A DNA stretch of 64,000 bases from Phycicoccus sp. (GTDB lineage: Bacteria; Actinomycetota; Actinomycetes; Actinomycetales; Dermatophilaceae): NCBI GenBank assembly GCA_039812375.1, contig JBDIAO010000003.1, positions 10,949 to 74,948 on the forward strand, read 5' to 3'. Both the position numbers and the translations under genes were made by a program. Below the pieces are notes generated by a model. That model did no database searches and was not told where the DNA came from. It was given only the letters and a program-made list of their open reading frames with translations. Below are positions 1 through 64,000 of this stretch, one piece after another; within the stretch, counting starts at the first letter, position 1; each line of letters starts with the position of its first letter.

Positions 1-687
1 GTTGCCGGCCACCTTGCCGATGAGCAGCTGGCGGACCGGGATCTTCGTCGTGATGATCTCGACGATCCGGCTCGACTTCTCCTCGACGACGCTGCCCGCA
101 AGGGTCATCCCGAAGGTGATCGAGGACAGGTAGAACAGCAGCGCCAGGGCGAACCCGACTCCCTTGGCGAACCCTTGCTGCTCGGCGTTGCCGATGAGCA
201 GGCCGCTGGTCAGGGTCGCTCCGTGCTCGATTGCCGCCGACGAGGTGCCGGCCTGTGCGGCGTTGACAGCCACCACGTGGACGCGCAGCGCGGTCCCCAT
301 CGCTGCCAGGAGCGATCCGTCGACGGCATTCTTGCCGGTGAGCACCCAGGTGTCGCCGTCCTGGTGCAGCCACGCGTCGGCGGTGCCGTCGAGGAGATGC
401 GCCTTGGCGGCCGCGGCATCCGGCACGTCGAGCACGGTGACTTTCACCGTGTCGTCGACGGCAGTGACGGCAGGTGCGAGCGTCCTGGCGAAGTCGGCGT
501 CCGCGGGGGTGACGGCCACCGTCGAGGTGCTCGTCCGGGCGTCGAGGTAGGCCGTGACGCCCATGAATCCGGCGATCAGCGCGATCGTGACGGCAGTGCC
601 GATCAGGAAGGCCTTGTCAGTGAGCTTGGTGACGATCTCGCGCCGGGCGACGATCCGCCAGGCCACGGTGGTGCGTGCGCTGGTCAT
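1..687 (-). CDS. ABC-2 type transporter permease (N-terminal 229 codons; C-terminus lies beyond window start)
   Basis: Manual minus-strand translation from ATG (complement of 685-687), which overlaps the stop of the upstream ATPase gene (ATGA). It reads MTSARTTVAWRIVARREIVTKLTDKAFLIGTAVTIALIAGF...SVVEEKSSRIVEIITTKIPVRQLLIGKVAGN. A hydrophobic N-terminal helix, a large loop and an EEK-SRIVE-type region are typical of NatB/YhaP-like ABC-2 permeases. It is absent from the ORF track because it is open at the window edge. Confidence 0.7.
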   Translation of the reverse strand, partial: MTSARTTVAWRIVARREIVTKLTDKAFLIGTAVTIALIAGFMGVTAYLDARTSTSTVAVTPADADFARTLAPAVTAVDDTVKVTVLDVPDAAAAKAHLLDGTADAWLHQDGDTWVLTGKNAVDGSLLAAMGTALRVHVVAVNAAQAGTSSAAIEHGATLTSGLLIGNAEQQGFAKGVGFALALLFYLSSITFGMTLAGSVVEEKSSRIVEIITTKIPVRQLLIGKVAGN

Positions 688-1568
688 GCCGTGACCTCCC
701 GGTAGATCTCGGACAAGGTGGGGGTGATCCTGGCGAACTCGACGACCGGACCGCGACGCAGAGCCTCGGCGAGCAGTGTCCGGCCCTGATCTGAGGTCTC
801 GTCCAGTTCGACGATCGCGGTGGGTCCGTCGACGTCGTGGACCTCGATGCCGGCGACGTCCCGGACCCAGCCCGCGTCGCCACCAAGGACGAGCCGGTGC
901 CGCACCGGGCCGGCGTGGCGCAACGCGTCGGTCGACCCGGTGGCCACCACCCGACCCCTGGCAAGAATGACGAGATGGTCGCACAGCCGCTCGACGAGAT
1001 CGAGCTGATGGCTGCTGAAGAGGATAGGTATGCCGCGGGCCGCGTGCTCGCGCAGCAAGTCGGCCATCGAGTCGACGGCGTCGGGGTCTAGTCCGGAGAA
1101 CGGCTCGTCGAGGATAAGCGCCTGTGGCCGGTTCATCAGGGCGGCGATGATCTGGACCCGCTGCTGGTTGCCCAGACTGAGCTTCTCCACTCGCTCACGC
1201 GCCCGATCGGCCAGGTTGAAGCGTTCGAGGTGCTCGAGGATCTCCACGCGAGCGGCGGCGGCGGTCATCCCGGACAGCTCGCCGAGATAGCTGAGCTGGT
1301 CGAGGACTTTCTGCTTGGGATAGAGACCGCGCTCCTCGGGCATGTAGCCGGTGGCCCGCCGATCGGCAGCGGTGACCGGGCGCCCGTTCCAGGTGATGTC
1401 GCCGCCGTGGGTGGCGAGCAGGCCCATGATCATCCGCATGGTGGTGGTCTTGCCGGCGCCGTTGCCGCCGACGAAGCCGGTGAGCAGCCCGTCCGGCACG
1501 GTGAACCTGGCCCCGTCCACTGCGGTGAGGTCACCGAAGCGCCGGGTCAGGGCCGTGATCTCGATCAT
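684..1568 (-). CDS. ABC transporter ATP-binding protein (ABC-2 exporter type)
   Basis: This is the C-terminal 294 aa of ORF 684..2813. Motifs: Walker A GGNGAGKTT, signature LSLGNQQRV, Walker B LILDEPFSGLD, H-loop SSHQL. ATG at 1568 (MIEITALTRRFG). The upstream 415 aa of that ORF are Arg/Pro/Gly-rich shadow sequence. Confidence 0.9.
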   Translation of the reverse strand: MIEITALTRRFGDLTAVDGARFTVPDGLLTGFVGGNGAGKTTTMRMIMGLLATHGGDITWNGRPVTAADRRATGYMPEERGLYPKQKVLDQLSYLGELSGMTAAAARVEILEHLERFNLADRARERVEKLSLGNQQRVQIIAALMNRPQALILDEPFSGLDPDAVDSMADLLREHAARGIPILFSSHQLDLVERLCDHLVILARGRVVATGSTDALRHAGPVRHRLVLGGDAGWVRDVAGIEVHDVDGPTAIVELDETSDQGRTLLAEALRRGPVVEFARITPTLSEIYREVTA

Positions 1569-1724
1569 GGCCCCCAGGTTAGGGGGCCGTGGAGTGCGTG
1601 GTGATCCGCCGTGGGACGGGTTCGCTCCTCCCCCCTGAGGATGAGCCGGGCGGCGACGGCCTCGTCCGCGGGACCGGCTCACGAGAAGTACCATGGTCGC
1701 CACGACGCAGGAGGGGTGTGCCTG

Positions 1725-2717
1725 ATGGGACCGGTGCGCCCCGAGGAGCACGACGACCCGGTGGCTGCTGTGCTGGCTGCCCACCACGCCGGGGTGGGCT
1801 TGTCCCTGCCGACGTCGGGGACCACGGGTCCTCCGCGGCGGGTGCTGCGGTCCACGCAATCCTGGTGGGGCAGTTTCGAGGCGTACGGCGAGCTCAGTGA
1901 GGTGACTGCGGGCGCGCGGCTGTGGCTGCCCGGCCCGCTGACCTCGACGATGGTGCTCTTCGCGGCGGTCCATGCCGCCGTGGTGGACGCAGTTCAGGTG
2001 GTCGACCCCGCTGAGGCGACGCATGCGTGTCTGACGCCGGCCCAGCTGACGCTGCGCGGCGGGCAGCTCTCGCCCGGGACACACGTCGTCGTGGCCGGAG
2101 CACACCTGAGCGATATCCAGCGCGCGCAGGCCGTGGATCACGGGCTGAGCCTGAGCCACTATTACGGCGCAGCCGAGTTGAGCTTCGTGGCCGCGGGCCG
2201 AACCTCCGGGGAGCTCCGCCCGTTTTCCGGGGTCGAGGTCGACGTGCGGGACACCCCACACGAGGGCACGATCTGGGTCCGTTCGCCGTGGGTGTGCACC
2301 GGCTACGAGGGGTCCCCTGGTGCGTTGCGCCGGGACGGGCACTGGGCCACGGTCGGCGATCTGGGGCGGTGGCAGGCGGGCACCCTCGAGGTCTTCGGCC
2401 GTCCCGGTGCGGTGACGACCGCGGGGGCCACCGTCTCCGTCGCGGAGGTTGAGGCGTATCTGCGCCCCGGCGCTGGTGGACCCTTCGCCGTGCACGGCGT
2501 CCCCCATCCGACGCTCGGGGAAGTGCTCGCGGTGACCTTCGTCGACCCCGCCGACCGGGCTCGGCTCGAGATCGCCGCCCGGGCCCTGCCGGCCACTCAC
2601 CGGCCACGCCTGTGGCGCCGGGCTGACCGGCTCCCACTGACCCCGGCCGGCAAGGTCGACCGAGCGAGAATGGCCACCGGCGTCACCCCGGTCGACCCAG
2701 CGGGCGGTCCCTGGTGA
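1725..2717 (+). CDS. AMP-dependent synthetase/ligase, short form (ANL family, MenE-like length)
   Basis: ANL core motifs LPTSGTTGPPRRV, YYGAAELSF, ATVGDLG and PLTPAGKVDR. ATG 1725 is preceded by GCAGGAGGGG. At about 330 aa it lacks the usual roughly 150-aa N-terminal part. Its stop overlaps the next start (GTGA at 2714-2717). Confidence 0.75.
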   Translation: MGPVRPEEHDDPVAAVLAAHHAGVGLSLPTSGTTGPPRRVLRSTQSWWGSFEAYGELSEVTAGARLWLPGPLTSTMVLFAAVHAAVVDAVQVVDPAEATHACLTPAQLTLRGGQLSPGTHVVVAGAHLSDIQRAQAVDHGLSLSHYYGAAELSFVAAGRTSGELRPFSGVEVDVRDTPHEGTIWVRSPWVCTGYEGSPGALRRDGHWATVGDLGRWQAGTLEVFGRPGAVTTAGATVSVAEVEAYLRPGAGGPFAVHGVPHPTLGEVLAVTFVDPADRARLEIAARALPATHRPRLWRRADRLPLTPAGKVDRARMATGVTPVDPAGGPW

Positions 2718-3916
2718 CCGGGGTGGCAATCGTGGCCGCGCGGCGCACCCCGATCGGCACCGCCGGGCGCGGGTTGGCCAGGCTCTCCGTCGCTGATCTG
2801 GGGGCTGCCGCACTTCGAGCAGTGGTCCGGGAGGTCGGCGCCGTCCCCGACGAGGTGATCCTGGGCAACTGCATGGGCCCCGGCGGGAACCCCGCCCGGG
2901 TGGCCGCGCTCACTGCCGGTCTGCCCGACTCGGTTCCGGCGCTCACCATCGATCGCCAGTGCGCGAGCGGCCTGGCCGCGATCGAGCTCGGGATCCGAAT
3001 CGTCCAAGGCGGCAAGGAGCTCGTCGTGGCCGGCGGGATGGAGAGCGCATCGACCGCACCATGGCGGTTCTGGCCGCCCACGGATGAGGCAGCATCTGGA
3101 TCCGGGGCCTCTGGTTCTGCCGGCCCTTCTCCGGCCACCCCGGGCACGCTGGTGAGATATGAGCGGGCACCTTTCGCCCCCGGACCACGAGACGTCGATA
3201 TGGGACGTGCCGCCGACCTGCTCGCCCGGGATCACGGCATCACCCGAGAGCGTCAGGACCGCTACGCGGCCCGGTCCCACGCCTATGCGGTGGCCGCTCA
3301 GCAAGCCGGGGAGTTCGCCGATGAACTCGTCCCGGTCACCGGCCTGGACCGCGACGAGCGGCCCCGCTCCAGCCTCGGGGTGGCCCAGCTCTCGCGGTTC
3401 CCGGCTATCTTCCGACAGGGTGGGACCGTGACCGTGGGCAACTCGTGTGGGATCAACGACGGGGCAGCAGCGGTGGCCCTGGTCCCCGAGGAGAGCCTGC
3501 GGCATACGGCCTCCCGCAACCGGGCAGACCAATCGAGGTCCGTCGGCTTGCGGGTGCTTGGGGCCGCGAGCGCAGGTGTCGCCCCGGAGCAGCCCGGGAT
3601 CGGGATCGTGCCGGCGGCGCGCGCCGCTCTGCAGCAGGCCGGGGTCGGTCTGGACGATCTCGACGTCATCGAGTTCAACGAGGCATTCGCCGGGCAGGTT
3701 CTCGCCTGTTGCGACGAGCTGCGCATCGACCCCGAGCGGGTCTGTCGCGGTGGCGGCGCGTTGGCGTTGGGACATCCCTGGGGAGCCAGCGGTGCAGTGC
3801 TCATGGTTCGCCTGTTCACTCAGCTCGTCCGCCAGCGGCGGGGCCGGCTCGGCCTCGCCGCGATCGCCGCCGGGGGCGGGCAAGGCACGGCCGTGGTGGT
3901 GGCCGCGTGCCGGTGA
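2714..3916 (+). CDS. acetyl-CoA C-acyltransferase (thiolase)
   Basis: N-terminus VAIVAARRTPIGTAGRG, nucleophile region IDRQCASGLAAI, C-terminal HPWGASGA and AAGGGQGTAVVV. About 400 aa, typical of thiolases. Confidence 0.9.
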   Translation: MTGVAIVAARRTPIGTAGRGLARLSVADLGAAALRAVVREVGAVPDEVILGNCMGPGGNPARVAALTAGLPDSVPALTIDRQCASGLAAIELGIRIVQGGKELVVAGGMESASTAPWRFWPPTDEAASGSGASGSAGPSPATPGTLVRYERAPFAPGPRDVDMGRAADLLARDHGITRERQDRYAARSHAYAVAAQQAGEFADELVPVTGLDRDERPRSSLGVAQLSRFPAIFRQGGTVTVGNSCGINDGAAAVALVPEESLRHTASRNRADQSRSVGLRVLGAASAGVAPEQPGIGIVPAARAALQQAGVGLDDLDVIEFNEAFAGQVLACCDELRIDPERVCRGGGALALGHPWGASGAVLMVRLFTQLVRQRRGRLGLAAIAAGGGQGTAVVVAACR

Positions 3917-4605
3917 TCGAGTTCGACCGGGTCGGCCATGCCTTTCCTGACTCGGGCGGAGGCGCCACGACCGTCCTGCGGGACGTCACGGTGCACCTGA
4001 GCGAGCACCGGATCGGGGTCATCGGGGCCAACGGCTCAGGCAAGTCGACGTTCGCACGGATGCTCAATGCGCTCGTGGTGCCGTCGTCGGGACACGTGCG
4101 GATCGACGGGTTGGACAGCGCACGCGAGGCACGGACGATCCGGCGGCGGGTGGGGTTCTGCTTCACCGATCCCGACGCGCAGATCGTCATGCCGACGGTG
4201 CAGGAGGACCTCGCGTTCAGCCTGCGCCGGTGGCGCCTACCCAAGGATGAGGTCACCCGCCGGGTTGACGCGGCCCTGGACTCCTACGGCCTGCGAGCTC
4301 ACCGTGCCCAGCCCGCACATCTGCTTTCCGGTGGCCAGAAGCAGCTGCTCGCCCTGGCGGCGGTGCTCATCACCGATCCGGAGCTGGTCGTCATGGACGA
4401 GCCGACGACCTTGCTCGACCTGGCCAACACCCAGCGGATCCGGGACCTCGTGTCACGGCTCGCGCCGCAGGTCGTCCTGGCCACCCACCACCTGGATCTG
4501 CTCACCGGCTTCGACCGAGTGCTCGTCCTGCACGAGGGCCGGTTGGTCTTCGACGGCGAGCCCGCCGAGGCCATCGGGCACTACCAAGCGCTGGTGCTGT
4601 CGTGA
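3907..4605 (+). CDS. energy-coupling-factor (ECF) transporter ATPase (EcfA/BioM/CbiO-like)
   Basis: Walker A GANGSGKST, signature LSGGQKQL, Walker B VVMDEPTTLLD. In-frame GTG at 3907 (alternative 3913) overlaps the thiolase stop at 3914-3916. The upstream part of ORF 3445..4605 is Arg-rich shadow. Confidence 0.85.
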   Translation: MPVIEFDRVGHAFPDSGGGATTVLRDVTVHLSEHRIGVIGANGSGKSTFARMLNALVVPSSGHVRIDGLDSAREARTIRRRVGFCFTDPDAQIVMPTVQEDLAFSLRRWRLPKDEVTRRVDAALDSYGLRAHRAQPAHLLSGGQKQLLALAAVLITDPELVVMDEPTTLLDLANTQRIRDLVSRLAPQVVLATHHLDLLTGFDRVLVLHEGRLVFDGEPAEAIGHYQALVLS

Positions 4606-5207
4606 CCGCCCTGGCCACCTTCGTCGAGCGGAACTCACCGGTGCACCGCCTCCCCGCAGGAGCCAAGCTGGCCGCGCTCGTCGCTGCGGCTGCGCTCAGT
4701 GTGCTGCTGCGGCACTGGTGGCAGGTGCTGGTCCTGCTCGCCCTGGTTGCCGGCCTGTATGCCGCCGCCGCGATCCCGTGGCGGACGGCGGTCGCCCAAC
4801 TGCGGCCGGTACTGTGGCTGGTGGTGGCGATCGGCGCCTTCCAGGTCATCGTTGCCGGCTGGGAGCCGGCAGTGCTCGTCTGCGGGGGGATCGTGACCCT
4901 GGTAGCGCTGGCGGCACTGGTCAGTCTGACCACCCGTACCGACGCTCTCGTCGACGCCCTGGTGCGGGCCAGCCAGCCGTTGCGCCACTTCGGGATCGAA
5001 CCCGAACGGGTCGGATTGCTGGTCTCCTTGGGGATTCGGTCGGTCCCGATCATCACCGGCTTGGCACGGCAGGTGCGGGACGCCCAGCTGGCCCGCGGTG
5101 CCGGGACCCACCCTGTCGCGTTCCTGACGCCACTGGTGGTGCGCAGCCTGCGGCACGCGGACCGGGTCGCCGAGGCCTTGGCCGCCCGGGGCCTCGATGA
5201 CTACTGA
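4602..5207 (+). CDS. ECF transporter transmembrane (T) component (EcfT/BioN/CbiQ-like)
   Basis: A 201-aa polytopic membrane protein with two Ala-Arg-Gly coupling motifs (AQLARGAG, ALAARGLD). GTGA start/stop overlap with the ATPase gene. Confidence 0.85.
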   Translation: MTALATFVERNSPVHRLPAGAKLAALVAAAALSVLLRHWWQVLVLLALVAGLYAAAAIPWRTAVAQLRPVLWLVVAIGAFQVIVAGWEPAVLVCGGIVTLVALAALVSLTTRTDALVDALVRASQPLRHFGIEPERVGLLVSLGIRSVPIITGLARQVRDAQLARGAGTHPVAFLTPLVVRSLRHADRVAEALAARGLDDY

Positions 5208-5246
5208 GTCACCACAGCAGCGCAGCAACACAACAACGCAGCAGGG

Positions 5247-5846
5247 TCAGAGCACGCCCTCCGGCGTTGCGGCCCGGCGAGACGATCGTGGTGGGAGCAG
5301 GCGTGGATCCGCCCGGTGCACGGCCCCGGCGACGACAGCGGCCAGGACCGCCTTGGCCAGGTCCCCGACGAGGAAGAGCGCGCTGCCGGCCATCGCCGCC
5401 GTCAGCGGGATCCCGGCCCGCCAGGCCGTGACTGGGACGCCGATGGCATAGAGCACGACGATGCCGCCGAAGATGATCGACATCAACCCGTAGGCGAAGG
5501 AGTACGGCGCACCCCGCCGGTACACCAGGGCACCGATAACGTATGCCGCGACCGGGAAGCCGACGACATAGCCGGCGCTCGGCCCAGCGAAGACGCCCAG
5601 CCCGCCACGCCCACCGGCCAGCAGCGGCAAGCCCAGGGCGACGAGCAGCACGAAGAATGACACAGCGGCCGCCGCGCGGCGCGGCCCCAGCACCGCACCG
5701 ACGAGCATGACGCCCAGTGTCTGGAGGGTGATCGGCACCGGGAATCCGAACGGGGCGAACGCCGGCACCAGACCCAGGACGGCGATGAACGCAGCGAACG
5801 TCGCCGTCAGCGCGATTTCCCGGGTGCGGCTCGAAGGATCTGTCAA
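5247..5846 (-). CDS. bioY: biotin transporter S component BioY
   Basis: A 199-aa protein with about 6 TM helices and BioY-like blocks: FAPFGFPVPITLQTLGVMLVGAVLGPRRAA, GPSAGYVVGFP, FLVGDLAKAVLAA. Convergent with the ECF A/T genes. Confidence 0.9.
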   Translation of the reverse strand: MTDPSSRTREIALTATFAAFIAVLGLVPAFAPFGFPVPITLQTLGVMLVGAVLGPRRAAAAVSFFVLLVALGLPLLAGGRGGLGVFAGPSAGYVVGFPVAAYVIGALVYRRGAPYSFAYGLMSIIFGGIVVLYAIGVPVTAWRAGIPLTAAMAGSALFLVGDLAKAVLAAVVAGAVHRADPRLLPPRSSRRAATPEGVL

Positions 5847-5903
5847 CGCAACTCCTGGTGGATGGGTCCTCAGTGGCGCCCCCGATTCTGCCCTCGTCCC
5901 ATG

Positions 5904-5935
5904 GCTGGTCCGTCACGGGGCTGGTCCGCCACGGG
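5904..5935. repeat. 16-nt tandem repeat upstream of bioY
   Basis: GCTGGTCCGTCACGGG (5904-5919) and GCTGGTCCGCCACGGG (5920-5935), with 1 mismatch. Confidence 0.85.
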
Positions 5936-5958
5936 ACTGGAGCAGGCGCTCGGCCGGC

Positions 5959-6756
5959 TCACTTCTCGGGCAGGTTCAGTCCGTTCTCGTAGGCGAAGAC
6001 GACCGCCTGGACCCGGTCGCGCAGGTGCAGCTTGGCGAGGATGTTCGACACATGCGTCTTGATCGTCGCCTCGCCGAGATGCAGCTCCCGGGCGATCTCC
6101 GCGTTGGACATCCCCCGCGCGACCAGGGCGAGCACCTCCCGCTCCCGGTCGGTCAGGTGGGCCAGCTCAGCCTCCTCCCCGGCACTCGACCGGGCGTGAG
6201 CTGTCACCTGCGGGGCCCCGCCCACGGACGGTTCTTCCGACGCGGCTGCGTCGATCGGTCCGGTTGGGCGTGCGCGTGCCGTCATCGCGGCGATGACCCG
6301 GCGGGTCACCTCCGGCGCGAGCAGGGCGTGTCCGCGCCCGACCACCCGAACGGCATCGACGAGTTGTTCCGGTTCGCAGTTCTTCAGCAGGAAGCCACTG
6401 GCGCCGGCCGCGAGCCCGTCGAAGAGGTAGTCGTCCCGGTCGAAAGTGGTGAGGATGACGACTCTCCCCAGGTCCTCGGCGACGATGGCTCGGGTCGCCT
6501 CGACGCCGTCCATCACCGGCATCTGCACATCCATCAGGATGACATCCGGTGTCAGCTCGCGCGCCCGTTCGAGCGCGGCAGCACCGTTGTCCGCCACCCC
6601 GACGACGCACAGGTCGTCCTCGACCGAGAGGATCATCGCGAAGCCGGAGCGGACGAGCTGCTGGTCGTCGACGATGAGCACCCGCAGCGGCGCGGTGGAG
6701 TCGGCGTGCCCGCGCTTCGTGGGGTCGGCGGGCTCAGGGGCCTCAGCCATCGTCAC
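5959..6756 (-). CDS. LuxR/NarL-family two-component response regulator
   Basis: Receiver domain VLIVDDQQLVRSGF...DVILMDVQMPVMDG...GASGFLLK. C-terminal LuxR HTH LTDREREVLALVARGMSNAEIARELHLGEATIKTHVSNILAKL. Confidence 0.9.
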   Translation of the reverse strand: MTMAEAPEPADPTKRGHADSTAPLRVLIVDDQQLVRSGFAMILSVEDDLCVVGVADNGAAALERARELTPDVILMDVQMPVMDGVEATRAIVAEDLGRVVILTTFDRDDYLFDGLAAGASGFLLKNCEPEQLVDAVRVVGRGHALLAPEVTRRVIAAMTARARPTGPIDAAASEEPSVGGAPQVTAHARSSAGEEAELAHLTDREREVLALVARGMSNAEIARELHLGEATIKTHVSNILAKLHLRDRVQAVVFAYENGLNLPEK

Positions 6757-8116
6757 TGCGCACCGGGATCCGCATCCGGACCCGATAGCCGCCGGTGGCG
6801 CGAGGGCCGATGTCGACCGCCCCGTTCAGGGATGCAGCCCGCTCCCGGATGCCGAGCTGCCCGAGCCCGGATCCGGAGGTGCCGCAGCGGGGCCGCCCAT
6901 CGTCGATGACCTCGACCTCGGCATACGGAGCGGGGGCGTCGGTGACGACGCGCACGACGAGCCGTGCCGAGCGGGCGGTGGAGTGCCGACTCACATTAGC
7001 CAACGCCTCCTGGGCCACCCGATAGAGGGACAACGACTGCGGCTCGGTCAATGTCGCCGCCGCACCCGGTGGTGACTCCACGAGGTCATAGGCCACGGTG
7101 AGCGCAGACTCGCCGCGCTCTGCCACCAGCGCAGGCAGGTCCCCGACCCCCGGCTCGGGGGAACGCGACCCGACGCCGATCGACCCGGGAGCCACCGGCT
7201 GCGTTCCTTCGAGATCTCGCAGAGTGCCCAGCAGGGCATGCATCTGGCTCACTGCCTCCCGGCTCGAGCTCTCGATGTGTCCCAGCGCGACCGAGGCGGC
7301 CTCGGGATCCCTGGTCAGGACCCGGCGTGCCGCGCCGGCCTGGATCCCGATGACCGACACGTGATGGCCGACCACGTCGTGCAGCTCACGGGCGATCCGG
7401 AGCCGCTCGTCCAGGACTGCCCGTGCCTTGAGCGAGTCCGCCTGCTCAGCGATCGTCGCCGCCTGTTCGGCGAGCCGAGCCTTTTGCCGAGCCCCCCGCC
7501 AGGACACCTGCCCACCGACGACCGCCCCGGCGAAGTAGATGACGTTGACGGCGACGCTGAGCAACACCGCCGCTGTCACCGGTCCGAAGAGGCCCTGCAC
7601 CGTCAGAGACCGGGTCTCGCGCAGGATGTCCTGGGCGCCGGAGCCGAGCACCAACTGCCAGGTGACCCAGAGGAACATGAGCAGGACGATGGCCGAGACG
7701 ACTGCGAGGGCAGCCCGGCGGCTGCGTGCCCAGGACACCATCGACAGCAGCGCGACGAAGTAGACGATCTGCAGCGAGACCTGGCTCATGACCGTCGGCA
7801 TGGTGACCCCGACGACGAACATATGCCCCGCCGCGAGCACCCCGACGCTGAGCGGGTAGCGCCGACGGGCAACGAGCAGCATCGCCCCGGTGGTCACCGC
7901 GAGCCACTGCACCCAACGTGGTGCTGCGGTGTGCTCGAGCACCCCGAGGCTGCGGCTCAACTCGAGGAAGAACAGCCCGGCCGCATCCATCCCAGCGGCC
8001 AGGGCGATGTCGGCGGCGCCGATCTGCGGCGCCGGCCGCACCCAGTCGTCATCGAGAGCCCACCAGGCGCGCAGCCGGGCGAGCCCGCCCCGCGGCGACC
8101 CTGCGGCAGAGGTCAT
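6743..8116 (-). CDS. sensor histidine kinase (HisKA_3 type, pairs with NarL-family regulator)
   Basis: Multi-TM N-terminus. H-box [20 protein letters not shown]. ATPase region [10 protein letters not shown]...DDGRP...[16 protein letters not shown] 8116 overlaps the serS stop (ATGA). Confidence 0.85.
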
Positions 8117-9384
8117 CTGCGCAGCGGGGTGAGGACGTCGAGGCCGACGCCCGGGCGCAGCGCGTGCGGGACGAGCACCGAACCGTCGGCCCGCTGGTGG
8201 TTCTCCAGGAGCGCGACGAGCCAGCGAGTCGTCGCCAAGGTGCCGTTGAGGGTGGCCGCGACCTCGTTGCCGCTCTCCCCCTTGAACCGGGTGTTCAGCC
8301 GCCGAGCCTGGAAGGTGGTGCAGTTGCTCGTCGAGGTGAGCTCGCGGTATCGCCCTTGGCTGGGAATCCAGGCCTCACAGTCGAACTTGCGAGCTGCGGG
8401 GCCACCGAGGTCACCGGCCGCGGTGTCGATGATCCGATAGGGCACCTCGATCGTGGCGAGCATCTCCTTTTCCAGGTCGAGCAGCCGTCGGTGCTCGGCT
8501 CGGGCGTCCCGCGGGTCGCAATAGACGAACATCTCGATCTTGTTGAACTGGTGCACCCTGATGATGCCCCGGGTGTCCTTGCCGTAGGAGCCGGCCTCGC
8601 GCCGATAGCACGTGGACTGCCCGGCGTAGCGGATTGGACCGCCGGAGACGTCGATGACCTCGTCGGCGTGGTAGCCGGCCAGGGCCACCTCCGAGGTCCC
8701 GGTGAGGAAAAGGTCGTCGGCGGGGAGGTGATAGACCTCCTCGAGGTGGTGGTCGATGAACCCAGCGCCGGCCATGGTCGTCCGATTGACCAGGGTCGGG
8801 GTAATCAGCGGGACGAACCCGCGCTCGATCGCCGTGCCCATCGCCAGGGACAGCAGCGCCATCTCGAGACGGGCCCCGACGCCCTTGAGGAAGTAGAAAC
8901 GGGCCCCGGCGACCTTGGCCCCGCGGGGCATGTCGATGGCGTCGAGTCCCTCGGCGAGGTCGAGGTGGTCCTTGGGTTGGAACCCTTCAGCGGCAAAGTC
9001 GCGAGGGGTGCCGATCGTCTCCAGGACGGTGTAGTCCTCTTCGCCGCCCGCCGGCACGCCGTCCTCGACGACGTTGCCGATGCCGGTCATCAGGGCCTGC
9101 AGGGCAGTGTCTGCCTGGTCGGCGGCAGCCTGGAGCGCCTTGACCCGCGCGGCGATGTCCTTGGTGCGGGCGAGCAGGGTCTGCCTCTGAGCACCTTGGG
9201 CCCGGGCGATGTCCTTACCGACTACCTTCTGCTCGGCCCGGGCCTGCTCGAATGCCGTCAGCGCCGCCCGCCGTCGTGCGTCCGCATCGAGGATGTCGTC
9301 GACCACCGACTCCGCCTCGCCCCGGGCACGCTGGCTGGCTCGAACGGCGTCGGGATCCTCCCGCAGGAGCCGGATGTCGATCAC
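8113..9384 (-). CDS. serS: serine--tRNA ligase
   Basis: 423 aa. N-terminal coiled-coil arm [23 protein letters not shown]. Class II motifs [25 protein letters not shown] and [18 protein letters not shown]. The GTG start overlaps the upstream stop. Confidence 0.95.
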
Positions 9385-9902
9385 TGGGGGAGTCTATCGA
9401 CGCCCACGTCGTGCAGGTGGTGCGCCATCTCGTGCAGGCCATACCGGGCCAGGGTGAGCACCGTGAAGACCTTGCCGTCGCCGCGGATCCCCGACCGCTG
9501 CCACTGCCCGCCGCTCAGGCCCGCGAGCCGCCCCGCCCAGTCGGCAGCCGCGACGCTCAGATCCTCGGCGACCGCAGCGGGTTCCTGACCGGCGTAGTCG
9601 TCCTGCACGGCAGCACCCTCGGCGTCCCAGTTGGTGAAGGTCGGGCCGGCCTGGCCGAGCATGAGGTCGGTGCGGGTGGCGAAGACCCGGCACACGTCCC
9701 GCACGTGCGCGGCATACTCCAGCGGCGACCACGTGTCCGGGTCGGGGCGGCTCCGGGCTCGGGGCCCGGCCATGACATCCGGCCACAGGCTGGCGTATGC
9801 CGTGAGCAGGCGGGGAATGTCCTGCTCACCGACTCCGGCAGCATCGACGCCGCACTGCGGGCAGACCCGCTCGATCGTCCAGGTCCAGTCCTTGGTGTCC
9901 AT
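9381..9902 (-). CDS. DinB-fold / mycothiol-maleylpyruvate-isomerase-like N-terminal domain protein
   Basis: 173 aa from ATG 9902 ([18 protein letters not shown]...). Contains [12 protein letters not shown] and a C-terminal [10 protein letters not shown] His-rich metal-site-like motif typical of DinB_2 proteins. The upstream part of ORF 9381..10232 was rejected as shadow. Confidence 0.65.
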
Positions 9903-9965
9903 GAGACGGACGGTAGCCCTCAGGAGGTGACGAAGGCGTGCTGAGAACTGCGGTAGCGTCGCACC

Positions 9966-11117
9966 GTGGCAGCGGACTGGAGGGTGTGGGTCGTCGCCGT
10001 CCTCGTCCTCGCCGTCGCGGTCATCGTCCTGCTCTTCGTCATCGGCCTGCTCAAAGAACGTCGGGGAGCCCCGGGCCGACACTCCCCCAAGCGGCCGAGT
10101 CGAGACTCCTTCCGGCAAGACAGCGACGCGCCGCAGGCCCCGCGGAAGCGGGCAGCGGTCGTGGTCAACCCGACGAAGACCGCCGACGTGGCGCACCTGA
10201 CCGCACAGTTGACGGCCGTCATGGCCGCGCACGGCTGGGACACCCCGCTCGTCCTGACCACGACACCCGCAGACCCCGGGCCCGGTCAGGCCCGACAGGC
10301 GATCGACGCCGGGGTGGACCTGGTCTGCGTCCTCGGTGGCGACGGCACCGTGCGGCAGGTGGCCGAGGTCCTCGCCGGCGGCAGTGTGCCCCTCGGCCTA
10401 CTCCCCGGAGGGACCGGGAACCTGTTGGCGCGCAACCTTCAGGTCCCCAAGGACTCCCTCGATGCTGCCGTGGAGATCGCCCTGACCGGGCGCAACCTCC
10501 ACATCGATGTCGGCTGGGTGGTCCTCGACCCGGACACCGCTGCAAGCGACGCAGCCCCCGACGACGGCGTCGCACCCGAGCCGGACACCGCTCCCGACCC
10601 GCCGCAACGGCACGCCTTCCTGGTCATGGCCGGGCTCGGATTCGACGCCGCGACCATGGACGACACCCCGGACGAACTCAAGGCCAGGGTGGGCTGGCCG
10701 GCCTACATCTCCGGCGGGTTGCGCAACCTACTCGGGCGACGCTTCCACACGATCCTGACCGTTGATGACGGTCCGCCACAGCACTTCCGCACCCGCACCG
10801 TCGTCGCCGGCAACTGCGGGCGCCTCACCGGAGGCATCACCTTGATGCCAGATGCGGCAGTCGACGACGGGCTCCTCGACCTCGTGGTCATCTCTCCGAA
10901 GGGACTCGCCGGCTGGGCCGCCGTCGCCGCCCACGTCCTCGCCCAGCGAGCCTCGAAACACGCCCGCCTGGACCGCTTCCGAGCGAGCACGGCACACGTC
11001 ACCGTCGACGAGCCGCAAGCGGTGCAGGCCGACGGCGACGTCCTCGGCGAAGCTGGGAGCATCCTGCTCGAGATCGTCCCCAGGTCGCTGATCGTCCGGG
11101 TCTCCTCGATCCCCTGA
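9966..11117 (+). CDS. diacylglycerol-kinase-family lipid kinase with N-terminal membrane anchor
   Basis: N-terminal TM WVVAVLVLAVAVIVLLFVIGLL. DAGK catalytic motifs VLGGDGTVRQV and LPGGTGNLLARNL. Confidence 0.85.
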   Translation: MAADWRVWVVAVLVLAVAVIVLLFVIGLLKERRGAPGRHSPKRPSRDSFRQDSDAPQAPRKRAAVVVNPTKTADVAHLTAQLTAVMAAHGWDTPLVLTTTPADPGPGQARQAIDAGVDLVCVLGGDGTVRQVAEVLAGGSVPLGLLPGGTGNLLARNLQVPKDSLDAAVEIALTGRNLHIDVGWVVLDPDTAASDAAPDDGVAPEPDTAPDPPQRHAFLVMAGLGFDAATMDDTPDELKARVGWPAYISGGLRNLLGRRFHTILTVDDGPPQHFRTRTVVAGNCGRLTGGITLMPDAAVDDGLLDLVVISPKGLAGWAAVAAHVLAQRASKHARLDRFRASTAHVTVDEPQAVQADGDVLGEAGSILLEIVPRSLIVRVSSIP

Positions 11118-11170
11118 CCGATCCCGAGCCGCTCGGCCCGAATCGGCCGGGGGGCTCCTACCCTGTCCTT

Positions 11171-12115
11171 ATGGGACTGCGAGTGGCCGTGGCGCTGGGT
11201 GCCGGCGGCGCGCGAGGCTACGCCCACATCGGCGTCCTCGACGTCATCGCCGAACGGGGACACGAGGTCGTGACCATCGCAGGGACCTCCATGGGTGCCC
11301 TCGTCGGTGGGATGGCTGCTGCCGGCAAGCTGCCGGCATACACCGACTGGGCCCGGAGCCTGACCCAGACCCAGGTGCTCCGCCTGCTCGACCCGACGAT
11401 CTCCGGGGCGGGCGCGATCCGAGGCGAGCGAGTGATCAGCAAGGTCCGCGAAATCCTCGACGGCGCCCGCATCGAGGAGTGCGCCATCCCGTTCACCGCG
11501 GTCGCCACCGACCTCAACAACCGGCGTGAGGTGTGGTTCCAGCACGGACCGGTGGTCACCGCGATCCGGGCCTCAATCGCCATCCCGAGTGTCATCACCC
11601 CGGTCGTCGTCGGTGGTCGACTCCTCGTCGACGGCGGTCTGATGAACCCGGTCCCGATCACCCCGACTGCGGCGACCCTGTCCGACCTCGTCGTCGCCGT
11701 GTCGCTGCAAGGCCGGGAGCGCCACGGGCCGGTTGCTGACACCCCGCACGAGCCCGCCACCCCGGTGCGGACTCCACACGAGGCGACGACCGGCACCTGG
11801 CGCTCGCTGGCCTCCCGTCTGTCCACCCTGCGCGATGAGTTGCTGCCTGACGAGGAGGAGCCGGAACGCCTCCAAGACGATCCGTGGCGCTATCACCAGG
11901 CTCCCAAGGACGTGACCACCGCGGACGTCTTCAACCGCTCGTTCGACACGATGGCGGCGCTGATCACCCGCTACCGGTTGGCGAGCAGCCCACCTGACGT
12001 CCTCGTCCACATCCCGGTGGACAGCTGCCGGACGATGGAGTTCCACCGGGCCGCCGAGATGATCGCGCTCGGCCGAGATCTGGCCCGCAAGGCGTTCGAT
12101 GCCGCCGGCTACTGA
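11171..12115 (+). CDS. patatin-like phospholipase (RssA-like)
   Basis: Oxyanion loop GAGGARGYAHIG, nucleophile elbow GTSMG, catalytic Asp motif VDGGLMNPVP. Confidence 0.9.
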   Translation: MGLRVAVALGAGGARGYAHIGVLDVIAERGHEVVTIAGTSMGALVGGMAAAGKLPAYTDWARSLTQTQVLRLLDPTISGAGAIRGERVISKVREILDGARIEECAIPFTAVATDLNNRREVWFQHGPVVTAIRASIAIPSVITPVVVGGRLLVDGGLMNPVPITPTAATLSDLVVAVSLQGRERHGPVADTPHEPATPVRTPHEATTGTWRSLASRLSTLRDELLPDEEEPERLQDDPWRYHQAPKDVTTADVFNRSFDTMAALITRYRLASSPPDVLVHIPVDSCRTMEFHRAAEMIALGRDLARKAFDAAGY

Positions 12116-12134
12116 CCGCCGCCGGCTACTGACC
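12101..12134. repeat. perfect 17-nt tandem duplication spanning the patatin stop codon
   Basis: GCCGCCGGCTACTGACC x2 (12101-12117, 12118-12134). The real TGA is at 12113-12115. Confidence 0.9.
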
Positions 12135-12174
12135 GCTGACAGCGCCGATCCTGGTCCGCAGCCGACGAGACCGG

Positions 12175-12951
12175 TCAGCGACCCGTCCAGCGAGGAGCCC
12201 GTCCCTCGGCGAAGGCAGCCGACCCCTCCCGGGCATCCGCGGAGTCAACCAGAGCGTCGTATGCCGGGAAGACCCCCGAGCGCATCGTCGCGAAGTCCGC
12301 GGTGGCGTCATCGTGCAGCCCGCGCATGGCCTGTTTGACCGCAGCCACCGACAGGGGCGCCATCGACGCGATTCGCTCCGCGAGCTCGAGGCTGGCCGCC
12401 ATGAGCTGGTCGGGCGGGACGACTCGATTGACCAGACCCCATCGGGCCGCCTCCTGGGCATCGATGAGTCGACCGGTCAACAACATCTCCATGGCGACGG
12501 CATACGGGACCCGGCGGGGCAGCCGGATGAGCCCACCGGAGTCGGCGATGAGCCCGAGCGAGGCCTCGGTCAGGCCCATCCGGGCACCGTCGGCGGCGAC
12601 GATGAGGTCGGCAGCCAAGGCCAGCTCGAAGCCGCCACCGACAGCCATCCCGTTGACCGCCGCGATGACGGGCTTGTCGAGTTCGAGTTCGGTGAGGCCC
12701 GCGAACCCGCCCGGGCCGTGGTCCGCGTCCGGCGCCTCTCCGGCAGCAGCTGCTTTGAGGTCCCAGCCGGCACTGAAGAAGCGCTGACCAGCACCGGTGA
12801 CGATGCCGACCCGCAGGGCGGGGTCGTCCCGCAGTCGGGTGAAGGCGGCATACATCTCCCGGCTCGTCGCCACGTCGATGGCGTTGGCCTTGGGCCGGTC
12901 GAGAGTGACGACGAGGACCTCACCATGCACGTACGTCTGCACCTCAGACAT
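12175..12951 (-). CDS. enoyl-CoA hydratase / carnitinyl-CoA-dehydratase-like crotonase
   Basis: 258 aa from ATG 12951 (MSEVQTYVHGEVLVVTLDRPKANA). Crotonase blocks FFSAGWDLK and AAVNGMAVGGGFELALAADLIVA. 8-nt overlap with the upstream gene. Confidence 0.85.
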   Translation of the reverse strand: MSEVQTYVHGEVLVVTLDRPKANAIDVATSREMYAAFTRLRDDPALRVGIVTGAGQRFFSAGWDLKAAAAGEAPDADHGPGGFAGLTELELDKPVIAAVNGMAVGGGFELALAADLIVAADGARMGLTEASLGLIADSGGLIRLPRRVPYAVAMEMLLTGRLIDAQEAARWGLVNRVVPPDQLMAASLELAERIASMAPLSVAAVKQAMRGLHDDATADFATMRSGVFPAYDALVDSADAREGSAAFAEGRAPRWTGR

Positions 12952-15085
12952 GGACGGCTCCTCCTGGCTCGGCGATATCCGCCAACTCGACGACATCGCC
13001 GGACTCCACGATGAGTTCCGGCTCCCGGGCAGCGCTCACGGGGGCGGCGACGAGGACGACATCGACGGCGACGACCCCATGTCCATCCGGGAGGACCAGA
13101 ATCGGATTGACCTCGACCTCGGCCAGGTCCGGGGAGCGCTCCAGTCCGGAGGCGAGCGCCAGCACGGCGCCGACGAGCGCGTCGACGTCCCCGGCGGGCC
13201 GGCCGCGGTAGCCACGCAGCACCGGTGCCAGGCGCAGCTGGGACAAGGCGTCCCGCACGTCCGCACCGTGCAGTGATCCGACGAGGGTGACCACGTCGGA
13301 CTCCAGCTCGGTGGTCACTCCACCGGCACCGACGGTGACCACCGTGCCGTGCCCCTCGTCCTTGCGGACCCCGACGAGGATCTCGGCTACCCCGACCGGC
13401 GCCATCTCCTCGACGAGGACCTGCGGATGCAGGTGGGCCATGGCCCGCGCGGCGGAGGCCACCGCCTCCGGGGTGTACAGGTCGAGGGCCACGCCACCGA
13501 CGTCGGACTTGTGCAGCAGGGCAGCTGCCGTCTTGACGACGACGGGCAGCCGCATGCTCCCCGCGAGCTGCGCTGCATCCTCGATCGCGGCGACACCCCG
13601 CCGCGGGCTGGGGATCCCGGCAGCCGCCAGCCAGGCATAGCCGTCCGCGGTGGGCAAGCCGGCACCGGAGTGCTGAGTCGGTCGGTGGGCGGCCTTGGTT
13701 CCCCGGTCGAGGACGGCCCGTCGGCCCTGGGTGGCAGCGACGACGGTGCACACCGCCGCCAGTCCCTCCCTGATGCCTCGTAGCGGCGCCACCCCCTGCT
13801 CCAACAGCCGCGCCGCCGTGACCGGCGACAGACTCTCCCCGATCGAGGCGAGCACCGCCGAGGGGCCGGTGTGCGCCTGCGCGGCCGAGCACCAGGCCGA
13901 AAGGGTGGCCTCCCAGGCCGCGGGGTCGCAGCGGTCGGCCCGCGGCTCGTCGAGGACGAGGATCCGCAGCGCGGCATCGACCTGAGCGACGCCGTCGAAC
14001 AAGCGTCGTAGCGTGTCCTCCTGCCCCCAGGCGTACGTGTGGTAGTCGAGCGGGTTGTCCACGGTGACCCGGTCGCCGAGGACCTCGCCGATCCGGTCTC
14101 GATCTGCGACGCTGAGCTCGGGCATGGCGATCCCGGTGGCCTCCGCCACGTCGGCGACCAGGGCGGCTTCTCCGCCGCTGCAGCTCGCCGACACGATGCT
14201 CGCCTCGGGCAGCTCCGGCACGACGTGCGCCAGGACCAGCGCCTCGAGGAGCTGGGACACGTCGTCCACCTCGGCGAACCCGCACCTGCGCAGCACGGCC
14301 GCCGCCACCGCGCTGTCCCCGGCGAGCGAGCCGGTGTGAGTGGCATTGGCGCGCGCGCCCTGCCGGCTGCGCCCGGTCCGGAGCACGATGACCGGCTTGC
14401 CCGCTGCTGCCGCACGCTGCGCCACCGGTAGCAGTTCGGGCAGGGGCGGGACCTGCTCCATGTGCACCCCGACCGCACTCACGCGCGGGGAGTCGACCAT
14501 GGCGCCGATCACCTCGGCCAGGGTCGTGACCGCCTGGTTGCCCATCGAGAACACCGCAGCCACGGGCAGGCCCCGTTGCTGCATGGTCAGGTTGAGCGCG
14601 ATGTTGCCGCTCTGAGTCACAAACGCCACACCGGACCCCTCGACGCGTCCTCCACCCTGCTGGTCCGGCCACAGCGCAGCCCCGGTGACGTAGTCGATGA
14701 CTCCCATGCAGTTGGGGCCGATGACCGGCATCACGCCTGCCGCGACCCGCAGCCGCTGCTGACGGGCCCGGCCTAGCTCGCCGGTCTCCCCAAACCCCGA
14801 GGCGTGACAGACCGCACCGCCGCACCCCCGTGCCGACAGCTGCTCGACGACGTCGATGGTCGCCTCAGCCGCGACGCCGATGAACGCGGCGTCCGGCACC
14901 CCGGGCAGATCGGCGACACTGCGATATGCCTTCAGCCCGCCGACCTGCTCCCGGGTGGGGTGGACCGGCCACAGCTCACCGGCATACCCCAGGAGAGCGC
15001 ACTGCCTGATGACCCCCTCAGCCGCGGCCCCGCCGACCACCGCGATACTCCGGGGATCGAGCAGTCGGCCCAGAGAGGATGTCAT
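12944..15085 (-). CDS. ADP-forming (NDP-forming) acyl-CoA synthetase, fused alpha/beta type
   Basis: 713 aa. CoA-binding N-terminus SIAVVGGAAAEG...PVIGPNCMGVI, a ligase-CoA domain, and a C-terminal ATP-grasp PVVVKTAAALLHKSDVGGVALDL. Confidence 0.85.
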   Translation of the reverse strand: MTSSLGRLLDPRSIAVVGGAAAEGVIRQCALLGYAGELWPVHPTREQVGGLKAYRSVADLPGVPDAAFIGVAAEATIDVVEQLSARGCGGAVCHASGFGETGELGRARQQRLRVAAGVMPVIGPNCMGVIDYVTGAALWPDQQGGGRVEGSGVAFVTQSGNIALNLTMQQRGLPVAAVFSMGNQAVTTLAEVIGAMVDSPRVSAVGVHMEQVPPLPELLPVAQRAAAAGKPVIVLRTGRSRQGARANATHTGSLAGDSAVAAAVLRRCGFAEVDDVSQLLEALVLAHVVPELPEASIVSASCSGGEAALVADVAEATGIAMPELSVADRDRIGEVLGDRVTVDNPLDYHTYAWGQEDTLRRLFDGVAQVDAALRILVLDEPRADRCDPAAWEATLSAWCSAAQAHTGPSAVLASIGESLSPVTAARLLEQGVAPLRGIREGLAAVCTVVAATQGRRAVLDRGTKAAHRPTQHSGAGLPTADGYAWLAAAGIPSPRRGVAAIEDAAQLAGSMRLPVVVKTAAALLHKSDVGGVALDLYTPEAVASAARAMAHLHPQVLVEEMAPVGVAEILVGVRKDEGHGTVVTVGAGGVTTELESDVVTLVGSLHGADVRDALSQLRLAPVLRGYRGRPAGDVDALVGAVLALASGLERSPDLAEVEVNPILVLPDGHGVVAVDVVLVAAPVSAAREPELIVESGDVVELADIAEPGGAVHV

Positions 15086-16242
15086 GCCCCGAGCGGGCGC
15101 AGCATCGCCCTGGAGATGATGTGCCGCTGGATCTCGCTCGTGCCGTCCCAGATCCGGTCCACTCGGGCGTCACGCCACATCCGCTCCAGCGGCAGCTGCC
15201 CCATCAGGCCCATTCCGCCGAGGATCTGCACCGCCTTGTCGGTGACCCGGCCCAGGGTCTCGGAGGCGAAGAGCTTGGCCATGGCGATCTCAGAGTCGGT
15301 GACCGTTCCGTCGTCGATGTGCGCGGCGGCGCGCAGGGTGAGCAGTTCGGCGGCGTCGAGTTCGACGGCCATGTCGGCGAGCTGGAAGGACACTCCTTGG
15401 AATGCCCCGATCGGCTTCCCGAACTGCTTGCGGGTCGCCGCCCACTCGGTGGCGATCCGCAGCGCCCGCCGGCCTTTCCCTACGCTGGTCGCGGCGACCG
15501 CGAGCCGGGTGGCTCCCAGCCAGGTGCCCATGAGCTCGAACCCGCGGCCCTCCTCACCCAGGAGCTGCCATCCGGGGATCCGGCACGCCTCGAAGGTCAG
15601 GTCGCTTTGGTGGTAGCCGCGGTTGGACACGCAGTCGGTGTGGGTCAGTACGGACAGGCCGGGGGTGTCCAGGTCGACCAGGAATGCCGAGATCCGGGCC
15701 TTGGGCCCCTTAGTGGTCTCTTCGGTCCCGGTCGCCGCGAAGAGGATGACGAAGTCGGAGACGTCGGCGTGGCTGATGAAATGCTTGGTTCCGGTGATCA
15801 CCCAGTCGTCGCCGTCGCGCACGGCTCGGGTGCGCATGGAACGCACGTCGGAGCCGGCCTCCGGCTCGGTCATCGCCAGGCAGTCAACCTTCTCCCCACG
15901 GATCGTCGGCAGGAGGTACTCCTCGCGCTGGCGTCCGACACAGCCCTGGAGGATATTGCTGGGTCGGGTCACCAGCGACTGGAGGGCGAAGCTTGTGGCG
16001 CCGAGCTCACGCTCGACGAGGGTCATCGAGACGGCATCGAGACCGCCGCCGCCGAGCTCCTCGGGCATGTTCGCGGCATACAGTCCAGCCCGGATCGCCT
16101 TGCCCCGGATGCTGCTCGCGAGCTCGGTGGGCACGTCGCCGAGACGCTCGACCTCCTCCTCGTGCGGGATGAGTTCGGCCTCGACGAAACGTCGCACGGT
16201 CGCGACGATGGCACGCTGCTCTTCACTGAGTGAGAAGTCCAC
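15082..16242 (-). CDS. acyl-CoA dehydrogenase
   Basis: 386 aa from GTG 16242 (VDFSLSEEQRAIV), with AAGGA 8 nt upstream. Blocks CLAMTEPEAGSDV, QILGGMGLM and RIWDGTSEIQRHIISR. Confidence 0.9.
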   Translation of the reverse strand: MDFSLSEEQRAIVATVRRFVEAELIPHEEEVERLGDVPTELASSIRGKAIRAGLYAANMPEELGGGGLDAVSMTLVERELGATSFALQSLVTRPSNILQGCVGRQREEYLLPTIRGEKVDCLAMTEPEAGSDVRSMRTRAVRDGDDWVITGTKHFISHADVSDFVILFAATGTEETTKGPKARISAFLVDLDTPGLSVLTHTDCVSNRGYHQSDLTFEACRIPGWQLLGEEGRGFELMGTWLGATRLAVAATSVGKGRRALRIATEWAATRKQFGKPIGAFQGVSFQLADMAVELDAAELLTLRAAAHIDDGTVTDSEIAMAKLFASETLGRVTDKAVQILGGMGLMGQLPLERMWRDARVDRIWDGTSEIQRHIISRAMLRPLGA

Positions 16243-16255
16243 GACCGTGATCCTT

Positions 16256-17788
16256 TCACGCGGTGCTGACCGCGCGGATGGCCCGTCCGGCGGCGACCGG
16301 GGTGGGCAGCCCGGCGTGGGCTGAGACGATGGCCCGCAGCCGTTCCTGCAGGTCCGCGGGCATGGGCACGACCCCGCCACCGTTGAGGTCGACGTGCAGC
16401 AGCATCTGCTCACCGGTGGCGAGTAGGGCCCCGGTGTCCGCATTCGTCATGACATGCATGATATGAACGCGCTTGGCGTCGGCGCCGAGCACGTGCAGGG
16501 TGAGGGTGACCCGGTCACCCAGGCCGGCCTCACCGGTGTGCACGATGTGGGTCTCGACACTGAACAGGGAGTGGCCAGCCTCGCGGTAGGCCTCGTTGAC
16601 CCCGAGGTACCGGAAGAAGGCGTCGGCGTTGTCCCCGAAGGCGAGCAGGAAGCACGACTCGCTCATGTGGTCGTTGTAGTCGACCCAGGCGGTCGGCACG
16701 ATCGCCTGGTGCAACTGCAGCGGGGCCTCGATGACATCGGGGTCCCAGGGCCGTCCCGGCATCCCCTCGTATGGGGTGTGCACCCGTCCGTCCCCCGGTT
16801 CGGCTTCGGAGGAACCGGGCAACCATGCGGCGCACCCGAGGATGGCGCCGGCCTCGACCGCTGCTGCCGCATCCTCCGTGAGCACTAGGGACGTGGCGGA
16901 GTCCGTCGGGTCAGCGACGACCACGAGTGCGCCCAAGCTGGCGACGTCGACGAGCACCTGGTCCCAGTGCCGGTACTGCACGTCGTGTTCCTCACCGGCG
17001 TGCACGACGAGGCGGGCCGTCGCTGGCAGCGTCTCCTGCCACCGATGAGCGTGCACGAGCGGGACGACGGGGTCGTCGGCGCCCCAGAGCAGGAAGACCG
17101 GTGCCGTGAGGGCGGTCAGGTCAGGACAGTGCCACTGACTGAGGACGTCGAACTCCCGCTGCAACCCCAGTGCCGGGATCATCGAGCCTTGGGTGAACCG
17201 AGCCCGGGTCGCCTCGTCGACGACGGCCTGCGCGAAGCCGGGTATGCGGTGCACCGGACTGTGTGGACCGTAGGTCCACCAGCTCACCGGATCGTTCTCG
17301 GCCAGAGCGAGCCACTGGGCAGGAACGTCGAGACCGAGGTCGGTCACGGCGCAGGCCAGGTGCAGCGAGCGCACCGACTCTGGGCGTGTCGCAACGATCT
17401 GCGCGGCATACGGCCCGCCGCCGGAGATCCCACCTACCGAGGGCGTGCTGATCCCCAAGGTGTCGAGCAGCTCCCACACGTCTCCCGCGAAAGACTCGAT
17501 CGTTGCGCTGTCGTCGAAGACGGTGCCGCCGAGCCCGTTGCGCTCCACCCCGAGCAGGCGAACCCCCAGCCGGCGGCGCACCGTGGCGGTGAACTCGAGG
17601 AGCTCCAGAGCCCGCACACTGGTCCCGCCACCGGTGAAGATGACCAGGGGTATGCCGTCCGCCGGCCCGGTGTCGACATAGCGCAGGGTGCGACCACCGG
17701 AGGTGGTGTACTCGAACTCAGTCAGGGCGAGCCGGTCGAAGCGAGCCGGGACGTCGAGCGGCCCCGCCCGCAGCAGACGAGCGGTCAT
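16256..17788 (-). CDS. alpha/beta-hydrolase fused to a C-terminal hotdog (4HBT-type) thioesterase
   Basis: The N-terminal roughly 300 aa carry the nucleophile elbow GGISGGGPY and HAGEEHD near the catalytic His region. The C-terminal roughly 140 aa (WVDYNDHMSESCF...SVETHIVHTGEAGLGDRV...) are clearly paralogous to the stand-alone thioesterase at 26153..26575. Confidence 0.8.
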   Translation of the reverse strand: MTARLLRAGPLDVPARFDRLALTEFEYTTSGGRTLRYVDTGPADGIPLVIFTGGGTSVRALELLEFTATVRRRLGVRLLGVERNGLGGTVFDDSATIESFAGDVWELLDTLGISTPSVGGISGGGPYAAQIVATRPESVRSLHLACAVTDLGLDVPAQWLALAENDPVSWWTYGPHSPVHRIPGFAQAVVDEATRARFTQGSMIPALGLQREFDVLSQWHCPDLTALTAPVFLLWGADDPVVPLVHAHRWQETLPATARLVVHAGEEHDVQYRHWDQVLVDVASLGALVVVADPTDSATSLVLTEDAAAAVEAGAILGCAAWLPGSSEAEPGDGRVHTPYEGMPGRPWDPDVIEAPLQLHQAIVPTAWVDYNDHMSESCFLLAFGDNADAFFRYLGVNEAYREAGHSLFSVETHIVHTGEAGLGDRVTLTLHVLGADAKRVHIMHVMTNADTGALLATGEQMLLHVDLNGGGVVPMPADLQERLRAIVSAHAGLPTPVAAGRAIRAVSTA

Positions 17789-19617
17789 GCAGCCCCGTCC
17801 GTGCCGTCCGACTCGACCAGGCCCTCGGTCGCCTCGGGAACGGCGGCGTCGAAGCTCGGGGTCGAGGCGATCAGGGAGCGGGTGTAGGCGTGCTGCGGGT
17901 TGGCGAAGATGTCCTCCACCCCACCCATCTCGACAATTCGTCCCTTCTCCAGGATCGCCACCCGCTGGGCAATGTTGCGCACCAGCGCGATGTTGTGCGT
18001 GATGAACACCAGGGTCAGACCCAGCTCACTCTGCAGCCGGCGCAGCAGGCTGACCAACGAGGACTGCACCGAGACGTCGAGCGCGGAGGTGATTTCGTCA
18101 CAGATGAGCACCTCAGGATCCGTGGCCAGTGCCCGCGCGATCGCGACCCGCTGCCGCTCCCCACCGGAGAGCTGGTGCGGGTAGCGCCGTGCATAGTCGG
18201 GGCGCAACGAGGCCAATTCGAGGGCGTTCGCGACGACCTCGTCGGGATTGCTCGGCTTGCGACCTACGGCGGCGAGGGGCCCCAGGACGAGGTCGCTGAC
18301 CAGGCGACGGGGGTTGAGCGACTCGTAGGGGTTCTGGAAGATGTATTGCAGCTTCCGACGCTGCTCCTTGGTCCGTTTGAAACTGCTCGCCGCGATGACC
18401 TCACCGTCGAGTTGGATCTGGCCCTGGTAGTCCGGCATCAGTCCGGCGATGCATCGGGCCAGGGTCGTCTTGCCCGAGCCGGACTCGCCGAGCAGGGCCA
18501 GGCACTCGGCCTTGCTCGCATGCAGGGTCATGTCCTCGAGGATGATCTTCTTGCCGTAGCCGGCCTTGACGTTGCTGATCTGCAGGACCACGGGCGCATC
18601 CTCGCGGACCTGGCTCGCCGGACTGGCCACCACTGGGACCGGGACCGGCTCGCCGGCGTGCCAGCACTCGGCCATGTGGTCGTTCTCGGTGACCACCCGG
18701 GGTGGCTGCTCCGTGCGGCAGCGGTCGTCGGCCAGTGGGCAGCGCGGCGAGAAGGAGCACCCTTGCGGCCGGGCCAGTGGCGACGGGGCATGCCCTGGGA
18801 TGCCGACCATGGGTCGCTTGCCATCGAGGTCGGGGACGGCCAGCAGCAGCCGGGTGGTGTAGGGGTGCTGCGGGTTCCCAGTGACCTGCGACGTGGGCCC
18901 GACCTCGACGACCCGTCCGGAATAGAGCACCGCGACGGAGTCCGCGAGTTCGGCGACGACGGCCAGGTCATGGGTGATGTAGACGGCCGCGCAGTGGTAC
19001 GTGCGACACATGTCCTTGACGGTCTCCAGAACATGCTTCTGGGTGCTCACGTCCAGGCCGGTCGTCGGCTCGTCGAGGACGAGGACGCCCGGGCGTGAGG
19101 TGAAGGCCATCGCGATCGCCACTCGCTGTTGCTGTCCGCCGGAGAGCTGGTGCGGATACCGGGCGAGGAACTCGTCGGTGTCGGGCAGGGCCACTTCGCG
19201 CAGCACTTCCCGCACCCGCTCGAGCACGCTCGCATCGTCACCGCTGAGGCACTCGGCGAGCTGGGTGCGGATCCGCAGAGCGGGGTTGAGCGCAGAGGCC
19301 GGGGACTGCGGAATGTAGGCGATGTCTCGCCCGCGCAGGTCGCGGACCTCCCGGTTACTCAGCCGCGCCAGGTCGTGTCCACGGACGACGATATCCCCGG
19401 CGGCGAGCTCGGTGCCGGGCTTGCAGTAGCGCAGCAGCGCCAGCCCGAGCGTCGTCTTGCCCGACCCGGATTCGCCGACAAGGCCGAGGATCTCCCCTGG
19501 CTTGAGGGTGACCTCGATGTCGTCGACGATGAAGGCCATCGAGGGGACCCCGATGATCCGCATTCCCTCGACGGTGAGCGAGTTATCGATCGGGGGGGTG
19601 GTGTCCACGGTCGTCAT
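17785..19617 (-). CDS. ABC transporter ATP-binding protein, fused double ATPase (DppD/DppF-like)
   Basis: 610 aa from ATG 19617 (MTTVDTTPPIDN). Two cassettes: GESGSGKTT/LSGGQQQRV and GESGSGKTT/LSGGERQRV. Cys-rich oligopeptide-type C-terminal extension GCSFSPRCPLADDRC. Confidence 0.9.
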   Translation of the reverse strand: MTTVDTTPPIDNSLTVEGMRIIGVPSMAFIVDDIEVTLKPGEILGLVGESGSGKTTLGLALLRYCKPGTELAAGDIVVRGHDLARLSNREVRDLRGRDIAYIPQSPASALNPALRIRTQLAECLSGDDASVLERVREVLREVALPDTDEFLARYPHQLSGGQQQRVAIAMAFTSRPGVLVLDEPTTGLDVSTQKHVLETVKDMCRTYHCAAVYITHDLAVVAELADSVAVLYSGRVVEVGPTSQVTGNPQHPYTTRLLLAVPDLDGKRPMVGIPGHAPSPLARPQGCSFSPRCPLADDRCRTEQPPRVVTENDHMAECWHAGEPVPVPVVASPASQVREDAPVVLQISNVKAGYGKKIILEDMTLHASKAECLALLGESGSGKTTLARCIAGLMPDYQGQIQLDGEVIAASSFKRTKEQRRKLQYIFQNPYESLNPRRLVSDLVLGPLAAVGRKPSNPDEVVANALELASLRPDYARRYPHQLSGGERQRVAIARALATDPEVLICDEITSALDVSVQSSLVSLLRRLQSELGLTLVFITHNIALVRNIAQRVAILEKGRIVEMGGVEDIFANPQHAYTRSLIASTPSFDAAVPEATEGLVESDGTDGAA

Positions 19618-19619
19618 GA

Positions 19620-20507
19620 CTACTCCTCCACTCCGACGCCGGCCCCTGCTGAGGCTCGCGCCAGACCCTCGGTGACGAGGTTGGTGCCGACGGTGAGGAT
19701 CGCGATCGCCACGACGGGCAGGACGACCGGCCAGGGTTGGACGGTCAGCGCGATCCGGTTCTCGTTGATCATCAGGCCCCAGTCCGCGGTCGGCGGCTGC
19801 ATGCCCATGCCGAGGAAGCTCAGACCGGCGATGAGACCGATGGAGTAGGTCAGCCGCAGACCGAGCTCGACGGCGAGGGTCCCGGTGACGTTGGGGACGA
19901 CCTCGGTGAGTAGGATCCGCCACCTCGGGACCCCGACTGCCTCGGCGGAGCGGACGAAGTCGCGCTCGACGACCGGGACTGCTGCACCCCGGATCACCCG
20001 GGCGACCCGGGGCAGGTGCCCGAAGGCGACCATGACGACGAGCAGCCACGCCTTGGGTCCCACGATGGACAGGAAGAGCAGGGCCAGGACGATCTGCGGG
20101 AAGGCGAGCAGGGTGTCACCGGCCCGCATGAGGACCTCGTCGACAAAGCCGTGGCGGTATGCCGCGATGACCCCGACCGCAGCGCCCACACCGACCCCGA
20201 TGAGGGTGGCCAGCAGCGAGAGGAACAGGAGCAGGAAGCCTCCGTGCAGGAACCGGGACCACACGTCGCGGCCGATGGCGTCGGTGCCGAAGAGCATGCC
20301 CGGTCCCCGTGGGGAGAACGGGGCCCCGACAAACTCGGTCGGCGTGTGCGGGGAAACGAAGGGGCCGATGACGGCGATGGCGACGATGAGGGCGGTGAGG
20401 ATGACGCCGATCACCGTGCTCTTGGTCCGCAGGGCCCGGCTGAACAGAGTGGAGCCCTTGGTCGCCGGCTTGCCGGAGGCGACCGCCCCCTTGGTCGGTG
20501 CCGTCAT
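19620..20507 (-). CDS. ABC transporter permease (DppC/OppC-like)
   Basis: 295-aa polytopic protein with N-terminal anchor VIGVILTALIVAIAVIGPF and the GTDAIGRDVWSR block typical of DppC-type permeases. Confidence 0.9.
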   Translation of the reverse strand: MTAPTKGAVASGKPATKGSTLFSRALRTKSTVIGVILTALIVAIAVIGPFVSPHTPTEFVGAPFSPRGPGMLFGTDAIGRDVWSRFLHGGFLLLFLSLLATLIGVGVGAAVGVIAAYRHGFVDEVLMRAGDTLLAFPQIVLALLFLSIVGPKAWLLVVMVAFGHLPRVARVIRGAAVPVVERDFVRSAEAVGVPRWRILLTEVVPNVTGTLAVELGLRLTYSIGLIAGLSFLGMGMQPPTADWGLMINENRIALTVQPWPVVLPVVAIAILTVGTNLVTEGLARASAGAGVGVEE

Positions 20508-21454
20508 TGGTTCGCCGTCCTCACTCGCGGGTTGGCCATCAAGGTAATCACGTCGGCGAGCAGGTTGACGACGACGTAGAAGGCCGCGATGAGCAGGACC
20601 AGCGCCTGGATCAGCGGCATGTCCCGGTTGGTCACCGCGTCGGTCAGCGCGAACCCGACCCCGGGGTAGCGGAAGAGGTACTCGACGAGGACCACGCCAC
20701 CGACGAGCCAGGCGAGCTGGAGGGCGATCACCTGGGCGACCGGGCCGATAGCGTTGGGAATCGCGTGCCGGATGATGACCAGCCGTTCGGCGATTCCCTT
20801 GAGCCGCGCCTGGCGGATGTACTCGCTCTCGAGGACCTCGAGGACCGTGGCCCGCATGATCCGGGTGATGTAGGGCGAGACGGCCAGGACCAGGGTCAGC
20901 ACCGGTAAGACGAGCTGCTGCGGCTGCAGGAGAACCGACCCGCCGTTGTCGACATAGACCGCGGGAAAGATGTGGAACACCCCGGTGGACAGCAGCAGGA
21001 CGAGCAGGATGCCGACGACGAACTCGGGCAGTGCCGCGAAGATGAGCGTGACCACCGAGGTGACCCGGTCGGACATCTGGTCCTTGGCCATCGCCGTGAG
21101 TGTGCCCAGGGCGATCGACAACGGGATGGCGATGATCGCCGTGAGGATCATCAGGATCCCGGTGTTGGCGGCCGCCGACCCGAGGATCTCGCTCACCGGC
21201 CGTTGCGCGGCCAGCGAGTTCCCCAGGTCGAACCGGAACAGGTTGCCCAGCCAGTGCACATACTGAATGTGCAGCGGCTGGTCGAGTCCCAGCTGCTCCC
21301 GCAGGGCGGCCAGCCGCTCTGGGGTGGCCTCCTTGCCGAGGATGGCCCTGGCCGCGTCCCCGGGCAGCGCCTGGGTCGCCAGGAACACGATGATCGAGAC
21401 GACGGCCAGTGTGATGATGCCGAACGCACCGCGCCGGATGAGCATCCTACCCAT
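20504..21454 (-). CDS. ABC transporter permease (DppB/OppB-like)
   Basis: 316 aa. N-terminus MLIRRGAFGIITLAVVSIIVFLATQALPGDAA is typical of DppB-type permeases. 4-nt overlap with the next permease gene. Confidence 0.9.
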   Translation of the reverse strand: MGRMLIRRGAFGIITLAVVSIIVFLATQALPGDAARAILGKEATPERLAALREQLGLDQPLHIQYVHWLGNLFRFDLGNSLAAQRPVSEILGSAAANTGILMILTAIIAIPLSIALGTLTAMAKDQMSDRVTSVVTLIFAALPEFVVGILLVLLLSTGVFHIFPAVYVDNGGSVLLQPQQLVLPVLTLVLAVSPYITRIMRATVLEVLESEYIRQARLKGIAERLVIIRHAIPNAIGPVAQVIALQLAWLVGGVVLVEYLFRYPGVGFALTDAVTNRDMPLIQALVLLIAAFYVVVNLLADVITLMANPRVRTANQ

Positions 21455-21501
21455 GGCGGGTCTCCTTCCCCTGGCGTGAACCAGTGACCGTCATGACTGG
21501 G

Positions 21502-23070
21502 TCACTTGGTGACCCAGACTTGGGCGAAGTTGTAGGACGTCAGCGGGATGCCGCTCTTGTCCGGGACCAGCCCGTGCACCTTGGTGCTGTAGGCGTCGAT
21601 GTTGTTCGGGAAGCCCCAGATGATGTAGCCGCCGCTGTCGTACTCGATCTTCTGGGCTTGCTGGATCAGGTCGCAGCGCTTGGTCTCGTCGATCGTCGCG
21701 GTCGCCTCGTTGACCAGCTTGGTCCACTCGGGGTCGTTCCAGTGGGTCTCGTTGTAAGGCGAGGTCGTGAAGCCGGAGTTGGCGGCCTGGGGCAGGAAGT
21801 CCCGGGTGAACCAGAAGTCCTGGGAGAAGGTCCACTTGAGGTAGTCGTCGCCGTAGAACACGCCTGGGTCGACCTTGTTGAGCTTGATGGTGACCCCGGC
21901 CTGCTTGGCCTGCTGCTCCAGGACGGTCGCCGCCTCGACCAGGCCCGCGGCTGCTGGGGAGGTGACGAGCTCGACGCTGAGGTTGGGCTGGCCGGCTTCG
22001 GCGAGCAGCTTCTTGGCTTGAGCGATGTCCTGCTCACGCTGCGGCAGGCTCTTGTTGAAGCACGGGTCGAAGGGGGCATAGAGGTCGTTGCCGACCTGTC
22101 CGTGGCCGCCGAGCACCTGCTCGATCATCTGCTTGCGGTTGACGATGAGCCGCATCGCCTGGCGCACCTTGACGTTGTCGAAGGGTGCCTGATCCACCCG
22201 CATGGTGAACGGGATCCACGACCCGGTCTCGGACTCGAGCACCTTGAGCGCTGGGTTGGCCTCGACCACCTTGATCTGGCCCAGCGGCAGCTGGTCGATG
22301 GCGTCGACCTGTCCGCCGAGGAGGGCGTTGACCCGGGCGGTGTCGTCCGGGAAGTCGATCAGGGTCAGTTTGGCCAGGTGCGGCTGCCCCTTCTCGAAGA
22401 AGTTCGGGTTCTTCACCATGACACTCTGCTGGCCGGGAGTGAAGGACTCGAGCATGAATGCGCCGGCACCGACCGGCTTGGCCGGGTCGTAGTCCTTGGG
22501 GACGATCCCGGTGGCGTACTGGGCTACCGAGTCGGGGAAGATCGCGAACGGGCTCTTGAAGTGGAAGATCGCGGTCGTCGCGTCCGGGGTCTCGATGTTG
22601 TCCCGGTCCATCGTGGACAGTGCCGTTGCCGCGGACTTCGGGTTGGCCGGGTCGGTGATCCGTTTGAAGGTGGCGGCGACATCCTCGGAGGTCAGTGGCT
22701 TGCCGTCACTGAACTTCAGGTCCGGCTTGAGCTTGACGGTCCAGGCGGTGCCGTCCTCGTTGGGCTCGATCGATTCGGCGAGCATCATCTCGCGCTTGTG
22801 ATTGGTGTCATAAGTCGCCAGCGTCGCGTAGAGCGCGATGACTCGGGCCTCGTCCGGGTGGGTGACCGGGCTGTGCGCGTCGAGGCTGTCCTTGGCGGAG
22901 CCGCCGACGATGCCGGCAGTGAGGGCGCCGCCGTCGACGGGGGTTCCCGACTCGGCGCCGGAGGTTCCGCCTCCGCCGGAGGAGCCGCCGCCGCAGGCGG
23001 CGAGGGCGAGCGCGGCGACCGGGGCCAGGGCGAGCAGACGAATCGCCCGGGAGCGGGTGCGGTGGGACAT
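21502..23070 (-). CDS. ABC transporter substrate-binding lipoprotein, family 5 (peptide/nickel/opine type)
   Basis: Lipoprotein signal with lipobox LALAACGGG followed by a Gly/Ser linker. About 520 aa with a family-5 SBP-like block (DLKFSDGKPLTSEDV). Confidence 0.9.
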   Translation of the reverse strand: MSHRTRSRAIRLLALAPVAALALAACGGGSSGGGGTSGAESGTPVDGGALTAGIVGGSAKDSLDAHSPVTHPDEARVIALYATLATYDTNHKREMMLAESIEPNEDGTAWTVKLKPDLKFSDGKPLTSEDVAATFKRITDPANPKSAATALSTMDRDNIETPDATTAIFHFKSPFAIFPDSVAQYATGIVPKDYDPAKPVGAGAFMLESFTPGQQSVMVKNPNFFEKGQPHLAKLTLIDFPDDTARVNALLGGQVDAIDQLPLGQIKVVEANPALKVLESETGSWIPFTMRVDQAPFDNVKVRQAMRLIVNRKQMIEQVLGGHGQVGNDLYAPFDPCFNKSLPQREQDIAQAKKLLAEAGQPNLSVELVTSPAAAGLVEAATVLEQQAKQAGVTIKLNKVDPGVFYGDDYLKWTFSQDFWFTRDFLPQAANSGFTTSPYNETHWNDPEWTKLVNEATATIDETKRCDLIQQAQKIEYDSGGYIIWGFPNNIDAYSTKVHGLVPDKSGIPLTSYNFAQVWVTK

Positions 23071-23103
23071 GGGTTTCTCCTCCGTGGGACCGGCTGGGCC
23101 GGG

Positions 23104-24159
23104 TCAGTGGGCTCGGGACGGGTGGTGGGGGTCGGACGGGCTGGTTCGGGATGTGGCGAGGCGGGCGTCGTGCTCACGCACCGTCACGCCGGCGCCATAC
23201 GGGACTGAGCGCAGGCCGTCGAGGACGGCGACCAGGCAGGCGTCCCGGATCCGCTCGAGTTCACCGACACCCACCCCGCCCGCTTGGCTGTCGGACTGCT
23301 CGGCGATCCGGTCCATCAGGGCCTCGTCGAGCTCGGGAACCTCGGTCAGATGGGTCCACGGCCACTGCAGCGTCGGGCCGAACTGACCCATGAAGTGCCG
23401 CATGCCGCCGTCACCGCCGGCGATCCGGTAGGTGAGCATGGTGCCCATCGACGCCCAGCGCAGTCCGGCGCCGTAGCGGATCGCGTCGTCGATCTCCTCG
23501 GTTGTGGCTACCCCGTCGGCCACCAGCCACAACGCTTCGCGCCACAGGGCCTCGAGCAGCCGGTCAGCGATGAAGCCCTCGACCTCGCGGCGGACGACCA
23601 GGGGTTTCATCCCGATCCCCGTGAAGGCCGCGTATGCCGCCTCGACGGCCGCCGGGTTGGTCGCCTCACCCCCGCATATCTCGACCAGGGGGAGCAGGTA
23701 GACCGGGTTGAACGGGTGCGCGACGAGGAAGCGGTCGGGATGGGCCATGTCCGCCTGGAGCAGGCTGGGCAGTAGACCCGAGGTGGAGGAGCAGATGAGG
23801 GTGTGCGGTTCGGCGGCAGCGTCGACCTGGGCCAGTACCGATTGCTTGAGTTCGAGGCGCTCGGGCACGCTCTCGTGGAAGATGTCCGCCCCGTCGGCGG
23901 CCTCCTCGATCGTGGCGACGACCTGCCAGCGCCCCGGTGTGGGCAGAGTGTCGCCGTGCAGCGACTGCAGGGCCGTGGTGGCGTTGGCGATGAGGCGGGA
24001 GAGGACCGCCTCGGCGCCCGGAGCCGGATCGAAGACGGCCACGTCGACTCCGGCGAGAACCCAGCGGGCCGCCCAGCCACCACCGATGACCCCGCCACCG
24101 GCCAGACCGGCCCGGCGGACCACGGCCGCGGGCTGGTGACCGTTCGTGGTCTCAGCCAT
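23104..24159 (-). CDS. L-carnitine-dehydrogenase-like 3-hydroxyacyl-CoA-dehydrogenase-family enzyme
   Basis: 351 aa from ATG 24159 (MAETTNG). Rossmann GGGVIGGGWAARW, blocks ESVPERLELK and HPFNPVYLLPLVE. The C-terminal domain IDDAIRYGAGLRWA...GGMRHFM resembles carnitine dehydrogenases. 8-nt overlap with the BKACE gene. Confidence 0.8.
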   Translation of the reverse strand: MAETTNGHQPAAVVRRAGLAGGGVIGGGWAARWVLAGVDVAVFDPAPGAEAVLSRLIANATTALQSLHGDTLPTPGRWQVVATIEEAADGADIFHESVPERLELKQSVLAQVDAAAEPHTLICSSTSGLLPSLLQADMAHPDRFLVAHPFNPVYLLPLVEICGGEATNPAAVEAAYAAFTGIGMKPLVVRREVEGFIADRLLEALWREALWLVADGVATTEEIDDAIRYGAGLRWASMGTMLTYRIAGGDGGMRHFMGQFGPTLQWPWTHLTEVPELDEALMDRIAEQSDSQAGGVGVGELERIRDACLVAVLDGLRSVPYGAGVTVREHDARLATSRTSPSDPHHPSRAH

Positions 24160-25057
24160 GCCGGACCAGGCCCACCTGTTCACGGACCTCCTGCGGGCCC
24201 TGGACCCGGACGTTCATCGCCTCCAGGAGAGTGACCGCGCGCTGAACGAGGCCGCCGTTGGTCGCGAGCACACCGCGGGAGAGGTAGAGGTTGTCTTCCA
24301 GGCCGACCCGGACGTTGCCGCCGTGCAGGACCGCCATCGCGGCATAGGGCAGCTGGTGGCGCCCCACCGAGAAGGCCGACCAGGTGACCCCCGGCGGGAG
24401 GCCGTGGACCATGGCCTGGAAGGAGAGCGGGTCGTTGGGCACGCCATAGGGGATGCCCATGCACAGCTGCACCATGAGCGGCCCGGTCAACGTCCCGTCG
24501 GTGACGAGTTCGCGGGTGAGCACCAGGTCGCCGGTGTCGAAGCACTCGACCTCGGGGCAGACCCCCAGGGCAACCATCTGGCGCGCCATCTCCCGGACCA
24601 TGCCCGGGGTGTTGACCATGATGTAATCCCCGCCGGCGGCGAAGTTCACCGTGCCCGCATCCAGCGTGCAGATCTCTGGGAGGAGTTCGCTGACATGCGC
24701 CATCCGCTCGGTGGCACCGGCCATGTCCGTGCCGGCCGCGTCGAAGGGCAGCGGCTGCTCGGCGCCCCCGAGGACGATCTCGCCGCCCATGCCGGTGGTG
24801 AGGTTGATGATGACATCGGTCGAGGAGGCCCGGATGCGCTCGACAGCCTCACGGTAATAGGCGACCTCGCGGCTCCCCTTGCCGGTGCTCGGCTCGCGGA
24901 CGTGGATGTGGACCACGGCTGCACCGGCCTGAGCGGCCTCGATGGCCGAGTTGGCGATCTGCTCAGGAGTGATCGGCGCGTGATGTTCCTTGCCGCCGAG
25001 ATCCCCGGCGCCGGTCAAGGCGCAGGTGATGAAGGCCTGGGTTGCGAACGCTGCCAC
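24152..25057 (-). CDS. BKACE-family beta-keto acid cleavage enzyme (DUF849; 3-keto-5-aminohexanoate/dehydrocarnitine cleavage type)
   Basis: 301 aa. Blocks ITCALTGAG, VVHIHVREP, PEVECFDTGD and VRVGLEDNLYLSRG are characteristic of the DUF849 TIM-barrel family. GTG start. Confidence 0.9.
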   Translation of the reverse strand: MAAFATQAFITCALTGAGDLGGKEHHAPITPEQIANSAIEAAQAGAAVVHIHVREPSTGKGSREVAYYREAVERIRASSTDVIINLTTGMGGEIVLGGAEQPLPFDAAGTDMAGATERMAHVSELLPEICTLDAGTVNFAAGGDYIMVNTPGMVREMARQMVALGVCPEVECFDTGDLVLTRELVTDGTLTGPLMVQLCMGIPYGVPNDPLSFQAMVHGLPPGVTWSAFSVGRHQLPYAAMAVLHGGNVRVGLEDNLYLSRGVLATNGGLVQRAVTLLEAMNVRVQGPQEVREQVGLVRHG

Positions 25058-25141
25058 TGGACGGTGCCCCTTCTGCGGTGGAGGGATATGTGGTGCTGTT
25101 CACACCATTGCACGAGGGCGCCGAGACTGTCAGCGCACGAA

Positions 25142-25174
25142 GCCGAAAACGCAATCACGATGCCGAAACGCAAT
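25142..25174. promoter_or_regulatory. two direct repeats GCCGAAA(A)CGCAAT carrying the operator half-site
   Basis: GCCGAAAACGCAAT at 25142-25155 and GCCGAAACGCAAT at 25162-25174. They lie in the 256-nt divergent intergenic region. Confidence 0.35.
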
Positions 25175-25230
25175 GCTGGCGATGTCAGCTGCCACGGCGT
25201 AGTGCGCTGGTCCTTACGCATCGGGTCGGC

Positions 25231-25247
25231 ATTGCGCATTGTGCAAT
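25231..25247. promoter_or_regulatory. palindromic operator candidate ATTGCGCA-T-TGTGCAAT in the iclR/BKACE divergent region
   Basis: Read directly. The two 8-nt arms are reverse complements with 1 mismatch. The same half-site ATTGCAC recurs at 25107-25113, and CGCAAT recurs in the two direct repeats at 25142-25174. Confidence 0.45.
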
Positions 25248-25313
25248 GGCTGCTGCTATCGTGCGGTGAGCATAGAAACGACTCCGGACGGTCGTCAAGG
25301 GGTGAGCGGATAC

Positions 25314-26156
25314 ATGGCCGGATCGACGGGGGCTCCGCGGCGCAGGCTGGTCCAGTCCGTCGAGCGGGCCATCGCCCTCCTCGAAGCCGTCGCCGACGGC
25401 GATCCCGAAGGGGAGACGGTCACAGATCTCGCGGCAACCTGTGGGCTGCAACGGGCCACCGCGTGGCGTCTGCTGGCCACCTTGGAGGCCCATGGGCTGC
25501 TTCGCTCCCACGGCGAGGTCCATCGCTACCAGCTCGGGGTCTCGATGATCCGGCTCGCCTCCTCCGGGGGGCTGCTCGGGGTGCGCCGGCACGCCGAGGA
25601 GGTGCTCCGCCGGCTCAGCGACAGCACCGGGGAGACGGCGGACCTCGCACTGCCCCGCCCGGCCGGGCTGACCTACATCGCCGAGGCGGCACCGCAGCGG
25701 GTGCTCACCGCGAGCTGGCTCGGCCGGACCATCCCCTTGCACGCCACCTCCTCGGGCAAGGCCCTGCTCGCCTGGCTCGAGCCCGCCGAAGTCGACGGGC
25801 TCGTCGGGGACCGGCTCCCGGCATACACGGACACGACGATCACGACCGGCGCGGATCTGGCTGCCGAGCTCGCCCGGATCCGGACCGCGGGCTTCGCCGT
25901 ATGCCGCGGGGAGCTCGAACCGACCCTCAACGGCGTGTCTGCACCGATCCTCGACGGACGCGACCGTCCGTTCGCGGTCGTGAGCATCTGGGGGCCTCGA
26001 TCCAGAATCCCGGAGACCCGGTTCCCCGAGCTGGGCGTCCTGGTCCAGGCCGCCGCCGCCGAAATCGGCACCACGGAGAGCCAGGCCACCGCAAGCCAGA
26101 CCACCGCAAGCCAGGCCACCGCAAGCCAAGCACCCCCCGGAGAGGATCCTCGATGA
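25314..26156 (+). CDS. IclR-family transcriptional regulator
   Basis: 280 aa from ATG 25314. N-terminal wHTH SVERAIALLEAVA...VTDLAATCGLQRATAWRLLATLE. Effector domain with ADLALP and SSGKALLAW. C-terminal low-complexity SQATASQTTASQATASQ tail. Confidence 0.9.
   Translation: MAGSTGAPRRRLVQSVERAIALLEAVADGDPEGETVTDLAATCGLQRATAWRLLATLEAHGLLRSHGEVHRYQLGVSMIRLASSGGLLGVRRHAEEVLRRLSDSTGETADLALPRPAGLTYIAEAAPQRVLTASWLGRTIPLHATSSGKALLAWLEPAEVDGLVGDRLPAYTDTTITTGADLAAELARIRTAGFAVCRGELEPTLNGVSAPILDGRDRPFAVVSIWGPRSRIPETRFPELGVLVQAAAAEIGTTESQATASQTTASQATASQAPPGEDPR
26079..26130 (+). repeat. in-frame 15-nt tandem repeat (about 3.4 copies) in the IclR C-terminal tail
   Basis: AGCCAGGCCACCGCA / AGCCAGACCACCGCA / AGCCAGGCCACCGCA / AGCCAAG, encoding SQATA-SQTTA-SQATA-SQ. 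Confidence 0.9.
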
Positions 26157-26575
26157 CGGCAACCCACGAACCCTTCGCCCAGTTCGCCACGACGGTGCAC
26201 GAGGACTGGGTGGACTACAACGGCCACATGAACGACTCCTTCTACGGCGTCGTGTGCGGCCAGGCCAACGAGGTCTTCCTGGAGCATCTCGGCCTGAGCG
26301 CGAGCTACCGAGAGCGCACCGGCGCCGCCGTCTACACCGTCGAAGCCCACCTGTACTTCCGCAAGGAGGCCCGCGCAGGTGAGCCGATCGCCGCCTCGTC
26401 GGTGGTCGAGAGCTTCGATGCCAAGCGCCTCTGGGTGGCCACGACCCTGCTCGACGAGGGCGGTACCGAGATCCTGCGCGCCCGATACCTCTACCTGCAC
26501 GTCGGCAAGGACGGTGTGGTCCCCTTCCCGGCCGATCGGGTCGCCGCGCTCGAGGCCGCAACGCAGCAGTCCTGA
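26153..26575 (+). CDS. hotdog-fold acyl-CoA thioesterase (betainyl-/carnitinyl-CoA thioesterase-like)
   Basis: 140 aa from ATG 26153 (ATGA overlap with the iclR stop). WVDYNGHMNDSFY...TVEAHLYFRKEARAGEP, 4HBT type. This is only the terminal part of the 809-aa ORF 24146..26575. Confidence 0.8.
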   Translation: MTATHEPFAQFATTVHEDWVDYNGHMNDSFYGVVCGQANEVFLEHLGLSASYRERTGAAVYTVEAHLYFRKEARAGEPIAASSVVESFDAKRLWVATTLLDEGGTEILRARYLYLHVGKDGVVPFPADRVAALEAATQQS

Positions 26576-26631
26576 CCACGCCCTGGCCCGGAGCCGCTGA
26601 ATAGTGCCCGGGTTGGCGGCATACTGCGGGC

Positions 26632-27330
26632 ATGGTGCACACCACGGAAGTGCAGGTCCCCACGACCGGCGGCGCGATGCCGGCCACCGTGCTCTCCCCT
26701 GGCGCCGAGCCGGCCGCGGGCATCGTCGTGTGCCAGGAAATCTTCGGGGTGACCGGCTACATCCGCCGGTGGGCGCAGCGCCTCGCCGAGGCCGGGTATG
26801 CCGTCCTGACACCGGAGTTCTATTGGCGGCTGCCGCAGCCGGGGCCGGTCGAGGGTGCCGGAGCACTCGAGCAGGGGGTGGAGCTCATGCAGCAGTTCGA
26901 CTGGGAGCTCGGCGTGGCGGACGGGGCTGCGGCCGTGCGGTGGCTGCGGGCCGAGCTCGGGACCGGCGGGCGGGTGGGGCTCGTCGGGTTCTGTTTCGGT
27001 GGAGGGCTGGCCTTCAACATCGCGGCGCTCGAGCCGGTGCAGACCTTGGTGTCGTTCTATGGCTCGGCGCTGCCCGGACTTGTGGCCCTGGCCCCCCGGG
27101 TGCGGTGCGCCCAGCAGCACCACTGGGGCCTGGCCGACGCCTATGTCGACGCGGACACCGTGGCCCGGATCGAGCGCGCGGTCGCCGGCCCGGACACCGA
27201 GTTCTGGACCTATCCCGGCGCCGACCACGCCTTCGACAACGAGGACTTCGTCAACGCCGACCCCGGCGCCTCGGCGTTGGCCCGGGAACGCACCGGGACC
27301 TTCCTGGCCCGAACCCTCCCGGCGACCTGA
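26632..27330 (+). CDS. dienelactone hydrolase family protein
   Basis: 232 aa. GIVVCQEIFGV, nucleophile motif GLVGFCFGG, C-terminal YPGADHAF. Confidence 0.85.
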   Translation: MVHTTEVQVPTTGGAMPATVLSPGAEPAAGIVVCQEIFGVTGYIRRWAQRLAEAGYAVLTPEFYWRLPQPGPVEGAGALEQGVELMQQFDWELGVADGAAAVRWLRAELGTGGRVGLVGFCFGGGLAFNIAALEPVQTLVSFYGSALPGLVALAPRVRCAQQHHWGLADAYVDADTVARIERAVAGPDTEFWTYPGADHAFDNEDFVNADPGASALARERTGTFLARTLPAT

Positions 27331-27344
27331 CCAGGAGCAGCGTC

Positions 27345-28100
27345 ATGCGGATCGCTCTCTTTGTCACCTGCCTCGTCGACGCGCTCACTCCCCACGTGGG
27401 CCAGGCCACGGTACGCCTGCTCGAGCGGCTCGGGCACGAGGTGCACTTCCCTGAGCGGCAGACCTGCTGCGGGCAGATGCACATCAACACCGGCTATCAG
27501 GACCAGGCCCTGGCGCTGGTGGCCCACCACGTCGAGGTGTTCGAGGAGGCCCTGGCTCAGGGGGCCGAGGCCATCGTCGCACCGAGCGCCTCGTGCACCG
27601 GGTCGGTGCGCCACCAGCACGAACTTCTCGCCCGCCGGGCCTGGGAGCACGCCTTGGCCGATCGGGCAGCAGTTGTCGCGAAGCACACCTACGAGCTCTC
27701 TGAGCTCCTCGTGGACGTCCTGCGAGTCACCGATGTCGGGGCCCACTTCCCCTACCGGGTCACCTATCACCCGACGTGCCACTCGCTGCGGATGATCGCG
27801 GTGGGCGACCGGCCGCTGCAACTGCTGCGGGCGGTGCGCGGGATCGACCTCGTCGAACTGCCGGCGGCGGAGCAGTGCTGCGGCTTCGGCGGCACCTTCG
27901 CGGTGAAGAACGCGGCCACCTCCACGGCGATGCTCGCAGACAAGGTGACCAGCGTCCGGGCCACCCAGGCGGCCGTGGTCACCGCCGGGGACTCTTCCTG
28001 TCTGATGCACATCGGCGGAGGCCTGGCCAACCTGCGCACCGGAGTGCGAGTACGCCACCTCGCCGAGATCCTCGCCGAGGACGGGTCGGGATCAGCGTGA
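27345..28100 (+). CDS. lutA: (Fe-S)-binding protein LutA (lactate utilisation, CCG-domain)
   Basis: 251 aa from ATG 27345 (MRIALFVTCLVD). Two Cys-rich CCG motifs: QTCCGQ and EQCCGFGGTF. Confidence 0.9.
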   Translation: MRIALFVTCLVDALTPHVGQATVRLLERLGHEVHFPERQTCCGQMHINTGYQDQALALVAHHVEVFEEALAQGAEAIVAPSASCTGSVRHQHELLARRAWEHALADRAAVVAKHTYELSELLVDVLRVTDVGAHFPYRVTYHPTCHSLRMIAVGDRPLQLLRAVRGIDLVELPAAEQCCGFGGTFAVKNAATSTAMLADKVTSVRATQAAVVTAGDSSCLMHIGGGLANLRTGVRVRHLAEILAEDGSGSA

Positions 28101-29563
28101 CCTCCCCGCTGCAGGGCTCGGTCCCGTTCCCGGTGGCGGCACCCGCCGCCCTCGCCAACCCGGTGTTGCGCCGCAACCTCGCCCATGCCACCTCGGTCAT
28201 CCGCGGCAAGCGGGCCGCCGCGATCGCCGAGCTGCCCGACTGGGAGGAGCTGCGCACCACCGCGGCAGCTATCAAGGACGAGGTGCTCACCCGCCTGCCC
28301 GAGCTCCTCATCGAGCTCGAGGACAACGTCGTGGCCGCCGGTGGCACCGTGCACTGGGCCCACGACGCCGCCGAGGCCAACCGGATCGTCACCGACCTGG
28401 TCCGGGCCACCGGGGCCGACGAGGTGGTCAAGGTCAAGTCCATGGCCACTGCGGAAATCGGGCTCAACGACCATCTCGCCGCACACGGCATACGGGCCGT
28501 TGAGACCGACCTTGCCGAGCTCATCGTCCAGCTCGCCCACGACCAGCCGAGCCACCTCCTCGTACCGGCGATCCACCTCTCCCGCACCGAGATCCGTGAG
28601 GTCTTCCGGCAGAACATGGAGGGCGTCGACCCGGATCTGAGCAGCCAGCCTCAGGAGCTCACCATGGCGGCCCGGGCCCACCTGCGGGAACGCTTCCTGC
28701 GGGCCCGGGTCGGCATCAGCGGGGCGAACTTCGCCATCGCGCAAACCGGGACCTTGTGCGTGGTGGAGTCCGAGGGGAACGGACGGATGTGCCTGACCCT
28801 GCCCGACACGCTCATCACGGTCATGGGGATCGAGAAGCTGCTGCCACGCTGGGAGGACCTCGAGGTCTTCCTCCAGCTGCTCCCCCGCTCCTCGACCGGG
28901 GAGCGGATGAACCCCTATACGACCTTCTGGACCGGGACGAGGGCGCACACCGACGGCTCGGACGGTCCGAGCGAGTTCCACCTCGTCCTGCTCGACAACG
29001 GGCGCACCGACGTCCTGGCCGACAACACCGGGCGCGCTGCCCTGCGCTGCATCCGGTGCTCGGCCTGCCTCAACGTCTGCCCGGTCTATGAACGGGTCGG
29101 TGGACACACCTACGGGTCGGTCTATCCCGGCCCGATCGGGGCGATCCTCTCCCCGCAGCTGACCGGGATCACCGGCCGGTCAGTCAATGACGCCCTGCCC
29201 TACGCCTCCTCGCTGTGCGGCGCGTGCTTCGAGGTGTGCCCGGTCAAGATCGACATCCCCTCAGTCCTGGTCGAGCTGCGCGCCCAGCACGTCGAGGCTC
29301 GACAGGCATCGGGTCCAGGACTTCGGGTCCCCGATGCCGAAGCAGTGGCCATGGGGACCGCAGCCTGGGCGATGCGTGACCCGCACCGATTCGCCGCGGC
29401 CATCCGGGCCTTGCGCATGGGCCGCCCACTGGTGCGCGACGGTGCGCTGCGCGGTCCGTTCGGCGCGCTGCTCACCGGCTGGACCCGCTCCCGGGCGGTC
29501 CCGGAGCTTCCGGCACAGACCTTCCGAGAGTGGTGGGCCGGCAGGGAGGAGAGCCATGAGTGA
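28097..29563 (+). CDS. lutB: iron-sulfur cluster-binding protein LutB
   Basis: 488 aa from GTG 28097 (GTGA overlap). LUD-type domain plus two ferredoxin motifs: CIRCSACLNVCP and CGACFEVCP. Confidence 0.9.
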   Translation: MTSPLQGSVPFPVAAPAALANPVLRRNLAHATSVIRGKRAAAIAELPDWEELRTTAAAIKDEVLTRLPELLIELEDNVVAAGGTVHWAHDAAEANRIVTDLVRATGADEVVKVKSMATAEIGLNDHLAAHGIRAVETDLAELIVQLAHDQPSHLLVPAIHLSRTEIREVFRQNMEGVDPDLSSQPQELTMAARAHLRERFLRARVGISGANFAIAQTGTLCVVESEGNGRMCLTLPDTLITVMGIEKLLPRWEDLEVFLQLLPRSSTGERMNPYTTFWTGTRAHTDGSDGPSEFHLVLLDNGRTDVLADNTGRAALRCIRCSACLNVCPVYERVGGHTYGSVYPGPIGAILSPQLTGITGRSVNDALPYASSLCGACFEVCPVKIDIPSVLVELRAQHVEARQASGPGLRVPDAEAVAMGTAAWAMRDPHRFAAAIRALRMGRPLVRDGALRGPFGALLTGWTRSRAVPELPAQTFREWWAGREESHE

Positions 29564-30194
29564 GGCTCGCGACGAGGTCCTCGCCCGGATCCGCCGGGCC
29601 CTCGGGCCCTCCCCGACCGTCCCCGAGGTCCCCCGCGGGTATCGACGGCGAGGTGTTCGCTCGCCACGGCAGCGCCGGACCGTGTTCGCGCAGCGGCTGA
29701 GCGACTACCGGGCGACGGTCGCCCTCTGCGGCTGGTCCGAGCAGGAGATCGCCGCGGCGCTGTCTGCCGTGCTCGGCGACCACGGCATCCGCTCCGTCGT
29801 CGCACCGCCACTGGTGGCCAGCGCCTGGCTCGGACAGGCTGCCCGAGACGGGGTCAGCGTCACGGTTGACACTGGTCAGGTGAGCACTGCCGCCTTGGAC
29901 CGGGTCGGGGCCGTGGTCACCGGGGCCGCTTTGGGGATCGCCGAGACCGGAGTCGTCGTCCTCGACGGTGGAGCCTGGTGCGGACGGCGCGCAATCACCT
30001 TGGTGCCCGATGTGCACGTGTGCGTCGTCCCCGGGGACCACGTGGTCGACACCGTCCCCGAGGCGGTCTCCCGGCTTGATCCGACCACGCCGCAGACGTG
30101 GATCGCCGGCCCCAGCGCAACCAGTGACATCGAGCTCGACCGGGTCGAGGGTGTGCACGGCCCCCGCACCCTCATCGTCATCCTGGCCGGCTGA
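29556..30194 (+). CDS. lutC: lactate utilisation protein LutC (LUD domain)
   Basis: 212 aa from ATG 29556 (8-nt overlap with lutB). MSEARDEVLARIRRAL...GIAETGVVVL...SATSDIE. Confidence 0.85.
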   Translation: MSEARDEVLARIRRALGPSPTVPEVPRGYRRRGVRSPRQRRTVFAQRLSDYRATVALCGWSEQEIAAALSAVLGDHGIRSVVAPPLVASAWLGQAARDGVSVTVDTGQVSTAALDRVGAVVTGAALGIAETGVVVLDGGAWCGRRAITLVPDVHVCVVPGDHVVDTVPEAVSRLDPTTPQTWIAGPSATSDIELDRVEGVHGPRTLIVILAG

Positions 30195-30249
30195 GCAGGA
30201 GCGCGAGCCCAGCCCGGGACCTCCATGGGACCGCTCGGCGTCAGGCGGG

Positions 30250-30537
30250 TCAGCGGGAGAGCAGGTCGCCATAGTCCGGGTGGCCGCTGATCCACCACCG
30301 GACGAAGTCGCACACAGGGTCCACCGACCTGCCACCCTGGGCCCGCACATCGTCGAGGGCACGCCGCACGAGTGCCCCTGCGATGCCCCGGCCACCGTAT
30401 GCCGGGTCCACCTCGGTGTGGGTCAGTGCGACTCGGTCCTGTGTGACGCGATAGCGGAGCCACCCCACGAGGATGCCGTCGACCCGAGCTTCGTAACGTG
30501 CGGCGGCAGGGTTGTCGTCGATGAGTGGGTCAGCCAC
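30250..30537 (-). CDS. small GNAT-family N-acetyltransferase (YjdJ-like)
   Basis: ARYEARVDGILVGWLRYRV...THTEVDPAYGGRGIAGALVRRALDD matches the roughly 95-aa GNAT_2 type. The start is uncertain: GTG 30537 is preferred, and the ORF extends to 30615. Confidence 0.6.
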   Translation of the reverse strand: MADPLIDDNPAAARYEARVDGILVGWLRYRVTQDRVALTHTEVDPAYGGRGIAGALVRRALDDVRAQGGRSVDPVCDFVRWWISGHPDYGDLLSR

Positions 30538-30615
30538 GGCGAGGACGCTACGCCGTGGGTCGATGTGAGATCCACTGGGAACGGCAACTGCATCACAACT
30601 TGGCATCGACATCAC

Positions 30616-30628
30616 GGATTCCGAATCC
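30616..30628. promoter_or_regulatory. perfect inverted repeat GGATTC-C-GAATCC
   Basis: Read directly. It lies about 35 nt upstream of the -35 element above. Confidence 0.3.
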
Positions 30629-30662
30629 TTCGATCAGGAATAGACCGGTATCCGTCGTTATC

Positions 30663-30692
30663 TTGACCTATTCACTACGGAATGGGTATCAT
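30663..30692 (+). promoter_or_regulatory. sigma-A-like promoter TTGACC-18 nt-TATCAT upstream of the aminotransferase gene
   Basis: TTGACC at 30663-30668 and TATCAT at 30687-30692. It sits in a locally AT-rich patch. The predicted TSS near 30698-30700 coincides with an in-frame GTG (30698), so a leaderless alternative start is possible. Confidence 0.4.
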
Positions 30693-30745
30693 CGCTCGTG
30701 CGGAACATCACACCCCCTTCATCCTCACACCGCAGGAGTCCTTAC

Positions 30746-32152
30746 ATGGCGACCCCCAGTTGGCCAGCTCACGACCCGGCCACCCGGCGCAACGTCCCGA
30801 CCTCGTCGACCCCGCTCAACCACGATCGTGTGGAGAAGCTCCTCGCCGCAGAGTGGGAGAACTTCACCAAGAACACGCCCGCCTCGGGTACTCACAACGT
30901 GGAGTCTGCCAAGACCATGCCGCTCGGCGTGACCTCCTCCTTCCAGTACTGGGACCCATACCCCATCTCGGTCGCCAAGGCTCGCGGCGCCTACCTCACC
31001 GACGTCGACGGACGCCAGCTCCTCGACCTGTCGATGGGCTTCGGGGCCATGCTCGTCGGTCACCTCAACCCGACCGTCGTGGACTACGTCAAGGACGCTC
31101 TGGACAACGTCGGCACCCTGTTCGTCACTCCGTCACCGACCGCCAGTGATATGGCGGACCGGTTCACCCAACGGTTCGGCATCGACATGGTGCGCTTCAC
31201 CCAGTCCGGCACCGAGTCGCTCATGTATGCCGTCCGCACCGCCCGCGCGCACACCCAGCGCAAGGCGATCATCAAGATCGAGGGTGGCTACCACGGTGGC
31301 TACGACGCCCTGCAGGTGTCGGTCAAGCCGTCGCTCGACGAGGTCGGCCCGGCCGACGCCCCCACCCCCCAGGTGCCCTTCGACGTCGAGGCGGGCACGG
31401 TCTATGTCACGCCCTACAACGACCTCGACCGGATGCGCGCGATCCTCACCGAACACGGCAGTGAGATCGCCTGTGTCGTCATGGAGCCGGTCCTGGAGAA
31501 CATCGCCATCGTCGTCCCGGACGAGGGCTACCTCGCCGGTGTGCGCGCCCTGTGCGACGAGTTCGGCGTCGTGCTCATCTTCGACGAGGTCAAGACCGGG
31601 CTCACGGCGGGTCACGCCGGCGCCTCCCAGCGGCTCGGTGTCCAGCCCGACCTGATCACCTTGGCCAAGTCCATCGGTGGCGGTCTGCCCCTCGCTGCGT
31701 TCGGCGGCAAGCGCGAGGTCATGTCGGCCGTCGTCGACGGCCGGATGGCCCACTTCGGCACCTACAACGGCAACCCGCTCGTCATGGCTGCCGCCAAGGC
31801 CGTCGACGAGATCTGCACCAAGGAGGCCCTGGAGGCCGCCGAGGAGGTCAACGTCGGAGCCCTCAACGCCATCGACAACGTCATCCGCGAGTTCGAACTG
31901 CCCGCGCAGACCGTCTCCCTCGGCGTCAAGGGTTGCGTCACCTGGGCGACCACCCCGGTGCGCAACTACCGCGACTACAAGGCGACCGACTTCCGGATCG
32001 CTGAACTGTCCTGGTTGTGGGGCGTCAACCGCAACATCCTCACCCCGCCCGGACTCGACGAGCAGTGGCTCGTCTCCCTCGCGCACACGCGTGCGGACAT
32101 GGATGGACTGGTCAATCACTTCCGCGAACTCGCCGAGGCCGTCCGCGGCTGA
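30746..32152 (+). CDS. class-III (omega-type) aminotransferase / glutamate-1-semialdehyde-aminomutase-like
   Basis: 468 aa from ATG 30746, with GCAGGAG 8 nt upstream. FTQSGTESLMYAVRTAR, EGGYHG, and the PLP-lysine block LIFDEVKTGLTAG. Confidence 0.85.
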   Translation: MATPSWPAHDPATRRNVPTSSTPLNHDRVEKLLAAEWENFTKNTPASGTHNVESAKTMPLGVTSSFQYWDPYPISVAKARGAYLTDVDGRQLLDLSMGFGAMLVGHLNPTVVDYVKDALDNVGTLFVTPSPTASDMADRFTQRFGIDMVRFTQSGTESLMYAVRTARAHTQRKAIIKIEGGYHGGYDALQVSVKPSLDEVGPADAPTPQVPFDVEAGTVYVTPYNDLDRMRAILTEHGSEIACVVMEPVLENIAIVVPDEGYLAGVRALCDEFGVVLIFDEVKTGLTAGHAGASQRLGVQPDLITLAKSIGGGLPLAAFGGKREVMSAVVDGRMAHFGTYNGNPLVMAAAKAVDEICTKEALEAAEEVNVGALNAIDNVIREFELPAQTVSLGVKGCVTWATTPVRNYRDYKATDFRIAELSWLWGVNRNILTPPGLDEQWLVSLAHTRADMDGLVNHFRELAEAVRG

Positions 32153-32169
32153 GCAGCGACTCGCACCGA

Positions 32170-32205
32170 CCAGGGCGCGGGCGGCGGAAGCTGCCCGCGC
32201 CCTGG
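32170..32205. terminator. bidirectional hairpin terminator between convergent aminotransferase and patatin genes
   Basis: Perfect 13-bp stem CCAGGGCGCGGGC (32170-32182) / GCCCGCGCCCTGG (32193-32205) with a 10-nt loop. No U-tract, which is the I-shaped type common in high-GC actinobacteria. Confidence 0.55.
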
Positions 32206-32241
32206 CGCTGCCTGCCCTGCCTTGCCCTGAACTGGGCTCGG

Positions 32242-35200
32242 TCAGGAGGTGGGGGGCGCAGAGCCACCGCGCGCGGCGCCAGCCTGGGCCCGCGCGGCGT
32301 CCACCTGTTGACGCAGCCGCACCCCGCGCGGCTTGAGGTGCGGCATGAAGTGCGGCACGCCCTCACCCTGGTCGAGCCTCACCCACCAGCGGAAGGCCCG
32401 GTCCCGGTAGATGAGGTCGACCAGGTAGCTGTCGTCAGGAGTGAGCGCGCCTGGGGCGTTCGACGAGGAGCTGCCGAAGTCGGCGGCGGTGGCGACAAAG
32501 GGGGCCACTTCACCAGCCCGGCGGCACTCGTCTCGGCGGATGCTGGCCAGGACCCGCCAGGGCACGACGACCGGGACGATCACGGTGAGCACCACCCCGA
32601 GAACCACCGAGAGGGCTGCCAGGGAGCGGGCCCACAGCATCCCGGAGACGTCGGCTGGGTCCGTGATGAGGAACACCGCGACGGCGAGGTAGACCACCCC
32701 GTAGACCCAAGACCACCCCGCCTGCACACCCGCGGGATTGTCGACCCGCGGGAAGGACCACGTGGAGCCGGTGTCGGCGCGGACCTCCTGGAGCCGCTGC
32801 AGCGCGAAACCAGCACAACCCGCCAGCACGAATCCCGCGGCTGCCAGGACCACACCCGTCGCGATGCACCAAGCCAGGTGTTCGCGCAGCGCGGCATACA
32901 TCGTGGTCCAGCCCACCCCCACAGTCCAGGCTCCCAGTGCGAGCACGGCGACAACCGCAGCAAGCCGCCACCCCTCGCGCACGAGGAGCCGGGCCAGTCC
33001 ATGCACCCGACGGCGGGTTCCTTCGACGAGGTGTCCCAGGGTCGAGGCATTCGGGGCCGCCGGGGGTGGTAGTCCCATTCGGGTTGCGAGGGCGCCCAGG
33101 GCGGCATACGGACTACCCAATGCCGCCGGCAGCGAGCCGAGGAGCATGAGTCCCACTGCGAACAGGACGGCAGCGCCGACGACACCTACGCCGTGCACGG
33201 CACCGGCCAGATCCTGCCCGGTCCCCGACCGGATCCGGTCCACTGCCGCGGCGACGAGGGGCACGATGGGCGTGAGCAGGACGAGCCCGTGGAGCATCGT
33301 CCCGGACCGGAGCGCGCCATAGGCGAGGGCGAAGAGGAGCAGGCTGACCCCGACCAACCCAGCGGGTGCGGAGATACCGCTGGGCAGGGCTCCGAAGAGT
33401 GAGAGCACGACGAAAACCCCACCCAGGGCCAGCCCGAGCAGGGCCAACCCCTTGGCCAGCACAGCTCGCGAGGTGAGTCCGGTCATCGCCCAATAGCCGA
33501 CGAGCATGCCGCCACGCACAGCACGGGTGAGCGGGCGGAGCGCGCCGAGGCCGGAGCGGGCCGAGTCCAGAGTCGTCGCAGCCACGGCGGCAGCCGTCGT
33601 CGCAGAGCGCAGGAACAGGTCGCTGCTCACCTCTGCCTCCAGCGGCTCTCGCCCGATCCCGGCCCGGTCGAAGGCGGCGAGCACAGCCACCCGGTCGGCA
33701 GCTGCCACGGCCTCCGCCTCGTGCTGTTCGACGATTCTCGACACCCGGGTGACCAGGTCAGCGTTCTCGGCCAGGAAGAACTGTCCATGCGACCGGGCGT
33801 TGGCCCCGTCGGTCGCATCACCGGTGATCGCCTGGACCAGCGCCGGCAGGTCCGTGGGGGCCACGTCGAGGTGGATCGACCAGGCGAAGAGTGCGGCAAG
33901 CCCGGGCATTGCCGGCGAGAGGTCCCCGAGCTGGACACGGTCGACATCGAGGACGGCGGCCAGCTCATCGACCGCCCTGGCGCGCAGCTCGACGAAGCGC
34001 GGGTCGCCAGTCACCGGCGAGCCCTCGAAGAGGGTGCCGACGAGGTGATCCACGGTCGCGGTCGCCCGGTTCCGCGGGTCCTCACCGCTGGTGTCGGACA
34101 GGTAGCCGCTGAGGATCGCCGTCCGACGTAGCCGGGCTGGCTGGAGCACCGTCAAGGCGAGGACCGTGGCCGCGTCGAGCCGCCCCCAGATCCAGTCGTT
34201 GAGCCGCCAGGAGCGCTTGATGAACCCGCCGAAATGCTTGACCTGGAGGCCGCCGAGCTTGTCGGCTGCGCTGCGGGTGTAACGCATGAACGGGCTCTGA
34301 GTCTGGGCCGAGAGTTGGACGAGCTCGACCGGGATCGTCATGCCGGTGGCGGTCTCGTCGCCGAGTGCGGTTGTGGCCACCTCAAGCTGGAGCAGGCGGG
34401 TGAGCATAGCGTCGGCGGAGTTCTCCCCCACATTCAGGAACGTCGCCCAGGCTCCCAACCCTGAGTCGGCGACCAACGCGCGTGCAGCCGCCGCGCCGGG
34501 GTTGGCGCCCGGCCCGGCCGAGGTGGTCACCGCGACCAGGATCGGGACGATCCGCACCACCTGGGCCACGACTGCGTCGACGAGGGTCCTGATCTTCCCG
34601 CCCACTGACCCGGGGTCCGCGCGGATCCGGGTCAGCCACGCCATGAGCGCCCCCTGCACCTCATCGAACCGCTTCTGCGCCAGCGGCAGATCGCCGGTGG
34701 CTCGATGCACCGCGCCGGCCTCGGCCTGGGCGACCTGCCCGGCCAGGCAGTCCAGCCCGTCCCAGGACCCACCGAGCATACGGATGGCATAGCAGCCGAG
34801 CCGGAAGGCCCAGTAGGACTGGTTGGGTTCCAATGTGGACAGCACCGGATCGGTGTCCCAGGGGTCGTCGATCTCGCTGCGGGCCTGGGCGATGTGCTCG
34901 CCGGCCTCGGACACGACCTTGAAGGTGTCCGCGACAGTGTCGAAGTCCGCACCCGGCGGCAGCACCCAGACCAGCCGCCGGATCACATCGGCCGCAGCCT
35001 CCACGACCCGAGCCGCACCAGAGTCGCCCCACCCCCATCCGGGCCCAGCGTCCGGCTTCCCCGCCGTGGGCAGGGTGGCGGGGATGTAGGGCAAGCCACC
35101 CTGAATCCCGCTCGCCCGGGGCGCCGACATTGAGCCCGTTCCCTGCGCCGTGTCTGCGCCCCGGGACGGGTCGTCAAGCCACATCTGGGCCGACTCCGCC

Positions 35201-36573
35201 GCTCCCTGGATCCGCTCGTAGGTCCAAGATGCTGCCGCCGTGCGACGCTCGGGCGGCACCAGGGCCAGGGTCTGGAGCCGTCGCTGCGCCAGGTCTCGAG
35301 CCGCCCGCCAGATCCGCAACCGGCGATACTGCGCAAAGAGGCTGTCAGCCAGCTCCGCCACGGCCTGCGGGCTGCCCGAGGCGGCTGTCTCGAGGATGTC
35401 GCTGCGAGTTCCCCGCCGATCTGCCGCTGCTCGGTTGTGCTCCTCGATCTCCTCGACGAACGTCCGACCCCCCTGCGCACTCAAAGCACCGAGGACCTGG
35501 GTCATCGTCTCCCGCAACGTCGGCGGCTCGGTCAGCGCGTCCGGCGGATCCAGGCCGGGCTGCGGCGCGTGCGGATAGACCAGGAGGAGCACCCGCCGGA
35601 CTGGGCGCGCAGCCGGCATGGCCTGGATGGCGCGCAGGGCGTACTGGGTCGGGGTGTTGGCAAGCAGCCCTCCGTCGACGGCGAAGCGGGACCGGTCACC
35701 GGTGCGCGCCGGATCGCCCCAGGACTCCACGACCGTGGCCAGGTCGGGCCGCATACCCTGGTCCTCCAGGCTGCGAGCGCTGCGAGCCGGATCCTCGCCG
35801 ACGGGCAGGAACGTCGGCTCAAAGGCGAACGGGAAGCTTGCCGAGGCCCGCGCCGCCAAGGCCATGCGGGCTGCGGTCTCTCGGATCGCCCCCGGGGCGA
35901 ACGGGTCGGGAGTGGGAGCGCGGGTCCGTGGATCCACCCTCGGGATCGGCCACCTGCTCCACCGGAGCTGGGCCGCATGCAGCTCCTGGGGGAGCTGTTG
36001 GCCCAGCGCGTCAGTGGTCACGAGCTGGTTGCCGCGCAGGACGGTCGTGGCCATGGTCAGATCCATCGGGGCCTCGGCCGGGGAACGCCAGGCCAGGGGT
36101 GTGGCCATCGCACTCAGTGCCGCGTTGAGCTGCGGCAGGAAGTACTCGTCACCGCGCATGAGCGAGGTCGGTGCGCCCCGGAACGGCTGACGCAGCAGCG
36201 TCTCGATCTGGCCCTGCTCGATCCACACGTCCCGCAGGGCGCTGACATCCGCCCGGGCGTTCACCTGGGCCAGGGCCAGAGCCGCTCCGTTGATCCCGCC
36301 GGCCGAGGTCCCGGCGATCACGTCGGACCGCGCACTCGCGCCGGCGAGGCGGAGCATGAGCTGGTATGCCGCGGGTCCACCGCCACCTTGCCCAGCCTTG
36401 ATCAGCCGGTCCAGCTCAACGACCGCACCACCCATCCAGACCGCGAGGCTGACGCCGCCGTTGAGCACCACGGCGAACCGGATCTCCTCCGCCGGCACGT
36501 CGCGGTGATTCCGGCTGTGATTCCGGCTGTGATTCAGATGGGCAAGCAGGCTGCCCGTCCCGGCCGCGCCCAT
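32242..36573 (-). CDS. giant patatin-related phospholipase (TIGR03607/DUF3376-like) fused to a C-terminal polytopic membrane domain
   Basis: 1443 aa from ATG 36573. Gly-rich loop LNGGVSLAVWMGG (aa 37-49), nucleophile elbow GTSAG (Ser90), catalytic Asp FAVDGGLLANTP (Asp300). DUF3376-type block FGGFIKRSWRLNDWIWGRLDAA (aa 781-802). About 8 hydrophobic helices at aa ~1020-1340, then a soluble ~100-aa tail. Confidence 0.85.
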   Translation of the reverse strand: MGAAGTGSLLAHLNHSRNHSRNHRDVPAEEIRFAVVLNGGVSLAVWMGGAVVELDRLIKAGQGGGGPAAYQLMLRLAGASARSDVIAGTSAGGINGAALALAQVNARADVSALRDVWIEQGQIETLLRQPFRGAPTSLMRGDEYFLPQLNAALSAMATPLAWRSPAEAPMDLTMATTVLRGNQLVTTDALGQQLPQELHAAQLRWSRWPIPRVDPRTRAPTPDPFAPGAIRETAARMALAARASASFPFAFEPTFLPVGEDPARSARSLEDQGMRPDLATVVESWGDPARTGDRSRFAVDGGLLANTPTQYALRAIQAMPAARPVRRVLLLVYPHAPQPGLDPPDALTEPPTLRETMTQVLGALSAQGGRTFVEEIEEHNRAAADRRGTRSDILETAASGSPQAVAELADSLFAQYRRLRIWRAARDLAQRRLQTLALVPPERRTAAASWTYERIQGAAESAQMWLDDPSRGADTAQGTGSMSAPRASGIQGGLPYIPATLPTAGKPDAGPGWGWGDSGAARVVEAAADVIRRLVWVLPPGADFDTVADTFKVVSEAGEHIAQARSEIDDPWDTDPVLSTLEPNQSYWAFRLGCYAIRMLGGSWDGLDCLAGQVAQAEAGAVHRATGDLPLAQKRFDEVQGALMAWLTRIRADPGSVGGKIRTLVDAVVAQVVRIVPILVAVTTSAGPGANPGAAAARALVADSGLGAWATFLNVGENSADAMLTRLLQLEVATTALGDETATGMTIPVELVQLSAQTQSPFMRYTRSAADKLGGLQVKHFGGFIKRSWRLNDWIWGRLDAATVLALTVLQPARLRRTAILSGYLSDTSGEDPRNRATATVDHLVGTLFEGSPVTGDPRFVELRARAVDELAAVLDVDRVQLGDLSPAMPGLAALFAWSIHLDVAPTDLPALVQAITGDATDGANARSHGQFFLAENADLVTRVSRIVEQHEAEAVAAADRVAVLAAFDRAGIGREPLEAEVSSDLFLRSATTAAAVAATTLDSARSGLGALRPLTRAVRGGMLVGYWAMTGLTSRAVLAKGLALLGLALGGVFVVLSLFGALPSGISAPAGLVGVSLLLFALAYGALRSGTMLHGLVLLTPIVPLVAAAVDRIRSGTGQDLAGAVHGVGVVGAAVLFAVGLMLLGSLPAALGSPYAALGALATRMGLPPPAAPNASTLGHLVEGTRRRVHGLARLLVREGWRLAAVVAVLALGAWTVGVGWTTMYAALREHLAWCIATGVVLAAAGFVLAGCAGFALQRLQEVRADTGSTWSFPRVDNPAGVQAGWSWVYGVVYLAVAVFLITDPADVSGMLWARSLAALSVVLGVVLTVIVPVVVPWRVLASIRRDECRRAGEVAPFVATAADFGSSSSNAPGALTPDDSYLVDLIYRDRAFRWWVRLDQGEGVPHFMPHLKPRGVRLRQQVDAARAQAGAARGGSAPPTS
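36505..36535 (-). repeat. in-frame 12-nt tandem repeat (about 2.6 copies) near the 5' end of the giant patatin gene
   Basis: Plus-strand GTGATTCCGGCT x2 plus GTGATTC. It encodes NHSR-NHSR-NH at aa 14-23. Confidence 0.9.
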
Positions 36574-36713
36574 AGGTTCACACCCTTCTTCCGAGCCCAG
36601 AGTCCATCGTCTCGCCGCGGGTGCCTGTCTGTCACCGCTAACTCCAGGGCACTTGTGCCCGGTGTTGGCCGGTTGAGGGCCAGGCCGACCTCGACTCACC
36701 TACCATCACCGGT

Positions 36714-37670
36714 GTGATGGTTGCGGCGGATGAGGACGGGCAGGAGCACTCGAGGCACGATCACGCCGGGCACGATCACGCCGTGAGCGCCGACGCCGAC
36801 CGCCGCTACCTCTCCGCGGCGCTGTCCCTGCTCGTGGTCTACATGGCCGCCGAGGTCGCCGTGGCGCTACTCTCCGGGTCCCTGGCGCTGCTCTCCGACG
36901 CCGCCCACATGCTCACCGATGCGGCCGCGATCGCCCTGGCACTGTGGGCGCTGCACCTGGCCGCAAAGCCGGCGACCGGGCGCTGGACCTACGGCCTGAA
37001 ACGGGCCGAGATCCTCTCCGGCCTGGGCAACGGGGTCACCCTGCTCATCTTGGCCGCGGTACTCGCCGTCGAAGCAGTTCGCCGGCTGATCCACCCACCT
37101 GCAGTCAACGGCATACCCGTCCTCGTGGTGGCCCTGGCCGGGGTGGCCGTCAACATCGTCGCCGCCTGGCTCATCGCCAAGGCCAACCGGTCCTCCCTCA
37201 ACGTCGAGGGCGCCTACCTGCACATCGTCACCGACCTCTACGGCTTCGTGGGAACAGCCCTTGCCGCGGTGGTCATCATCGTCACCGGGTGGACCCGCGC
37301 CGATGCGATCGCCACCCTCGTCGTGGTCGCCCTGATGGCCCACGCCGGCTGGCGCCTGGTCGCGGCGGCGGGACACGTGCTGCTCGAGGCGGCACCTGCA
37401 GGCACCGACGTTGAGGCCATCAGGGCCCACCTGCTCGAATTGGAACACGTCTCAGACGTGCACGACCTGCACGTATGGAGCCTGACCACGACCCTTCCGG
37501 CGCTCTCGGCGCACCTCGTCGTCGACGACGAGTGTTTCCACGACGGACACGCCCCTCAGCTCCTCGACGAGGCCCTGGAGTGCCTCGCCGGTCACTTCGA
37601 CGTGGAACACTCCACCTTCCAATTCGAGCCTCCGGGACACGTCGCGCACGAGCCCGGCGGCTACCACTGA
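36714..37670 (+). CDS. cation diffusion facilitator (CDF) family metal exporter (CzcD/ZitB-like)
   Basis: His-rich N-terminus HSRHDHAGHDH. CDF motifs LLSDAAHMLTDAAA and HIVTDLYG. C-terminal domain VHDLHVWSL. Confidence 0.9.
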   Translation: MMVAADEDGQEHSRHDHAGHDHAVSADADRRYLSAALSLLVVYMAAEVAVALLSGSLALLSDAAHMLTDAAAIALALWALHLAAKPATGRWTYGLKRAEILSGLGNGVTLLILAAVLAVEAVRRLIHPPAVNGIPVLVVALAGVAVNIVAAWLIAKANRSSLNVEGAYLHIVTDLYGFVGTALAAVVIIVTGWTRADAIATLVVVALMAHAGWRLVAAAGHVLLEAAPAGTDVEAIRAHLLELEHVSDVHDLHVWSLTTTLPALSAHLVVDDECFHDGHAPQLLDEALECLAGHFDVEHSTFQFEPPGHVAHEPGGYH

Positions 37671-37686
37671 AGGGGCCCGGACAGAC

Positions 37687-39783
37687 ATGGACCAGCCCAC
37701 CGCGGGCCGGCATCGCCGTGACGGAGCGCGCGGGTCGGGACGGTTGCGCCTCGTGGTCCCGGCGCTGCTCGTCCTGATCTGGCTCGTCGTCGGCGGGATG
37801 GCCGGCCCCTACACCGGGAAGCTCAGCGGGGTCGCCAAGAACGACAGCGCGTCCTTCCTGCCGGCCTCTGCGGAGTCGACGAAGGCGCAGGCCGAGCAGC
37901 AGCGCTTCGCCACCACGCAGACGGTGCCCGCCGTCGTTGTCGCAGCCCGGGACACCGGGATCACCCCCGCCGATCGCACCTTCCTGGTCTCGGCCCTGGA
38001 CCGAGTCAAGACCCTCCCGCTCGTCGACGCCGCGGCGGTGTCACCGCTGGTGCCCGCGCAGGACGGCAAGGCACTCACCGCGTTCGTGCCCATCGAGAAC
38101 TCCGGCACGGTCCGGGTGGCGGTCGCGGATATCCGCCACGAGCTGGCCGACCCGCCACCGGGCTTGACCGTGCTGGTCACGGGACCAGCCGGGATCATCA
38201 CCGACCTCGTCACGGCGTTCGCCGGCATCGACGGACTCCTCCTCGTCGTCGCCGCGTCGGCCGTCGCTCTCATCCTGCTCGTCGTCTATCGCAGTGCGCT
38301 GCTGCCTCTGGTCGTCCTGCTCTCCGCGGTGTTCGCGCTGGGCCTGGCCAGCTTGGTGGTATATCTGCTCGCCGACCGGGACGTCATCACACTCAACGGC
38401 CAGAGCCAAGGCATTCTGTTCATCCTGGTCTTCGGGGCCGCCACCGACTACGCGTTGCTGATGGTGTCCCGTTTCAGGGAGCAACTGCGCGACACCGCCG
38501 ACCGGGTGGGCGCGATGCAGGTCGCCTGGCGCTCGACACTGGAACCGATCAGCGCCTCCGCCGGGACAGTCATCCTCGGCGTTCTCTGCCTGCTGTTCTC
38601 CGACCTGAACTCCAACCGCGGCCTGGGACCGGTCGCCGCCATCGGCATCGCCTGCGCGTGGCTGGCGACGGTCACCTTCCTGCCCGCCGTGCTCACCCTG
38701 CTCGGCCGGGCGGCCTTCTGGCCGCTGCGCCCGGCTCTCGGGTCGGCGCATCCAGAGACCAGCGGATGGTGGGCCGCGCTGGCAGAGAGGATCGCCCATC
38801 GGTCGCGCGCCGTCTGGGTGGTGACCAGCCTCGTCCTCCTGGTGTGTGCGGCATTCCTCACCCAGCTGCACGCCCAGGGAACCTCGCAGACCGACGTCTT
38901 CCTCCGTCCCGTCGACGCAGTCGCCGGTCAGAAGTTGCTCACCAAGCACTTCCCCGGCGGCAGTGGCTCGCCAACGGTGATCCTCGCCAACGCGGACGCG
39001 CAGGCGCAGGTGCAGGCGGCGGCCATGATGCCCGGAGTTGCCTCCGCCACCATCGTGTCGGGCCCGGACGGTGCCCCGGTTGTCGTCGACGGACGGGTGC
39101 AGGTCGAGGCAGTACTCACCGACCCAGCCGACTCCGAGCAGGCGGTGGCGACCGTGGCCCATCTGCGGCAGGTGGTCCATACGGTCCCGGGGGCCGACGC
39201 TCTCGTCGGTGGCCCGACCGCGGTCCAACTCGACACCCAGCTCACCTCCGAACGGGACCGGCTCGTCATCATCCCGATCGTCCTCGTCGTCATCTTTCTC
39301 ATCCTCGCGGTGCTGCTGCGCGCCCTCGTCGCCCCGCTGCTGCTCATTGCCACCGTGGTCCTTTCGTTCGCCGCGACCATGGGGATCACTGCGCTGGTGT
39401 TCAACCACGTCTTCGACTTCCCCGGAGCAGATCCCTCGGTACCGCTCTTTGCGTTCGTGTTCCTTGTCGCTCTGGGCATTGACTACAACATCTTCCTGAT
39501 GACCCGCGTGCGCGAAGAGACCCTGACCCTTGGGACCCGCGACGGCACCCGGCGCGGTCTGGCCCTGACTGGCGGGGTGATCACCTCGGCCGGTGTCGTC
39601 CTGGCAGCCACCTTCGCTGCGCTTGCGGTCATCCCGCTGCTCTTCCTGGTCCAGGTCGCCTTTATCGTCGCGTTCGGAGTCCTCCTGGACACCCTCGTCG
39701 TGCGGACTCTGCTCGTCCCAGCTGCCGTGATCGACCTCGACCGGAGCACCTGGTGGCCCTCCCGACTCAGCCTTCCCCGCTGA
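37687..39783 (+). CDS. MMPL-family (RND superfamily) transporter
   Basis: 698 aa with two 6-TM bundles and soluble loops. MMPL-like blocks AATDYALLMVSRFRE and GIDYNIFLMTRVREE. Confidence 0.9.
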   Translation: MDQPTAGRHRRDGARGSGRLRLVVPALLVLIWLVVGGMAGPYTGKLSGVAKNDSASFLPASAESTKAQAEQQRFATTQTVPAVVVAARDTGITPADRTFLVSALDRVKTLPLVDAAAVSPLVPAQDGKALTAFVPIENSGTVRVAVADIRHELADPPPGLTVLVTGPAGIITDLVTAFAGIDGLLLVVAASAVALILLVVYRSALLPLVVLLSAVFALGLASLVVYLLADRDVITLNGQSQGILFILVFGAATDYALLMVSRFREQLRDTADRVGAMQVAWRSTLEPISASAGTVILGVLCLLFSDLNSNRGLGPVAAIGIACAWLATVTFLPAVLTLLGRAAFWPLRPALGSAHPETSGWWAALAERIAHRSRAVWVVTSLVLLVCAAFLTQLHAQGTSQTDVFLRPVDAVAGQKLLTKHFPGGSGSPTVILANADAQAQVQAAAMMPGVASATIVSGPDGAPVVVDGRVQVEAVLTDPADSEQAVATVAHLRQVVHTVPGADALVGGPTAVQLDTQLTSERDRLVIIPIVLVVIFLILAVLLRALVAPLLLIATVVLSFAATMGITALVFNHVFDFPGADPSVPLFAFVFLVALGIDYNIFLMTRVREETLTLGTRDGTRRGLALTGGVITSAGVVLAATFAALAVIPLLFLVQVAFIVAFGVLLDTLVVRTLLVPAAVIDLDRSTWWPSRLSLPR

Positions 39784-39797
39784 GCCTTCCCCGCTGA
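39770..39797. repeat. perfect 14-nt tandem duplication spanning the MMPL stop codon
   Basis: GCCTTCCCCGCTGA x2 (39770-39783, 39784-39797). The real TGA is at 39781-39783. Confidence 0.9.
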
Positions 39798-39863
39798 GGA
39801 CCCAGCAGCATACGAGCGTGCGGCAGGATGGAGGGGACAAGGCACCCATCCCGGGAGGACGCC

Positions 39864-40892
39864 ATGACCGAGCAGGGCGCCGTGACCTTCGAGCTGTGGT
39901 CGCGGCAGAGCAGGCTCAACGTCGACGTGGACGGGATGGCCCGGTGCAGCGCCGAGACCCGCACCCTCTACCCGACCGTCATCAAGGCGGCGGACCGCGA
40001 GCTCCGCACGCTGGCTTTTCTCGTGCCACAGCCGACGAAGAGCTTCCCGGACACCGTCCTGGTGATCGTGGCTGGCCGGCGGATCGGATTCTTGCCCAAG
40101 TCGGTGGCACCCGACTACCGCCCGGTCCTGAACAACCTCATCGAGTCCGGACTGACTCCGGTCACACCCTGCCGAATCTATGCACACGAGACCCGGATCG
40201 ACCTGCGAGCAAGTTGGCTGGGCCGTGGCCGGTGGAACACCCACTTCAACGTCATGGCCCGGGTCCTGCTCGATGAGCCCCACCTGATCGCACCGGTCAA
40301 CCCCGTCCCGCGCCAGGCCCACCGACTGCTGCCGCCGGGGGTCGCGGTGCAGCTCAAGGACGAGGAGCACCATCTGGACGTCCTTGCCCCCCTTGTCGGT
40401 GACCGCGGGCAGGCCTGGGTCCTGGCCACCCTTCACCTGGCTTCGGCCAAGCCCGGTGGCGGTGAGCTCGTCGAGGTCCGCGTGGGTGACGAGCCGGTCG
40501 GTGTGCTCACTGCGGCGATGAGCCGGCACTATGCGCCGACCATCGCCCACCTGGACGGCGATGGCGTGCGCGCCGCGGCACGGGTCCTGTTGACCGGCAA
40601 CCCGCTCAGCGTCGAGGGCACATTGTATGCCGCCCGCGCCCATGAGCTTGCCGCCGGTTGGTTCGAGGGTGCCCCCACGTGGTCCACGGTGAGCACCCTG
40701 CGTCCGGTCACCCGCACCATCGCTGACCTCGAGGCGGCCGTGGACATCCCGCGACGGCCGACCCGGATCCTCTTCAACCCTCCGCCGGGGTGGCCGGTTG
40801 CGGCCGACGAGGCCGGGCCCGGACCGGGTTGGCAACCGGATCCGTCGTGGGCGGCGCCCCCCGAGGGGTGGGAGTTCTGGGTGGCCCGTTGA
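39864..40892 (+). CDS. hypothetical protein with two HIRAN-like repeats and a Pro/Trp-rich C-terminus
   Basis: ATG 39864 is preceded by GGGAGGA. Internal repeat VLVIVAGRRIGFLPKSVAPDYRPVL / VEVRVGDEPVGVLTAAMSRHYAPTI. C-terminus PPPGWPV...PGWQPDPSWAAPPEGWEFW. I recognise no enzyme motif. Confidence 0.55.
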   Translation: MTEQGAVTFELWSRQSRLNVDVDGMARCSAETRTLYPTVIKAADRELRTLAFLVPQPTKSFPDTVLVIVAGRRIGFLPKSVAPDYRPVLNNLIESGLTPVTPCRIYAHETRIDLRASWLGRGRWNTHFNVMARVLLDEPHLIAPVNPVPRQAHRLLPPGVAVQLKDEEHHLDVLAPLVGDRGQAWVLATLHLASAKPGGGELVEVRVGDEPVGVLTAAMSRHYAPTIAHLDGDGVRAAARVLLTGNPLSVEGTLYAARAHELAAGWFEGAPTWSTVSTLRPVTRTIADLEAAVDIPRRPTRILFNPPPGWPVAADEAGPGPGWQPDPSWAAPPEGWEFWVAR

Positions 40893-41027
40893 GCACGTCG
40901 CTGACCCCACGCGACGTCGCACGTGCACCACGAGAGACCGCGCCGTCTCCTCGTGCCGCCCCGCTGGCCTCACGAGATCCTCTACCACTGAGTAGTCTTG
41001 GCTGGCACACAGACTCAGGAGGGGTGC

Positions 41028-42512
41028 ATGGCCAAGAAGATTGCTGCGGGTGACCTGACCTGGCTGCTGATGGACCGCCCGAACAACCTCATGCAGGTGC
41101 ACGGGCTCATCGGCTTCGACACTGTGCCGGACTTCGCCAAACTCACCGATCTCGTCATGGACCGGATGGTCGGCAAGTACCGGGTGCTCAGCCAGATTCC
41201 GGTCGAACGCAAAGGCAAGTGGCGCTGGGTCGACGACAAAGACTTCGACATCGCCCGGCACGTCACCCGGGTCGTCCTGCCCGACGACGACCCCGAGACC
41301 ATGCGAGCGCACATGTCGTCCCTGTTCTCCACGCCTTTCCCCCGGGAGCATCCACTGTGGCAGTTCCAACTGGTCACCGGTCCGGACGAGGACGGACCCG
41401 GCTACGTCATCGGCCGCTTCCACCACGGTCTCGCCGACGGCATCCGGCTGGTCCAGCTCATCATCGGCACGTGTGACCCGGTCACGGGAGCAACCCCACC
41501 GGCTGTGGGCCGGGGAGGTGAGCAGCATGAGAACCCCTTCGAGCGTCTCCTCAGCTTTGCCGAACAGTCGGTGACCGACACGGTCGACTTCGCCACCGGC
41601 GCCGGAAAGGCCATCTCCAAGGCTGGACGCCAGCTGGTCACCACGAGCAACCCGCTCAATCTCGCTCACTCCGTCGGGGAAGCGCTCGAGACGGTCCGTG
41701 ACCCGGTGCGCCTCATGGATGCCATCACCTCGGTGGGTGCGGTGGACAACGAGTGGTCCAACTCGTGGCGCGAGATCGGGCGCATGCTCCTCGCCGACGA
41801 GTCCGACGCGGGGGCATGGAGTGGCCGCCCGGGCGTGGACAAGTCCGTCGCGTGGTTCGAGGGCTACCGTCTCGACGACGCCAAGGCGGTGGCTCGCGCC
41901 TTTGGCGGGACGCTCAACGACGCACTCATGGCAGCGGTGTCCCTCGCCCTGACCGACTACCTCTCCGAACGCGGCGTCAAAGACGTGTCCGACCTGTCCT
42001 GGCTCATGCCGGTCTCCTTGCGTCCGGTCGACGCCGCCCTGCCGCCGACCCTGGGCAACCACTTCGCCGTGGTGCAGATCTCCATGCCCTTGGGGATCCG
42101 CGACCCCGTCGCCCTCATCGCGGAGATCGGTGAGCGCACCACTCGGCTCAAGAACTCCGCCGAGCCGGTGGTCGCCTTTGGTATGCAGCGGGTCATCGCC
42201 GAGTCCCCCCTGGCGGTCGCCCAACGGATCACCAACTACTTCTCCAACAAGACCATCGGGCTGCTCAGCAACGTCCCCGGACCGCGAGTCTCGCTCACCA
42301 TGGCCGGCGCACCGGTACGCACCGTCCTCGGCTGGGTGCCCACGTCGGGGGACCAACCGATCGGGGTATGTCTGATCAGCTATGCCGGCACGGTCGGGGT
42401 CGCGGTCGCCACCGACGCCCGGATGATTCCGGACCCACCACGCATCGCCGAACTCATCCACCACCATCTCGACACTCTGGCCGCCGCGGCGGCCGTGACT
42501 GCCGCCCGCTGA
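41028..42512 (+). CDS. wax ester synthase / diacylglycerol O-acyltransferase (WS/DGAT)
   Basis: 494 aa from ATG 41028, with AGGAGG upstream. Catalytic HHxxxDG motif FHHGLADG. C-terminal block LSNVPGP. Confidence 0.9.
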   Translation: MAKKIAAGDLTWLLMDRPNNLMQVHGLIGFDTVPDFAKLTDLVMDRMVGKYRVLSQIPVERKGKWRWVDDKDFDIARHVTRVVLPDDDPETMRAHMSSLFSTPFPREHPLWQFQLVTGPDEDGPGYVIGRFHHGLADGIRLVQLIIGTCDPVTGATPPAVGRGGEQHENPFERLLSFAEQSVTDTVDFATGAGKAISKAGRQLVTTSNPLNLAHSVGEALETVRDPVRLMDAITSVGAVDNEWSNSWREIGRMLLADESDAGAWSGRPGVDKSVAWFEGYRLDDAKAVARAFGGTLNDALMAAVSLALTDYLSERGVKDVSDLSWLMPVSLRPVDAALPPTLGNHFAVVQISMPLGIRDPVALIAEIGERTTRLKNSAEPVVAFGMQRVIAESPLAVAQRITNYFSNKTIGLLSNVPGPRVSLTMAGAPVRTVLGWVPTSGDQPIGVCLISYAGTVGVAVATDARMIPDPPRIAELIHHHLDTLAAAAAVTAAR

Positions 42513-42519
42513 CCACACC

Positions 42520-42557
42520 ACTGACAACACACTGACAACATCACGCCACTGACAACA
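42520..42557 (+). repeat. three direct copies of ACTGACAACA between WS/DGAT and the reductase-like gene
   Basis: Copies at 42520-42529, 42531-42540 and 42548-42557. A degenerate fourth copy CTGACCACA (42509-42517) contains the WS/DGAT stop codon. Confidence 0.8.
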
Positions 42558-42569
42558 AAGGAGTCAGGT

Positions 42570-44642
42570 ATGCCAGGCAAGAAGCGGCTCGTCGTCGTCA
42601 ACATCACCCTCCAGAGTAACGAGTGGGACTACGACGAGAAGGTGTCCCTCGCCGGACAGGACTATCAGCTCGTCCGGATCGGAACGAGCGGAGACCTCAA
42701 GGCCGCTGAGGACCTGGTCTGGAAGTGGTCCCTCAAGGCCGACGCGATCGCCGTGACCGGGGCTCGCGAGGCCCAGGCCGCCGGCCTGTTCAGCGGGGAT
42801 CCCGAGGACATCCGCAAAGCTCGGGACACCACGAACAGGGTGCCCATCCACGACGGTTCCATGCTCGCCGACGTCGTCCAAGAGTGGGCGATCCGGCAAG
42901 TCCAATCCGAGATGCCGGGCCATTTCAGCAACGCCCGGGTGGTCGTCGTCGGCCAGTCGACACGACCGCGCACCATCAAGGTGCTGCGCGAGTTCACCGC
43001 GAACATCGACTTCGAGGACCCGATGAAGCGCACCGACGTCCCGCTCGCTCTGGAGTCCAACCCGGTCACGTCCAAGGCCGGCCAGGTGGGCATGATGGCC
43101 TGGCGGATGACGCCCGACGTGCTCAAGGGCGTCGCCAGTGGCCCGGCCGAGTGGGTCAGTGACAAGCTGGCACACAAGGCCGCGCGGTCGGCAGACGTCA
43201 TCGTCGGCTCCTACGCGGACATCGCGCGCTTCGGGCTCGAAGACCTCGCCGGCAAGACCGTGCTCACCAATGCCATCTCTGCGGCCCGGCTCGCCGATCT
43301 CGGCAGCCGCGGCGTGGACCTCGTCATTGACGCCACCCCCCAGCCGTTCGACTTCATGGTCGTCACCGCGATGCTCGAGGCGATGGTGGCCGCTACCCTG
43401 CCCAAGGGCAAGAAGCTGACCACCGACGCTCTCGTCGAGTTCATCACGACAGCGGAATTGGAGCCGCAGCTTCTCCGGCCCAACGGGGACAAGCGCAAGA
43501 GCCGCTTCACCTTCGTGATCCACCCCCTGTCGACCGAGTACTTCAAGAACCTCCAGGGGATCGGGACGATGTCGACCCTGCCGGGGATGGGCGGAGTCGT
43601 CGAGAAGGCCGCGGCATACATGCCCCCCTTCGTCTACTGCCACATCACCGGGATCAAGTCCCCGACCGGCGCCGAGACCGAAGGATGGCTCCTGACCGTG
43701 GGTGGCACCCCGAAGGAGATGCTCTCTCACCCACCGGAGTTCACCTACTCACGGCTGCTCGCCGCCGCGGAGATGTCCCAGAAGCTCGGGGCTCAGATCA
43801 TGGGCCTCGGGGCCTTCACCAAGGTCGTCGGTGACGCCGGAGTCACCGTCGCCAAGCAGGCGAAGCTGCCGGTCACCACCGGCAACAGCTACAGCGCATC
43901 CGGAGCCCTCTGGGCCGCCCATGAGGCGCTGCGCAAGCTCGACATCACCGAGATCGACGAGCGGGGTGTCCTGCGCGGCAAGACCATGGTCGTCGGCGCC
44001 TCCGGCGCGATCGGGTCGGTCTGCGCCCGGCTGCTCGCACTGGCCAGTGACGAGCTGTGGCTGGTCTCCCCGGAAACCGCCAAGCTGCTCGCGCTCAAGG
44101 CGGATATCGAGAGCGAGAACCCGCGGGCCGTGATCAAGGTCTCGACCAACCCGGGTGAGGCGCTGTCCGACATGGACCTCATCGTCACCGCCACCTCAGC
44201 GGCGGGCAACAAGGTCCTCGACATCATGAAGGTCAAGCCGGGCTGCGTCATCACCGACGTCGCCCGCCCCCTGGACATGTCGGCAGAGGATGTCGCGAAG
44301 CGACCCGACGTTCTCGTCATCGAGTCCGGTGAGGTCGAGCTGCCCGGCGAGAACATCAAGATCCGCGACATCGGCCTGCCGCCCAAGGTCGTCTACGCGT
44401 GCCTCGCCGAGACCATCGTCCTTGCCCTCGAGGGACGCTTCGAGACCTTCACCATCGGCCGCGCTATCGAGTGGCAGAAGGTCAAGGAGATCTACCAGAT
44501 GGGACTCAAGCACGGGATGAAGCTGGCAACCATTTCCGGGGTACGTGGCCCGTACACCGACGAGGACTTCGAGCGGGTGCGCAGCCTGGCCCTGGCCGCT
44601 CGCGCGAAGGCTGAGGGCGAGAAGGCCGAGGAGTTGTCGTGA
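42570..44642 (+). CDS. two-domain protein: uncharacterised N-terminal domain fused to an acyl-ACP-reductase-like (AAR/COG5322-type) NAD(P)-dependent thioester reductase
   Basis: 690 aa. Residues ~312-655 track cyanobacterial AAR: FTFVIHPLST vs MFGLIGHLTS, dinucleotide loop VVGASGAIGS vs VVGATGDIGS, and catalytic-Cys block VVYACLAETIVLALEG vs MFACFAEAMLLEFEG (Cys611, nt 44400-44402). RBS AAGGAG is 6 nt upstream of ATG 42570. Confidence 0.8.
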   Translation: MPGKKRLVVVNITLQSNEWDYDEKVSLAGQDYQLVRIGTSGDLKAAEDLVWKWSLKADAIAVTGAREAQAAGLFSGDPEDIRKARDTTNRVPIHDGSMLADVVQEWAIRQVQSEMPGHFSNARVVVVGQSTRPRTIKVLREFTANIDFEDPMKRTDVPLALESNPVTSKAGQVGMMAWRMTPDVLKGVASGPAEWVSDKLAHKAARSADVIVGSYADIARFGLEDLAGKTVLTNAISAARLADLGSRGVDLVIDATPQPFDFMVVTAMLEAMVAATLPKGKKLTTDALVEFITTAELEPQLLRPNGDKRKSRFTFVIHPLSTEYFKNLQGIGTMSTLPGMGGVVEKAAAYMPPFVYCHITGIKSPTGAETEGWLLTVGGTPKEMLSHPPEFTYSRLLAAAEMSQKLGAQIMGLGAFTKVVGDAGVTVAKQAKLPVTTGNSYSASGALWAAHEALRKLDITEIDERGVLRGKTMVVGASGAIGSVCARLLALASDELWLVSPETAKLLALKADIESENPRAVIKVSTNPGEALSDMDLIVTATSAAGNKVLDIMKVKPGCVITDVARPLDMSAEDVAKRPDVLVIESGEVELPGENIKIRDIGLPPKVVYACLAETIVLALEGRFETFTIGRAIEWQKVKEIYQMGLKHGMKLATISGVRGPYTDEDFERVRSLALAARAKAEGEKAEELS

Positions 44643-45475
44643 AGAACGTCAAGGGCAAGACTCTTCTGGTCACCGGCGCCGCCATGGGGATGGGCCGGCT
44701 CTTCGTGGAGCGCGCCCTTGCCGAGCAGGCGGAGAACGTCGTCCTCTGGGACATCAACGAGGACGCCCTCAACGCGACCCTCGGTGAGCTGTCCGGGGGG
44801 AGGACCAACCTCAGCGGCTACATCGTCGACGTCAGTGACCTTGAGGCGATCCAGAGCACTGCGGCCGCCGTGCGGGACGAGGTCGGCACCGTCGAGGTGC
44901 TCATCAACAACGCGGGAGTGGTGCGCGGCAACAACTACTTCTGGGAGACCGACCCCCTGGCCGACACGAAGCTGACCATCGACATCAACACTCTCGCCCC
45001 GATGTATGTCACCGGCGAGTTCCTCCCCGGGATGCTCGGCGCACCCGGCGAGTGTCGGCTGGTCAACATCGCCTCGGCTGCCGGCCTTACCCCGAACCCC
45101 CGGATGGCGGTGTATGCCGCCTCGAAGTGGGCCGTCATCGGCTGGTCGGAGTCCGTCCGTCTCGAGCTCAAGCAGGCCGGTCTCGACCACGTCAAGGTCA
45201 CCACGGTGTGTCCCTACTACGTCAACACGGGCATGTTCGACGGGGCGCGCTCCGCCCCCCTGCTGCCCATCCTCCAGCCCGACGAGGTCGTTGAGGAGGC
45301 GTGGAAGGGGATGCGCAACGGTACGCCGCTGGTCGTGCTGCCGCGCACCGTCATGCTCAGCGAGGTGATGAAGGGTCTGCTCCCCATCGGGGTCCGGGAC
45401 TTCATCGCCGACAGCCTCCTCGGTGTCTATTCCACGATGGAGGACTTCACCGGTCGCCCAGGAGCAAAGAGCTAA
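44639..45475 (+). CDS. short-chain dehydrogenase/reductase (SDR)
   Basis: TGAAMGMG, NNAG and the catalytic YAASK. GTGA start/stop overlap with the upstream reductase-like gene. Confidence 0.9.
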   Translation: MKNVKGKTLLVTGAAMGMGRLFVERALAEQAENVVLWDINEDALNATLGELSGGRTNLSGYIVDVSDLEAIQSTAAAVRDEVGTVEVLINNAGVVRGNNYFWETDPLADTKLTIDINTLAPMYVTGEFLPGMLGAPGECRLVNIASAAGLTPNPRMAVYAASKWAVIGWSESVRLELKQAGLDHVKVTTVCPYYVNTGMFDGARSAPLLPILQPDEVVEEAWKGMRNGTPLVVLPRTVMLSEVMKGLLPIGVRDFIADSLLGVYSTMEDFTGRPGAKS

Positions 45476-45501
45476 CAGCGACACACTCACTGGCGACGCG
45501 A

Positions 45502-45537
45502 CCGCGGCCTGGCCTCCCCATGGAGGCCAGGCCGCGG
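45502..45537. terminator. bidirectional hairpin terminator between convergent SDR and USP genes
   Basis: Perfect 16-bp stem CCGCGGCCTGGCCTCC (45502-45517) / GGAGGCCAGGCCGCGG (45522-45537) with the 4-nt loop CCAT. Confidence 0.6.
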
Positions 45538-45566
45538 CCTGATTCGTTACGGAACCTGATCCGTGA

Positions 45567-46457
45567 CTACGCCCTGGACCGGGCAGAGAACCGGTCACCA
45601 CGGACGACGAGGACCGCAGACTCGGAGTGCCGGACACAGACCGCACTGACTGAGCCGAGCAGCAGGCCCCGGAAGCCCCCCAGCCCACGGCTGCCGACGA
45701 CGACCAGTGATGCATCGGCGCTGGCCTCGACCAGCACCCTGGCGGCACCACCGGTGGTCAGGGTCGTGGTGAGGTTCTCGGCATCCCCGAAAACCTCCCG
45801 AGTGGCCTCCTCGAGGTGCTCCGCTGCCTCGTGCTTGATCTCGACCTCAAGCTGTGGGTCCACGTTGGGCACGACCGGCGCACTGTCATAGAGCGAGGCC
45901 CAAACGCCGATGGCGTGCACCGGTGCCGTCCCGGCGATGGCCTTGGCCCAGCGCAGCGCCGATATCGAGGACGGTGACTCGTCCACTCCGACGACGATGG
46001 GCTTGACCGGTGGCAATTCGGTGGGCTCGCCGCGGGTGACCAGGACGGGGCAGTCGGCGTGCCGGGCAACCGAGGCGCTGGCCGAGCCGAGCAGCAGGCC
46101 GGCAAACCCGCCGTAGCCGTGGGATCCGACGACGAGGAGGTCGGCGTCCTCGGATGCCTCCACGAGGACCCTGGCGGGAGCGCCGTGCAGCGCGGTCCTC
46201 GTCACCGACGCGGCATCCGGGCCGAGAGCCTCGTCGACGCAGGCGTCGAGTTGCTGCCGCGCCTCCACAGCCGGATCCCAACCGCTCGCCGCCATCCCGA
46301 GCCGTCCCCGACCCTCGAAGACCGCTTGCCATGCCGTGACCGCTTCGAGCTGCGCGCCCAGGATGCCGGCGAGATAATGGCCCCACCGCAGAGCCTCGCG
46401 GCTGGATTGGGACCCGTCGACACCGACGATCACCTTGCCTGACGTTCGTGCACTCAC
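45567..46457 (-). CDS. universal stress protein, tandem Usp domains
   Basis: Two Usp repeats, each ending in G-x2-G-x9-GSV(S/A) type ATP motifs (VVGSHGYGGFAGLLLGSAS and VVGSRGLGGFRGLLLGSVS). GTG start with GGAAGGGG upstream. Confidence 0.9.
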   Translation of the reverse strand: MSARTSGKVIVGVDGSQSSREALRWGHYLAGILGAQLEAVTAWQAVFEGRGRLGMAASGWDPAVEARQQLDACVDEALGPDAASVTRTALHGAPARVLVEASEDADLLVVGSHGYGGFAGLLLGSASASVARHADCPVLVTRGEPTELPPVKPIVVGVDESPSSISALRWAKAIAGTAPVHAIGVWASLYDSAPVVPNVDPQLEVEIKHEAAEHLEEATREVFGDAENLTTTLTTGGAARVLVEASADASLVVVGSRGLGGFRGLLLGSVSAVCVRHSESAVLVVRGDRFSARSRA

Positions 46458-46607
46458 CGCTAGACCCCTTCCGTGGGAACTGCTCGTCGGTACTCCTGTG
46501 ACCAGTCTAGGAAGCTCTCACGGACGTCACTCCACCGCAGTGCCTCACCGCACACTGTGCCGCAGGACGGCGACAGTGTCACCCCCCGCGACACCACTCG
46601 CCGCGGA

Positions 46608-48032
46608 TCATCCCGGACGGACCGCAAGGACGTGCTCGAGTCCGCCCCGCAGCTGCGGGTGCCGGAAGCGGTGCCCCCAGGAGAGTGCCCGGTCAGCGGA
46701 CATCCGTTGCCCCGCCAGGGCAAGCTCGCGCGCACCTTGTCGCCCGAGCAGGAGTGCCGGTCCGAAGGAGGGGACGGGCAGGACTGCCGGACGCGCGAGT
46801 ACGGCGCCGAGGGTTCGGGCGTAGTCGCCCGCACGGACCGGGTTCGGGGCGCAGGCATTGACCACGCCAGACAGGGTGTCGGTCAGGGCCACGTGCGCAT
46901 ACAGGGCCACGAGATCATCCAGGGTGATCCACGGCATCCATTGCCGTCCGTCACCGAGTCGCCCACCGAGCCCCAAGCGGTACAGCGGCAGTTGGAGAGC
47001 GAGCTGCCCGCCGCCAGCGGCTTGGACATAGCCAGTGCGCAGGTGCACGACCCGCAGTCCTGCGTCCCGGGCGGCATCGGCTGCGCTCTCCCAGGCTCGA
47101 CACACTGCGGCGAGGAAGTCGTCGCCAGGAGCGGAGTCCTCGGTGAGCACTTCGTCGCCTCGGTCCGCGCCATACCAGCCGGCTGCCGACGCCACGACGA
47201 GCGCCCGGGGTCGCCCGTCCGCCGCGAGCGTGCCGAGAACTGAGGCGAGTAGGGCCGTCGAGGCGGTCCTCGAGCGGAGCACCTCCTGCTTGTGCTCCGG
47301 GGTGAACCTGCGACCGATCGGCTCCCCGGCAAGGTGGATCACGACGTCGACATCCCGCAGATCCTCGGTGTCCAGCACCCCGGCGGCCGGGTCCCATCGG
47401 AGGTCATTCCCGGTCGGAGCACCCCGCACGAGGCGGCGTACTTCGTGCCCGCCGCCACCGAGCAGGGCGACGAGCTGGCGTCCGACAAGACCGTGGGCAC
47501 CGGTCACCGCGACGGTGCGGCGCACCGAGTGGGTGGCGTGGAAGTCGAGGTCAGCCGCGAGCTGGGCACTGCGATAGGCAAAGATCCGGTGCAGCTGCTC
47601 CTCGACGACTGACCGGACTCGACTCGACACCACGCTCGGGCCGGGGACGGCATACGTCACCTCATCGGTGAGCATCGTGCCCCCTTGGCCGTCCGGCTCG
47701 AAGGCGTGCCGATGATGCCACGCGGCAAACGGTCCGGACTCCATGACGTCCTCGAAGCTGTGCGGTGGGTCGTAGCCCAGGTGCCGAGCACGCCACGGCC
47801 ACAGCAACCGCTCACCCACCCAGGGCAGGGACGACATCCCCGGAAGGGACACCGCGAAGGACGCCACCGAGCCGTCCCGGATGCCATCGCTCGGTTCGCT
47901 GCCGGTGCGGCCCATCAGGGCCGGGGTGAGCCGCGCGAGGGCACCGGGACGCTCGTGCCAGGCGAAGACCACCTCCGGCGGATGCGGGAGGTGGGTCTCG
48001 TGGAGGAAGACCCCGGACGCGCTGGACCGCAT
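46608..48032 (-). CDS. SRPBCC-domain protein fused to a TIGR01777/DUF1731-type NAD-dependent epimerase (SDR39U1/YfcH-like)
   Basis: 474 aa from ATG 48032. N-terminal START/cyclase-like ~150 aa. Then VAVTGAHGLVGRQLV (Rossmann) and a C-terminal DUF1731-like LLGRQGARELALAGQR. Confidence 0.85.
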   Translation of the reverse strand: MRSSASGVFLHETHLPHPPEVVFAWHERPGALARLTPALMGRTGSEPSDGIRDGSVASFAVSLPGMSSLPWVGERLLWPWRARHLGYDPPHSFEDVMESGPFAAWHHRHAFEPDGQGGTMLTDEVTYAVPGPSVVSSRVRSVVEEQLHRIFAYRSAQLAADLDFHATHSVRRTVAVTGAHGLVGRQLVALLGGGGHEVRRLVRGAPTGNDLRWDPAAGVLDTEDLRDVDVVIHLAGEPIGRRFTPEHKQEVLRSRTASTALLASVLGTLAADGRPRALVVASAAGWYGADRGDEVLTEDSAPGDDFLAAVCRAWESAADAARDAGLRVVHLRTGYVQAAGGGQLALQLPLYRLGLGGRLGDGRQWMPWITLDDLVALYAHVALTDTLSGVVNACAPNPVRAGDYARTLGAVLARPAVLPVPSFGPALLLGRQGARELALAGQRMSADRALSWGHRFRHPQLRGGLEHVLAVRPG

Positions 48033-48036
48033 CGCC

Positions 48037-49266
48037 CTAGGGTGCCACCTCCGACGCCGAATGCGCGCTTGGTGCTGCTCCATCGAGGTCGAGGGGGCGG
48101 ATAACCAGGCCAGTGAGCGGCTTGGGGGTGAAGAAGGTCGACTTCGGAGGCATAAGGAGCCGCTCATGAGCGGTTCGGGCGATCTCGGCGACCGAGACCG
48201 GTCGGATGAGCACGCCACTGTGCGCCCGCCCGGTGACCAGCGCCTCGACGACCTCGTCGACGCCGTGCTGGTATGCCGTCTCGACGGCGACGTCGGCGAG
48301 CGCAGCTTCCAGCCACGCGCCGTCGAGGGCACGGACACCGTCGAAGGCGCCCGGGCGCGCAGTGAGCCACTCTGCTCCGCCGTCGGGACCGATGAGCGCC
48401 AGTCGGCCGAGCCGATCTAGATCGGCGATCATCGCCAGGGACGGCATGGGCGCGTCGGTGATCTCGAAGTATCGCTGCAGCGCGGACCGCACGCTGGCGT
48501 GGTCGGCACCGGAATAGAGCCGGTGGATCGCTCGGACGCTGAGCTGGTCGGGGACGAGTTCGCCGAGGCAGGCGAGGGTGAGCTCGGCGTCGGTGTCCGC
48601 TCGCCCGGTGGCGGCGCGGCACTCGTCCCGATACGCCCGGGCCACCCCGTAGCGGTGGTGTCCGTCGGCGACGAGCACCTCGGCCGAGCCGACGAGGTCG
48701 GTGATCTGCGCCATCCGCTGGGGGTCGGTGATCCGCTCGACCCGGTGCTCGACATCGTCGACCAGCACGACACCCACCGGTTCACCGGGTGCCCGCAGCG
48801 CCGCAGCAAGCCCGGTGGCCAGGGACAGGCCCCACACCGGGGAGAGGTTGGCCCGGGTCGCCCGGGTCAGGTCGAGGCGGTCCGTCGAAGCCTTCGGTGT
48901 GGTCCGCTCGTGCGGGAGCACCCCCCCGGCCCCCTCGTCGACGACCTCGAGGGCGCCGAGGACGAGGGTGAGATCGCGGTCCTCGCCACGGTCGTCGACG
49001 AAGCGCATCCGATGGATCGTGAAGGTGGGCGCCTCGTCCCGGACGAGGACGCCGTGGCCGACCCACTGCTCGAGCAGAGCCGCGGCCTTCTGGTAGCGGT
49101 CGTTCCCATCCCGGGGGACGTCCACCCGCACGACATTGTGGTCGCTGCGCCGCTGCAGGCGGTCGACGTCAGCGTCGGAGAGCACATCGTAGGGTGGCGC
49201 GGTCAGGGACGCCAGATCGGTGCTCGCGGCATAACGCAGAGCGCGGAAAGGTGCGAAGCGAGGCAT
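48037..49266 (-). CDS. DUF1015 family protein
   Basis: N-terminus MPRFAPFRALRY...LTAPPYDVLS and HERTTPKASTDRL are characteristic of DUF1015. Confidence 0.85.
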   Translation of the reverse strand: MPRFAPFRALRYAASTDLASLTAPPYDVLSDADVDRLQRRSDHNVVRVDVPRDGNDRYQKAAALLEQWVGHGVLVRDEAPTFTIHRMRFVDDRGEDRDLTLVLGALEVVDEGAGGVLPHERTTPKASTDRLDLTRATRANLSPVWGLSLATGLAAALRAPGEPVGVVLVDDVEHRVERITDPQRMAQITDLVGSAEVLVADGHHRYGVARAYRDECRAATGRADTDAELTLACLGELVPDQLSVRAIHRLYSGADHASVRSALQRYFEITDAPMPSLAMIADLDRLGRLALIGPDGGAEWLTARPGAFDGVRALDGAWLEAALADVAVETAYQHGVDEVVEALVTGRAHSGVLIRPVSVAEIARTAHERLLMPPKSTFFTPKPLTGLVIRPLDLDGAAPSAHSASEVAP

Positions 49267-49299
49267 GGGTTCACCCTGCCAGACATGGTTGGACCGAGA

Positions 49300-52200
49300 T
49301 CACGGCAGGTCGGGGAGCGGGAGACCGAGGGCCCGGATCTGCTCGACGTAGCGCTGAACACTGCGCAGCTTGACGCCCTCGTAGCCACGCACGACGTCGG
49401 GCAGCCCCGCGAAGTCAACGGCCAGGTCGTAGGAGGGGGCGCTCAGGTGCGTCACGAGGTCGTGCAGCACCCGCCGGTAGTGGGCCAGCAGCTCCCGCTC
49501 GACCCGGCGCACATGGGCGTACCCGAACGGGTCGGCAGCGGTGCCGCGCAGGCGCTTGAGCGGCGCGAGGGTCCGCAACGCGACGTGGGTGGGTGGCGCG
49601 AAACCGATCTTCGTCGAGCGCCCGAGCGCGCGGAGCATCGGCGGGTGCAGGCGGTAGGTGAGCCGGCGCCCGCCCGGGACGGCGGCATCCACGAAGCGCC
49701 GCGAGCCCTGCCGGGTGAGCAGGCGGGCGACCTCGTATTCGTCCTTGTAGGCGGTGAGCTTGTACAGGTACTTCGCAACCGCCTCGGACAGGCGGGTCTC
49801 GTCGGTGACGGCTCGCTCGGCCCGCCACACGGCATCCACGACCCGCACGTAGTCACTCGCGCAGCCCAGGTCTTGGTAGCCGACGAGGTCGACCGAGCGC
49901 AGTTCGGCGATCCGTCTCGTCTCGCCGGCCATCGTCGCGCTGGCCAGCTCGGGGACGACCTGGGTGGGGGGCGACGGCGCCGGCTCGGTAGCCGGGGTCA
50001 AGGCCGCGGCGAACGCGGTCGGGTCGGCGACACCGAGCCGCCCCCACCGGAAGGCGGCGATGTTGTCCTCGATCGCGACGCCGTTGATCGTGACCGCCTC
50101 CTCGACCGCCGCCGGCGGCAGTGGCAGGGCGCCGGACTGCACGGCGGCCCCGACGAGCAGCAGGTTCGCTGCGGCGCTCGAGCCGAGCAGGGTCCGGGCG
50201 TCGGCGAGCATGTCGAGGGTGTGCACCTGGGCAACCGCGGTGCGCAACCGGTCCAGCTGCTGCGAGATGCTGCCCTGCTGCACGGCGCGATCGTAGACCT
50301 CCGGTCCGGTCGGGGTGATGGAGGTCGAGGCGACTGCGCGGGTGCGGGCCGGGTCCCCGTAGGCGAGGTTGCCGCCCTCGACGGCGGTGAGCAGGTCGAA
50401 GGCGAGGATCGCGTCGGCCCGGCCCGGGGTGACCCGGTTGGAGGGCTCGAGCGGGCCGGCCGGGTTGAAGCGCAGGTGGCCGATGACCGGTCCGGCCTTC
50501 TGGGCCAGGCCGATCTGGTCGAGCAGCTCGACCTGGTAGCCGGCGCGCAGGGCGGCGGTGGCCAGGATCTGGTTGACCGTGACGATCCCGGTGCCGCCGA
50601 CCCCGGCCAGCAGCACCGACCAGGTCGTGGTCGGTGCCTGCCATGTCGGGTCGGGCAGCGCCGGGGGCTCGAGGCCGACCCCGGCCCGGGTCGGCGGCTC
50701 GTCGGGGACCTGCACGGTCAGGAACGCCGGGCAGTCCCCAGCCAGGCAGGAGTAGTCGGTGTTGCACGAGGTCTGGTCGATCCGGGTCTTCTCACCGAAC
50801 GGTGTCATCACCGGCTGGACGGACAGGCAGTTGCTCTTCACCCCGCAGTCGCCGCAGCCCTCGCAGACGTCCTCGTTGATGACGACCCTGCTCGGGCGGG
50901 GGGCGAGCAGGCCGCGTTTGCGTTGCCGCCGTGCGTCATTGGCGCAGTGCTGGTCGTAGATGAGCACGGTGACGCCCGGGGTCTCCCGCAGGATGCGCTG
51001 GGCCTCGTCGAGCCGGTCGCGGTCCCACAGCTTCGTCCCGGGGGCGAGGTCCTTGACCCGGTGCCGCTGCGGTTCGTCGGCGACGACGATGATCCTGGCG
51101 ACCCCTTCGGCGGTGAGCTTGTGGGTGATCTCCGGGATGCCGCGTGCCCCGACCGCGTCCTGGGCGCCGGTCATCGCGACGACGTCGTTGTGCAACAGCT
51201 TGTAGGTGATGTTCACTCCGGCCGCGACGCACGCCTGGATGGACAGCTGGCCGGAATGGACGAAGGTCCCGTCACCGAGGTTCTGGAAGATGTGCTCGGT
51301 CGTGGTGAAGGGAGACTGACCGATCCACTGCGCCCCCTCACCGCCCATCTGGGTGAACCCGGTGACCTGGCTGTCCTCGCGTCGGGAGAGGGTGACCAGG
51401 GTGTGGCAGCCGATGCCGCCGCCGGCGATGGATCCCTCCGGCAGCGCGGTGGAGCGGTTGTGCGGGCAGCCGGAGCAGAAGTACGGGGTGCGACTGACCG
51501 GCAGGACCGGCAGGACCGGTCTGCGCCCCTCCGGCTCGCGCAACGGCATCCGGTCACGCAGGGCACGGTGCAAGGGGGCGTGCAGCCGGCCCGGGGTGAG
51601 CTCACCGTCTGCGGGGATGAACTCGGCGCCGCGCGCGTCGCGCCGCCCGACCACCCCGGGCCGGTTCGGCAGGTCGTAGAGCGCCTCCTTGACCTGAGTC
51701 TCGAGGAAGGGGGTCTTGTCCTCGACGACGAGGACCTCCTCGAGCCCGGCGGCGAAGGCCCGGACGACCTCGGTGGCCAGCGGGGTGACCAGCCCGACCC
51801 GCAGCACCGTGATGCCGTGCTCGCTCAGGGCCCCCTCGCCCGCGCCGAGGTCACGCAGGGCCTGCATCATCGATTCGTATGCCGGGCCGGTCGCGACGAG
51901 CCCGACCCGGGCGCCCGCCGGCGCGAGGGTGACCTCGTCGAGGCCGTTGGCGGCGGCATACGCCCGGACCATGTCGGTGCGGGGGCCGACGAACTCGGCC
52001 TCGACGGCGACGATCCGGGCGCTGCCGACCAGTGGCGGGGACTGCCGGTAGCTCCACACCTGCCCGTCCCGCAGGAGTTGCGGGGTGATCGGGTCGAGGT
52101 CGCTCACGCCGGCATCCACGACCCAGGCACCGTCGGCGACGTCGGCGACGATCTTGAGCGCGACCGGGGTGCCGCAGGCCCGGGAGAGGGCTACCGCGTG

Positions 52201-52746
52201 CACCCCGAAGGTGACCACCTCGGCGGCGTTGCGCGGGACGAGGACTGGGATGCCGAGCGCGGCCAGCGAGCGTTCGCTGACCGCCGGGACGGTCGAGGAC
52301 TTCGCCGCCGGGTCGTCACCGACGAGCAGGACGACCCCGCCACGCGGGCGCACCCCGTAGAGCGCCAGGTGCCTCAGGGCATCGGTGGCCCGGTCGACCC
52401 CCGGGCCCTTGCCATACCAGACCCCGACGACGCCGTCGTGGCGGCTCAGGCCTCCGGGCAGCTCGCTCTGGCTGCCCCACACCGCGGTCGCAGCGATCTC
52501 CTCGTTGAGCCCGGGCTGCACATGGATTGCGTTCTCGGCCAACACGTCCGGCATCTGCGCGAGCATCTTGTCGAGTCCCCCGAGCGGGCTGCCCTGGTAG
52601 CCGGAGACGAAGAACGCGGTGTCGCGCCCGTGTCTGGCATCGAGCGCGCGTTGCTCGACCAGGAAGCGAGCGATGGCCTGCACCCCGGTGAGCAGCACCG
52701 GTGGGGATCCCGTGCGGTAGCGCTGCGCGAGGTCGTATGCCGCCAT
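49300..52746 (-). CDS. indolepyruvate:ferredoxin oxidoreductase family protein (fused alpha/beta)
   Basis: 1148 aa. N-terminus LLTGVQAIARFLVEQ...FVSGYQGSPLG, the TPP domain, and ferredoxin motif CEGCGDCGVKSNC. Confidence 0.9.
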   Translation of the reverse strand: MAAYDLAQRYRTGSPPVLLTGVQAIARFLVEQRALDARHGRDTAFFVSGYQGSPLGGLDKMLAQMPDVLAENAIHVQPGLNEEIAATAVWGSQSELPGGLSRHDGVVGVWYGKGPGVDRATDALRHLALYGVRPRGGVVLLVGDDPAAKSSTVPAVSERSLAALGIPVLVPRNAAEVVTFGVHAVALSRACGTPVALKIVADVADGAWVVDAGVSDLDPITPQLLRDGQVWSYRQSPPLVGSARIVAVEAEFVGPRTDMVRAYAAANGLDEVTLAPAGARVGLVATGPAYESMMQALRDLGAGEGALSEHGITVLRVGLVTPLATEVVRAFAAGLEEVLVVEDKTPFLETQVKEALYDLPNRPGVVGRRDARGAEFIPADGELTPGRLHAPLHRALRDRMPLREPEGRRPVLPVLPVSRTPYFCSGCPHNRSTALPEGSIAGGGIGCHTLVTLSRREDSQVTGFTQMGGEGAQWIGQSPFTTTEHIFQNLGDGTFVHSGQLSIQACVAAGVNITYKLLHNDVVAMTGAQDAVGARGIPEITHKLTAEGVARIIVVADEPQRHRVKDLAPGTKLWDRDRLDEAQRILRETPGVTVLIYDQHCANDARRQRKRGLLAPRPSRVVINEDVCEGCGDCGVKSNCLSVQPVMTPFGEKTRIDQTSCNTDYSCLAGDCPAFLTVQVPDEPPTRAGVGLEPPALPDPTWQAPTTTWSVLLAGVGGTGIVTVNQILATAALRAGYQVELLDQIGLAQKAGPVIGHLRFNPAGPLEPSNRVTPGRADAILAFDLLTAVEGGNLAYGDPARTRAVASTSITPTGPEVYDRAVQQGSISQQLDRLRTAVAQVHTLDMLADARTLLGSSAAANLLLVGAAVQSGALPLPPAAVEEAVTINGVAIEDNIAAFRWGRLGVADPTAFAAALTPATEPAPSPPTQVVPELASATMAGETRRIAELRSVDLVGYQDLGCASDYVRVVDAVWRAERAVTDETRLSEAVAKYLYKLTAYKDEYEVARLLTRQGSRRFVDAAVPGGRRLTYRLHPPMLRALGRSTKIGFAPPTHVALRTLAPLKRLRGTAADPFGYAHVRRVERELLAHYRRVLHDLVTHLSAPSYDLAVDFAGLPDVVRGYEGVKLRSVQRYVEQIRALGLPLPDLP

Positions 52747-52823
52747 CGGCCCACCCTAGTTCGGCGCGTGCCGCCCGATGCCCCACGCTGCCGGGCAGGG
52801 TCCGGGGAGTCCATGATTGGGCG

Positions 52824-53606
52824 GTGAACACGGCTCTTCCCCGGGCGTTTGTCGCCGGTGCCGTGATCGGCATCCTGGGTGGCCTAATCGGATTGGGCGG
52901 AGCAGAGTTCCGGCTGCCGCTTCTGATCGGCGTGTTCGGGTTCGCCGCCCTGCACGCAGTCATCATGAACAAGGCAATGAGTCTGATCGTCGTGCTCACC
53001 GCGCTGCCGGCCCGGCTGCTCAGCATCCCGTTCAGCGACCTCGCCCCCCACTGGAACGTCGTGCTGAATCTGCTCGCAGGCAGTCTCGTCGGAGCGTGGC
53101 TCGGCGCAACCTGGGCCACCAAGATGCGCTCAGCGACCCTCTACAGAGTCCTCGCCGGACTGCTGGTGCTGATCGCCGCCACCCTGGTCCTGACCCACTT
53201 CGGGCACGTCGGTACCCTCGACCTCCCGATGGTGTGGCAGATCGTCACAGGCGTGGTCGCCGGTGTCCTGATCGGGATCGTCGCCGCGATCATGGGCGTG
53301 GCCGGTGGGGAACTCCTGATCCCCACCATCGTGCTGCTGTACGGCCTCGACATCAAACTCGCCGGCAGCCTGTCCTTGGCCGTCTCGCTGCCGACGATGC
53401 TCGTCGCGTTCGCCCGATACAGCCGCGACCAGAGCTTTGTTGTGCTCCGCCGCAACAAGGGGTTCGTGCTCATGATGTCCGCAGGCTCCGTCGTCGGGAC
53501 GATCATCGGCGGCCTCATGCTCGGCCTCGTCTCCAGTGCGATCCTCATCCCGCTGCTGGTGATCCTGCTCGTGCTGTCCGCGATCAAGGTCTGGCGACAC
53601 CGATAA
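52824..53606 (+). CDS. TauE/SafE-family sulfite/anion exporter
   Basis: 260 aa from in-frame GTG 52824. Duplicated 4-TM halves with GGLIGLGGAEFRLPLL and MGVAGGELLIPTIV. Confidence 0.8.
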   Translation: MNTALPRAFVAGAVIGILGGLIGLGGAEFRLPLLIGVFGFAALHAVIMNKAMSLIVVLTALPARLLSIPFSDLAPHWNVVLNLLAGSLVGAWLGATWATKMRSATLYRVLAGLLVLIAATLVLTHFGHVGTLDLPMVWQIVTGVVAGVLIGIVAAIMGVAGGELLIPTIVLLYGLDIKLAGSLSLAVSLPTMLVAFARYSRDQSFVVLRRNKGFVLMMSAGSVVGTIIGGLMLGLVSSAILIPLLVILLVLSAIKVWRHR

Positions 53607-53630
53607 CGGGCCACGATCAGGGGTCAGCAG

Positions 53631-54005
53631 TCAGACCCGGGGGGCTTCCGCACAGTCGCCGGGATTTAGGGCATCACTGAGTAGCGCCAGCGTCTCCGGG
53701 ACGATCGCGAAGTAGGCCCACTTGCCGCGCTGCTCACGGGTGACCAGGCCGGCGTCGGCGAGTTGCTTCATGTGATGCGACACCGTGGGCTGCGACAGCC
53801 CCACCGGATCGGTCAGATCGCACACACACGCCTCCCGACCCGGCTGCGCGGCGATCATCGATAGCAGCCGCACCCGCGTCGGGTCACCCAGCGCCTTGAA
53901 CATCCGCGCGAACCGCCCGGCCGCCTCGACGTCCAGCACCCCAGCGGTCACCGGCGACCCGCAGGCAGTCGCGTCGGAGTCCAGCAGCAGAAGCGAAGAC
54001 ATCAC
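53631..54005 (-). CDS. arsR: ArsR/SmtB-family metalloregulator
   Basis: FKALGDPTRVRLLSMI, metalloid-site CVCDL, HTH LSQPTVSHHMKQLADAGLV. Confidence 0.9.
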   Translation of the reverse strand: MMSSLLLLDSDATACGSPVTAGVLDVEAAGRFARMFKALGDPTRVRLLSMIAAQPGREACVCDLTDPVGLSQPTVSHHMKQLADAGLVTREQRGKWAYFAIVPETLALLSDALNPGDCAEAPRV

Positions 54006-54026
54006 ACCTTCACCTTACCTGACGTA

Positions 54027-54060
54027 TTGACACTCATCGATACATTGAACATCATCGATA
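54027..54060. promoter_or_regulatory. ars divergent control region: consensus -35 TTGACA plus two TCATCGATA repeats (ATCGAT cores)
   Basis: TTGACA at 54027-54032. TCATCGATA at 54035-54043 and 54052-54060. It lies between arsR (minus) and acr3 (plus), which is the position expected for an ArsR operator. Confidence 0.35.
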
Positions 54061-54164
54061 TGACTCACTCTCTATCTCACGAATGGAGCCGCCATGACCG
54101 AGGACACCACCGACGCCGCCAGTGCGAACGCCGCCAAGCCCGCCGCGTGACCAGACCGAACGGC

Positions 54165-55289
54165 ATGAAGTCCAGCCCCGAAGCGGCATCCGGTGTGAGC
54201 ACCGCGACGGCTCCGATTGTTGCGGGGGGCCGGCGGTTGTCGAGGCTGGATGCGTGGCTGCCGGCCTGGATCGGGCTCGCGATGATCGCCGGGCTCCTGC
54301 TTGGCCGGTTCGTGCCCGCCCTGTCCGATCTGCTGGTCCGGCTGGAAGTTGCGGGTATCTCGGTGCCGATCGGGCTGGGGTTGCTGGTCATGATGTATCC
54401 GGTGCTGGCGAAGGTCCGCTATGACAAGGTGGCCGCCGTCACCGGGGACACGAAGCTGCTCGTGTCGTCCCTGCTGCTGAACTGGTTCGTCGGGCCGGCG
54501 GTGATGTTCACCCTCGCCTGGGTGTTCCTGCCCGACCTTCCTGAGTACCGCACCGGGCTCATCATCGTCGGACTCGCCCGCTGCATCGCGATGGTCGTGA
54601 TCTGGAATGACCTGGCCTGCGGTGACCGGGAAGCGACCGCGGTGCTCGTAACGATCAACTCGATCTTCCAGGTCGTCGCGTTCTCGTTCCTCGCCTGGTT
54701 CTACCTCACCGTGCTTCCTGGCTGGCTGGGCCTGGACCCCCAGGGTCTGGACGTGTCGGTCGGCAAGATCGCGCTCAACGTCCTGGTCTTCCTCGGCATA
54801 CCGCTGATCGCCGGGTTCGCGTCCCGGTGGATCGGCGAGCACCGCCGGGGCCGGGCCTGGTATGAAGACGCGTTCCTCCCACGCATCGGGCCGTGGGCGC
54901 TCTATGGGTTGTTGTTCACGATTGTGTTGCTGTTCGCCCTCCAAGGCGAAGCGATCACCTCCACCCCCCTCGACGTGGCCCGGATCGCGCTGCCGCTGCT
55001 GGCCTACTTCGCGCTGATGTGGTTCACCGGCCTCGGGCTCGGCAGGAGTCTCGGCCTCGGCTATGCCCGCTCCACAACCCTCGCGTTCACCGCAGCAGGC
55101 AACAACTTCGAGCTCGCCATCGCCGTCGCGATCGGCACCTTCGGCGCCACCAGCGGCCAAGCCCTCGCCGGTGTCGTCGGCCCCCTCATCGAAGTCCCCG
55201 TCCTCGTCACCCTCGTCTACGTCTCCCTCTGGACCGGCCGCCGCTGGTTCCACACCGACCCCTACCAACCCGTAACGAGCCCACGATGA
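54165..55289 (+). CDS. acr3: ACR3-family arsenite efflux transporter
   Basis: 374 aa from ATG 54165. LDAWLPAWIGLAMIAGLLLG, VGLARCIAMVVIWN and AAGNNFELAIAVAI are typical of Acr3. The start is uncertain (see finding on the upstream small ORF). Confidence 0.85.
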   Translation: MKSSPEAASGVSTATAPIVAGGRRLSRLDAWLPAWIGLAMIAGLLLGRFVPALSDLLVRLEVAGISVPIGLGLLVMMYPVLAKVRYDKVAAVTGDTKLLVSSLLLNWFVGPAVMFTLAWVFLPDLPEYRTGLIIVGLARCIAMVVIWNDLACGDREATAVLVTINSIFQVVAFSFLAWFYLTVLPGWLGLDPQGLDVSVGKIALNVLVFLGIPLIAGFASRWIGEHRRGRAWYEDAFLPRIGPWALYGLLFTIVLLFALQGEAITSTPLDVARIALPLLAYFALMWFTGLGLGRSLGLGYARSTTLAFTAAGNNFELAIAVAIGTFGATSGQALAGVVGPLIEVPVLVTLVYVSLWTGRRWFHTDPYQPVTSPR

Positions 55290-55690
55290 CCACCACGCCC
55301 AAGCCGACCGTCCTGTTCGTCTGCGTCCACAACGCGGGCCGCTCCCAGATGGCCGCCGGCCTCCTCACCCACCTAGCTGGGGACCGGATCGAGGTCCGCT
55401 CCGCCGGGACTGAGCCCGCCGACCAGCTCAACCCCGCCGTGGTCGACGCAATGCGCGAGGTCGGCATCGACATCACTGCCGCGCGGCCCAAGCTGCTCAC
55501 CACCGACGCCGTGAAAGCCGCCGATGTGGTCATCACGATGGGCTGCGGCGACACCTGCCCGATCTTCCCCGGCAAACGCTACGAAGACTGGCGACTCGAC
55601 GACCCCGCAGGCCAGGACATCGACGCCGTGCGACCGATCCGGGACGAGATCCAGACCCGCGTCCGCGACCTTGTCACCGATCTCACCTGA
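55286..55690 (+). CDS. arsC: arsenate reductase, LMW-PTP fold (thioredoxin/mycoredoxin-coupled ArsC)
   Basis: 134 aa from ATG 55286 (ATGA overlap). P-loop VLFVCVHNAGRSQMA, GCGDTCP. Confidence 0.9.
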   Translation: MTTTPKPTVLFVCVHNAGRSQMAAGLLTHLAGDRIEVRSAGTEPADQLNPAVVDAMREVGIDITAARPKLLTTDAVKAADVVITMGCGDTCPIFPGKRYEDWRLDDPAGQDIDAVRPIRDEIQTRVRDLVTDLT

Positions 55691-55756
55691 CCGAGACCGC
55701 CGTCAGCGGAACACCCCGCATACCTGCCTGGCATGAAGGTTGCGCCGCTCACCACG

Positions 55757-55790
55757 CTTCGTCGAACCACGGCCTTCGTCGAACCACGGC
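55757..55790. repeat. perfect 17-nt tandem duplication in the arsC-PBP gap
   Basis: CTTCGTCGAACCACGGC x2 (55757-55773, 55774-55790). Confidence 0.9.
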
Positions 55791-56064
55791 ACCCCTGTTG
55801 TTCCAGCACTGGGAGACCATCCGAGCTTGCCGGCACAGAGCGGAGACCGCCGATGACGACCGGCTCGTTGGGAGCCGCCTGGACCATGACGCCACCTCGC
55901 TCGCACCCAGGGCGCACCCAGCTCATAGCTTGAGGCCGGTTCGCGCTCCTGGCCCGCCCGACCGTCCTGGTCCGCCTCACGGCATCCGCGCTCGACAAGG
56001 TGCACGATGGCCGCCGCGATCGGCTGGTCGGTTGGGGTGTTCCAGGTCGCTGCTCTGGTCGACG

Positions 56065-58047
56065 ATGGGGGGCATGGACCACTCCGGAGATGTCCTCGTC
56101 GTGCGCCCTCACCGGCGGCCGTCCGCGCTGGTGGCCAGCCTCGTCGCAGTCGTCCTGCTGGTCGGCGCCGGAGTCGGGGGGTGGCTGTGGTGGCGAGAGC
56201 ACACCCTGACCGCCCAGGCCCGGGAGTGTGCTGCCGCCGTGGCCGCGGCCGTGGCGGCCGGCAAGCTCCCGGCCTGCGCAGATGTGGCCGACCGAGCCGC
56301 TGCCCAGAAGGCGCTCGGCGAGGCGGTGGCGGGGATGTCGCCGATGGAGCACACGGTCGAGGTCGCCTCGGTGAACCGTTCGGGTCATGCCGCGGAGGCG
56401 GTCTTCGCGCACCGGTGGCGCGACCCGGCAGGTGGCCACGAGTGGGCCTACCAGACCCGAATATCGTTGTCCCGCACCGGAGGAGGGTGGCGAGGGAAGT
56501 GGCAGCCGGACATCGTCGCTCCCAACCTGGCCTCCGGAGAGCACCTGCGCGCCGTCCGGCTCCCGGCCCAGCGGGGCGAGATCCTCGGAGCGGACGGGGC
56601 AGCCATCGTCACCGCGCGCCCGGTCGTGCGGGTAGGTATCGACAAGACCAAGGTCGACGAACAGGATGCCGAGGCCTCGGCCCGTGCCTTGGCACAGGCA
56701 CTGGGCGTGCAGCCCGGACCGTACGTGGCCGCAGTCCGGGACGCGGGGCCGCGGGCGTTCGTCGAGGCGATCGTGCTGCGGGAGGACGCGCCCGAGGTGG
56801 CCACCCTTGCCGGCATACTCAGCCGCATCCCGGGGTCCCTGCGAGTGTCCGACACGCTCCCCCTGGCCCCGACCCCGGCCTTCGCCCGTCCGATCCTGGG
56901 CACCGTCGGGCCAGCCACCGCAGAGATCGTCGCGGCATCGAAGGGGAAGGTCCGCGCCGGGGATGTCGTGGGCCTGAGCGGGCTGCAGGCCACGCGCGAC
57001 GAGCAGTTGCGCGGCATTCCGGGTCTGCGGGTGGAGACGGTCGCGCCCGGAGGGACCAAGGCGCGCACCCTGTTCGACGTGACCGCTACCGACGGGTCAC
57101 CGGTCCGGGTGAGCCTCGACGAACGGGTGCAACTCGCGGCAGAGGCGGCACTGTCCGAGGTCGCGCCGCCCAGCGCGATCGTCGCGATCCGGCCCTCCGA
57201 CGGGCACGTGCTCGCGGCCGCGAGCGGCCCCGGCAGCCAGGGACAGTCGACGGCCACGCTGGGCCGCTATGCCCCAGGGTCGACCTTCAAGGTCGTGACC
57301 ACCCTGGGCCTCCTGCGGGCGGGCGTCACCCCGACCAGCGAGTTGCCCTGCCCGACGACCATCACAGTCGACGGGCGGGTCTTCGGCAATCACACCGGAT
57401 ACCCGTCGGGCCAGACCGGGCCGATCTCCTTGGCTGAGGCGCTCGCGCAGTCGTGCAATACCGCCTTCATCGGCGCCCGCTCGAAGCTGCCGGAGGGCGC
57501 TCTGGCGGATGCCGCCGCGGCACTCGGGATGACCACCGAGCCCGCACTCGGCGTGCCCGCAGCAATGGGCAGTGTGCCCCGCCCGGCGTCCGAGGTCGAG
57601 GCCGCTGCGGCCATGATCGGCCAGGGGAAGGTCACCGCCTCGCCCCTGGCGATGGCGACGGTGGCGGCGAGCATCGCCCGCGGGAGCATCGTCCACCCGG
57701 CCCTGGTCATCGGCGGTGCGTCAGGTGACGGTGCGCCCGCGTCCAGCGCGCCCCCAGTCCCGGCCAAACCGCTCACCGCCGCCGAGGGGAAGGCTTTGCG
57801 CGAACTGATGCGAGGCGTCGTCACCACCGGGACCGCCCAGGCCCTCGAGGACCTCCCCGGCGTGCCGGTCATGGCCAAGACCGGCACGGCCGAGTACGGC
57901 AATGACCAGCCGCCCCGGACCCACGCATGGATGATCGCCATCCAAGGAGATCTCGCGGTTGCCGCCTTCGTCGAGGACGGGGAGGGCGGCGCCGCGACCG
58001 CCGGGCCGGTGCTCGCTGACCTCCTTCGCCAGCTGGCGGGGAGTTGA
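56065..58047 (+). CDS. penicillin-binding protein (class B-like transpeptidase with NTF2/MecA_N-like N-domain)
   Basis: N-terminal TM LVASLVAVVLLVGAGVGGWLWW. Transpeptidase motifs STFK, SCN and KTGT. Start ATG 56065 (alternative 56074). Confidence 0.85.
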   Translation: MGGMDHSGDVLVVRPHRRPSALVASLVAVVLLVGAGVGGWLWWREHTLTAQARECAAAVAAAVAAGKLPACADVADRAAAQKALGEAVAGMSPMEHTVEVASVNRSGHAAEAVFAHRWRDPAGGHEWAYQTRISLSRTGGGWRGKWQPDIVAPNLASGEHLRAVRLPAQRGEILGADGAAIVTARPVVRVGIDKTKVDEQDAEASARALAQALGVQPGPYVAAVRDAGPRAFVEAIVLREDAPEVATLAGILSRIPGSLRVSDTLPLAPTPAFARPILGTVGPATAEIVAASKGKVRAGDVVGLSGLQATRDEQLRGIPGLRVETVAPGGTKARTLFDVTATDGSPVRVSLDERVQLAAEAALSEVAPPSAIVAIRPSDGHVLAAASGPGSQGQSTATLGRYAPGSTFKVVTTLGLLRAGVTPTSELPCPTTITVDGRVFGNHTGYPSGQTGPISLAEALAQSCNTAFIGARSKLPEGALADAAAALGMTTEPALGVPAAMGSVPRPASEVEAAAAMIGQGKVTASPLAMATVAASIARGSIVHPALVIGGASGDGAPASSAPPVPAKPLTAAEGKALRELMRGVVTTGTAQALEDLPGVPVMAKTGTAEYGNDQPPRTHAWMIAIQGDLAVAAFVEDGEGGAATAGPVLADLLRQLAGS

Positions 58048-58081
58048 GCTGGGCGGCGGGAGGTGAGCTGGGCGGCGGGAG
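58045..58081. repeat. 18-nt unit repeated with 19-nt period, starting at the PBP stop codon
   Basis: TGAGCTGGGCGGCGGGAG at 58045-58062 and 58064-58081. The real TGA is at 58045-58047. Confidence 0.9.
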
Positions 58082-58119
58082 ATGGGCTGGACCGTGTGGG
58101 ATCTGGGACAAACGGCCTC

Positions 58120-58148
58120 TTGCGCTCTAGATCGAACATTAGTATGAT
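58120..58148 (+). promoter_or_regulatory. promoter TTGCGC-17 nt-TATGAT, predicting a leaderless transcript for the DUF222/HNH gene
   Basis: -35 at 58120-58125 and -10 at 58143-58148. The ATG at 58155 is 7 nt after the -10 element. This is the most AT-rich patch of the window. Confidence 0.4.
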
Positions 58149-58154
58149 CAGTAT

Positions 58155-59750
58155 ATGGAACCCGCCACTCCGACAGTCCATCGGTCTCTCCCCGGTGCGT
58201 CCGGAGTGCCTGCTCTTGGCCCCTTACCTCGGGCAGGTTCCGGCACGTCGGAGGTTGCCGGAGAGATTGCTGCCATGCGCACCCTCCTGGGATCCGTGGC
58301 CGTCGGCGACGTCGATGAGATCGATGATGCCGGGCGAATCGGACTCATCAGCGACCTCGATGCCTTGAAGAGTGCTGCCGCGGCGGCGCAGGCCAGGCTG
58401 ACCGCGACCTTCGAGGCCTCTCGACGAGCAGAGCACGCAGCCAAAGGGCAGAGCGCCTCGCGGGCCTGGCGGCACATCGGCGCGGCGATCGGCCTGGCTC
58501 GGCGCGAGTCTCCTGCGGATGGCGACCGGCGCATCGCGATCGCCCGGACCCTCGTGCATGACCTCCCGCACGCGATGGCGGCCCTGTCCGGCGGCTGGCT
58601 CAGCGAGCAGGCTGCCGGAGTAGTTGTGCGCGAGACGCGCGGACTGGATCCGCAGTTGCGCGGCCAACTCGACGCCCGCCTGGCCGGGCTCTATCCCGAA
58701 TCCCTCACCGAGCCGGACTTGCGTCGGGCGGTGCGCCGTATGGTGTTCGAGCTCGACCCCGACAGTGCCCGGGCGCGTTTCGAGCTCGCCCCGCACAACC
58801 GCCGGGTCACCCTCCGGCCCGCACGGGACGGGATGGCCTACCTGTCCATCTACGGGCGATGGCTCGAGGTCAAAGGTGCCCGTGACGTCCTGGCTGAACA
58901 CGCCACAGCGGTGACGCGCGGACGGGTCCCCGAGGACCAGCCCAGCGGGCGGACCCACGCGGAGATCATGACCGATGTCGCGCTGGCCTGGTTGAGCGGG
59001 CGCACGCCACGTCAGGGGCAGCCGGTCATGGTCAACCTGGTGATCACCGACCGGGCGCTGGCCGGGTGCGGCGACCCGAACCGGCCGATCAACGAGCCGG
59101 CCCACGTGCCCGGCTACGGCCCCGTCCCAGCCGACGTCGCCCGGGTCTGGGCGGGAGGCGAGCCCCTGTTGTCCGAGGAGTGGTATCCCGGCGAACCGGA
59201 GTCGGCCGCGATCTTCCTGCGCCGGATCTTTACCAGCCCTGAGGGCCGCGATCTGGTCGGCGTGGAGTCGAAGGCGCGCTACTTCCCGAAACCGTTGCGG
59301 GACATGATCGTCCTGCGCGACGAACGCTGCCGCTCCCCGTTCTGCCGCAACCGGATCACCGATGTCGACCACGTCCGACCCCACCACGCCGGTGGGCGAA
59401 CGAGCTACCGCAACGCTCAAGGGCTCTGCTCCCGATGCAACCAGACCAAAGAGTCGCCCGACTGGTGGGTCGTCTTGACCAACGACCTCGAGATGCCCGG
59501 AATCCATGCCGCCCACAGCGGCCACCCCCCGGGATCTCCGCACACCACCGAGACGATCACACCCACCGGGCACCACTACACATCCACCGCGCCACCAATC
59601 CTGGGTTGGGGCTGGAGCCCTCCGGAAGACGCCGCTCGTGGCGAGTGCCTCGTCACCCTCAGCCAGAGCACCGACCCCGACCCGAGCACCGACCCGAGCA
59701 CCGACCCCGGCACCGGCCCGGGCACCGACCCCGGCACGCTCGCGTCCTAG
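58155..59750 (+). CDS. DUF222 / HNH endonuclease (13E12-repeat-family type)
   Basis: DUF222-like N-terminus (LISDLDALKSAAAAAQARLTATF). HNH core CRSPFCRNRITDVDHVRPHHAGGRTSYRNAQGLCSRCNQTKE. Repetitive STDPDPSTDPSTDPGTGPGTDPGT tail. Alternative start ATG 58275. Confidence 0.85.
   Translation: MEPATPTVHRSLPGASGVPALGPLPRAGSGTSEVAGEIAAMRTLLGSVAVGDVDEIDDAGRIGLISDLDALKSAAAAAQARLTATFEASRRAEHAAKGQSASRAWRHIGAAIGLARRESPADGDRRIAIARTLVHDLPHAMAALSGGWLSEQAAGVVVRETRGLDPQLRGQLDARLAGLYPESLTEPDLRRAVRRMVFELDPDSARARFELAPHNRRVTLRPARDGMAYLSIYGRWLEVKGARDVLAEHATAVTRGRVPEDQPSGRTHAEIMTDVALAWLSGRTPRQGQPVMVNLVITDRALAGCGDPNRPINEPAHVPGYGPVPADVARVWAGGEPLLSEEWYPGEPESAAIFLRRIFTSPEGRDLVGVESKARYFPKPLRDMIVLRDERCRSPFCRNRITDVDHVRPHHAGGRTSYRNAQGLCSRCNQTKESPDWWVVLTNDLEMPGIHAAHSGHPPGSPHTTETITPTGHHYTSTAPPILGWGWSPPEDAARGECLVTLSQSTDPDPSTDPSTDPGTGPGTDPGTLAS
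59667..59745 (+). repeat. degenerate 12/18-nt in-frame repeats at the HNH gene 3' end
   Basis: AGCACCGACCC(C/G)... units encoding STDPDPSTDPSTDPGTGPGTDPGT. Confidence 0.8.
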
Positions 59751-59818
59751 TCCTGTTGAGCAGAGTCGTCAAGGCCGGCTCTCGAGCCACCTGGCCGGAG
59801 TCACATCCGTCATCCTCC

Positions 59819-59853
59819 GGGTGACCACAGCAGGGTGACCACAGCAGGGTGCC
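59819..59853. repeat. 14-nt tandem repeat (2.5 copies) between HNH and pirin genes
   Basis: GGGTGACCACAGCA x2 (59819-59846) plus partial GGGTGCC. It is flanked by direct repeats CATCCGTCATC at 59804-59814 and 59855-59865. Confidence 0.85.
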
Positions 59854-59922
59854 TCATCCGTCATCGGCGATCGTCCGGCGGCCAATCCTGATCGTCGGTG
59901 CACGACGACGTACCCTGATCAG

Positions 59923-60858
59923 GTGCCGGCGACAGTCCAGGTCCTGCGTCCGCGCGAGGTGCCACTGGGCGGGCCCCGGGCGATGACGGTGCGGCGCACT
60001 CTGCCGCATCGGAGTCGCTCCTTTGTCGGGGCGTGGTGCTTCCTCGACCACTACGGGCCGGACGATGTCACTCGCACCGGCGGCATGGACGTGCCGCCGC
60101 ACCCGCACACCGGGCTCGCCACGGTCTCACTCCTCTTCGAGGGGGAGGTCGAGCACCGGGACACCCTCGGCACACACGCCCTGGTCCGCCCGGGTGAGGT
60201 CAACCTGATGACCGCGGGGCACGGCATCGCCCACAGCGAGGTATCCACCCCGACAACGAGCGTGCTGCACGGCGTGCAGCTGTGGCTGGCCAGTCCGGAC
60301 ACCGTCCGGGACGGCCCCCGCGTCTTCGAGAACTACGCCGCCCCTGTCCTCGAGGTCGCCCCGGGGGTGCGTGCCCGGGTCTACATCGGCTCCCTCGCCG
60401 GGTATGCCGCGCCAGTGGCCACCGCGACCCCGCTGCTCGCCGCCGAAATCGATCTGGCTCCAGGCGCGACGTGGACGATTCCCGCTGATCCCCGACACGA
60501 GCACGCCGTCCTCGCCGACACCGTCCCGGTAACGCTGGAGGACACCGTGCTCGCCCCCGGCGAACTCGGGGTGGTCGACGCCGGTCCACCCGCCCTCACG
60601 GTGCGCGCCGAGGACATCCCGGCCCGGCTGCTCCTGCTCGGCGGGGAGCCGTTCGAGGAGGAGATCGTCATGTGGTGGAACTTCATCGCCCGCAGCGACG
60701 CCGAGCTGCGGACCATGCGTGAGCAGTGGCAGGACGATGTCGCCCGGGGTGAGCGCTACGGGATGGTCGCGGGATACACCGGCGACGTCGACTGGCTACC
60801 GGCACCGCAGATCCCCGCGGTCCGACTACGCCCGCGTGGCCGACTCGGCCACCGCTGA
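59923..60858 (+). CDS. pirin family protein
   Basis: Cupin metal motif PPHPHTGLATVSLLFEGEVEHRD, and GHGIAHSE. 311 aa, GTG start. Confidence 0.9.
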   Translation: MPATVQVLRPREVPLGGPRAMTVRRTLPHRSRSFVGAWCFLDHYGPDDVTRTGGMDVPPHPHTGLATVSLLFEGEVEHRDTLGTHALVRPGEVNLMTAGHGIAHSEVSTPTTSVLHGVQLWLASPDTVRDGPRVFENYAAPVLEVAPGVRARVYIGSLAGYAAPVATATPLLAAEIDLAPGATWTIPADPRHEHAVLADTVPVTLEDTVLAPGELGVVDAGPPALTVRAEDIPARLLLLGGEPFEEEIVMWWNFIARSDAELRTMREQWQDDVARGERYGMVAGYTGDVDWLPAPQIPAVRLRPRGRLGHR

Positions 60859-60869
60859 AGGCTCACCCC

Positions 60870-62060
60870 TCAGCTGCCGGGTAGCTGGCCGCCCGGGTAG
60901 GTCGCGCGCAACTCGTCCTGGGTCGGGATCCGCGGAACCCGCGCCTGGGGTGGCAGCAGCTCAGAGATCGCGTCCATGATCTGGCGAGTGTCAGCCGTCG
61001 CCGAACGGTAGCTCAGCTCGACGGGCGGTCCGACCGCGACCCGCACTCGAGGCGGGTCGAGCAGGTTGGTGACGTTCGGCAGGCGCTGGGAGCGCGGCCA
61101 CACCTTCTCAGTTCCCCAGAGCCCGAGAGGGATGACCGGGGCGCCGGTTGCGGCGGCGAGTCGAGCGGCTCCGGTCTTGCCCTTCAGCACCGGGTTGAAG
61201 AAGGCCGGTCCACGTGGGATGGTCCCCTCGGGCAGCAGAACGACCATCTCCCCGCCGGCGAGAGCAATCTTCGCCGCGTCATAGGACACCTGGCCACTGA
61301 CCCCACGGTCGACTCTGATCCCGCCGAATGCCGTGAGGAGCCGCCCGATGACGGGCAGGTCGAAGATCTCCGCCTTGCCCAGCAGCCGCACCGGCCGCCC
61401 GCAGGCCCGAACCACTTGGGCGATCGCTGCGACGTCGAAGTAGCTGCGATGGTTGCCGACGAGGATGAGCGGGCCACTACGTGGGATGTGGTCGACCCCG
61501 AAGACGTCGAAACGGGCATAAGGGAAGAACTCGGGACGGAACCAGACCCGCAGCAGGTCCTGCAGCTCGATCCCGACCACCGGGACCTTGAACACGCCCG
61601 GGCTGACGTCGACGTGGACGATGGGCCACCGCTTCGCCACAGCGAAGAGGACCATCCAGGGGTCGGGGTTGACCGCGGTGGGATGGCCGACCCCCAGGAG
61701 CAGCGGGATGTCATCAATCGAGTCCGAGTACGCATAGGACTGGGCCAGGTCGACACCGTGCCGCTGCGCCCAGTCCCGGACGGCGGCAAGCTTGCCCCGC
61801 GACCAGACGAAGGGCCCGATCATGCCCCCGTCGAACCGCCCCTCGTTATCGACCGAGTGGCCGGTGGTGATGACGTCGTCGAATCCGAGTTTCTCGGCCA
61901 GCGGGGCGATGAGGTGCTTCGGGGTTGTCGTGGCCAGGATGACCTCCCGGCCAGCCTGATGGTGCTGCTCGATGAGGTCGACCATTGCCCGGGGGAGCAG
62001 CGGCACGGTCCCACCCTGGAGCAGTGTGCGATCCAGGTCGAAGAAAGCCGCCCCGCTCAT
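60870..62060 (-). CDS. HAD-IB hydrolase fused to lysophospholipid (PlsC-type) acyltransferase
   Basis: HAD motif I FFDLDRTLL and motif IV YSDSIDDIPLL. Acyltransferase motifs GNHRSYFDV (HX4D), FGGIRVDR and LPEGTIPRG. Confidence 0.85.
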   Translation of the reverse strand: MSGAAFFDLDRTLLQGGTVPLLPRAMVDLIEQHHQAGREVILATTTPKHLIAPLAEKLGFDDVITTGHSVDNEGRFDGGMIGPFVWSRGKLAAVRDWAQRHGVDLAQSYAYSDSIDDIPLLLGVGHPTAVNPDPWMVLFAVAKRWPIVHVDVSPGVFKVPVVGIELQDLLRVWFRPEFFPYARFDVFGVDHIPRSGPLILVGNHRSYFDVAAIAQVVRACGRPVRLLGKAEIFDLPVIGRLLTAFGGIRVDRGVSGQVSYDAAKIALAGGEMVVLLPEGTIPRGPAFFNPVLKGKTGAARLAAATGAPVIPLGLWGTEKVWPRSQRLPNVTNLLDPPRVRVAVGPPVELSYRSATADTRQIMDAISELLPPQARVPRIPTQDELRATYPGGQLPGS

Positions 62061-62142
62061 GCATACACAGGCTACCTACCGGTTTGCCGGAGTAGCGTCG
62101 GACTCTGGGCCGGCCATCACCGGCCGGAAGGAGCGAACCGGG

Positions 62143-62592
62143 ATGTGTTCCTACTGCGGCTGCGAGAACATTGAGGTCATCGGGCGCTTCATGGCCGAGC
62201 ACGTCGACCTCATCAACGCCTCGGCGGACCTTGGCCTGGCCTGCGAGAGCGGGGACTCGACCACCGTCCAGGTCGCAGCCAGAACACTCGCCGAGCTGCT
62301 GCACCCGCACGGCGGCGCCGAGGAAGTCGGCCTGTTCACGGTCCTGGCCGAGGATCCCGAGTTCTCTGAGCACGTCCGGGAGCTGTGCGGCGAGCACGTC
62401 GACCTCGACGCCCGCCTCAGCGCGATCATCACCGGCGAGCACACAACATACGCGGACTTCGACCGGGCCCTACGCCGGCACATCGACCGGGAGGAGAACG
62501 GCGTCTTCCCTGCGGCCGCGATCGCCTTCGCCGGACCGGAGTGGCAGCGGGTCGCTGACCTCACTCCGCCGCCGGTTCGCCTGCCCGGATGA
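62143..62592 (+). CDS. hemerythrin-like (HHE cation-binding) domain protein with N-terminal CxxCxC
   Basis: 149 aa from ATG 62143, with GGAAGGAG upstream. MCSYCGCE, and His/Glu pairs FMAEH..., LHPHGGAEE and HIDREE. Confidence 0.7.
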   Translation: MCSYCGCENIEVIGRFMAEHVDLINASADLGLACESGDSTTVQVAARTLAELLHPHGGAEEVGLFTVLAEDPEFSEHVRELCGEHVDLDARLSAIITGEHTTYADFDRALRRHIDREENGVFPAAAIAFAGPEWQRVADLTPPPVRLPG

Positions 62593-63496
62593 CCTCGAGC
62601 CAGGCCCGGGCGCGGGCATAGTCGCCGTCGCTGGCCTGTGGCGCAATCGTCGCCGCGAGCCGATCGGCCCGCGGGTAGGAGCCGAGGAAGACGACCTCTG
62701 CGCAGATCCGTTTGAGCCCCACCAGGGCGTCGCCGACTCGCTCGTCCTGCACGTGCCCTTCGAGGTCGATGGAGAAGCAGTAGGACCCCATCGAGTCCTT
62801 CGTCGGACGGGACTCCAACCGCGTCATGTTGATCCCCCGGGTGGCGAACTGCTCGAGGAGTTCGAGCAGGCCACCGGCGTGGTCCTCGCGCTGATAGAGG
62901 ACAACGGTCGTCTTGTCCGCACCCGTGGCCGCAGGCAACGATCCCGGGCGGGCGACGACGACGAACCGGGTCACTGCCTGGGTGATGTCGCCGATGTCGT
63001 GGGCCAGTATCGCCAAGCCGTTTTGCTCGGCAGCGATCGGAGCGCACACCGTCGCCTGGTAGGACTGGGCAGCCTCGCCGAGGGCGACCGGGCCGGCGGC
63101 GGTCGACAGGGTCGGCACGAAGGTTGCCTCCCCCAGGTGTGTGGCGACATAGCCGCGGACCTGGGCCCACGCGTGACTGTGGGTGCCGATCGCCGTGACG
63201 TCCTGCAGTCGGGTACCTGCCCGCGCGGCGAGGACGAAGGTCACCGGGACCAGAACCTCACCGACGACCACGAGCGGGGTGCCGTCGGTGAGCGAATCGA
63301 GGGTGGCCGTGACGCCACCCTCGACGGAGTTCTCGATGGGGACCACCGCGGCGTCGGCGGTATCAGCCCGCACCGCAGCCAGGCAGGCCGGAACACTCTC
63401 CAACGGGACATGCTCAGCCCCGAGCGCCGGCGCCCACGCGTGCAATGCCATCTGAGTGAAGGTGCCGGCGGGTCCGAGGTAGGCGTATCGGGTCAC
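62561..63496 (-). CDS. pheA: prephenate dehydratase
   Basis: YLGPAGTFT, PIENSVEGGV, TRF, and the ACT-domain block TRLESRPTK. 311 aa. Confidence 0.9.
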   Translation of the reverse strand: MTRYAYLGPAGTFTQMALHAWAPALGAEHVPLESVPACLAAVRADTADAAVVPIENSVEGGVTATLDSLTDGTPLVVVGEVLVPVTFVLAARAGTRLQDVTAIGTHSHAWAQVRGYVATHLGEATFVPTLSTAAGPVALGEAAQSYQATVCAPIAAEQNGLAILAHDIGDITQAVTRFVVVARPGSLPAATGADKTTVVLYQREDHAGGLLELLEQFATRGINMTRLESRPTKDSMGSYCFSIDLEGHVQDERVGDALVGLKRICAEVVFLGSYPRADRLAATIAPQASDGDYARARAWLEVIRAGEPAAE

Positions 63497-63540
63497 GGGC
63501 CACAGGGTATGCCGTGGCTTGCGGCTAGGCTGCTCCGGCC

Positions 63541-64000
63541 ATGCTTCTGGACCCCGCCATCATCGCCGTCGTCTTTGCCGCGATCTTCATCGTCGAGCTG
63601 CCCGACAAGACCTTCATCGCCACGCTCGTCATGGCCACCCGATTCCGGCCCCTGCACGTGTGGATCGGGGTCGTGCTCGCCTTCCTCGTCCAGACCCTCG
63701 TCGCCGTGCTCGCTGGCGGGCTGCTCGGCAAGCTGCCGCGCACCCCAGTGGAGATCTTCGCGGGCCTGGTCTTCCTCGCCGGTGGGCTCATCCTGCTACG
63801 CGGCGCCGGCAAAGCCGACGCCGAGGAGAAGGAGACCGAGGAGGAGTTCGTCGCCAAGACCAACCGTCAGGTACGTGGCTGGCACGTGGTGACGATGTGC
63901 TTCGGCATCATCTTTCTCGCCGAATGGGGCGACCTCTCCCAACTGCTCACCGCATCGCTGGTGCTCAAGTACGGGCATCCGGTGTCGGTCTTCATCGGCG
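63541..64000 (+). CDS. GDT1/TMEM165 (UPF0016) family cation transporter (C-terminus beyond window end)
   Basis: ATG 63541. The two family motifs are VELPDKTF and AEWGDLSQ (E-x-G-D-[KR/L]-[TS] type). The ORF is open at the window edge. Confidence 0.8.
   Translation, partial: MLLDPAIIAVVFAAIFIVELPDKTFIATLVMATRFRPLHVWIGVVLAFLVQTLVAVLAGGLLGKLPRTPVEIFAGLVFLAGGLILLRGAGKADAEEKETEEEFVAKTNRQVRGWHVVTMCFGIIFLAEWGDLSQLLTASLVLKYGHPVSVFIG

Follow-up and report, generated by a model that had tools for sequence, protein, structure and literature searches.

A predicted gamma-butyrobetaine and L-carnitine operon of an actinobacterium, related to the rhizobial bco-cdh cluster

Introduction

What does a ten-gene operon take up and degrade, when it joins a carnitine dehydrogenase-like enzyme and a BKACE to several acyl-CoA enzymes and a peptide-type ABC importer? 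Such an operon lies in the 64-kb stretch of DNA analysed here (the window). The original prediction proposed a route from gamma-butyrobetaine to carnitine, and from there to glycine betaine and acetoacetate, but held three parts to be atypical (the synthetase, the importer and a built-in hydrolase) and suspected an undescribed catabolic system. The chemical logic of this combined route was supported by the dehydrogenase models, by a dehydrogenase and thioesterase rejoined in silico, and by the hydratase, whereas neither the atypical parts nor the undescribed system was supported. From gene content, orthology and synteny, the locus is probably an operon under IclR control through which gamma-butyrobetaine and L-carnitine are taken up and broken down, and its enzyme core is orthologous to the Sinorhizobium/Rhizobium bco-cdh cluster. 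It appears to be the actinobacterial counterpart of a route already worked out in those genera; we know of no characterised actinobacterial member.

Results and Discussion

All ten minus-strand ORFs, running from 25057 to 12175, are present and free of internal stops, and their junctions are exactly those predicted. From upstream to downstream, BKACE and carnitine dehydrogenase (CDH) overlap by 8 nt, gaps of 33 and 47 nt precede and follow the solute-binding protein (SBP) gene, the two permeases overlap by 4 nt, 2 nt separate the second from the ATPase, ATPase and hydrolase overlap by 4 nt, 13 nt lie between hydrolase and acyl-CoA dehydrogenase (ACAD), and the synthetase overlaps ACAD by 4 nt and the hydratase by 8 nt. 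No minus-strand terminator-like site was found within the ten-gene unit, and we conclude that the operon is real. The divergent pair, an IclR gene sharing an ATGA overlap with a hotdog thioesterase gene, was likewise verified. Pfam and NCBIfam profile searches back every gene assignment of the locus. The gene order is not due to chance, since an independent metagenomic contig, L088, has the identical order with 59-86% amino-acid identity; more than 40 loci from Actinomycetota, Sphingomonadales and Rhizobium share portions of the arrangement.

Is the system new? On plasmid pR132505 of R. leguminosarum, a GlxA regulator gene diverges from genes for a BKACE, a 'carnitine 3-dehydrogenase', an ACAD, an 'acetate--CoA ligase family' protein and a 'carnitinyl-CoA dehydratase', followed by an SBP, two permeases, a double ATPase and two hydrolases. 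The five core enzymes of the window, fused ADP-forming synthetase included, belong to the same families, are 45-64% identical to those of this plasmid and keep their relative order. This does not support an undescribed system. From citing papers and general knowledge, we take the plasmid cluster to be equivalent to the Sinorhizobium bco-cdh pathway. As outlined in the citing literature, the bco-cdh system of Sinorhizobium meliloti, Rhizobium and strain HK4 comprises a BcoAB synthetase, a BcoC dehydrogenase, a BcoD hydratase, a bifunctional carnitine dehydrogenase/thioesterase (SM2011_c01638 in S. meliloti, where the thioesterase acts on betainyl-CoA) and a BKACE, and the operon analysed here is predicted to follow the same seven steps from butyrobetaine to glycine betaine and acetoacetate.

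The dehydrogenase (351 aa, 23104..24159, minus strand) is an L-carnitine dehydrogenase-like 3HCDH without the usual C-terminal thioesterase domain. Profile typing, proposed in order to tell L-CDH from generic 3HCDH, gave two carnitine dehydrogenases as its best NCBIfam models (carnitine 3-dehydrogenase, 473 bits, and L-carnitine dehydrogenase, 381 bits; the next model scored 213). Alone, the protein stays under both equivalog cut-offs (592 and 414, respectively). Rejoined in silico to TE_C, a thioesterase domain encoded further downstream, it scored 642.9 bits against NF005716 (cut-off 592), in a single stretch covering residues 4-493 of 495; the natural CDH-thioesterase fusion of Tetrasphaera (locus L029) scores 638. 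Identity to the enzyme of the R. leguminosarum carnitine cluster is 58%. The BKACE (301 aa, GTG start, 24152..25057, minus strand; Pfam BKACE, 309 bits) is a predicted 3-dehydrocarnitine:acetyl-CoA cleavage enzyme, sharing 55% identity with its Rhizobium cluster counterpart and 85% with those of L029 and L088. Membership in a known non-carnitine subfamily had been named as the case against the carnitine route, and the protein reached the cut-off of none of the four non-carnitine equivalogs (Kce, dioxohexanoate, KAL-CLE and 3-oxoadipate). It retains the HxH and GLEDN motifs, and the Glu of Kce's TGAE motif is absent.

The synthetase (713 aa, 12944..15085, minus strand) is a fused NDP(ADP)-forming, BcoAB-like acyl-CoA synthetase with CoA_binding_2, Succ_CoA_lig and ATP-grasp_5 domains. 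It shares 45% identity, across 98% of its length, with the Rhizobium cluster gene placed between ACAD and hydratase, and its homologues were found on 278 plasmids, 141 of them from Rhizobium. The ADP-forming type, which had been thought unusual, is that of the rhizobial cluster, and S. meliloti BcoAB is described in a citing paper as making butyrobetainyl-CoA from butyrobetaine, ATP and CoA (Bazire 2019). The ACAD (386 aa, GTG start, 15082..16242, minus strand; four ACAD domains) is BcoC-like and a predicted butyrobetainyl-CoA dehydrogenase: identity reaches 64% with the Rhizobium cluster ACAD and 85% with L029 and L088, the motif IWDGTSEIQ is invariant among orthologues, and the NCBIfam model for CaiA detects it at 174 bits. 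For the hydratase (258 aa, 12175..12951, minus strand), a predicted crotonobetainyl-CoA hydratase, the best NCBIfam model is that of CaiD, with 332 bits, under the cut-off of 500; the Rhizobium 'carnitinyl-CoA dehydratase', 51% identical to it, scores a similar 308. CaiD-like hydratase and CaiA-like ACAD acting on crotonobetainyl- and butyrobetainyl-CoA are shared with E. coli caiTABCDE. That operon, however, runs reductively, in anaerobic carnitine respiration, has neither CDH nor BKACE, and relies on the CaiT antiporter, the CaiB CoA-transferase and the AMP-forming ligase CaiC, all missing from the window.

The same chemistry might act on another 4-substituted butyrate or 3-hydroxy acid (4-hydroxybutyrate or 3,4-dihydroxybutyrate, a guanidino or amino acid, an opine-like conjugate), with a resemblance to carnitine enzymes at the family level only. 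No enzyme of the operon, taken as a separate protein, reaches an NCBIfam equivalog cut-off, as such a substrate would allow, but the rejoined dehydrogenase-thioesterase clears that of carnitine 3-dehydrogenase. The best named model of the synthetase is 4-hydroxybutyrate--CoA ligase (238 bits, for a cut-off of 1300), BKACEs accept many beta-keto acids, and the importer belongs with peptide, opine and nickel systems; against this stand the identity and synteny of five core enzymes with a carnitine-annotated cluster, and a hydratase closest to CaiD, unlike the non-carnitine type-B hydratase. Quaternary-amine genes also abound around the relatives: an MttB-family methyltransferase and BetA/BetB-like genes adjoin the operon in L088, and the regulator of the Arthrobacter clusters is a TetR with a BetI-type C-terminal domain. 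We regard another substrate as improbable, and retain butyrobetaine and carnitine.

The importer consists of a family-5 lipoprotein SBP (522 aa, lipobox LAAC, 21502..23070; Pfam SBP_bac_5, 267 bits), a DppB-type permease (20504..21454; BPD_transp_1 and BPD_transp_1_N), a DppC-type permease (19620..20507; BPD_transp_1 and OppC_N) and a fused, DppD/DppF-like double ATPase (610 aa, 17785..19617; two ABC_tran and two oligo_HPY stretches), all on the minus strand. The permeases are 81 and 85% identical in L088, respectively, and the Rhizobium double ATPase is of the same fused type (543 aa). Against the NCBIfam specificity equivalogs NikA, GsiB, OppA, DppA and CntA, the SBP scored far under every cut-off and matched no characterised specificity class. 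Its nearest solved structures either have no ligand assigned or bind opines, nickel or peptides. It is 64-76% identical to SBPs of related actinobacterial clusters, but just 30%, over 500 aa, to that of the Rhizobium carnitine cluster. This importer type had also been taken as atypical, yet the rhizobial cluster has it. Compared by description, the Prb system of S. meliloti, a peptide-type (Opp-like) ABC importer whose substrate is proline betaine (Alloing et al. 2006), is a further precedent against equating 'family 5' with 'peptide'.

The five genes from SBP to hydrolase sit exactly between what are the dehydrogenase and thioesterase halves of a single gene in Tetrasphaera L029. This insertion-like position could suggest that importer and hydrolase form an unrelated peptide-uptake cassette, landed by chance in a carnitine operon. 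We consider this very improbable: in Actinomycetota, CDH/BKACE genes go with this importer family in numerous independent arrangements, the rhizobial cluster likewise has a family-5 importer, and translational coupling is found on both flanks.

The 'hydrolase' gene is in fact a fusion of an alpha/beta-hydrolase (aa 1 to about 335) and a 4HBT_2 hotdog thioesterase (aa about 353-506), which brings the hotdog thioesterases of the locus to two. TE_C, the fused domain (16256..16732, minus strand), matches the carnitine 3-dehydrogenase model at positions 341-493 only, and its clade always adjoins ACAD, being fused to CDH in L029. The second, TE2 (26153..26575, plus strand), which is coupled to IclR, also matches only the thioesterase part of that NCBIfam model and forms a separate clade, always alongside the IclR gene (window, L088, L029 and L073). 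Two clades fit two thioester-hydrolysis steps; TE_C is the predicted L-carnitinyl-CoA thioesterase and TE2 the predicted betainyl-CoA thioesterase.

In the route that we favour, a quaternary amine would be imported by the SBP, the two permeases and the double ATPase. Butyrobetaine would be activated to butyrobetainyl-CoA by the synthetase, oxidised to crotonobetainyl-CoA by ACAD and hydrated to L-carnitinyl-CoA by the CaiD-like enzyme, from which TE_C would release L-carnitine. The NAD-dependent dehydrogenase would then yield 3-dehydrocarnitine, BKACE would convert it with acetyl-CoA to acetoacetate and betainyl-CoA, and TE2 would free glycine betaine. Genes for glycine betaine or acetoacetate catabolism were absent from the window, as judged from inspected translations and from Pfam searches on ten flanking ORFs.

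The alpha/beta-hydrolase domain (aa 1-335, 16784..17788, minus strand; Abhydrolase_1) is of the serine carboxylesterase type, with a triad (S122 in GISGGG, D239, H268) that is intact and invariant in 31 homologues, as are many Trp and Tyr residues. With an AF2 model (pLDDT 86), the best Foldseek matches were generic esterases and 'haloperoxidases' (TM about 0.55-0.6). Our guess, and the simplest reading, is that the domain is an esterase whose ester substrate (a short-chain O-acylcarnitine, for instance) would yield free carnitine or butyrobetaine. The same enzymes would then be fed by an esterified quaternary amine entering through the family-5 importer, and a large family-5 binding pocket suits a bulkier ligand. 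This extends the butyrobetaine/carnitine explanation and does not replace it; it is also what survives of the original prediction's idea that the substrate may be something other than free carnitine. An acylcarnitine-type ester is plausible because the hydrolase consistently accompanies the importer in actinobacteria: orthologues (at least 44% identity) adjoin it in nearly all loci with enough flank. They occur with a carnitine module only, with a generic short-chain beta-oxidation module (ADP-forming synthetase, ACAD, crotonase and 3-hydroxybutyryl-CoA dehydrogenase), or with carnitine and butyrobetaine modules, as hydrolysis to carnitine and a short acid predicts. However, L029 has the enzyme core with neither hydrolase nor this importer, the remoter homologues of Streptomyces and Pseudomonas (at most 41% identity) have no link to carnitine genes, and no enzyme known to be specific for acylcarnitines matched in sequence or structure. 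The domain could just as well cleave some other ester, a thioester or an amide, and we give the esterified feed less than an even chance.

Esterases beside such importers are not exceptional either, contrary to the third supposed peculiarity: in rhizobial clusters, CocE/NonD and HSL-type esterases follow the importer. Thus synthetase, importer and hydrolase are all normal for the pathway. The P. aeruginosa carnitine operon caiX-cdhCAB-hocS even contains an acylcarnitine hydrolase gene, hocS. By gene content it resembles the window in having a binding-protein gene and a hydrolase in the operon with a divergent regulator, and in it, too, a carnitine dehydrogenase and a BKACE are combined with a thioesterase-type step that yields glycine betaine. 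It differs in lacking the butyrobetaine-to-carnitine module, in importing through CaiX and the CbcWV core transporter, a betaine-type and not a family-5 system, and in its regulator CdhR, which is of the AraC/GlxA type and not an IclR.

Different from the rhizobial pathway are the split between dehydrogenase and thioesterase, the fusion of the latter to an alpha/beta-hydrolase (of which no homologue was found in the rhizobial carnitine locus), the second, IclR-linked thioesterase paralogue, and a conserved promoter and palindrome; the host, moreover, is a high-GC actinobacterium. The IclR-family regulator (280 aa, 25314..26156, plus strand), where the rhizobial cluster has a GlxA/AraC type, best matches the NCBIfam models of the IclR-family regulators BhcR, PcaR and IclR, all under their cut-offs, and its orthologues in L029 and L088 are 70-71% identical and also divergent. 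A consensus scan located a promoter-like element for the operon (25269..25298, minus strand), with -35 TTGACG (25298-25293) and -10 TATGCT (25274-25269) separated by 18 nt, and each hexamer has an aligned, matching counterpart in L088 and L029. Just downstream of the -10 lies an imperfect palindrome, TTGCGCATTGTGCAA (25232..25246), within a block, GCACGATAGyAGCAGCCwTTGCAyAATGyGCAATG, kept in all three loci. It occurs once in the 64-kb window and is a candidate operator for IclR, which would act as a repressor.

Structure and conservation of the operon

The ten minus-strand genes lying between 25057 and 12175, in a window of ~70% G+C, have clean reading frames with the start codons originally implied. 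A new reading of the sequence reproduced exactly the ten-gene unit, its junctions (in order, −8, +33, +47, −4, +2, −4, +13, −4 and −8 nt, the first being the overlap of the BKACE and dehydrogenase genes), and the ATGA overlap that couples the IclR gene (25314-26156, plus strand) to the small thioesterase gene TE2 (26153-26575, plus strand). No terminator-like site was found on the minus strand inside the ten-gene unit. Pfam and NCBIfam agreed with all family assignments across the operon: a BKACE, a 3HCDH-type dehydrogenase, an SBP_bac_5 binding protein (SBP) with a lipobox, two Dpp-type permeases, an acyl-CoA dehydrogenase (ACAD) and a crotonase. The assignments upheld in this way also include a double ABC ATPase, which has two oligo_HPY tails, the fusion of an alpha/beta-hydrolase (ABH) to a 4HBT_2 hotdog domain (TE_C), and a synthetase of the NDP-forming type (CoA_binding_2, Succ_CoA_lig and ATP-grasp_5 domains). 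In L088, an independent metagenomic contig, the genes follow one another in the same order, with 59-86% amino-acid identity, and we therefore consider the unit real and conserved. The BKACE-dehydrogenase pairing itself recurs in more than 40 related loci.

Core enzymes of the proposed pathway

The two best NCBIfam models for the dehydrogenase were carnitine 3-dehydrogenase (473 bits) and L-carnitine dehydrogenase (381 bits), the next model scoring 213 bits. The first of these, the equivalog NF005716 (cut-off 592 bits), owes its length of 495 positions to the thioesterase at the C-terminus of the rhizobial enzyme. Of these positions, the window dehydrogenase covers 4-338, and the hotdog domain encoded by the hydrolase gene 341-493. 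As encoded, that is, not as a single polypeptide, the dehydrogenase alone scores 473 bits and the thioesterase domain 159 bits; rejoined in silico, the two reach 642.9 bits in one stretch against the cut-off of 592, much like the natural dehydrogenase-thioesterase (CDH-TE) fusion of the closest relative, a Tetrasphaera metagenome-assembled genome (638 bits).

BKACE scored 233.9 bits against the equivalog of the 3-keto-5-aminohexanoate cleavage enzyme Kce (NF052387, cut-off 382), and 189, 163 and 168 bits against those of 3,5-dioxohexanoate transferase, 3-oxoadipate:acetyl-CoA acetyltransferase and the KAL-CLE fusion, with cut-offs of 430, 350 and 725. The BKACE of the Rhizobium carnitine cluster gave the same score pattern. 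HxH and GLEDN motifs are present in the window protein and align with those of Kce; the Glu of the Kce TGAE motif is replaced by Gly. We take HxH and GLEDN to be metal-ligand motifs, and the TGAE Glu presumably has a functional part as well. The assignment of the pair to carnitine subfamilies, as first proposed, was supported in that BKACE stays below all four non-carnitine cut-offs and the best dehydrogenase models are of the carnitine type; it fell short for the dehydrogenase taken alone, which lies under its own cut-off. The carnitine enzymes among BKACE proteins form ASMC group G5, which occurs in two genomic contexts outlining two carnitine pathways (Bastard et al.).

For the hydratase, crotonobetainyl-CoA hydratase (CaiD) was the best NCBIfam model. 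The ACAD (gene 15082-16242) has a motif IWDGTSEIQ at residues 364-372, invariant among the ACAD orthologues of these clusters, Rhizobium included; its Asp presumably occupies the place of the catalytic Glu of medium-chain ACADs (YEG motif). At the end of the L088 operon (13612-15645), where the window has the ADP-forming synthetase, there is an AMP-forming ligase (ACAS_N and AMP-binding domains). The activation enzyme appears to have undergone non-orthologous replacement, the remaining genes being 59-86% identical. A different ACAD was seen in a Novosphingobium locus (L001, 3695-6012): it has the motif IYDGPTEVH and is followed by an APH-type kinase gene, just upstream of BKACE. This pairing resembles, we assume, the ACAD10/11-type 4-hydroxyacyl-CoA enzymes.

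A split enzyme and two thioesterases

The Tetrasphaera locus (L029) consists of the IclR-TE2 pair, divergent from BKACE, CDH-TE as one open reading frame (8966-10552), ACAD, synthetase and hydratase, and has neither a window-type importer nor an ABH hydrolase. In both the window and L088, five genes, SBP to ABH, sit exactly between the dehydrogenase and thioesterase halves, the latter now forming the C-terminal part of the hydrolase. When the hotdog domains were placed in a neighbour-joining tree, four clades resulted. One, including TE_C, always adjoins ACAD, and another, including TE2, always adjoins the IclR gene; the other two comprise the proteobacterial CDH-fused domains and those of Arthrobacter. 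We infer that TE_C may act on carnitinyl-CoA and TE2 on betainyl-CoA.

Comparison with the Rhizobium cluster and other known systems

A tblastn search of plasmids with the synthetase returned 278 records, 141 of them from Rhizobium. On plasmid pR132505 of R. leguminosarum WSM1325, the annotation lists a GlxA-family regulator divergent from BKACE, then a 'carnitine 3-dehydrogenase', an acyl-CoA dehydrogenase, an 'acetate--CoA ligase family protein' and a 'carnitinyl-CoA dehydratase'. Next come an ABC substrate-binding protein (529 aa), two permeases and a 543-aa ATP-binding protein, and at the end a CocE/NonD hydrolase, with an alpha/beta hydrolase on the opposite strand. Identities to these proteins were 55% for BKACE, 58% for the dehydrogenase, 45% for the thioesterase domain, 64% for ACAD, 45% for the synthetase (over 98% of its length, the gene being at the matching place) and 51% for the hydratase. 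The importer was less similar (SBP 30% over 500 residues, permeases 41% and 32%, ATPase 41%), and the best family-5 model is identical for the rhizobial and the window SBP. Compared to the rhizobial bco-cdh type of cluster, the window has BKACE adjoining the dehydrogenase, a fused NDP-forming synthetase of the BcoAB type, and orthologous ACAD and CaiD-like hydratase. The dehydrogenase and thioesterase content is also present, but its single-polypeptide architecture is absent.

The scheme of Bazire et al. (2019) reportedly takes butyrobetaine to glycine betaine in seven steps with five enzymes, and the gene set of the window fits it. Published work on S. meliloti links clusters of this type to function: SM2011_c01638 performs carnitine oxidation and betainyl-CoA hydrolysis, and BcoAB turns butyrobetaine, ATP and CoA into butyrobetainyl-CoA. 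A literature search for published work on carnitine dehydrogenase in actinobacteria gave nothing usable.

Other systems were also compared. The P. aeruginosa cdh operon relies on the CaiX binding protein with the CbcWV transporter and on the CdhR regulator, whereas the window has a family-5 SBP and IclR. In Pfam and NCBIfam searches, the E. coli cai families CaiT (antiporter), CaiB (CoA-transferase) and CaiC (AMP-forming ligase) were absent from the window's twelve genes. The SBP reaches the Pfam family SBP_bac_5, and remained under the cut-off of each family-5 specificity equivalog examined (score/cut-off: DppA 75/1005, OppA 78/947, NikA 97/393, GsiB 117/594, staphylopine CntA 49/800, Opp5A_nikA 152/600).

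The butyrobetaine/carnitine chemistry put forward in the original prediction appears to hold, given the families, the score of the rejoined CDH-TE and the 45-64% identity of the core enzymes to the Rhizobium cluster. Three parts had been called atypical, and all have precedents. ADP-forming activation is found in the rhizobial cluster too. So is the family-5/double-ATPase importer, and Prb is a recorded Opp-like importer for a betaine. As for the built-in hydrolase, the rhizobial cluster has hydrolases, and the P. aeruginosa carnitine operon caiX-cdhCAB-hocS has an acylcarnitine hydrolase inside it. 'Undescribed catabolic system' is therefore too strong a term: the chemistry was right and the claim of novelty wrong, the operon being an actinobacterial member of a described system, from which it differs by architectural variations. 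We conclude, judging from sequence, that it is quite probably an IclR-controlled butyrobetaine/carnitine uptake and catabolic unit, orthologous to the rhizobial bco-cdh cluster.

The operon carries a pathway known from alphaproteobacteria over to high-GC Gram-positive bacteria, in re-wired form: the bifunctional enzyme is divided where its two domains meet, hydrolase and thioesterase are newly fused, a further thioesterase is added, and IclR is the probable switch. For annotation, such genes are now called 'acetate--CoA ligase', '3-keto-5-aminohexanoate cleavage protein' or 'peptide ABC transporter', and the assignment is relevant to estimating which members of soil and wastewater communities turn over carnitine and butyrobetaine. 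The sole part that could bring novelty is the conserved esterase/importer module.

The hydrolase and importer module

Ser122 (in GISGGG), Asp239 and His268 of ABH are invariant among its homologues, as are many Trp and Tyr residues, and its AF2 model is a confident one (pLDDT 86). A PDB sequence search and a Foldseek search with this model gave only generic carboxylesterase and 'haloperoxidase' relatives, and the database names of the homologues were uninformative on substrate. Distant homologues in Streptomyces and Pseudomonas were discarded as a clue to function, their neighbours being unrelated (methylmalonyl-CoA mutase, a PLD-type enzyme, sensor kinases).

Orthologues of the hydrolase were considered across 185,579 species genomes, counting those with at least 44% identity. 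In actinobacteria, they adjoin this importer family in nearly every locus with enough flank, and three settings were distinguished. The importer and hydrolase accompany BKACE-CDH-TE only, with a TetR regulator having a BetI-type domain; or a generic set for short-chain beta-oxidation, in which neither hydratase nor dehydrogenase is of the carnitine type; or, as in the window, both the carnitine and butyrobetaine modules. In Sphingomonadales, a 35%-identical hydrolase lies between CDH-TE and the TE-ACAD-synthetase-hydratase genes, and an NCS1 permease stands instead of the ABC system.

Since hydrolase and importer recur with carnitine-only, beta-oxidation-only and combined modules, the substrate might be an ester whose cleavage yields a short acid and carnitine (or butyrobetaine). 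The three-setting pattern fits this idea, which is what survives of the substrate proposal in the original prediction and to which we give rather less than even weight. More broadly, it is possible, albeit doubtful, that ABH and the family-5 importer together make up a front end, conserved and so far uncharacterised, for quaternary amines in ester form, joined by actinobacteria to different downstream modules, with ligands such as short-chain O-acylcarnitines and other carnitine or butyrobetaine esters. If so, ABH would stand for a new family of acylcarnitine-type esterases, and the SBP would add a ligand class to family 5.

One cluster, here called type B, was seen in Arthrobacter sp. SDTb3-6 (L005, 500-10930) and in about a dozen similar loci (L008, L014, L016, L019, L023-L026, L028, L032), with an importer 67-71% identical to that of the window. 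After the importer come an SDR, an ADP-forming synthetase, an ACAD, a generic crotonase, a true 3-hydroxybutyryl-CoA dehydrogenase and a hydrolase of the ABH family; BKACE, hotdog thioesterase and thiolase are absent from the cluster.

Promoter-like pair, candidate operator and leader

The intergenic region has a promoter-like pair on the minus strand, a −35 TTGACG (25298-25293) and a −10 TATGCT (25274-25269), and a palindrome, TTGCGCATTGTGCAA (25232-25246), which occurs once in the 64-kb window and is a candidate operator. The pair and the palindrome align with matching elements in L088 and L029. In the simplest model, an IclR repressor would bind this candidate operator, just downstream of the −10, and repress the operon.

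Between the conserved candidate operator and the BKACE start lies a leader of ~170-200 nt, present in L088 and absent in the Tetrasphaera locus. Two short repeats lie in its segment 25058-25231, a direct one of 13 nt (25136-25148 and 25156-25168) and an inverted one of 15 nt. A riboswitch was considered there and dropped, because the leader (25058-25262, ~200 nt) had no Rfam match and folded no better than shuffled sequences (z = 0.64).

Surroundings of the operon

The operon of L088 is flanked (1-956 and 15747-21578) by genes for an MttB-family methyltransferase, a second IclR protein, an aldehyde dehydrogenase and a GMC oxidoreductase (BetB/BetA-like), and another ABC system, which supports a quaternary-amine theme. 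Such flank genes are absent from the window. Inspection of translations and a Pfam search of ten flanking open reading frames found no glycine betaine or acetoacetate catabolic genes in the window either, so the fate of these two products is not encoded there.

About 56 nt after TE2, on the same strand, is a dienelactone-hydrolase-family gene (26632-27330, plus strand), which is not kept beside TE2 in L088. Downstream are lutABC-like lactate-utilisation genes (27354-29563, plus strand) of the LutA/LutB type, with CCG domains and a LUD plus 4Fe-4S domain. Two long open reading frames with strong coding signal (39798-40892 and 42525-44642, plus strand) had no Pfam match at E ≤ 1e-5. The genes upstream of the hydratase encode a patatin and a lipid kinase. 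Lipid-related genes occur at 9966-12115, 32242-36699, 40992-42512 and 60870-62075; family matches among them are to a YegS-type lipid kinase, a patatin-like phospholipase and a WS/DGAT acyltransferase, and a 1486-aa patatin-like membrane protein and an acyltransferase were recognised from their translations only.

What the first reader, a model, noticed from the sequence alone, without database searches (positions are those of the whole stretch)
32242..36573. 1443-aa patatin/DUF3376 protein fused to an ~8-helix membrane domain, standing alone between a terminator and a divergent metal-exporter gene
Seen: an intact patatin catalytic set (Gly-rich loop aa 37-49, GTSAG Ser90, DGG Asp300) and a DUF3376-type WRLNDWIWGRLD block (aa 788-800). 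A long helical middle region follows, then ~320 aa of hydrophobic helices (nt ~32556-33516) and a ~100-aa Arg/Trp-rich tail. Established: patatin-like lipases act as membrane-disrupting effectors in several bacterial systems (for example CBASS CapV and ExoU-type toxins). The TIGR03607/DUF3376 subgroup has no assigned function that I know of. Inference: this is a membrane-integrated, probably regulated phospholipase. It could serve a lipid-remodelling role, since the window also holds a second patatin, a DAG-kinase-like gene, WS/DGAT, a PlsC fusion and MMPL. It could alternatively be a single-gene abortive or suicide effector. No sensor or partner gene is visible nearby.
Basis: partly seen in the sequence, partly recalled or inferred. 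Interest (0 to 1): 0.6.

Follow-up and report, generated by a model that had tools for sequence, protein, structure and literature searches.

The report
Membrane-anchored patatin lipase, uncharacterised family
This is an intact gene for a large lipid-cleaving enzyme, held in the cell membrane by eight helices with all its bulk facing the cytoplasm. It belongs to a catalogued but never-studied bacterial family, and nothing around it points to an anti-virus or toxin role.

Summary
Window 32242-36573 (-) is a monocistronic 1443-aa ORF. It scores above the curated cut-offs of TIGR03607, Pfam Patatin and DUF3376. The Ser90/Asp300 dyad and the WRxNDWxWGRxD block are invariant in 51 homologues.

The C-terminus has eight hydrophobic helices. 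The positive-inside rule puts both ends in the cytoplasm, and the outer loops are only 5-9 aa.

The architecture is common in public data: more than 120 protein clusters, mainly Intrasporangiaceae and Nocardioidaceae, and those that carry a source name are labelled 'patatin-like protein' or similar.

New here:
- The family comes in three forms: about 800 aa without TM helices, about 1050 aa with 4 TM, and about 1400 aa with 8 TM.
- The first four helices of this protein are homologous to the 4-TM tail of the middle form.
- The 8-TM forms make one clade.
- The membrane domain occurs only in this family and has no Pfam, PDB or BFVD match.

The gene is accessory (16/401 Actinomycetota genomes) but looks inherited: three genera keep it between era and asd. 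None of nine neighbourhoods contains defence genes or a conserved partner.

Best reading: a cytoplasm-facing integral-membrane acyl hydrolase acting on the cell's own lipids. A suicide or defence role is not excluded but has no support. I rate it a new member of a known, uncharacterised kind, of modest interest.

The parts
32242..36573 (-). Complete CDS, 1443 aa plus stop, of a TIGR03607/DUF3376 patatin-like protein
   Evidence: ORF list, translation, TIGR03607 at 352 bits against a 262 cut-off, and a 100% identical database cluster, P0003.
36499..36573 (-). Variable N-terminal 25 aa, including the in-frame NHSR NHSR NH repeat (12-nt unit, about 36505-36535)
   Evidence: The sequence shows the repeat. 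Column identity is 0.22 for aa 1-25. There is no hydrophobic signal peptide.
35569..36498 (-). Patatin alpha/beta catalytic domain (aa 26-335): oxyanion G39-G40, nucleophile Ser90 in GTSAG (nt 36304-36306), Asp300 in DGG (nt 35674-35676)
   Evidence: Pfam PF01734 covers aa 35-313 over profile 1-191/191. The residues are invariant in 51 sequences. The AF2 model shows alternating beta-strands and helices at high pLDDT.
34354..35517 (-). All-helical middle domain (aa 353-740), part of the TIGR03607 profile
   Evidence: TIGR03607 covers aa 30-815. AF2 gives long helices H353-737 and a pTM of 0.88 for aa 1-1000. There is no PDB match.
34057..34407 (-). DUF3376 core (aa 723-839) with the invariant S788-W-R-x-N-D-W-x-W-G-R-x-D800 block (nt 34174-34212)
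   Evidence: Pfam PF11856 at 72 bits, profile positions 315-439/514. Invariant columns K772 to D800.
33574..34056 (-). Helical linker (aa 840-1000) ending in the invariant juxtamembrane block F968-D-x-x-G-x-G-x-E ... E981 ... D985 ... R989
   Evidence: Invariant columns. The block is also conserved in the 4-TM forms. AF2 pLDDT exceeds 90.
33094..33573 (-). Conserved membrane module, TM1-4 (aa 1001-1160), with invariant R1020, W1028, R1089, H1095 and P1102
   Evidence: Hydropathy. Column identity is 0.65-0.76. An HMM of aa 960-1170 hits the 4-TM tails of the ~1050-aa family members at E 1e-20 to 1e-5.
32536..33093 (-). Clade-specific membrane extension, TM5-8 (aa 1161-1346), with an Arg-rich cytoplasmic loop (aa 1149-1201) and a predicted beta-hairpin (aa ~1262-1273)
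   Evidence: Hydropathy and AF2 secondary structure. An HMM of aa 1171-1443 hits only long forms.
32245..32535 (-). Cytoplasmic basic C-terminal tail (aa 1347-1443)
   Evidence: Mean 13.8 K+R across 51 homologues. AF2 predicts a small helix/strand element with pLDDT above 90 for most of aa 1380-1430.
32170..32205 (.). GC-rich perfect hairpin between the convergent stop codons of the aminotransferase gene (stop at 32152) and the patatin gene (stop at 32242). It is a likely bidirectional terminator without a T-tract.
   Evidence: Sequence. Fold of -69.1 kcal/mol for 111 nt, z = -4.14. The consensus terminator scan did not flag it.
36574..36713 (.). 140-bp divergent intergenic region shared with the CDF cation-efflux gene (36714-37670, +). 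This is the presumed promoter region.
   Evidence: ORFs and Pfam. No sigma-70 consensus match was found, which is uninformative in a 70% GC actinobacterium.

Best explanation
The gene encodes a polytopic cytoplasmic-membrane enzyme of the TIGR03607 (patatin + DUF3376) family.

**Shown**
- The ~1000-aa N-terminal part has a patatin Ser90/Asp300 hydrolase core wrapped by a family-specific helical/DUF3376 domain. It has no export signal.
- Eight C-terminal helices anchor it. Their charge pattern puts both termini and every sizeable loop in the cytoplasm.
- The first four helices and the juxtamembrane FDxAGxGxE block are an ancestral family module. The last four helices and the basic tail are an extension private to one clade.

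**Inferred**
- The enzyme sits with its active site at the inner leaflet. There it removes acyl chains from the cell's own glycerolipids, as a phospholipase A / lysophospholipase or a related acyl hydrolase or transacylase.
- The membrane module positions the enzyme and possibly hands lipid to the active site.
- The large helical/DUF3376 domain gates access.
- The role is dispensable membrane-lipid turnover or remodelling. It is not attack on another cell and not a dedicated anti-phage response.
For: - **Family and catalytic residues.** TIGR03607 at 352 bits against a 262 cut-off, full profile. Patatin and DUF3376 are over Pfam thresholds. G39, G40, S90, D300 and the WRxNDWxWGRxD block are invariant in 51 homologues of 39-65% identity.
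- **Compact, confident models.** aa 1-1000 gives pLDDT 84.8 and pTM 0.88. aa 700-1443 gives pLDDT 83.6 and pTM 0.80.
- **Topology.** Eight hydrophobic segments. Mean K+R is 29.1 in the predicted inside segments against 1.8 in the outside loops, which are only 5-9 aa. No N-terminal signal peptide.
- **Membrane module belongs to the family.** Its HMM matches the 4-TM tails of the ~1050-aa members. A search of 1.84 billion representatives finds it in only 169 proteins, nearly all of them long patatin/DUF3376 proteins or fragments of them. Conservation of TM1-4 equals that of the catalytic core.
- **Resident chromosomal gene.**
  - corC-era-[patatin]-GNAT-asd synteny holds in three genera.
  - The protein is 64% identical to its N. 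japonicum counterpart over the full length, or 70% over the catalytic core. N. japonicum CorC is 67% identical to the G000 copy.
  - GC and codon bias match the window.
  - Flanks are ordinary metabolism genes in the window and in eight homologue loci.
Against: - No biochemical datum exists for any family member; searches for DUF3376, TIGR03607 and PF11856 returned 0 papers. Substrate, positional specificity and even hydrolase versus transacylase are therefore inferred from the patatin superfamily only.
- The oxyanion loop (N-G-G-V-S) lacks the basic residue of the canonical G-G-x-R/K motif.
- A housekeeping remodelling enzyme would be expected to be more widespread. This one is in about 4% of Actinomycetota genomes and missing from the same-genus genome.
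- A ~650-aa conserved non-catalytic region suggests tight regulation, which also fits a latent, dangerous enzyme.
Confidence: 0.5

Rival explanations
1. It is a single-gene abortive-infection or programmed-death effector. The lipase is held inactive by the helical/DUF3376 domain. Phage infection or membrane damage releases it, and it destroys the cell's own membrane from inside.
For: - Patatin lipases are effectors in CBASS and other conflict systems (established knowledge; weak local hits to CBASS_lipase and PADLOC phospholipase models).
- Distribution is sporadic with frequent loss.
- The regulatory-looking domain is very large and conserved.
- Earlier unchecked notes of this scan place other DUF3376-type patatins in lysis- or conflict-like cassettes.
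Against: - The PADLOC and CBASS hits cover only about 20 residues around GxSxG: 19 bits against a cut-off of 200.
- No defence, phage or mobile gene lies next to the gene in the window or in eight homologue loci.
- Three genera keep it at the era-asd housekeeping site, with divergence like neighbouring core genes.
- There is no compositional anomaly.
- Outside loops of 5-9 aa leave nothing to sense the exterior.
Confidence: 0.12
2. It is a neutral-lipid or storage-lipid enzyme: a TAG/DAG lipase or transacylase that links membrane and storage lipids. It would act with the window's WS/DGAT, MMPL, DAG-kinase-like and PlsC genes.
For: - Some patatin-domain proteins are TAG lipases or transacylases (established for the eukaryotic PNPLA2/3 class).
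- The window holds WS/DGAT (40992-42512), MMPL, a DAGK-like gene, a second patatin and HAD-PlsC.
- In one Kribbella genome a PLD/cardiolipin-synthase-like gene follows directly.
Against: - None of these genes recurs beside the homologues.
- In the window they are separate transcription units 4-25 kb away or on the other strand.
- Polytopic anchoring in the cytoplasmic membrane fits a membrane-lipid substrate better than a lipid droplet.
Confidence: 0.15
3. It is an exported or injected ExoU/VipD-type toxin, or an interbacterial toxin.
For: It has a large patatin protein with a long C-terminal extension, which is the general layout of ExoU-like toxins.
Against: - No signal peptide and no secretion-system, chaperone or immunity gene nearby.
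- Eight TM helices with an N-in/C-in topology retain it in the producer's membrane.
- A profile search of all PDB chains found nothing at E <= 1.
- Foldseek gave only weak cPLA2-delta hits.
Confidence: 0.02

Closest known systems
TIGR03607 'patatin-like protein' / Pfam PF11856 (DUF3376) family
   Same: It passes the curated cut-off over the whole 732-position profile. It has the same patatin core, helical domain and WRxNDWxWGRxD block. Homologues that carry a source name are labelled this way.
   Different: - It scores lower (352 bits) than the 4-TM and TM-less members (420-535 bits).
- It carries about 630 aa beyond the profile: a linker, a 4-TM module shared with part of the family, and 4 further TM helices plus a tail found only in its own clade.
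- The family itself has no described function.
Neuropathy target esterase / PNPLA6-7, yeast Nte1 (eukaryotic membrane-anchored patatin lysophospholipases)
   Same: The working analogy is a large patatin-domain enzyme tethered to a membrane, with the catalytic domain on the cytoplasmic face and big non-catalytic regulatory regions. Those enzymes deacylate the cell's own phospholipids (established knowledge).
   Different: - There are no cyclic-nucleotide-binding domains (Pfam finds none).
- The anchor is C-terminal and polytopic rather than a single N-terminal helix.
- No sequence relationship is detectable beyond the patatin fold.
- It is an analogue, not a family member.
CBASS effector CapV (NF041079) and PADLOC phospholipase effectors
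   Same: It shares the patatin Ser-Asp chemistry. Both are cytoplasmically made enzymes that can attack the producer's own membrane.
   Different: - It scores 19 bits against a cut-off of 200, with only about 22 residues aligned.
- No CD-NTase or other sensor gene is nearby.
- CapV is a soluble protein of about 320-350 aa without TM helices or DUF3376.
ExoU / VipD type injected patatin toxins
   Same: Patatin domain followed by a long helical C-terminal region.
   Different: - There is no secretion context.
- It is integral to the producer's membrane.
- No sequence-level match appears in a search of PDB chains.

Membership tests
TIGR03607 (NCBIfam patatin-like protein, subfamily_domain) | Whole-protein score over the curated cut-off (262.45 bits) with end-to-end profile coverage | tested here: met
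   352.1 bits, E = 9.7e-105, aa 30-815 against profile 1-732/732. The six-frame genome search gave the same result.
Pfam PF01734 Patatin | Score over the gathering threshold; Ser-Asp catalytic dyad in GxSxG and DG[GA] motifs; Gly-rich oxyanion loop | tested here: met
   50.4 bits against 27.7, profile 1-191/191. G88-T-S90-A-G92, D300-G-G and G39-G40 are invariant in 51 homologues. The basic residue of the canonical GGxR/K loop is absent (N-G-G-V-S).
Pfam PF11856 DUF3376 | Score over the gathering threshold (25 bits) | tested here: met
   71.9 bits, but only profile positions 315-439 of 514 align, at aa 723-839. The remainder of the helical region is too divergent for the Pfam model.
CBASS CapV phospholipase (NF041079) | Score over the curated cut-off (200 bits) | tested here: not met
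   19.4 bits, with aa 82-105 only.
CBASS CapV phospholipase (NF041079) | Adjacent CD-NTase (cyclase) gene | tested here: not met
   Pfam annotation of about 40 window genes and the gene tables of eight homologue loci show no nucleotidyltransferase partner.
Known anti-phage defence effectors (PADLOC-DB v2) | Significant match to a defence-system model, and location among defence genes | tested here: not met
   The best PADLOC hit is 18.9 bits over 20 residues. Neighbours are metabolic or housekeeping genes.
NTE / PNPLA6-type esterases | Cyclic-nucleotide-binding domains preceding the patatin domain | tested here: not met
   No cNMP-binding Pfam hit at E <= 0.1. I use this family as a functional analogy only.
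ExoU/VipD-type secreted patatin toxins | Secretion signal, chaperone or secretion-system context, and sequence similarity to solved members | tested here: not met
   The profile search of PDB chains gave 0 hits at E <= 1. There is no secretion context. The protein is polytopic with N-in/C-in topology.
Patatin-like acyl hydrolases (enzymatic activity) | Ser/Asp-dependent hydrolysis of lipid acyl esters | not testable with these tools
   This requires expression and an enzyme assay. Only residue conservation could be shown.

The most novel reading that the evidence does not exclude
The conserved helical/DUF3376 domain, the juxtamembrane FDxAGxGxE block and the family-private TM module could together form a single-polypeptide membrane-state sensor and effector. 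The lipase would be latent. A change in bilayer state, such as phage-induced depolarisation, lipid packing defects or envelope stress, would be read within the membrane plane by invariant R1020, R1089, H1095 and P1102. That signal would unlatch the lipase, which would then either repair the membrane by remodelling it or dismantle it. If so, TIGR03607 would be an undescribed class of self-contained, membrane-gated phospholipases with a new membrane fold.
Probability: 0.12. Interest if true: 0.7.

Novelty: new member of a known kind. Interest (0 to 1): 0.3.

Why it matters
TIGR03607/DUF3376 is a sizeable bacterial enzyme family with an intact lipase centre, and I found no publication on it. This analysis adds four things:
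- Most sampled Actinomycetota members are integral membrane proteins.
- The family has three architectures.
- The membrane module occurs nowhere else and has no solved structural relative.
- All of the bulk faces the cytoplasm.

That turns a 'patatin-like protein' label into concrete experiments: topology mapping, S90A toxicity tests and lipidomics in cultivable carriers such as Nostocoides japonicum or Phycicoccus.

If the enzyme remodels inner-leaflet lipids, it would be a bacterial counterpart of NTE-type enzymes. If it is a latent self-lysis enzyme, it would be a new single-gene death module. As a finding in this window, however, it is one ordinary member of a widespread, already catalogued clade.

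Tried and rejected
- **Literature.** 'DUF3376', 'TIGR03607' and 'PF11856' each gave 0 papers. Broader patatin searches returned only unrelated families such as CapV, Rv3091 and Rv1063c.
- **Solved-structure sequence search.** The 51-sequence profile gave 0 hits at E <= 1.
- **Foldseek.**
  - aa 700-1443 against PDB and BFVD, and aa 1-1000 against PDB, gave nothing at E <= 0.001.
  - The best hits (TRP channels, PAL, membrane pyrophosphatase, tape-measure proteins) have TM-scores of about 0.1 and are noise.
  - The one hit of a related enzyme class is weak: cPLA2-delta 5izr, E 1.2.
  - Whole multi-domain queries limit sensitivity, and I could not cut domains because model coordinates are not exposed.
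- **Stand-alone versions of the membrane domain.**
  - The short hits P0175 (493 aa) and P0168 (493 aa) begin inside conserved soluble blocks upstream of the membrane domain, so they are truncated calls.
  - P0123 (401 aa) and P0236 (430 aa) begin at the start of the membrane domain, aligned from their residue 2-3. They look like fragments too, but their contigs were not checked.
  - I rejected them as an independent family.
- **Synteny around the window's own flanks in the same-genus genome G001.** Only the aminotransferase is conserved there and the CDF gene is absent. No clean empty-site comparison is possible at this locus.
- **Consensus promoter/terminator scan.** No hits. The hairpin was found by reading and folding the sequence instead.
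- **Second long type.** G407 and G418 (about 1400 aa, 8-9 TM) score below the TIGR03607 cut-off. Their TM part matches neither of my HMMs. I did not pursue them.

Full report
**1. The observation**

The longest open frame on the minus strand runs 32242-36699, 1485 aa. The ATG at 36573 follows a GAAGGG ribosome-binding motif and gives 1443 aa. Its N-terminal length agrees with that of 50 homologues. GC by codon position is 0.74/0.55/0.84, the pattern of the other genes in this 70% GC window.

- NCBIfam TIGR03607 scores 352.1 bits against a cut-off of 262.45. It covers aa 30-815 and all 732 profile positions.
- Pfam Patatin covers aa 35-313 at 50.4 bits.
- DUF3376 covers aa 723-839 at 71.9 bits, but only profile positions 315-439 of 514.

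In an alignment of 51 full-length homologues at 39-65% identity, several features are invariant: G39, G40, G88-T-S90-A-G92, D300-G-G and S788-W-R-x-N-D-W-x-W-G-R-x-D800. The catalytic residues therefore do align.

Kyte-Doolittle analysis finds eight hydrophobic segments between aa 1036 and 1346. The tail is basic.

A consensus scan finds no T-tract terminator. A perfect 13-bp GC stem at 32170-32205 does lie between the convergent stop codons; the region folds at -69 kcal/mol, z = -4.1. The divergent upstream neighbour is a CDF cation-efflux gene, followed by an MMPL gene.

**2. Anatomy**

AlphaFold2 was run with the 51-sequence alignment. Both models are confident:
- aa 1-1000: pLDDT 84.8, pTM 0.88.
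- aa 700-1443: pLDDT 83.6, pTM 0.80.

| Region (aa) | Feature |
|---|---|
| 1-25 | Unconserved, holds an NHSR repeat |
| 26-335 | Patatin alpha/beta core |
| 353-740 | Bundle of long helices |
| 749-754 | Strand, followed by the invariant WRxNDWxWGRxD helix (DUF3376 core) |
| 840-1000 | Helical linker ending in the invariant F968-D-x-x-G-x-G-x-E...E981...D985...R989 block |
| ~1010-1353 | Membrane helices, interrupted by an Arg-rich loop (1149-1201) and a beta-hairpin (~1262-1273) |
| 1347-1443 | Small C-terminal element |

Column identity in TM1-4 (0.65-0.76) is as high as in the catalytic core. TM5-8 are less conserved at 0.37-0.62. Invariant polar residues sit in or at the ends of the helices: R1020, W1028, R1089, H1095 and P1102.

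**3. Topology**

There is no signal peptide. Across the 51 sequences, the segments predicted to be inside carry on average 29.1 K+R. These are the pre-TM1 region, loops 2-3, 4-5 and 6-7, and the tail. The four outside loops carry 1.8 and are only 5-9 residues long.

The protein is therefore N-in/C-in, and essentially nothing is exposed outside the membrane. This excludes an extracytoplasmic sensor or an exported toxin. It places the lipase at the inner leaflet.

**4. How common the fusion is**

A word-indexed search returned 353 significant hits. The best 120 clusters are nearly all 1330-1500 aa with at least 90% coverage. Named sources:
- Nostocoides japonicum (64% identity)
- Phycicoccus
- Pedococcus
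- Ornithinibacter
- Fodinibacter
- Ornithinimicrobium
- Nocardioides
- Kribbella
- Virgisporangium
- Motilibacterales

Those with a source name are labelled 'patatin-like protein', 'putative Patatin', 'DUF3376 domain-containing protein' or 'hypothetical protein'.

An exhaustive phmmer of aa 990-1443 against 1.84 billion representatives found only 169 proteins. Almost all carry the match at the C-terminus of 1200-1500-aa proteins. Of four short hits inspected, two begin inside conserved soluble blocks and two begin at the start of the membrane domain, so I read them as truncated gene calls. The membrane domain is thus private to this family. It matches no Pfam or NCBIfam model.

Six-frame searches of genomes show the family is sporadic:
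- 6 of 61 relatives pass the cut-off, and the same-genus genome has none.
- 16 of 401 Actinomycetota genomes match.
- 0 of 14 control genomes match.

**5. Three architectures, one origin of the long form**

I read the ORFs of 17 family members from genomes. They fall into three groups:
- about 800-aa proteins without TM helices;
- about 1030-1240-aa proteins with three to five (mostly four) predicted C-terminal TM segments, the commonest form sampled;
- about 1400-1570-aa proteins with eight.

An HMM of window aa 960-1170 matches the tails of five of the nine 4-TM forms at E 1e-20 to 1e-5. This HMM covers the juxtamembrane block plus TM1-4. The FDxAGxGxE, RxxRG and ALR(S/T)G motifs are retained. 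An HMM of aa 1171-1443 matches only long forms.

I built a maximum-likelihood tree from the catalytic-plus-DUF3376 core alone. It puts all 26 sampled 8-TM proteins in one clade (SH-aLRT 100) nested among 4-TM forms. The TM-less forms lie elsewhere. The window's protein is thus a 4-TM family member whose clade gained four more helices and a tail once.

**6. Genomic context and inheritance**

In the window the gene is monocistronic between the hairpin and a divergent promoter region. The surrounding 60 kb is ordinary chromosome:
- serS, pheA and a PBP;
- fatty-acid beta-oxidation genes;
- a peptide ABC transporter;
- lactate utilisation genes;
- CDF, MMPL and WS/DGAT;
- a small second patatin;
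- a DAGK-like gene;
- a HAD-PlsC fusion.

Eight homologue loci share none of these neighbours and contain no defence genes; the only mobile-type genes there (a DDE transposase, a DUF222 gene) lie more than 4 kb away.

One arrangement does recur. In N. japonicum, Fodinibacter luteus and genome G007, the gene lies between era and GNAT/asd, in the order corC-era-[patatin]-GNAT-asd. The same-genus genome G001 has era followed by asd with no patatin. In the window's genome, era sits at the end of a short contig and the patatin is elsewhere.

The protein is 64% identical to its N. japonicum counterpart over the full length, and 70% over the catalytic core. The N. japonicum CorC protein is 67% identical to its counterpart in the window's genome. 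The picture is a vertically inherited, dispensable chromosomal gene with loss and relocation. It does not look like an island cargo.

**7. Comparison with known systems**

- CBASS CapV and PADLOC phospholipase models match only the ~20-residue nucleophile loop, at 19 bits against a cut-off of 200.
- The family profile finds no PDB chain at E <= 1.
- Foldseek finds nothing at E <= 0.001 in PDB or BFVD.
- No paper mentions DUF3376, TIGR03607 or PF11856.
- The nearest working analogy is the NTE/PNPLA6 class. These are membrane-tethered, cytoplasm-facing patatin enzymes with large regulatory regions that deacylate the cell's own phospholipids. This protein lacks their cNMP-binding domains and is not a member.

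**8. Mechanism and verdict**

Shown:
- family membership;
- an intact, conserved catalytic dyad;
- polytopic N-in/C-in anchoring;
- an ancestral 4-TM module plus a clade-specific extension;
- stand-alone gene organisation;
- sporadic but vertical distribution.

Inferred:
- The enzyme deacylates inner-leaflet glycerolipids.
- The membrane module positions it.
- The helical/DUF3376 domain gates it.

I give this reading about 0.5. A storage-lipid role gets about 0.15 and a latent suicide or defence effector about 0.12. The remainder goes to unknown or other roles.

The finding is a correct description of a new member of a catalogued but uncharacterised family. The family as a whole deserves experimental attention. 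This particular locus is not exceptional.

**Limits**

Neighbourhoods were inspected for nine loci only.

Noticed in passing
window 36505-36535 (-), aa 14-23 of the patatin protein: An in-frame 12-nt tandem repeat encodes NHSR-NHSR-NH in the unconserved N-terminal 25 aa. Homologues lack it (column identity 0.22). An earlier first-reader note (e1-3028587) flagged the same repeat.
   Followed up: partly
G000 contig C97 (L043), end of contig; compare L010, L028, L039, L044: Three related genera keep the patatin gene between era and GNAT/asd. In the window's genome the era contig ends 66 bp after era, and the patatin lies on another contig between an aminotransferase gene and a CDF gene. The same-genus genome G001 has era followed by asd with no patatin. 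This indicates relocation in one lineage and loss in the other. What follows era in G000 is unknown.
   Followed up: partly
L024 / L025 (G407:C1:170500-175800, G418:C1:2873500-2878900): A second, very divergent long type of about 1400 aa with 8-9 predicted TM helices. It scores about 210 bits, below the TIGR03607 cut-off. Its membrane part matches neither the TM1-4 nor the TM5-8 HMM of the window protein. It is either an independent acquisition or an extreme divergence of a membrane domain.
   Followed up: no
window 9957-12112 (+): A DAG-kinase/YegS-like gene (9957-11114) overlaps or abuts a small ~330-450-aa patatin gene (10769-12112; Pfam Patatin at 92 bits). This could be a lipid-turnover pair. 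It is unrelated in family to the large patatin.
   Followed up: no
window 58143-59747 (+): A DUF222 + HNH endonuclease gene of the 13E12-repeat type. It is the only mobile-element-like gene seen in the window, 22 kb from the finding. A DUF222 gene also lies about 4.3 kb upstream of the Nocardioides homologue (L014).
   Followed up: no
L015 11129-12778 (Kribbella sp. NBC_00359): In this genome a PLDc_2 protein (phospholipase D / cardiolipin-synthase-like) follows 25 bp after the long-form patatin on the same strand. This is the only lipid-enzyme neighbour seen among eight homologue loci.
   Followed up: no
Pfam confirms it (HAD at 90 bits, Acyltransferase at 82 bits).
   Followed up: no

Follow-up and report, generated by a model that had tools for sequence, protein, structure and literature searches.

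A two-module 'dehydrogenase' encoded among neutral-lipid genes of Phycicoccus sp. that looks like a fatty-acyl thioester reductase joined to a disabled copy of itself

The 690-aa protein encoded near the middle of the window (the whole 64,000-nucleotide stretch of Phycicoccus sp. DNA that was analysed) belongs to a large, uncharacterised family of two-module 'dehydrogenases'; its rear half has the look of a functional fatty-acyl thioester reductase, and its front half resembles a disabled version of that module. From sequence comparison and gene order, the reading favoured here, with a probability of about 0.6, is that the C-terminal module would reduce an acyl thioester, after which the SDR encoded downstream would give the alcohol and the WS/DGAT encoded upstream the wax ester, the N-terminal module being a dead duplicate. 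With this enzyme, bacteria may have a new way of making fatty alcohols and waxes. The features concerned are as follows.

37687..39783, + strand: MMPL-family RND transporter (Pfam MMPL, E 1e-106; TIGR00833)
39828..40892, + strand: 354-aa protein between the MMPL and WS/DGAT genes (ORF; 342-aa gene call on contigs L001 and L003)
40998..42512, + strand: WS/DGAT, 57 bp upstream of the reductase gene and on the same strand (Pfam PF03007 and PF06974; TIGR02946)
42570..44642, + strand: two-module reductase protein, 690 aa, ATG start (ORF list)
42570..43484, + strand: N-terminal module, residues 1-305, two alpha/beta lobes, with neither a Cys at the catalytic position nor GxxGxxG (model, alignments)
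43503..44564, + strand: AAR/PigE/TAD-type NAD(P)H thioester-reductase module, residues ~312-665 (NCBIfam, PDB sequences, Foldseek)
43875..43889, + strand: TTGNS motif, T436-S440, equivalent to AAR 'TTGN' and the invariant Thr-Thr-Gly of TAD (alignment)
43995..44015, + strand: dinucleotide-binding loop G476-A-S-G479-A-I-G482, equivalent to AAR 162-GATGDIG-168 (AAR alignment)
44067..44075, + strand: S500-P501-E502 at the end of Rossmann beta2, aligned with AAR A188-R189-N190 (AAR alignment)
44400..44402, + strand: TGC codon of Cys611, at the start of helix 610-621 and predicted to be the nucleophile that accepts the acyl group (aligned with AAR C294 and PigE C296)
44639..45475, + strand: classical SDR, 278 aa, GTG start, 4-bp overlap with the reductase stop codon (Pfam adh_short, E 1.5e-41)

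The ORF was found as an earlier note on this DNA had described it, and the segments that the note had singled out were all located, namely KKRLVVVNITLQSNEWDYDEKV at residues 4-25, NARVVVVGQS at 121-130, FTFVIHPLST at 313-322, VVGASGAIGS at 474-483 and YACLAETIVLALEG at 609-622. An identical protein with the same gene call was present on 16-20 metagenome contigs, and each homologue search returned at least ~5000 homologues of the 690-aa protein among the matches listed. When the phylogenetic distribution was mapped, as the note had suggested, the two-module fusion was detected in at least 600 species genomes, including those of Desulfobacterota, Gammaproteobacteria and Acidobacteriota, so that the label 'actinobacterial' proved too narrow. 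Other known architectures comprise split genes for the N-module and an AAR-like protein, and a triple-fused form that includes the WS/DGAT. The latter is exemplified by P0083, a natural in-frame WS/DGAT and reductase protein found in two assemblies and followed by the same SDR; all other long fusion ORFs (1090 and 1116 aa, for example) were rejected as start-codon artefacts of crude gene calling. No paper on the fusion protein was found in the open-access literature.

[quoted passage not shown] The NCBIfam PigE model (NF053554) matched it over model positions 1-360 (E 2e-54, 185 bits), PDB sequence searches returned PigE (4ppm, E 2e-27) and AAR (6jzq, E 8e-12), and Foldseek aligned the full-length model with AAR at E 3e-18 and a TM score of 0.71-0.76 normalised to AAR. 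All the marks of a COG5322-type superfamily member were found, these being similarity in sequence and fold to two or more characterised members and conservation of the Cys, TTG and GxxGxxG. The statement that this half follows AAR closely was nevertheless an overstatement, as it shares only 21-23 % identity with AAR, whose model TIGR04058 matched just residues 351-651 (E 5e-20), with 72.2 bits against an equivalog cutoff of 449.7. Judged by sequence, the C-terminal half is a relative of AAR within the superfamily and not an AAR orthologue. To call it a 'repurposed AAR-family reductase' is fair as regards the superfamily and also because the reductase is not paired with ADO, but the nearest characterised relative is the PigE reductase domain and not AAR. 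The match to the PigE equivalog model covered positions 1-360 of 837 and reached 185 bits against a cutoff of 850, and neither the protein nor the annotated ~32-53 kb of the window contained an aminotransferase domain.

The note had also allowed that this half might belong with the shikimate or amino-acid dehydrogenases, but it grouped with AAR, PigE and TAD; Foldseek E values against shikimate and amino-acid dehydrogenase folds were 2e-7 or higher, compared with 1e-16 to 3e-18 against AAR. Shikimate dehydrogenase was rejected as a candidate (13-18 bits against model cutoffs of 200-235, in the Rossmann segment 469-558 only), as were quinate dehydrogenase (Foldseek E 8e-6 and TMt 0.45, against 3e-18 and 0.72-0.76 for AAR) and amino-acid dehydrogenase. 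The C-terminal half was 68 % identical across phyla, and 160 positions of the module were at least 97 % conserved among 240 homologues.

Comparison with the characterised members brought out both likenesses and differences. The reductase domain of PigE (Serratia prodigiosin MAP pathway, 4PPM) was the best sequence match to residues 312-677 (4ppm residues 2-336), with a similar start motif (RFTFVIHPLS in the window protein, KFGFIAHPTS in PigE) and with C611 and C296 in the common motif C[LM]AETIVLALE. PigE has its reductase at the N-terminus, fused to a class III aminotransferase to which the aldehyde passes, whereas in the window protein the reductase is C-terminal, behind a 305-aa module of another kind, and is encoded among neutral-lipid genes rather than in a pigment cluster. 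A thioester-reductase role is supported for the PigE domain, although its activity could not be reconstituted from pure protein (PMC8341465). AAR (TIGR04058; 6JZQ, 6JZU and 6JZY) has the same fold of NTD, Rossmann mid-domain and CTD, with TTGN in common, GATGDIG corresponding to GASGAIG and VASM to TATS; the window protein differs in its extra N-terminal module, in having no ADO partner and in belonging to a family from outside the cyanobacteria. TAD, the putative terminal amidation domain of the NRPS CarI (9E4S and 9E4U), shares the superfamily fold (TMt 0.63-0.70 with the C-terminal half), an invariant Cys near the nicotinamide and the Thr-Thr-Gly, and possesses an acidic residue favouring NAD over NADP, as is predicted below for E502 (bioRxiv 10.1101/2024.10.28.620694). 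However, TAD ends NRPS modules and has a proposed role in amidation, whereas the window gene lacks NRPS context, and the sequence match between them was confined to 70 residues (E 1e-3).

The proposal that Cys611 is the counterpart of the AAR acyl-accepting cysteine held up, as in a phmmer alignment it coincided with AAR Cys294, and it also coincided with PigE Cys296. The latter two residues have been equated previously (PMC8341465), and a ping-pong mechanism via C294 has been established for AAR (PMC7089970). Cys611 was invariant in all 240 close and mid-distance homologues. The same was true of T436, G438 and S440 in the TTGNS motif, with T437 present in 237 and N439 in 239 of the 240; in TAD the Thr-Thr-Gly packs against the catalytic Cys (bioRxiv 10.1101/2024.10.28.620694). 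G476, G479 and G482 of the dinucleotide-binding loop, which has been described in AAR (PMC7089970), were likewise invariant (240/240). Over TTGNS, GxxGxxG and VTATS together, the key residues were conserved in 240/240 sequences and the remaining positions in at least 235. The Cys was absent from very distant fused clades, from a tandem paralogue and from the AAR-like partner in Phosphitispora, and therefore not every member of the family can use a Cys mechanism.

The cofactor site was more variable. In AAR the NADPH phosphate is bound by R189 and R193 (PMC7089970), but of the 2'-phosphate pocket of AAR (R189, R193 and R314) the window protein preserves neither R189, which is replaced by P501, nor R193, which is replaced by K505; N190 gives way to E502. 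E502, which sits 20 residues beyond G482, is predicted from the sequence to determine a preference for NAD(H), and because of this residue NADH is the cofactor predicted in the clade of the window protein. SPE was present in all 119 close homologues, and GRN in 82 of 120 distant ones, mostly Desulfobacterota. By lineage, SPE corresponds to Actinomycetota, APE to Gammaproteobacteria and GRN to Desulfobacterota, the last keeping R-N like R189-N190 of AAR.

Residues 1-305, for which the earlier note could name no match with confidence, indeed had none in Pfam, NCBIfam or PDB sequences. When this module and four stand-alone relatives were scanned with Pfam (E up to 10) and NCBIfam (E up to 1), nothing meaningful emerged, and a profile of the N-module family searched against all PDB sequences (E ≤ 10) gave only a spurious 66-aa match. 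A lone sub-threshold match to RNase_P_p30 was seen in one of the four stand-alone relatives. Just 349 clusters among 1.84e9 representatives were related to the N-module. Its AF2 model had a pLDDT of 88.5 and a pTM of 0.83, and the highest TM scores among the Foldseek matches listed were to TAD (0.49) and AAR (0.42), with PBP-type and ATCase folds also matching. The order of secondary-structure elements is identical in the two halves. Alignment of the N- and C-module profiles with hhalign was collinear over 243 columns (score 31.9, P 0.0016, HHalign probability 16 %), compared with 15.5 ± 2.2 (maximum 22.1) for 60 column-shuffled profiles and 14-17 for reversed profiles and unrelated SDR controls. 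This signal depends on diverse profiles, and the figures given were obtained with an added AAR sequence left out; low-diversity profiles gave no signal (probability 0.6 %) and global-mode hhalign of the two modules gave nothing. The hhalign register pairs invariant or near-invariant residues (P92/P434, G96/G438, W106/W448 and E270/E614) and places Ala267 at the position of Cys611. Taken together, the profile-profile alignment, the secondary-structure order and the Foldseek matches give a weak signal that the N-module is probably a degenerate duplicate of an AAR-type module, and the pTM of 0.76 for the 690-aa model suggests that the two modules are held in a fixed arrangement. The stretch NARVVVVGQS, which had been called Rossmann-like, in fact aligns with Rossmann strand beta1 of the C-terminal half but lacks the Gly-rich dinucleotide loop. 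The suggestion that the fused domain could bind a carrier or substrate was not directly supported. The domain forms a family of its own and also occurs as stand-alone ~300-aa proteins.

The strongest functional clue, overlooked in the note, is the position of the gene, with a WS/DGAT directly upstream and an SDR overlapping its stop codon. Gene callers put the start of the WS/DGAT 30 bp further on. The 278-aa SDR is a candidate fatty aldehyde reductase. Further upstream, the MMPL gene is possibly the first gene of the transcription unit of the reductase; its order relative to the other genes was repeated on the independent contigs L001 and L003 and was not conserved in other lineages. The 354-aa protein had no Pfam or NCBIfam match and no relative near the reductase in other loci. 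No promoter or terminator that would mark the limits of the operon was called between 36.6 and 46.6 kb. The absence of ADO, noted earlier, was borne out by tblastn of the window with an approximate ADO query, which gave noise only (E > 4); an alkane pathway was rejected for lack of any ADO-like sequence in the 64 kb.

Neighbouring genes were then counted in the 80 best genome loci, of which 60 had a callable co-directional upstream gene and 41 a callable downstream gene. The gene directly upstream encoded a thioester-reductase-type SDR (NAD_binding_4) in 33/60 loci and a WS/DGAT in 12/60, whilst the gene directly downstream encoded adh_short (15/41), patatin (five) or WS/DGAT (four). An orthologue of the SDR (62-73 % identity by tblastn) lay directly downstream in ~27 of the 80, and the reductase and SDR pair was also present in Ilumatobacter. 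The partner SDRs matched the N-terminal half (253 bits) and the C-terminal half (96 bits) of NCBIfam PRK07201. The window itself, 16 of the 80 best genome loci and all three Desulfobacterota loci examined had a WS/DGAT gene adjoining the reductase gene, which many other loci lacked. Two of the Desulfobacterota loci had the order ACBP-WS/DGAT-reductase, and the third comprised phasin/PHB_acc_N, WS/DGAT, Fer4, reductase, paralogue and hydrolase. In an Acidobacteriota locus the reductase was followed by an NAD_binding_4 SDR, a PlsC-type acyltransferase and a hexapeptide transferase, and in Gammaproteobacteria the gene was flanked by ppk and ppx and had no lipid gene in its vicinity.

In the favoured reading, the cleft of the C-module would admit a long-chain acyl thioester (acyl-CoA most probably, acyl-ACP perhaps), and the acyl group would move onto Cys611 as a thioester-linked intermediate. 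A hydride delivered by the nicotinamide cofactor bound at G476-x-x-G-x-x-G (which would be NADH in the clade of the window protein) would free the fatty aldehyde, the translationally coupled 278-aa SDR would convert this to the fatty alcohol, and the upstream WS/DGAT would join the alcohol to acyl-CoA, giving wax esters or a related neutral lipid. The N-module, as an ancient, catalytically dead duplicate packed on the active module, would serve as an integral pseudo-subunit, lending stability, helping to form a tunnel or regulating the enzyme, and not as a second catalytic site. Several points count against this proposal. Many actinobacterial WS/DGATs yield triacylglycerol and not wax esters, and the NAD_binding_4 neighbour found in 33/60 loci could itself be the acyl-CoA reductase, which would deprive the window protein of an evident role. 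The lipid-free surroundings of the gene in Gammaproteobacteria and the Cys-less family members also speak against it.

The role proposed here, that of feeding fatty aldehyde or alcohol to WS/DGAT from a gene beside it, is the role of the known wax-ester fatty acyl-CoA reductases AcrB/Maqu_2507-type (PRK07201), FarA/Maqu_2220 and HMGR-like FcrA (PMC11948995), but these are unrelated in fold and mechanism, being of NAD_binding_4/SDR or HMGR type as opposed to AAR type with a covalent Cys. Unlike them, the window enzyme probably forms the aldehyde alone, with a separate SDR needed for the second reduction. It is conceivable, and is put forward here only tentatively, that beside AcrB, FarA and FcrA the family constitutes a fourth, phylogenetically broad class of WS/DGAT-feeding bacterial fatty acyl reductases, in which a covalent-cysteine AAR fold is obligatorily joined to a dead self-copy; the same caution applies to the activated-sludge route considered below.

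The resemblance of the partner SDRs to the two halves of AcrB/PRK07201-type fatty acyl-CoA reductases raises the alternative that the SDRs carry out the reduction. The protein itself would then act as an NAD(P)H/acyl-CoA sensor with a regulatory or scaffolding function, or would oxidise aldehyde to acyl-thioester in wax or alkane catabolism. The fold readily takes on non-catalytic uses, as seen in the Cys-less paralogues and the dead N-module, and the alkane degrader Ketobacter possesses the gene. We consider this improbable, however, since the catalytic motifs are conserved across 240 homologues, which is the signature of an enzyme and not of a sensor, the cofactor-site residues covary as expected of a functional dinucleotide site, and the window cluster contains no reductase of FarA, AcrB or FcrA type to supply the SDR with aldehyde. 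It is very unlikely that the protein is instead a tailoring reductase of secondary metabolism like PigE or TAD, acting on a specialised non-fatty thioester or a peptidyl or polyketidyl carrier-protein substrate, possibly by a reaction beyond simple reduction, for example amidation. Such a role would fit the PigE reductase domain as the best characterised match, TAD as the second structural match and the recurrent fusion of COG5322-type domains with transaminases of alkaloid pathways. However, the annotated loci showed no gene for an NRPS, PKS, carrier protein or aminotransferase next to the reductase, nor was any among the families recovered for the immediate neighbours in the 80 genome loci. 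The neighbours are neutral-lipid genes, and the degree of C-terminal identity across phyla and the occurrence in so many species genomes are unlike those of a biosynthetic-cluster accessory.

The fate of the product is a separate matter, as the aldehyde or alcohol might feed ether lipids (alkylglycerols, plasmalogen-like) or another membrane or envelope lipid, exported by the MMPL protein. Non-isoprenoid ether lipids are known from both Desulfobacterota and Acidobacteriota, and the Acidobacteriota locus with its NAD_binding_4 SDR, PlsC-type acyltransferase and hexapeptide transferase would fit such a product, as would the MMPL transporter gene upstream on the same strand in the window and the fact that most loci pair the gene with a reductase and lack a WS/DGAT. 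Adjacency to WS/DGAT, on the other hand, recurs in two phyla and extends to covalent fusion, and neighbours of phasin-like, ACBP and patatin type suggest storage-lipid bodies. Furthermore, the MMPL gene adjoins only among the closest relatives of the window, and no ether-lipid enzyme of AGPS or PlsA/Ger type was found in the annotated neighbourhoods. An ether-lipid or envelope-lipid product is therefore considered unlikely.

Known fatty acyl-CoA reductases were lacking in ~40 % of WS/DGAT-carrying bacteria in a published survey, in which 1 % carried FarA, 31 % AcrB and 26 % FcrA (PMC11948995). If the favoured reading is correct, a widespread WS/DGAT-linked AAR-type reductase would help to fill this gap, and the AAR fold, associated with cyanobacterial alkane synthesis and with pigment pathways, would gain a place in general neutral-lipid metabolism. 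In activated sludge, Actinomycetota related to Tetrasphaera, Phosphoribacter and Microthrix would then possess an unrecognised wax-ester or fatty-alcohol route, which could provide both lipid storage and an outlet for reducing equivalents, and oleochemical engineering would gain an aldehyde-forming, possibly NADH-using enzyme. The protein would also be a clear example of an enzyme joined to its own pseudoenzyme counterpart, which could be compared with split, tandem-paralogue and Cys-less forms, and a rational name could be given to thousands of entries now called 'dehydrogenase', 'predicted amino acid dehydrogenase' or 'quinate 5-dehydrogenase'.

The last of these names appears in some NCBI records of the stand-alone relatives of the N-module (Thermus, Deinococcus, Clostridia and Desulfotomaculum), and no HMM or experimental support for it was found. 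The stand-alone proteins are homologous to residues 1-305 (20-30 % identity, E to 1e-14 and better), and they are of equal length and predicted fold. They keep the strongly conserved polar motifs SLGSSxRDH, GTDGD, GLGGIDL, VVDGSGLKNTLER and GRSFGTNVxEA, which are largely eroded in the N-module of the window protein. Their neighbourhoods in Thermus, Pelotomaculum, Phosphitispora and one further genome showed no consistent partner, with an AAR-like neighbour in one only. This was Phosphitispora, in which the N-module gene is followed by an adjacent but separate AAR-like gene, a split version of the fusion.

The ORF that the earlier note had placed at 42570–44642 on the forward strand was confirmed, with an ATG start and a product of 690 aa; the sequence segments quoted from it were all found in their places, and Cys611 is encoded by TGC at 44400–44402. 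An identical protein with the same neighbours was present on 16–20 independent metagenome contigs. The G+C content of the window was ~70 %, and an actinobacterial origin appears reasonable because the nearest named homologues (74–77 % identity) came from Dermatophilaceae, Tetrasphaera, Nostocoides and 'Ca. Phosphoribacter' MAGs. The features on and around this ORF were as follows.

37687–39783, strand of the reductase: MMPL transporter
39828–40892, forward strand: 354-aa gene between the MMPL and WS/DGAT genes
40998–42512, strand of the reductase: wax ester synthase/diacylglycerol acyltransferase (WS/DGAT), just before the reductase
44067–44075, within the reductase gene: SPE site at the end of Rossmann strand β2, from the homologue alignment
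44639–45475, strand of the reductase: classical SDR, its start overlapping the reductase stop

The first 360 positions of the NCBIfam PigE model matched residues 312–677 at 185 bits (E 2e-54), whereas the match to the NCBIfam equivalog model of cyanobacterial acyl-ACP reductase (AAR) was much weaker (72 bits, where the cutoff is 449.7), and the shikimate, SDR and glutamyl-tRNA-reductase models reached 13–19 bits over the Rossmann segment only. The ranking of PDB sequences agreed, with PigE (4ppm, E 2e-27) ahead of AAR (6jzq, E 8e-12) and the carmabin TAD (the putative terminal amidation domain of the CarI NRPS) a marginal match. A full-length AlphaFold2 model was obtained with pLDDT 84.2 and a pTM of 0.76, the latter suggesting that the two modules are packed in a fixed way. 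In a PDB structure search with this model, AAR chains (E 1e-16 to 3e-18, TM 0.71–0.76 normalised to AAR) were followed by TAD (TM 0.63–0.70) and then, after a gap, by methylene-H4MPT, amino-acid and quinate dehydrogenases at E ≥ 2e-7. Residue-level alignments placed Cys611 on AAR Cys294, the acyl-accepting residue (PMC7089970), and on PigE Cys296, which has been equated with it (PMC8341465). Among 240 full-length homologues of at least 43 % identity, Cys611 and G476, G479 and G482 of the GxxGxxG loop were invariant, and each position of the TTGNS and VTATS motifs was invariant or kept in at least 235. Among the outcomes that the earlier note had named as speaking against its reading were a Cys611 lying off the catalytic Cys and a C-terminal half grouping with amino-acid/shikimate dehydrogenases; the alignments gave the catalytic position and the scores favoured the AAR superfamily. 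Judged by sequence scores and the predicted structure, the C-terminal half is a thioester-reductase module of that superfamily; it is nearer to the PigE reductase domain and is not an AAR orthologue.

In AAR the phosphate of NADPH is bound by R189 and R193 (PMC7089970). Their counterparts here were P501 and K505; between these lies E502, 20 residues past the last loop glycine. This is the classical position of an acidic residue favouring NAD(H). The triplet was S-P-E in 119 of 119 close homologues of the reductase, A-P-E in gammaproteobacterial members and G-R-N in Desulfobacterota members, compared with A-R-N in AAR. Covariation of this kind would be expected of a functional dinucleotide site, and it suggests a lineage-specific NADH/NADPH switch, with S/A-P-E in Actinomycetota and Gammaproteobacteria; on it rests a tentative prediction of NADH use in the window's clade.

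The fusion is not confined to actinobacteria. A profile search recovered fused members of ~50 % identity from Desulfobacterales/Thermodesulfobacteriota, Gammaproteobacteria (Ketobacter, Hahellaceae, Litoribacillus), Acidobacteriota and Bdellovibrionales, and when each GTDB species was represented by one genome, a scan gave at least 600 matching stretches, with at least 599 confirmed relatives. Cultured carriers include Gordonia rhizosphera, G. tangerina, several Nocardioides, Nostocoides australiense and Ketobacter alkanivorans; the database names of all family members were generic.

Residues 1–305 (the N-module) had no match in Pfam, NCBIfam or PDB sequences. An exhaustive phmmer search of 1.84 billion representatives returned only 349 clusters, which were either N-termini of ~680–710-aa proteins with the same C-module or stand-alone proteins of ~300 aa. 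The latter number thousands, in Clostridia, Bacillota, Thermus and Deinococcus, and the label 'quinate 5-dehydrogenase' carried by some had no HMM support. Phosphitispora possesses a split form of the fusion, with the N-module encoded on its own and an AAR-like protein encoded by the next gene; this protein has 27 % identity to the window's C-terminal half and matched the family profile at E 1e-71 by hhalign. Stand-alone relatives (proteins P0231 and P0271–P0389, alignment A5) very strongly kept the polar motifs SLGSSxRDH, RxGTDGD, GLGGIDL, TPVVDGSGLKNTLER, YPTGxKQE, AGDFHFIRR and TTTPxxxGRSFGTNVxEA, and so conserved a set suggests an independent enzyme or ligand-binding protein; their gene neighbourhoods were inconsistent. 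Of the polar motifs that the stand-alone family, together with some distant fusions, keeps so strongly, most were eroded in the window's clade. Across phyla the N-module was 30 % identical, compared with 68 % for the C-terminal half, and by this measure it is far less constrained.

Modelled alone with AlphaFold2, the N-module gave a confident structure of two α/β lobes (pLDDT 88.5, pTM 0.83). Foldseek matches were weak throughout and comprised type I periplasmic binding proteins, the ATCase catalytic chain, TAD and AAR, the best TM among the matches listed being 0.49 for TAD and 0.42 for AAR. In the AlphaFold2 model the secondary-structure order of residues 7–302 matched that of 310–657 element by element: strand, hairpin, helix, strand, helices, short strand and long helix, then a β-α-β lobe, two helices and a final strand. 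When diverse profiles were compared by hhalign, N-module residues 11–299 aligned collinearly with the C-module over 243 columns (score 31.9, P 0.0016), a weak signal that came after several alignment settings had been tried. Reversed profiles and neighbouring SDR families scored 14–17 as controls, 60 column-shuffled N profiles scored 15.5 ± 2.2 (maximum 22.1), and a truly remote pair, the C-module Rossmann fold against classical SDR, scored 30.7. The register paired (near-)invariant residues of both halves (P92/P434, G96/G438, W106/W448 and E270/E614) and laid NARVVVVG on the Rossmann β1 strand KTMVVGASG, with Ala267 facing Cys611, where the stand-alone family has Asn. With a confidence of about 65–70 %, we regard the N-module as an old and decayed copy of the AAR-type module from which both the nucleophile and the Gly-rich loop were lost.

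In the window, the SDR that follows the reductase matched the C-terminal half of NCBIfam PRK07201, less specifically than it matched other SDR models, and was followed by a convergent Usp gene. For the 354-aa ORF neither Pfam nor NCBIfam gave a match, and other lineages had no related gene close to the reductase. A very large patatin-like phospholipase (~1485 aa, with a DUF3376 region) was encoded on the opposite strand ~6 kb upstream of the cluster (32242–36699). The gene at 49300–52746 (reverse strand; 1147 aa, TPP_enzyme_C, POR and DUF6537), which adjoins a DUF1015 gene at 48037–49266 (reverse strand), appears unrelated to the reductase.

Flanking genes of the best 80 genome loci were called with a gene finder that relies crudely on GC3, and Pfam hits supported the calls. 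Directly upstream and co-directional was a ~363-aa SDR of the NAD_binding_4 'thioester reductase' type in 33 of 60 cases, matching the N-terminal half of PRK07201, and WS/DGAT in 12 of 60; directly downstream were adh_short (15 of 41), a patatin-like lipase (five) and WS/DGAT (four). WS/DGAT lay just upstream in all three Desulfobacterota loci examined, two of which had an acyl-CoA-binding protein in front and one phasin/PHB_acc_N genes and an α/β hydrolase. An Acidobacteriota locus had the order reductase, NAD_binding_4, PlsC acyltransferase. Protein P0083 joins WS/DGAT, N-module and reductase in frame (1208 aa; loci L092 and L093, 6001–9627; GCA_044869625.1 and GCA_044870235.1), its gene being followed by the same overlapping 278-aa SDR. 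In Ilumatobacter (locus L004, 4811–7855) a 1014-aa protein without a Pfam match occupied the usual WS/DGAT place directly upstream of the reductase–SDR pair. In gammaproteobacterial loci (L009 of Ketobacter, L084 and L088) the reductase lay between ppk (polyphosphate kinase) and ppx (exopolyphosphatase), with no lipid gene nearby, and a link between polyphosphate and storage-lipid metabolism is possible. The Dermatophilaceae most closely related to the window are polyphosphate accumulators.

From the observed homology and gene context we infer the substrate, cofactor and products of the reductase and the role of its N-module. Cys611 would take the acyl group from long-chain acyl-CoA (or acyl-ACP), and NAD(P)H seated on the Gly-rich loop would then donate the hydride that releases a fatty aldehyde, as in AAR; the coupled SDR would reduce this to the alcohol, which WS/DGAT would esterify. 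Acyl-CoA is the favoured substrate because of the acyl-CoA-binding protein neighbour and the acyl-CoA dependence of WS/DGAT. Two caveats apply: the acyl-CoA reductase could instead be the NAD_binding_4 protein so often encoded next door, and many actinobacterial WS/DGATs produce triacylglycerol. In the scheme with Cys611 as acyl acceptor, the part of a pseudo-subunit within the same chain would fall to the N-module. As TAD dimerises through its N-terminal domain (bioRxiv 10.1101/2024.10.28.620694) and AAR passes aldehyde to aldehyde-deformylating oxygenase through its own (PMC7089970), it may plausibly stabilise the active module or shape product exit.

The catalytic module belongs to a well-known type. 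Among known members of the superfamily, AAR stands alone, PigE and KecF-type domains are fused to aminotransferases, and TAD lies at NRPS termini. Known bacterial reductases feeding WS/DGAT were of the AcrB/Maqu_2507 type in 31 %, FarA/Maqu_2220 in 1 % and HMGR-like FcrA in 26 % of WS/DGAT genomes in one survey (PMC11948995); unlike the C-module, none of these types has the AAR fold. No description of the two-module architecture or of its WS/DGAT link was found in the open-access literature. What appears to be undescribed so far is the joining of the module to a degenerate twin, its setting among neutral-lipid genes and its wide taxonomic spread.

Whole clades among the very distant fused proteins have lost the Cys: in seven of 14 representatives (P0149, P0158, P0171, P0194, P0200, P0223 and P0227) it was replaced by Gly, Thr, Glu, Ala or Ser, some also lacking the Gly-rich loop. 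One Thermodesulfobacteriota locus carried a Cys-containing copy followed by a tandem copy, 61 % identical, with Gly in its place. This tandem paralogue (L096, 7076–9136) and the Phosphitispora split partner (L008, 7932–8975) also belong to the Cys-less set, in which Trp was a further replacement and GxxGxxG and TTGNS were intact in some relatives and lost in others. It is possible that such Cys-less relatives are pseudoenzymes working in partnership with a copy that has the Cys.
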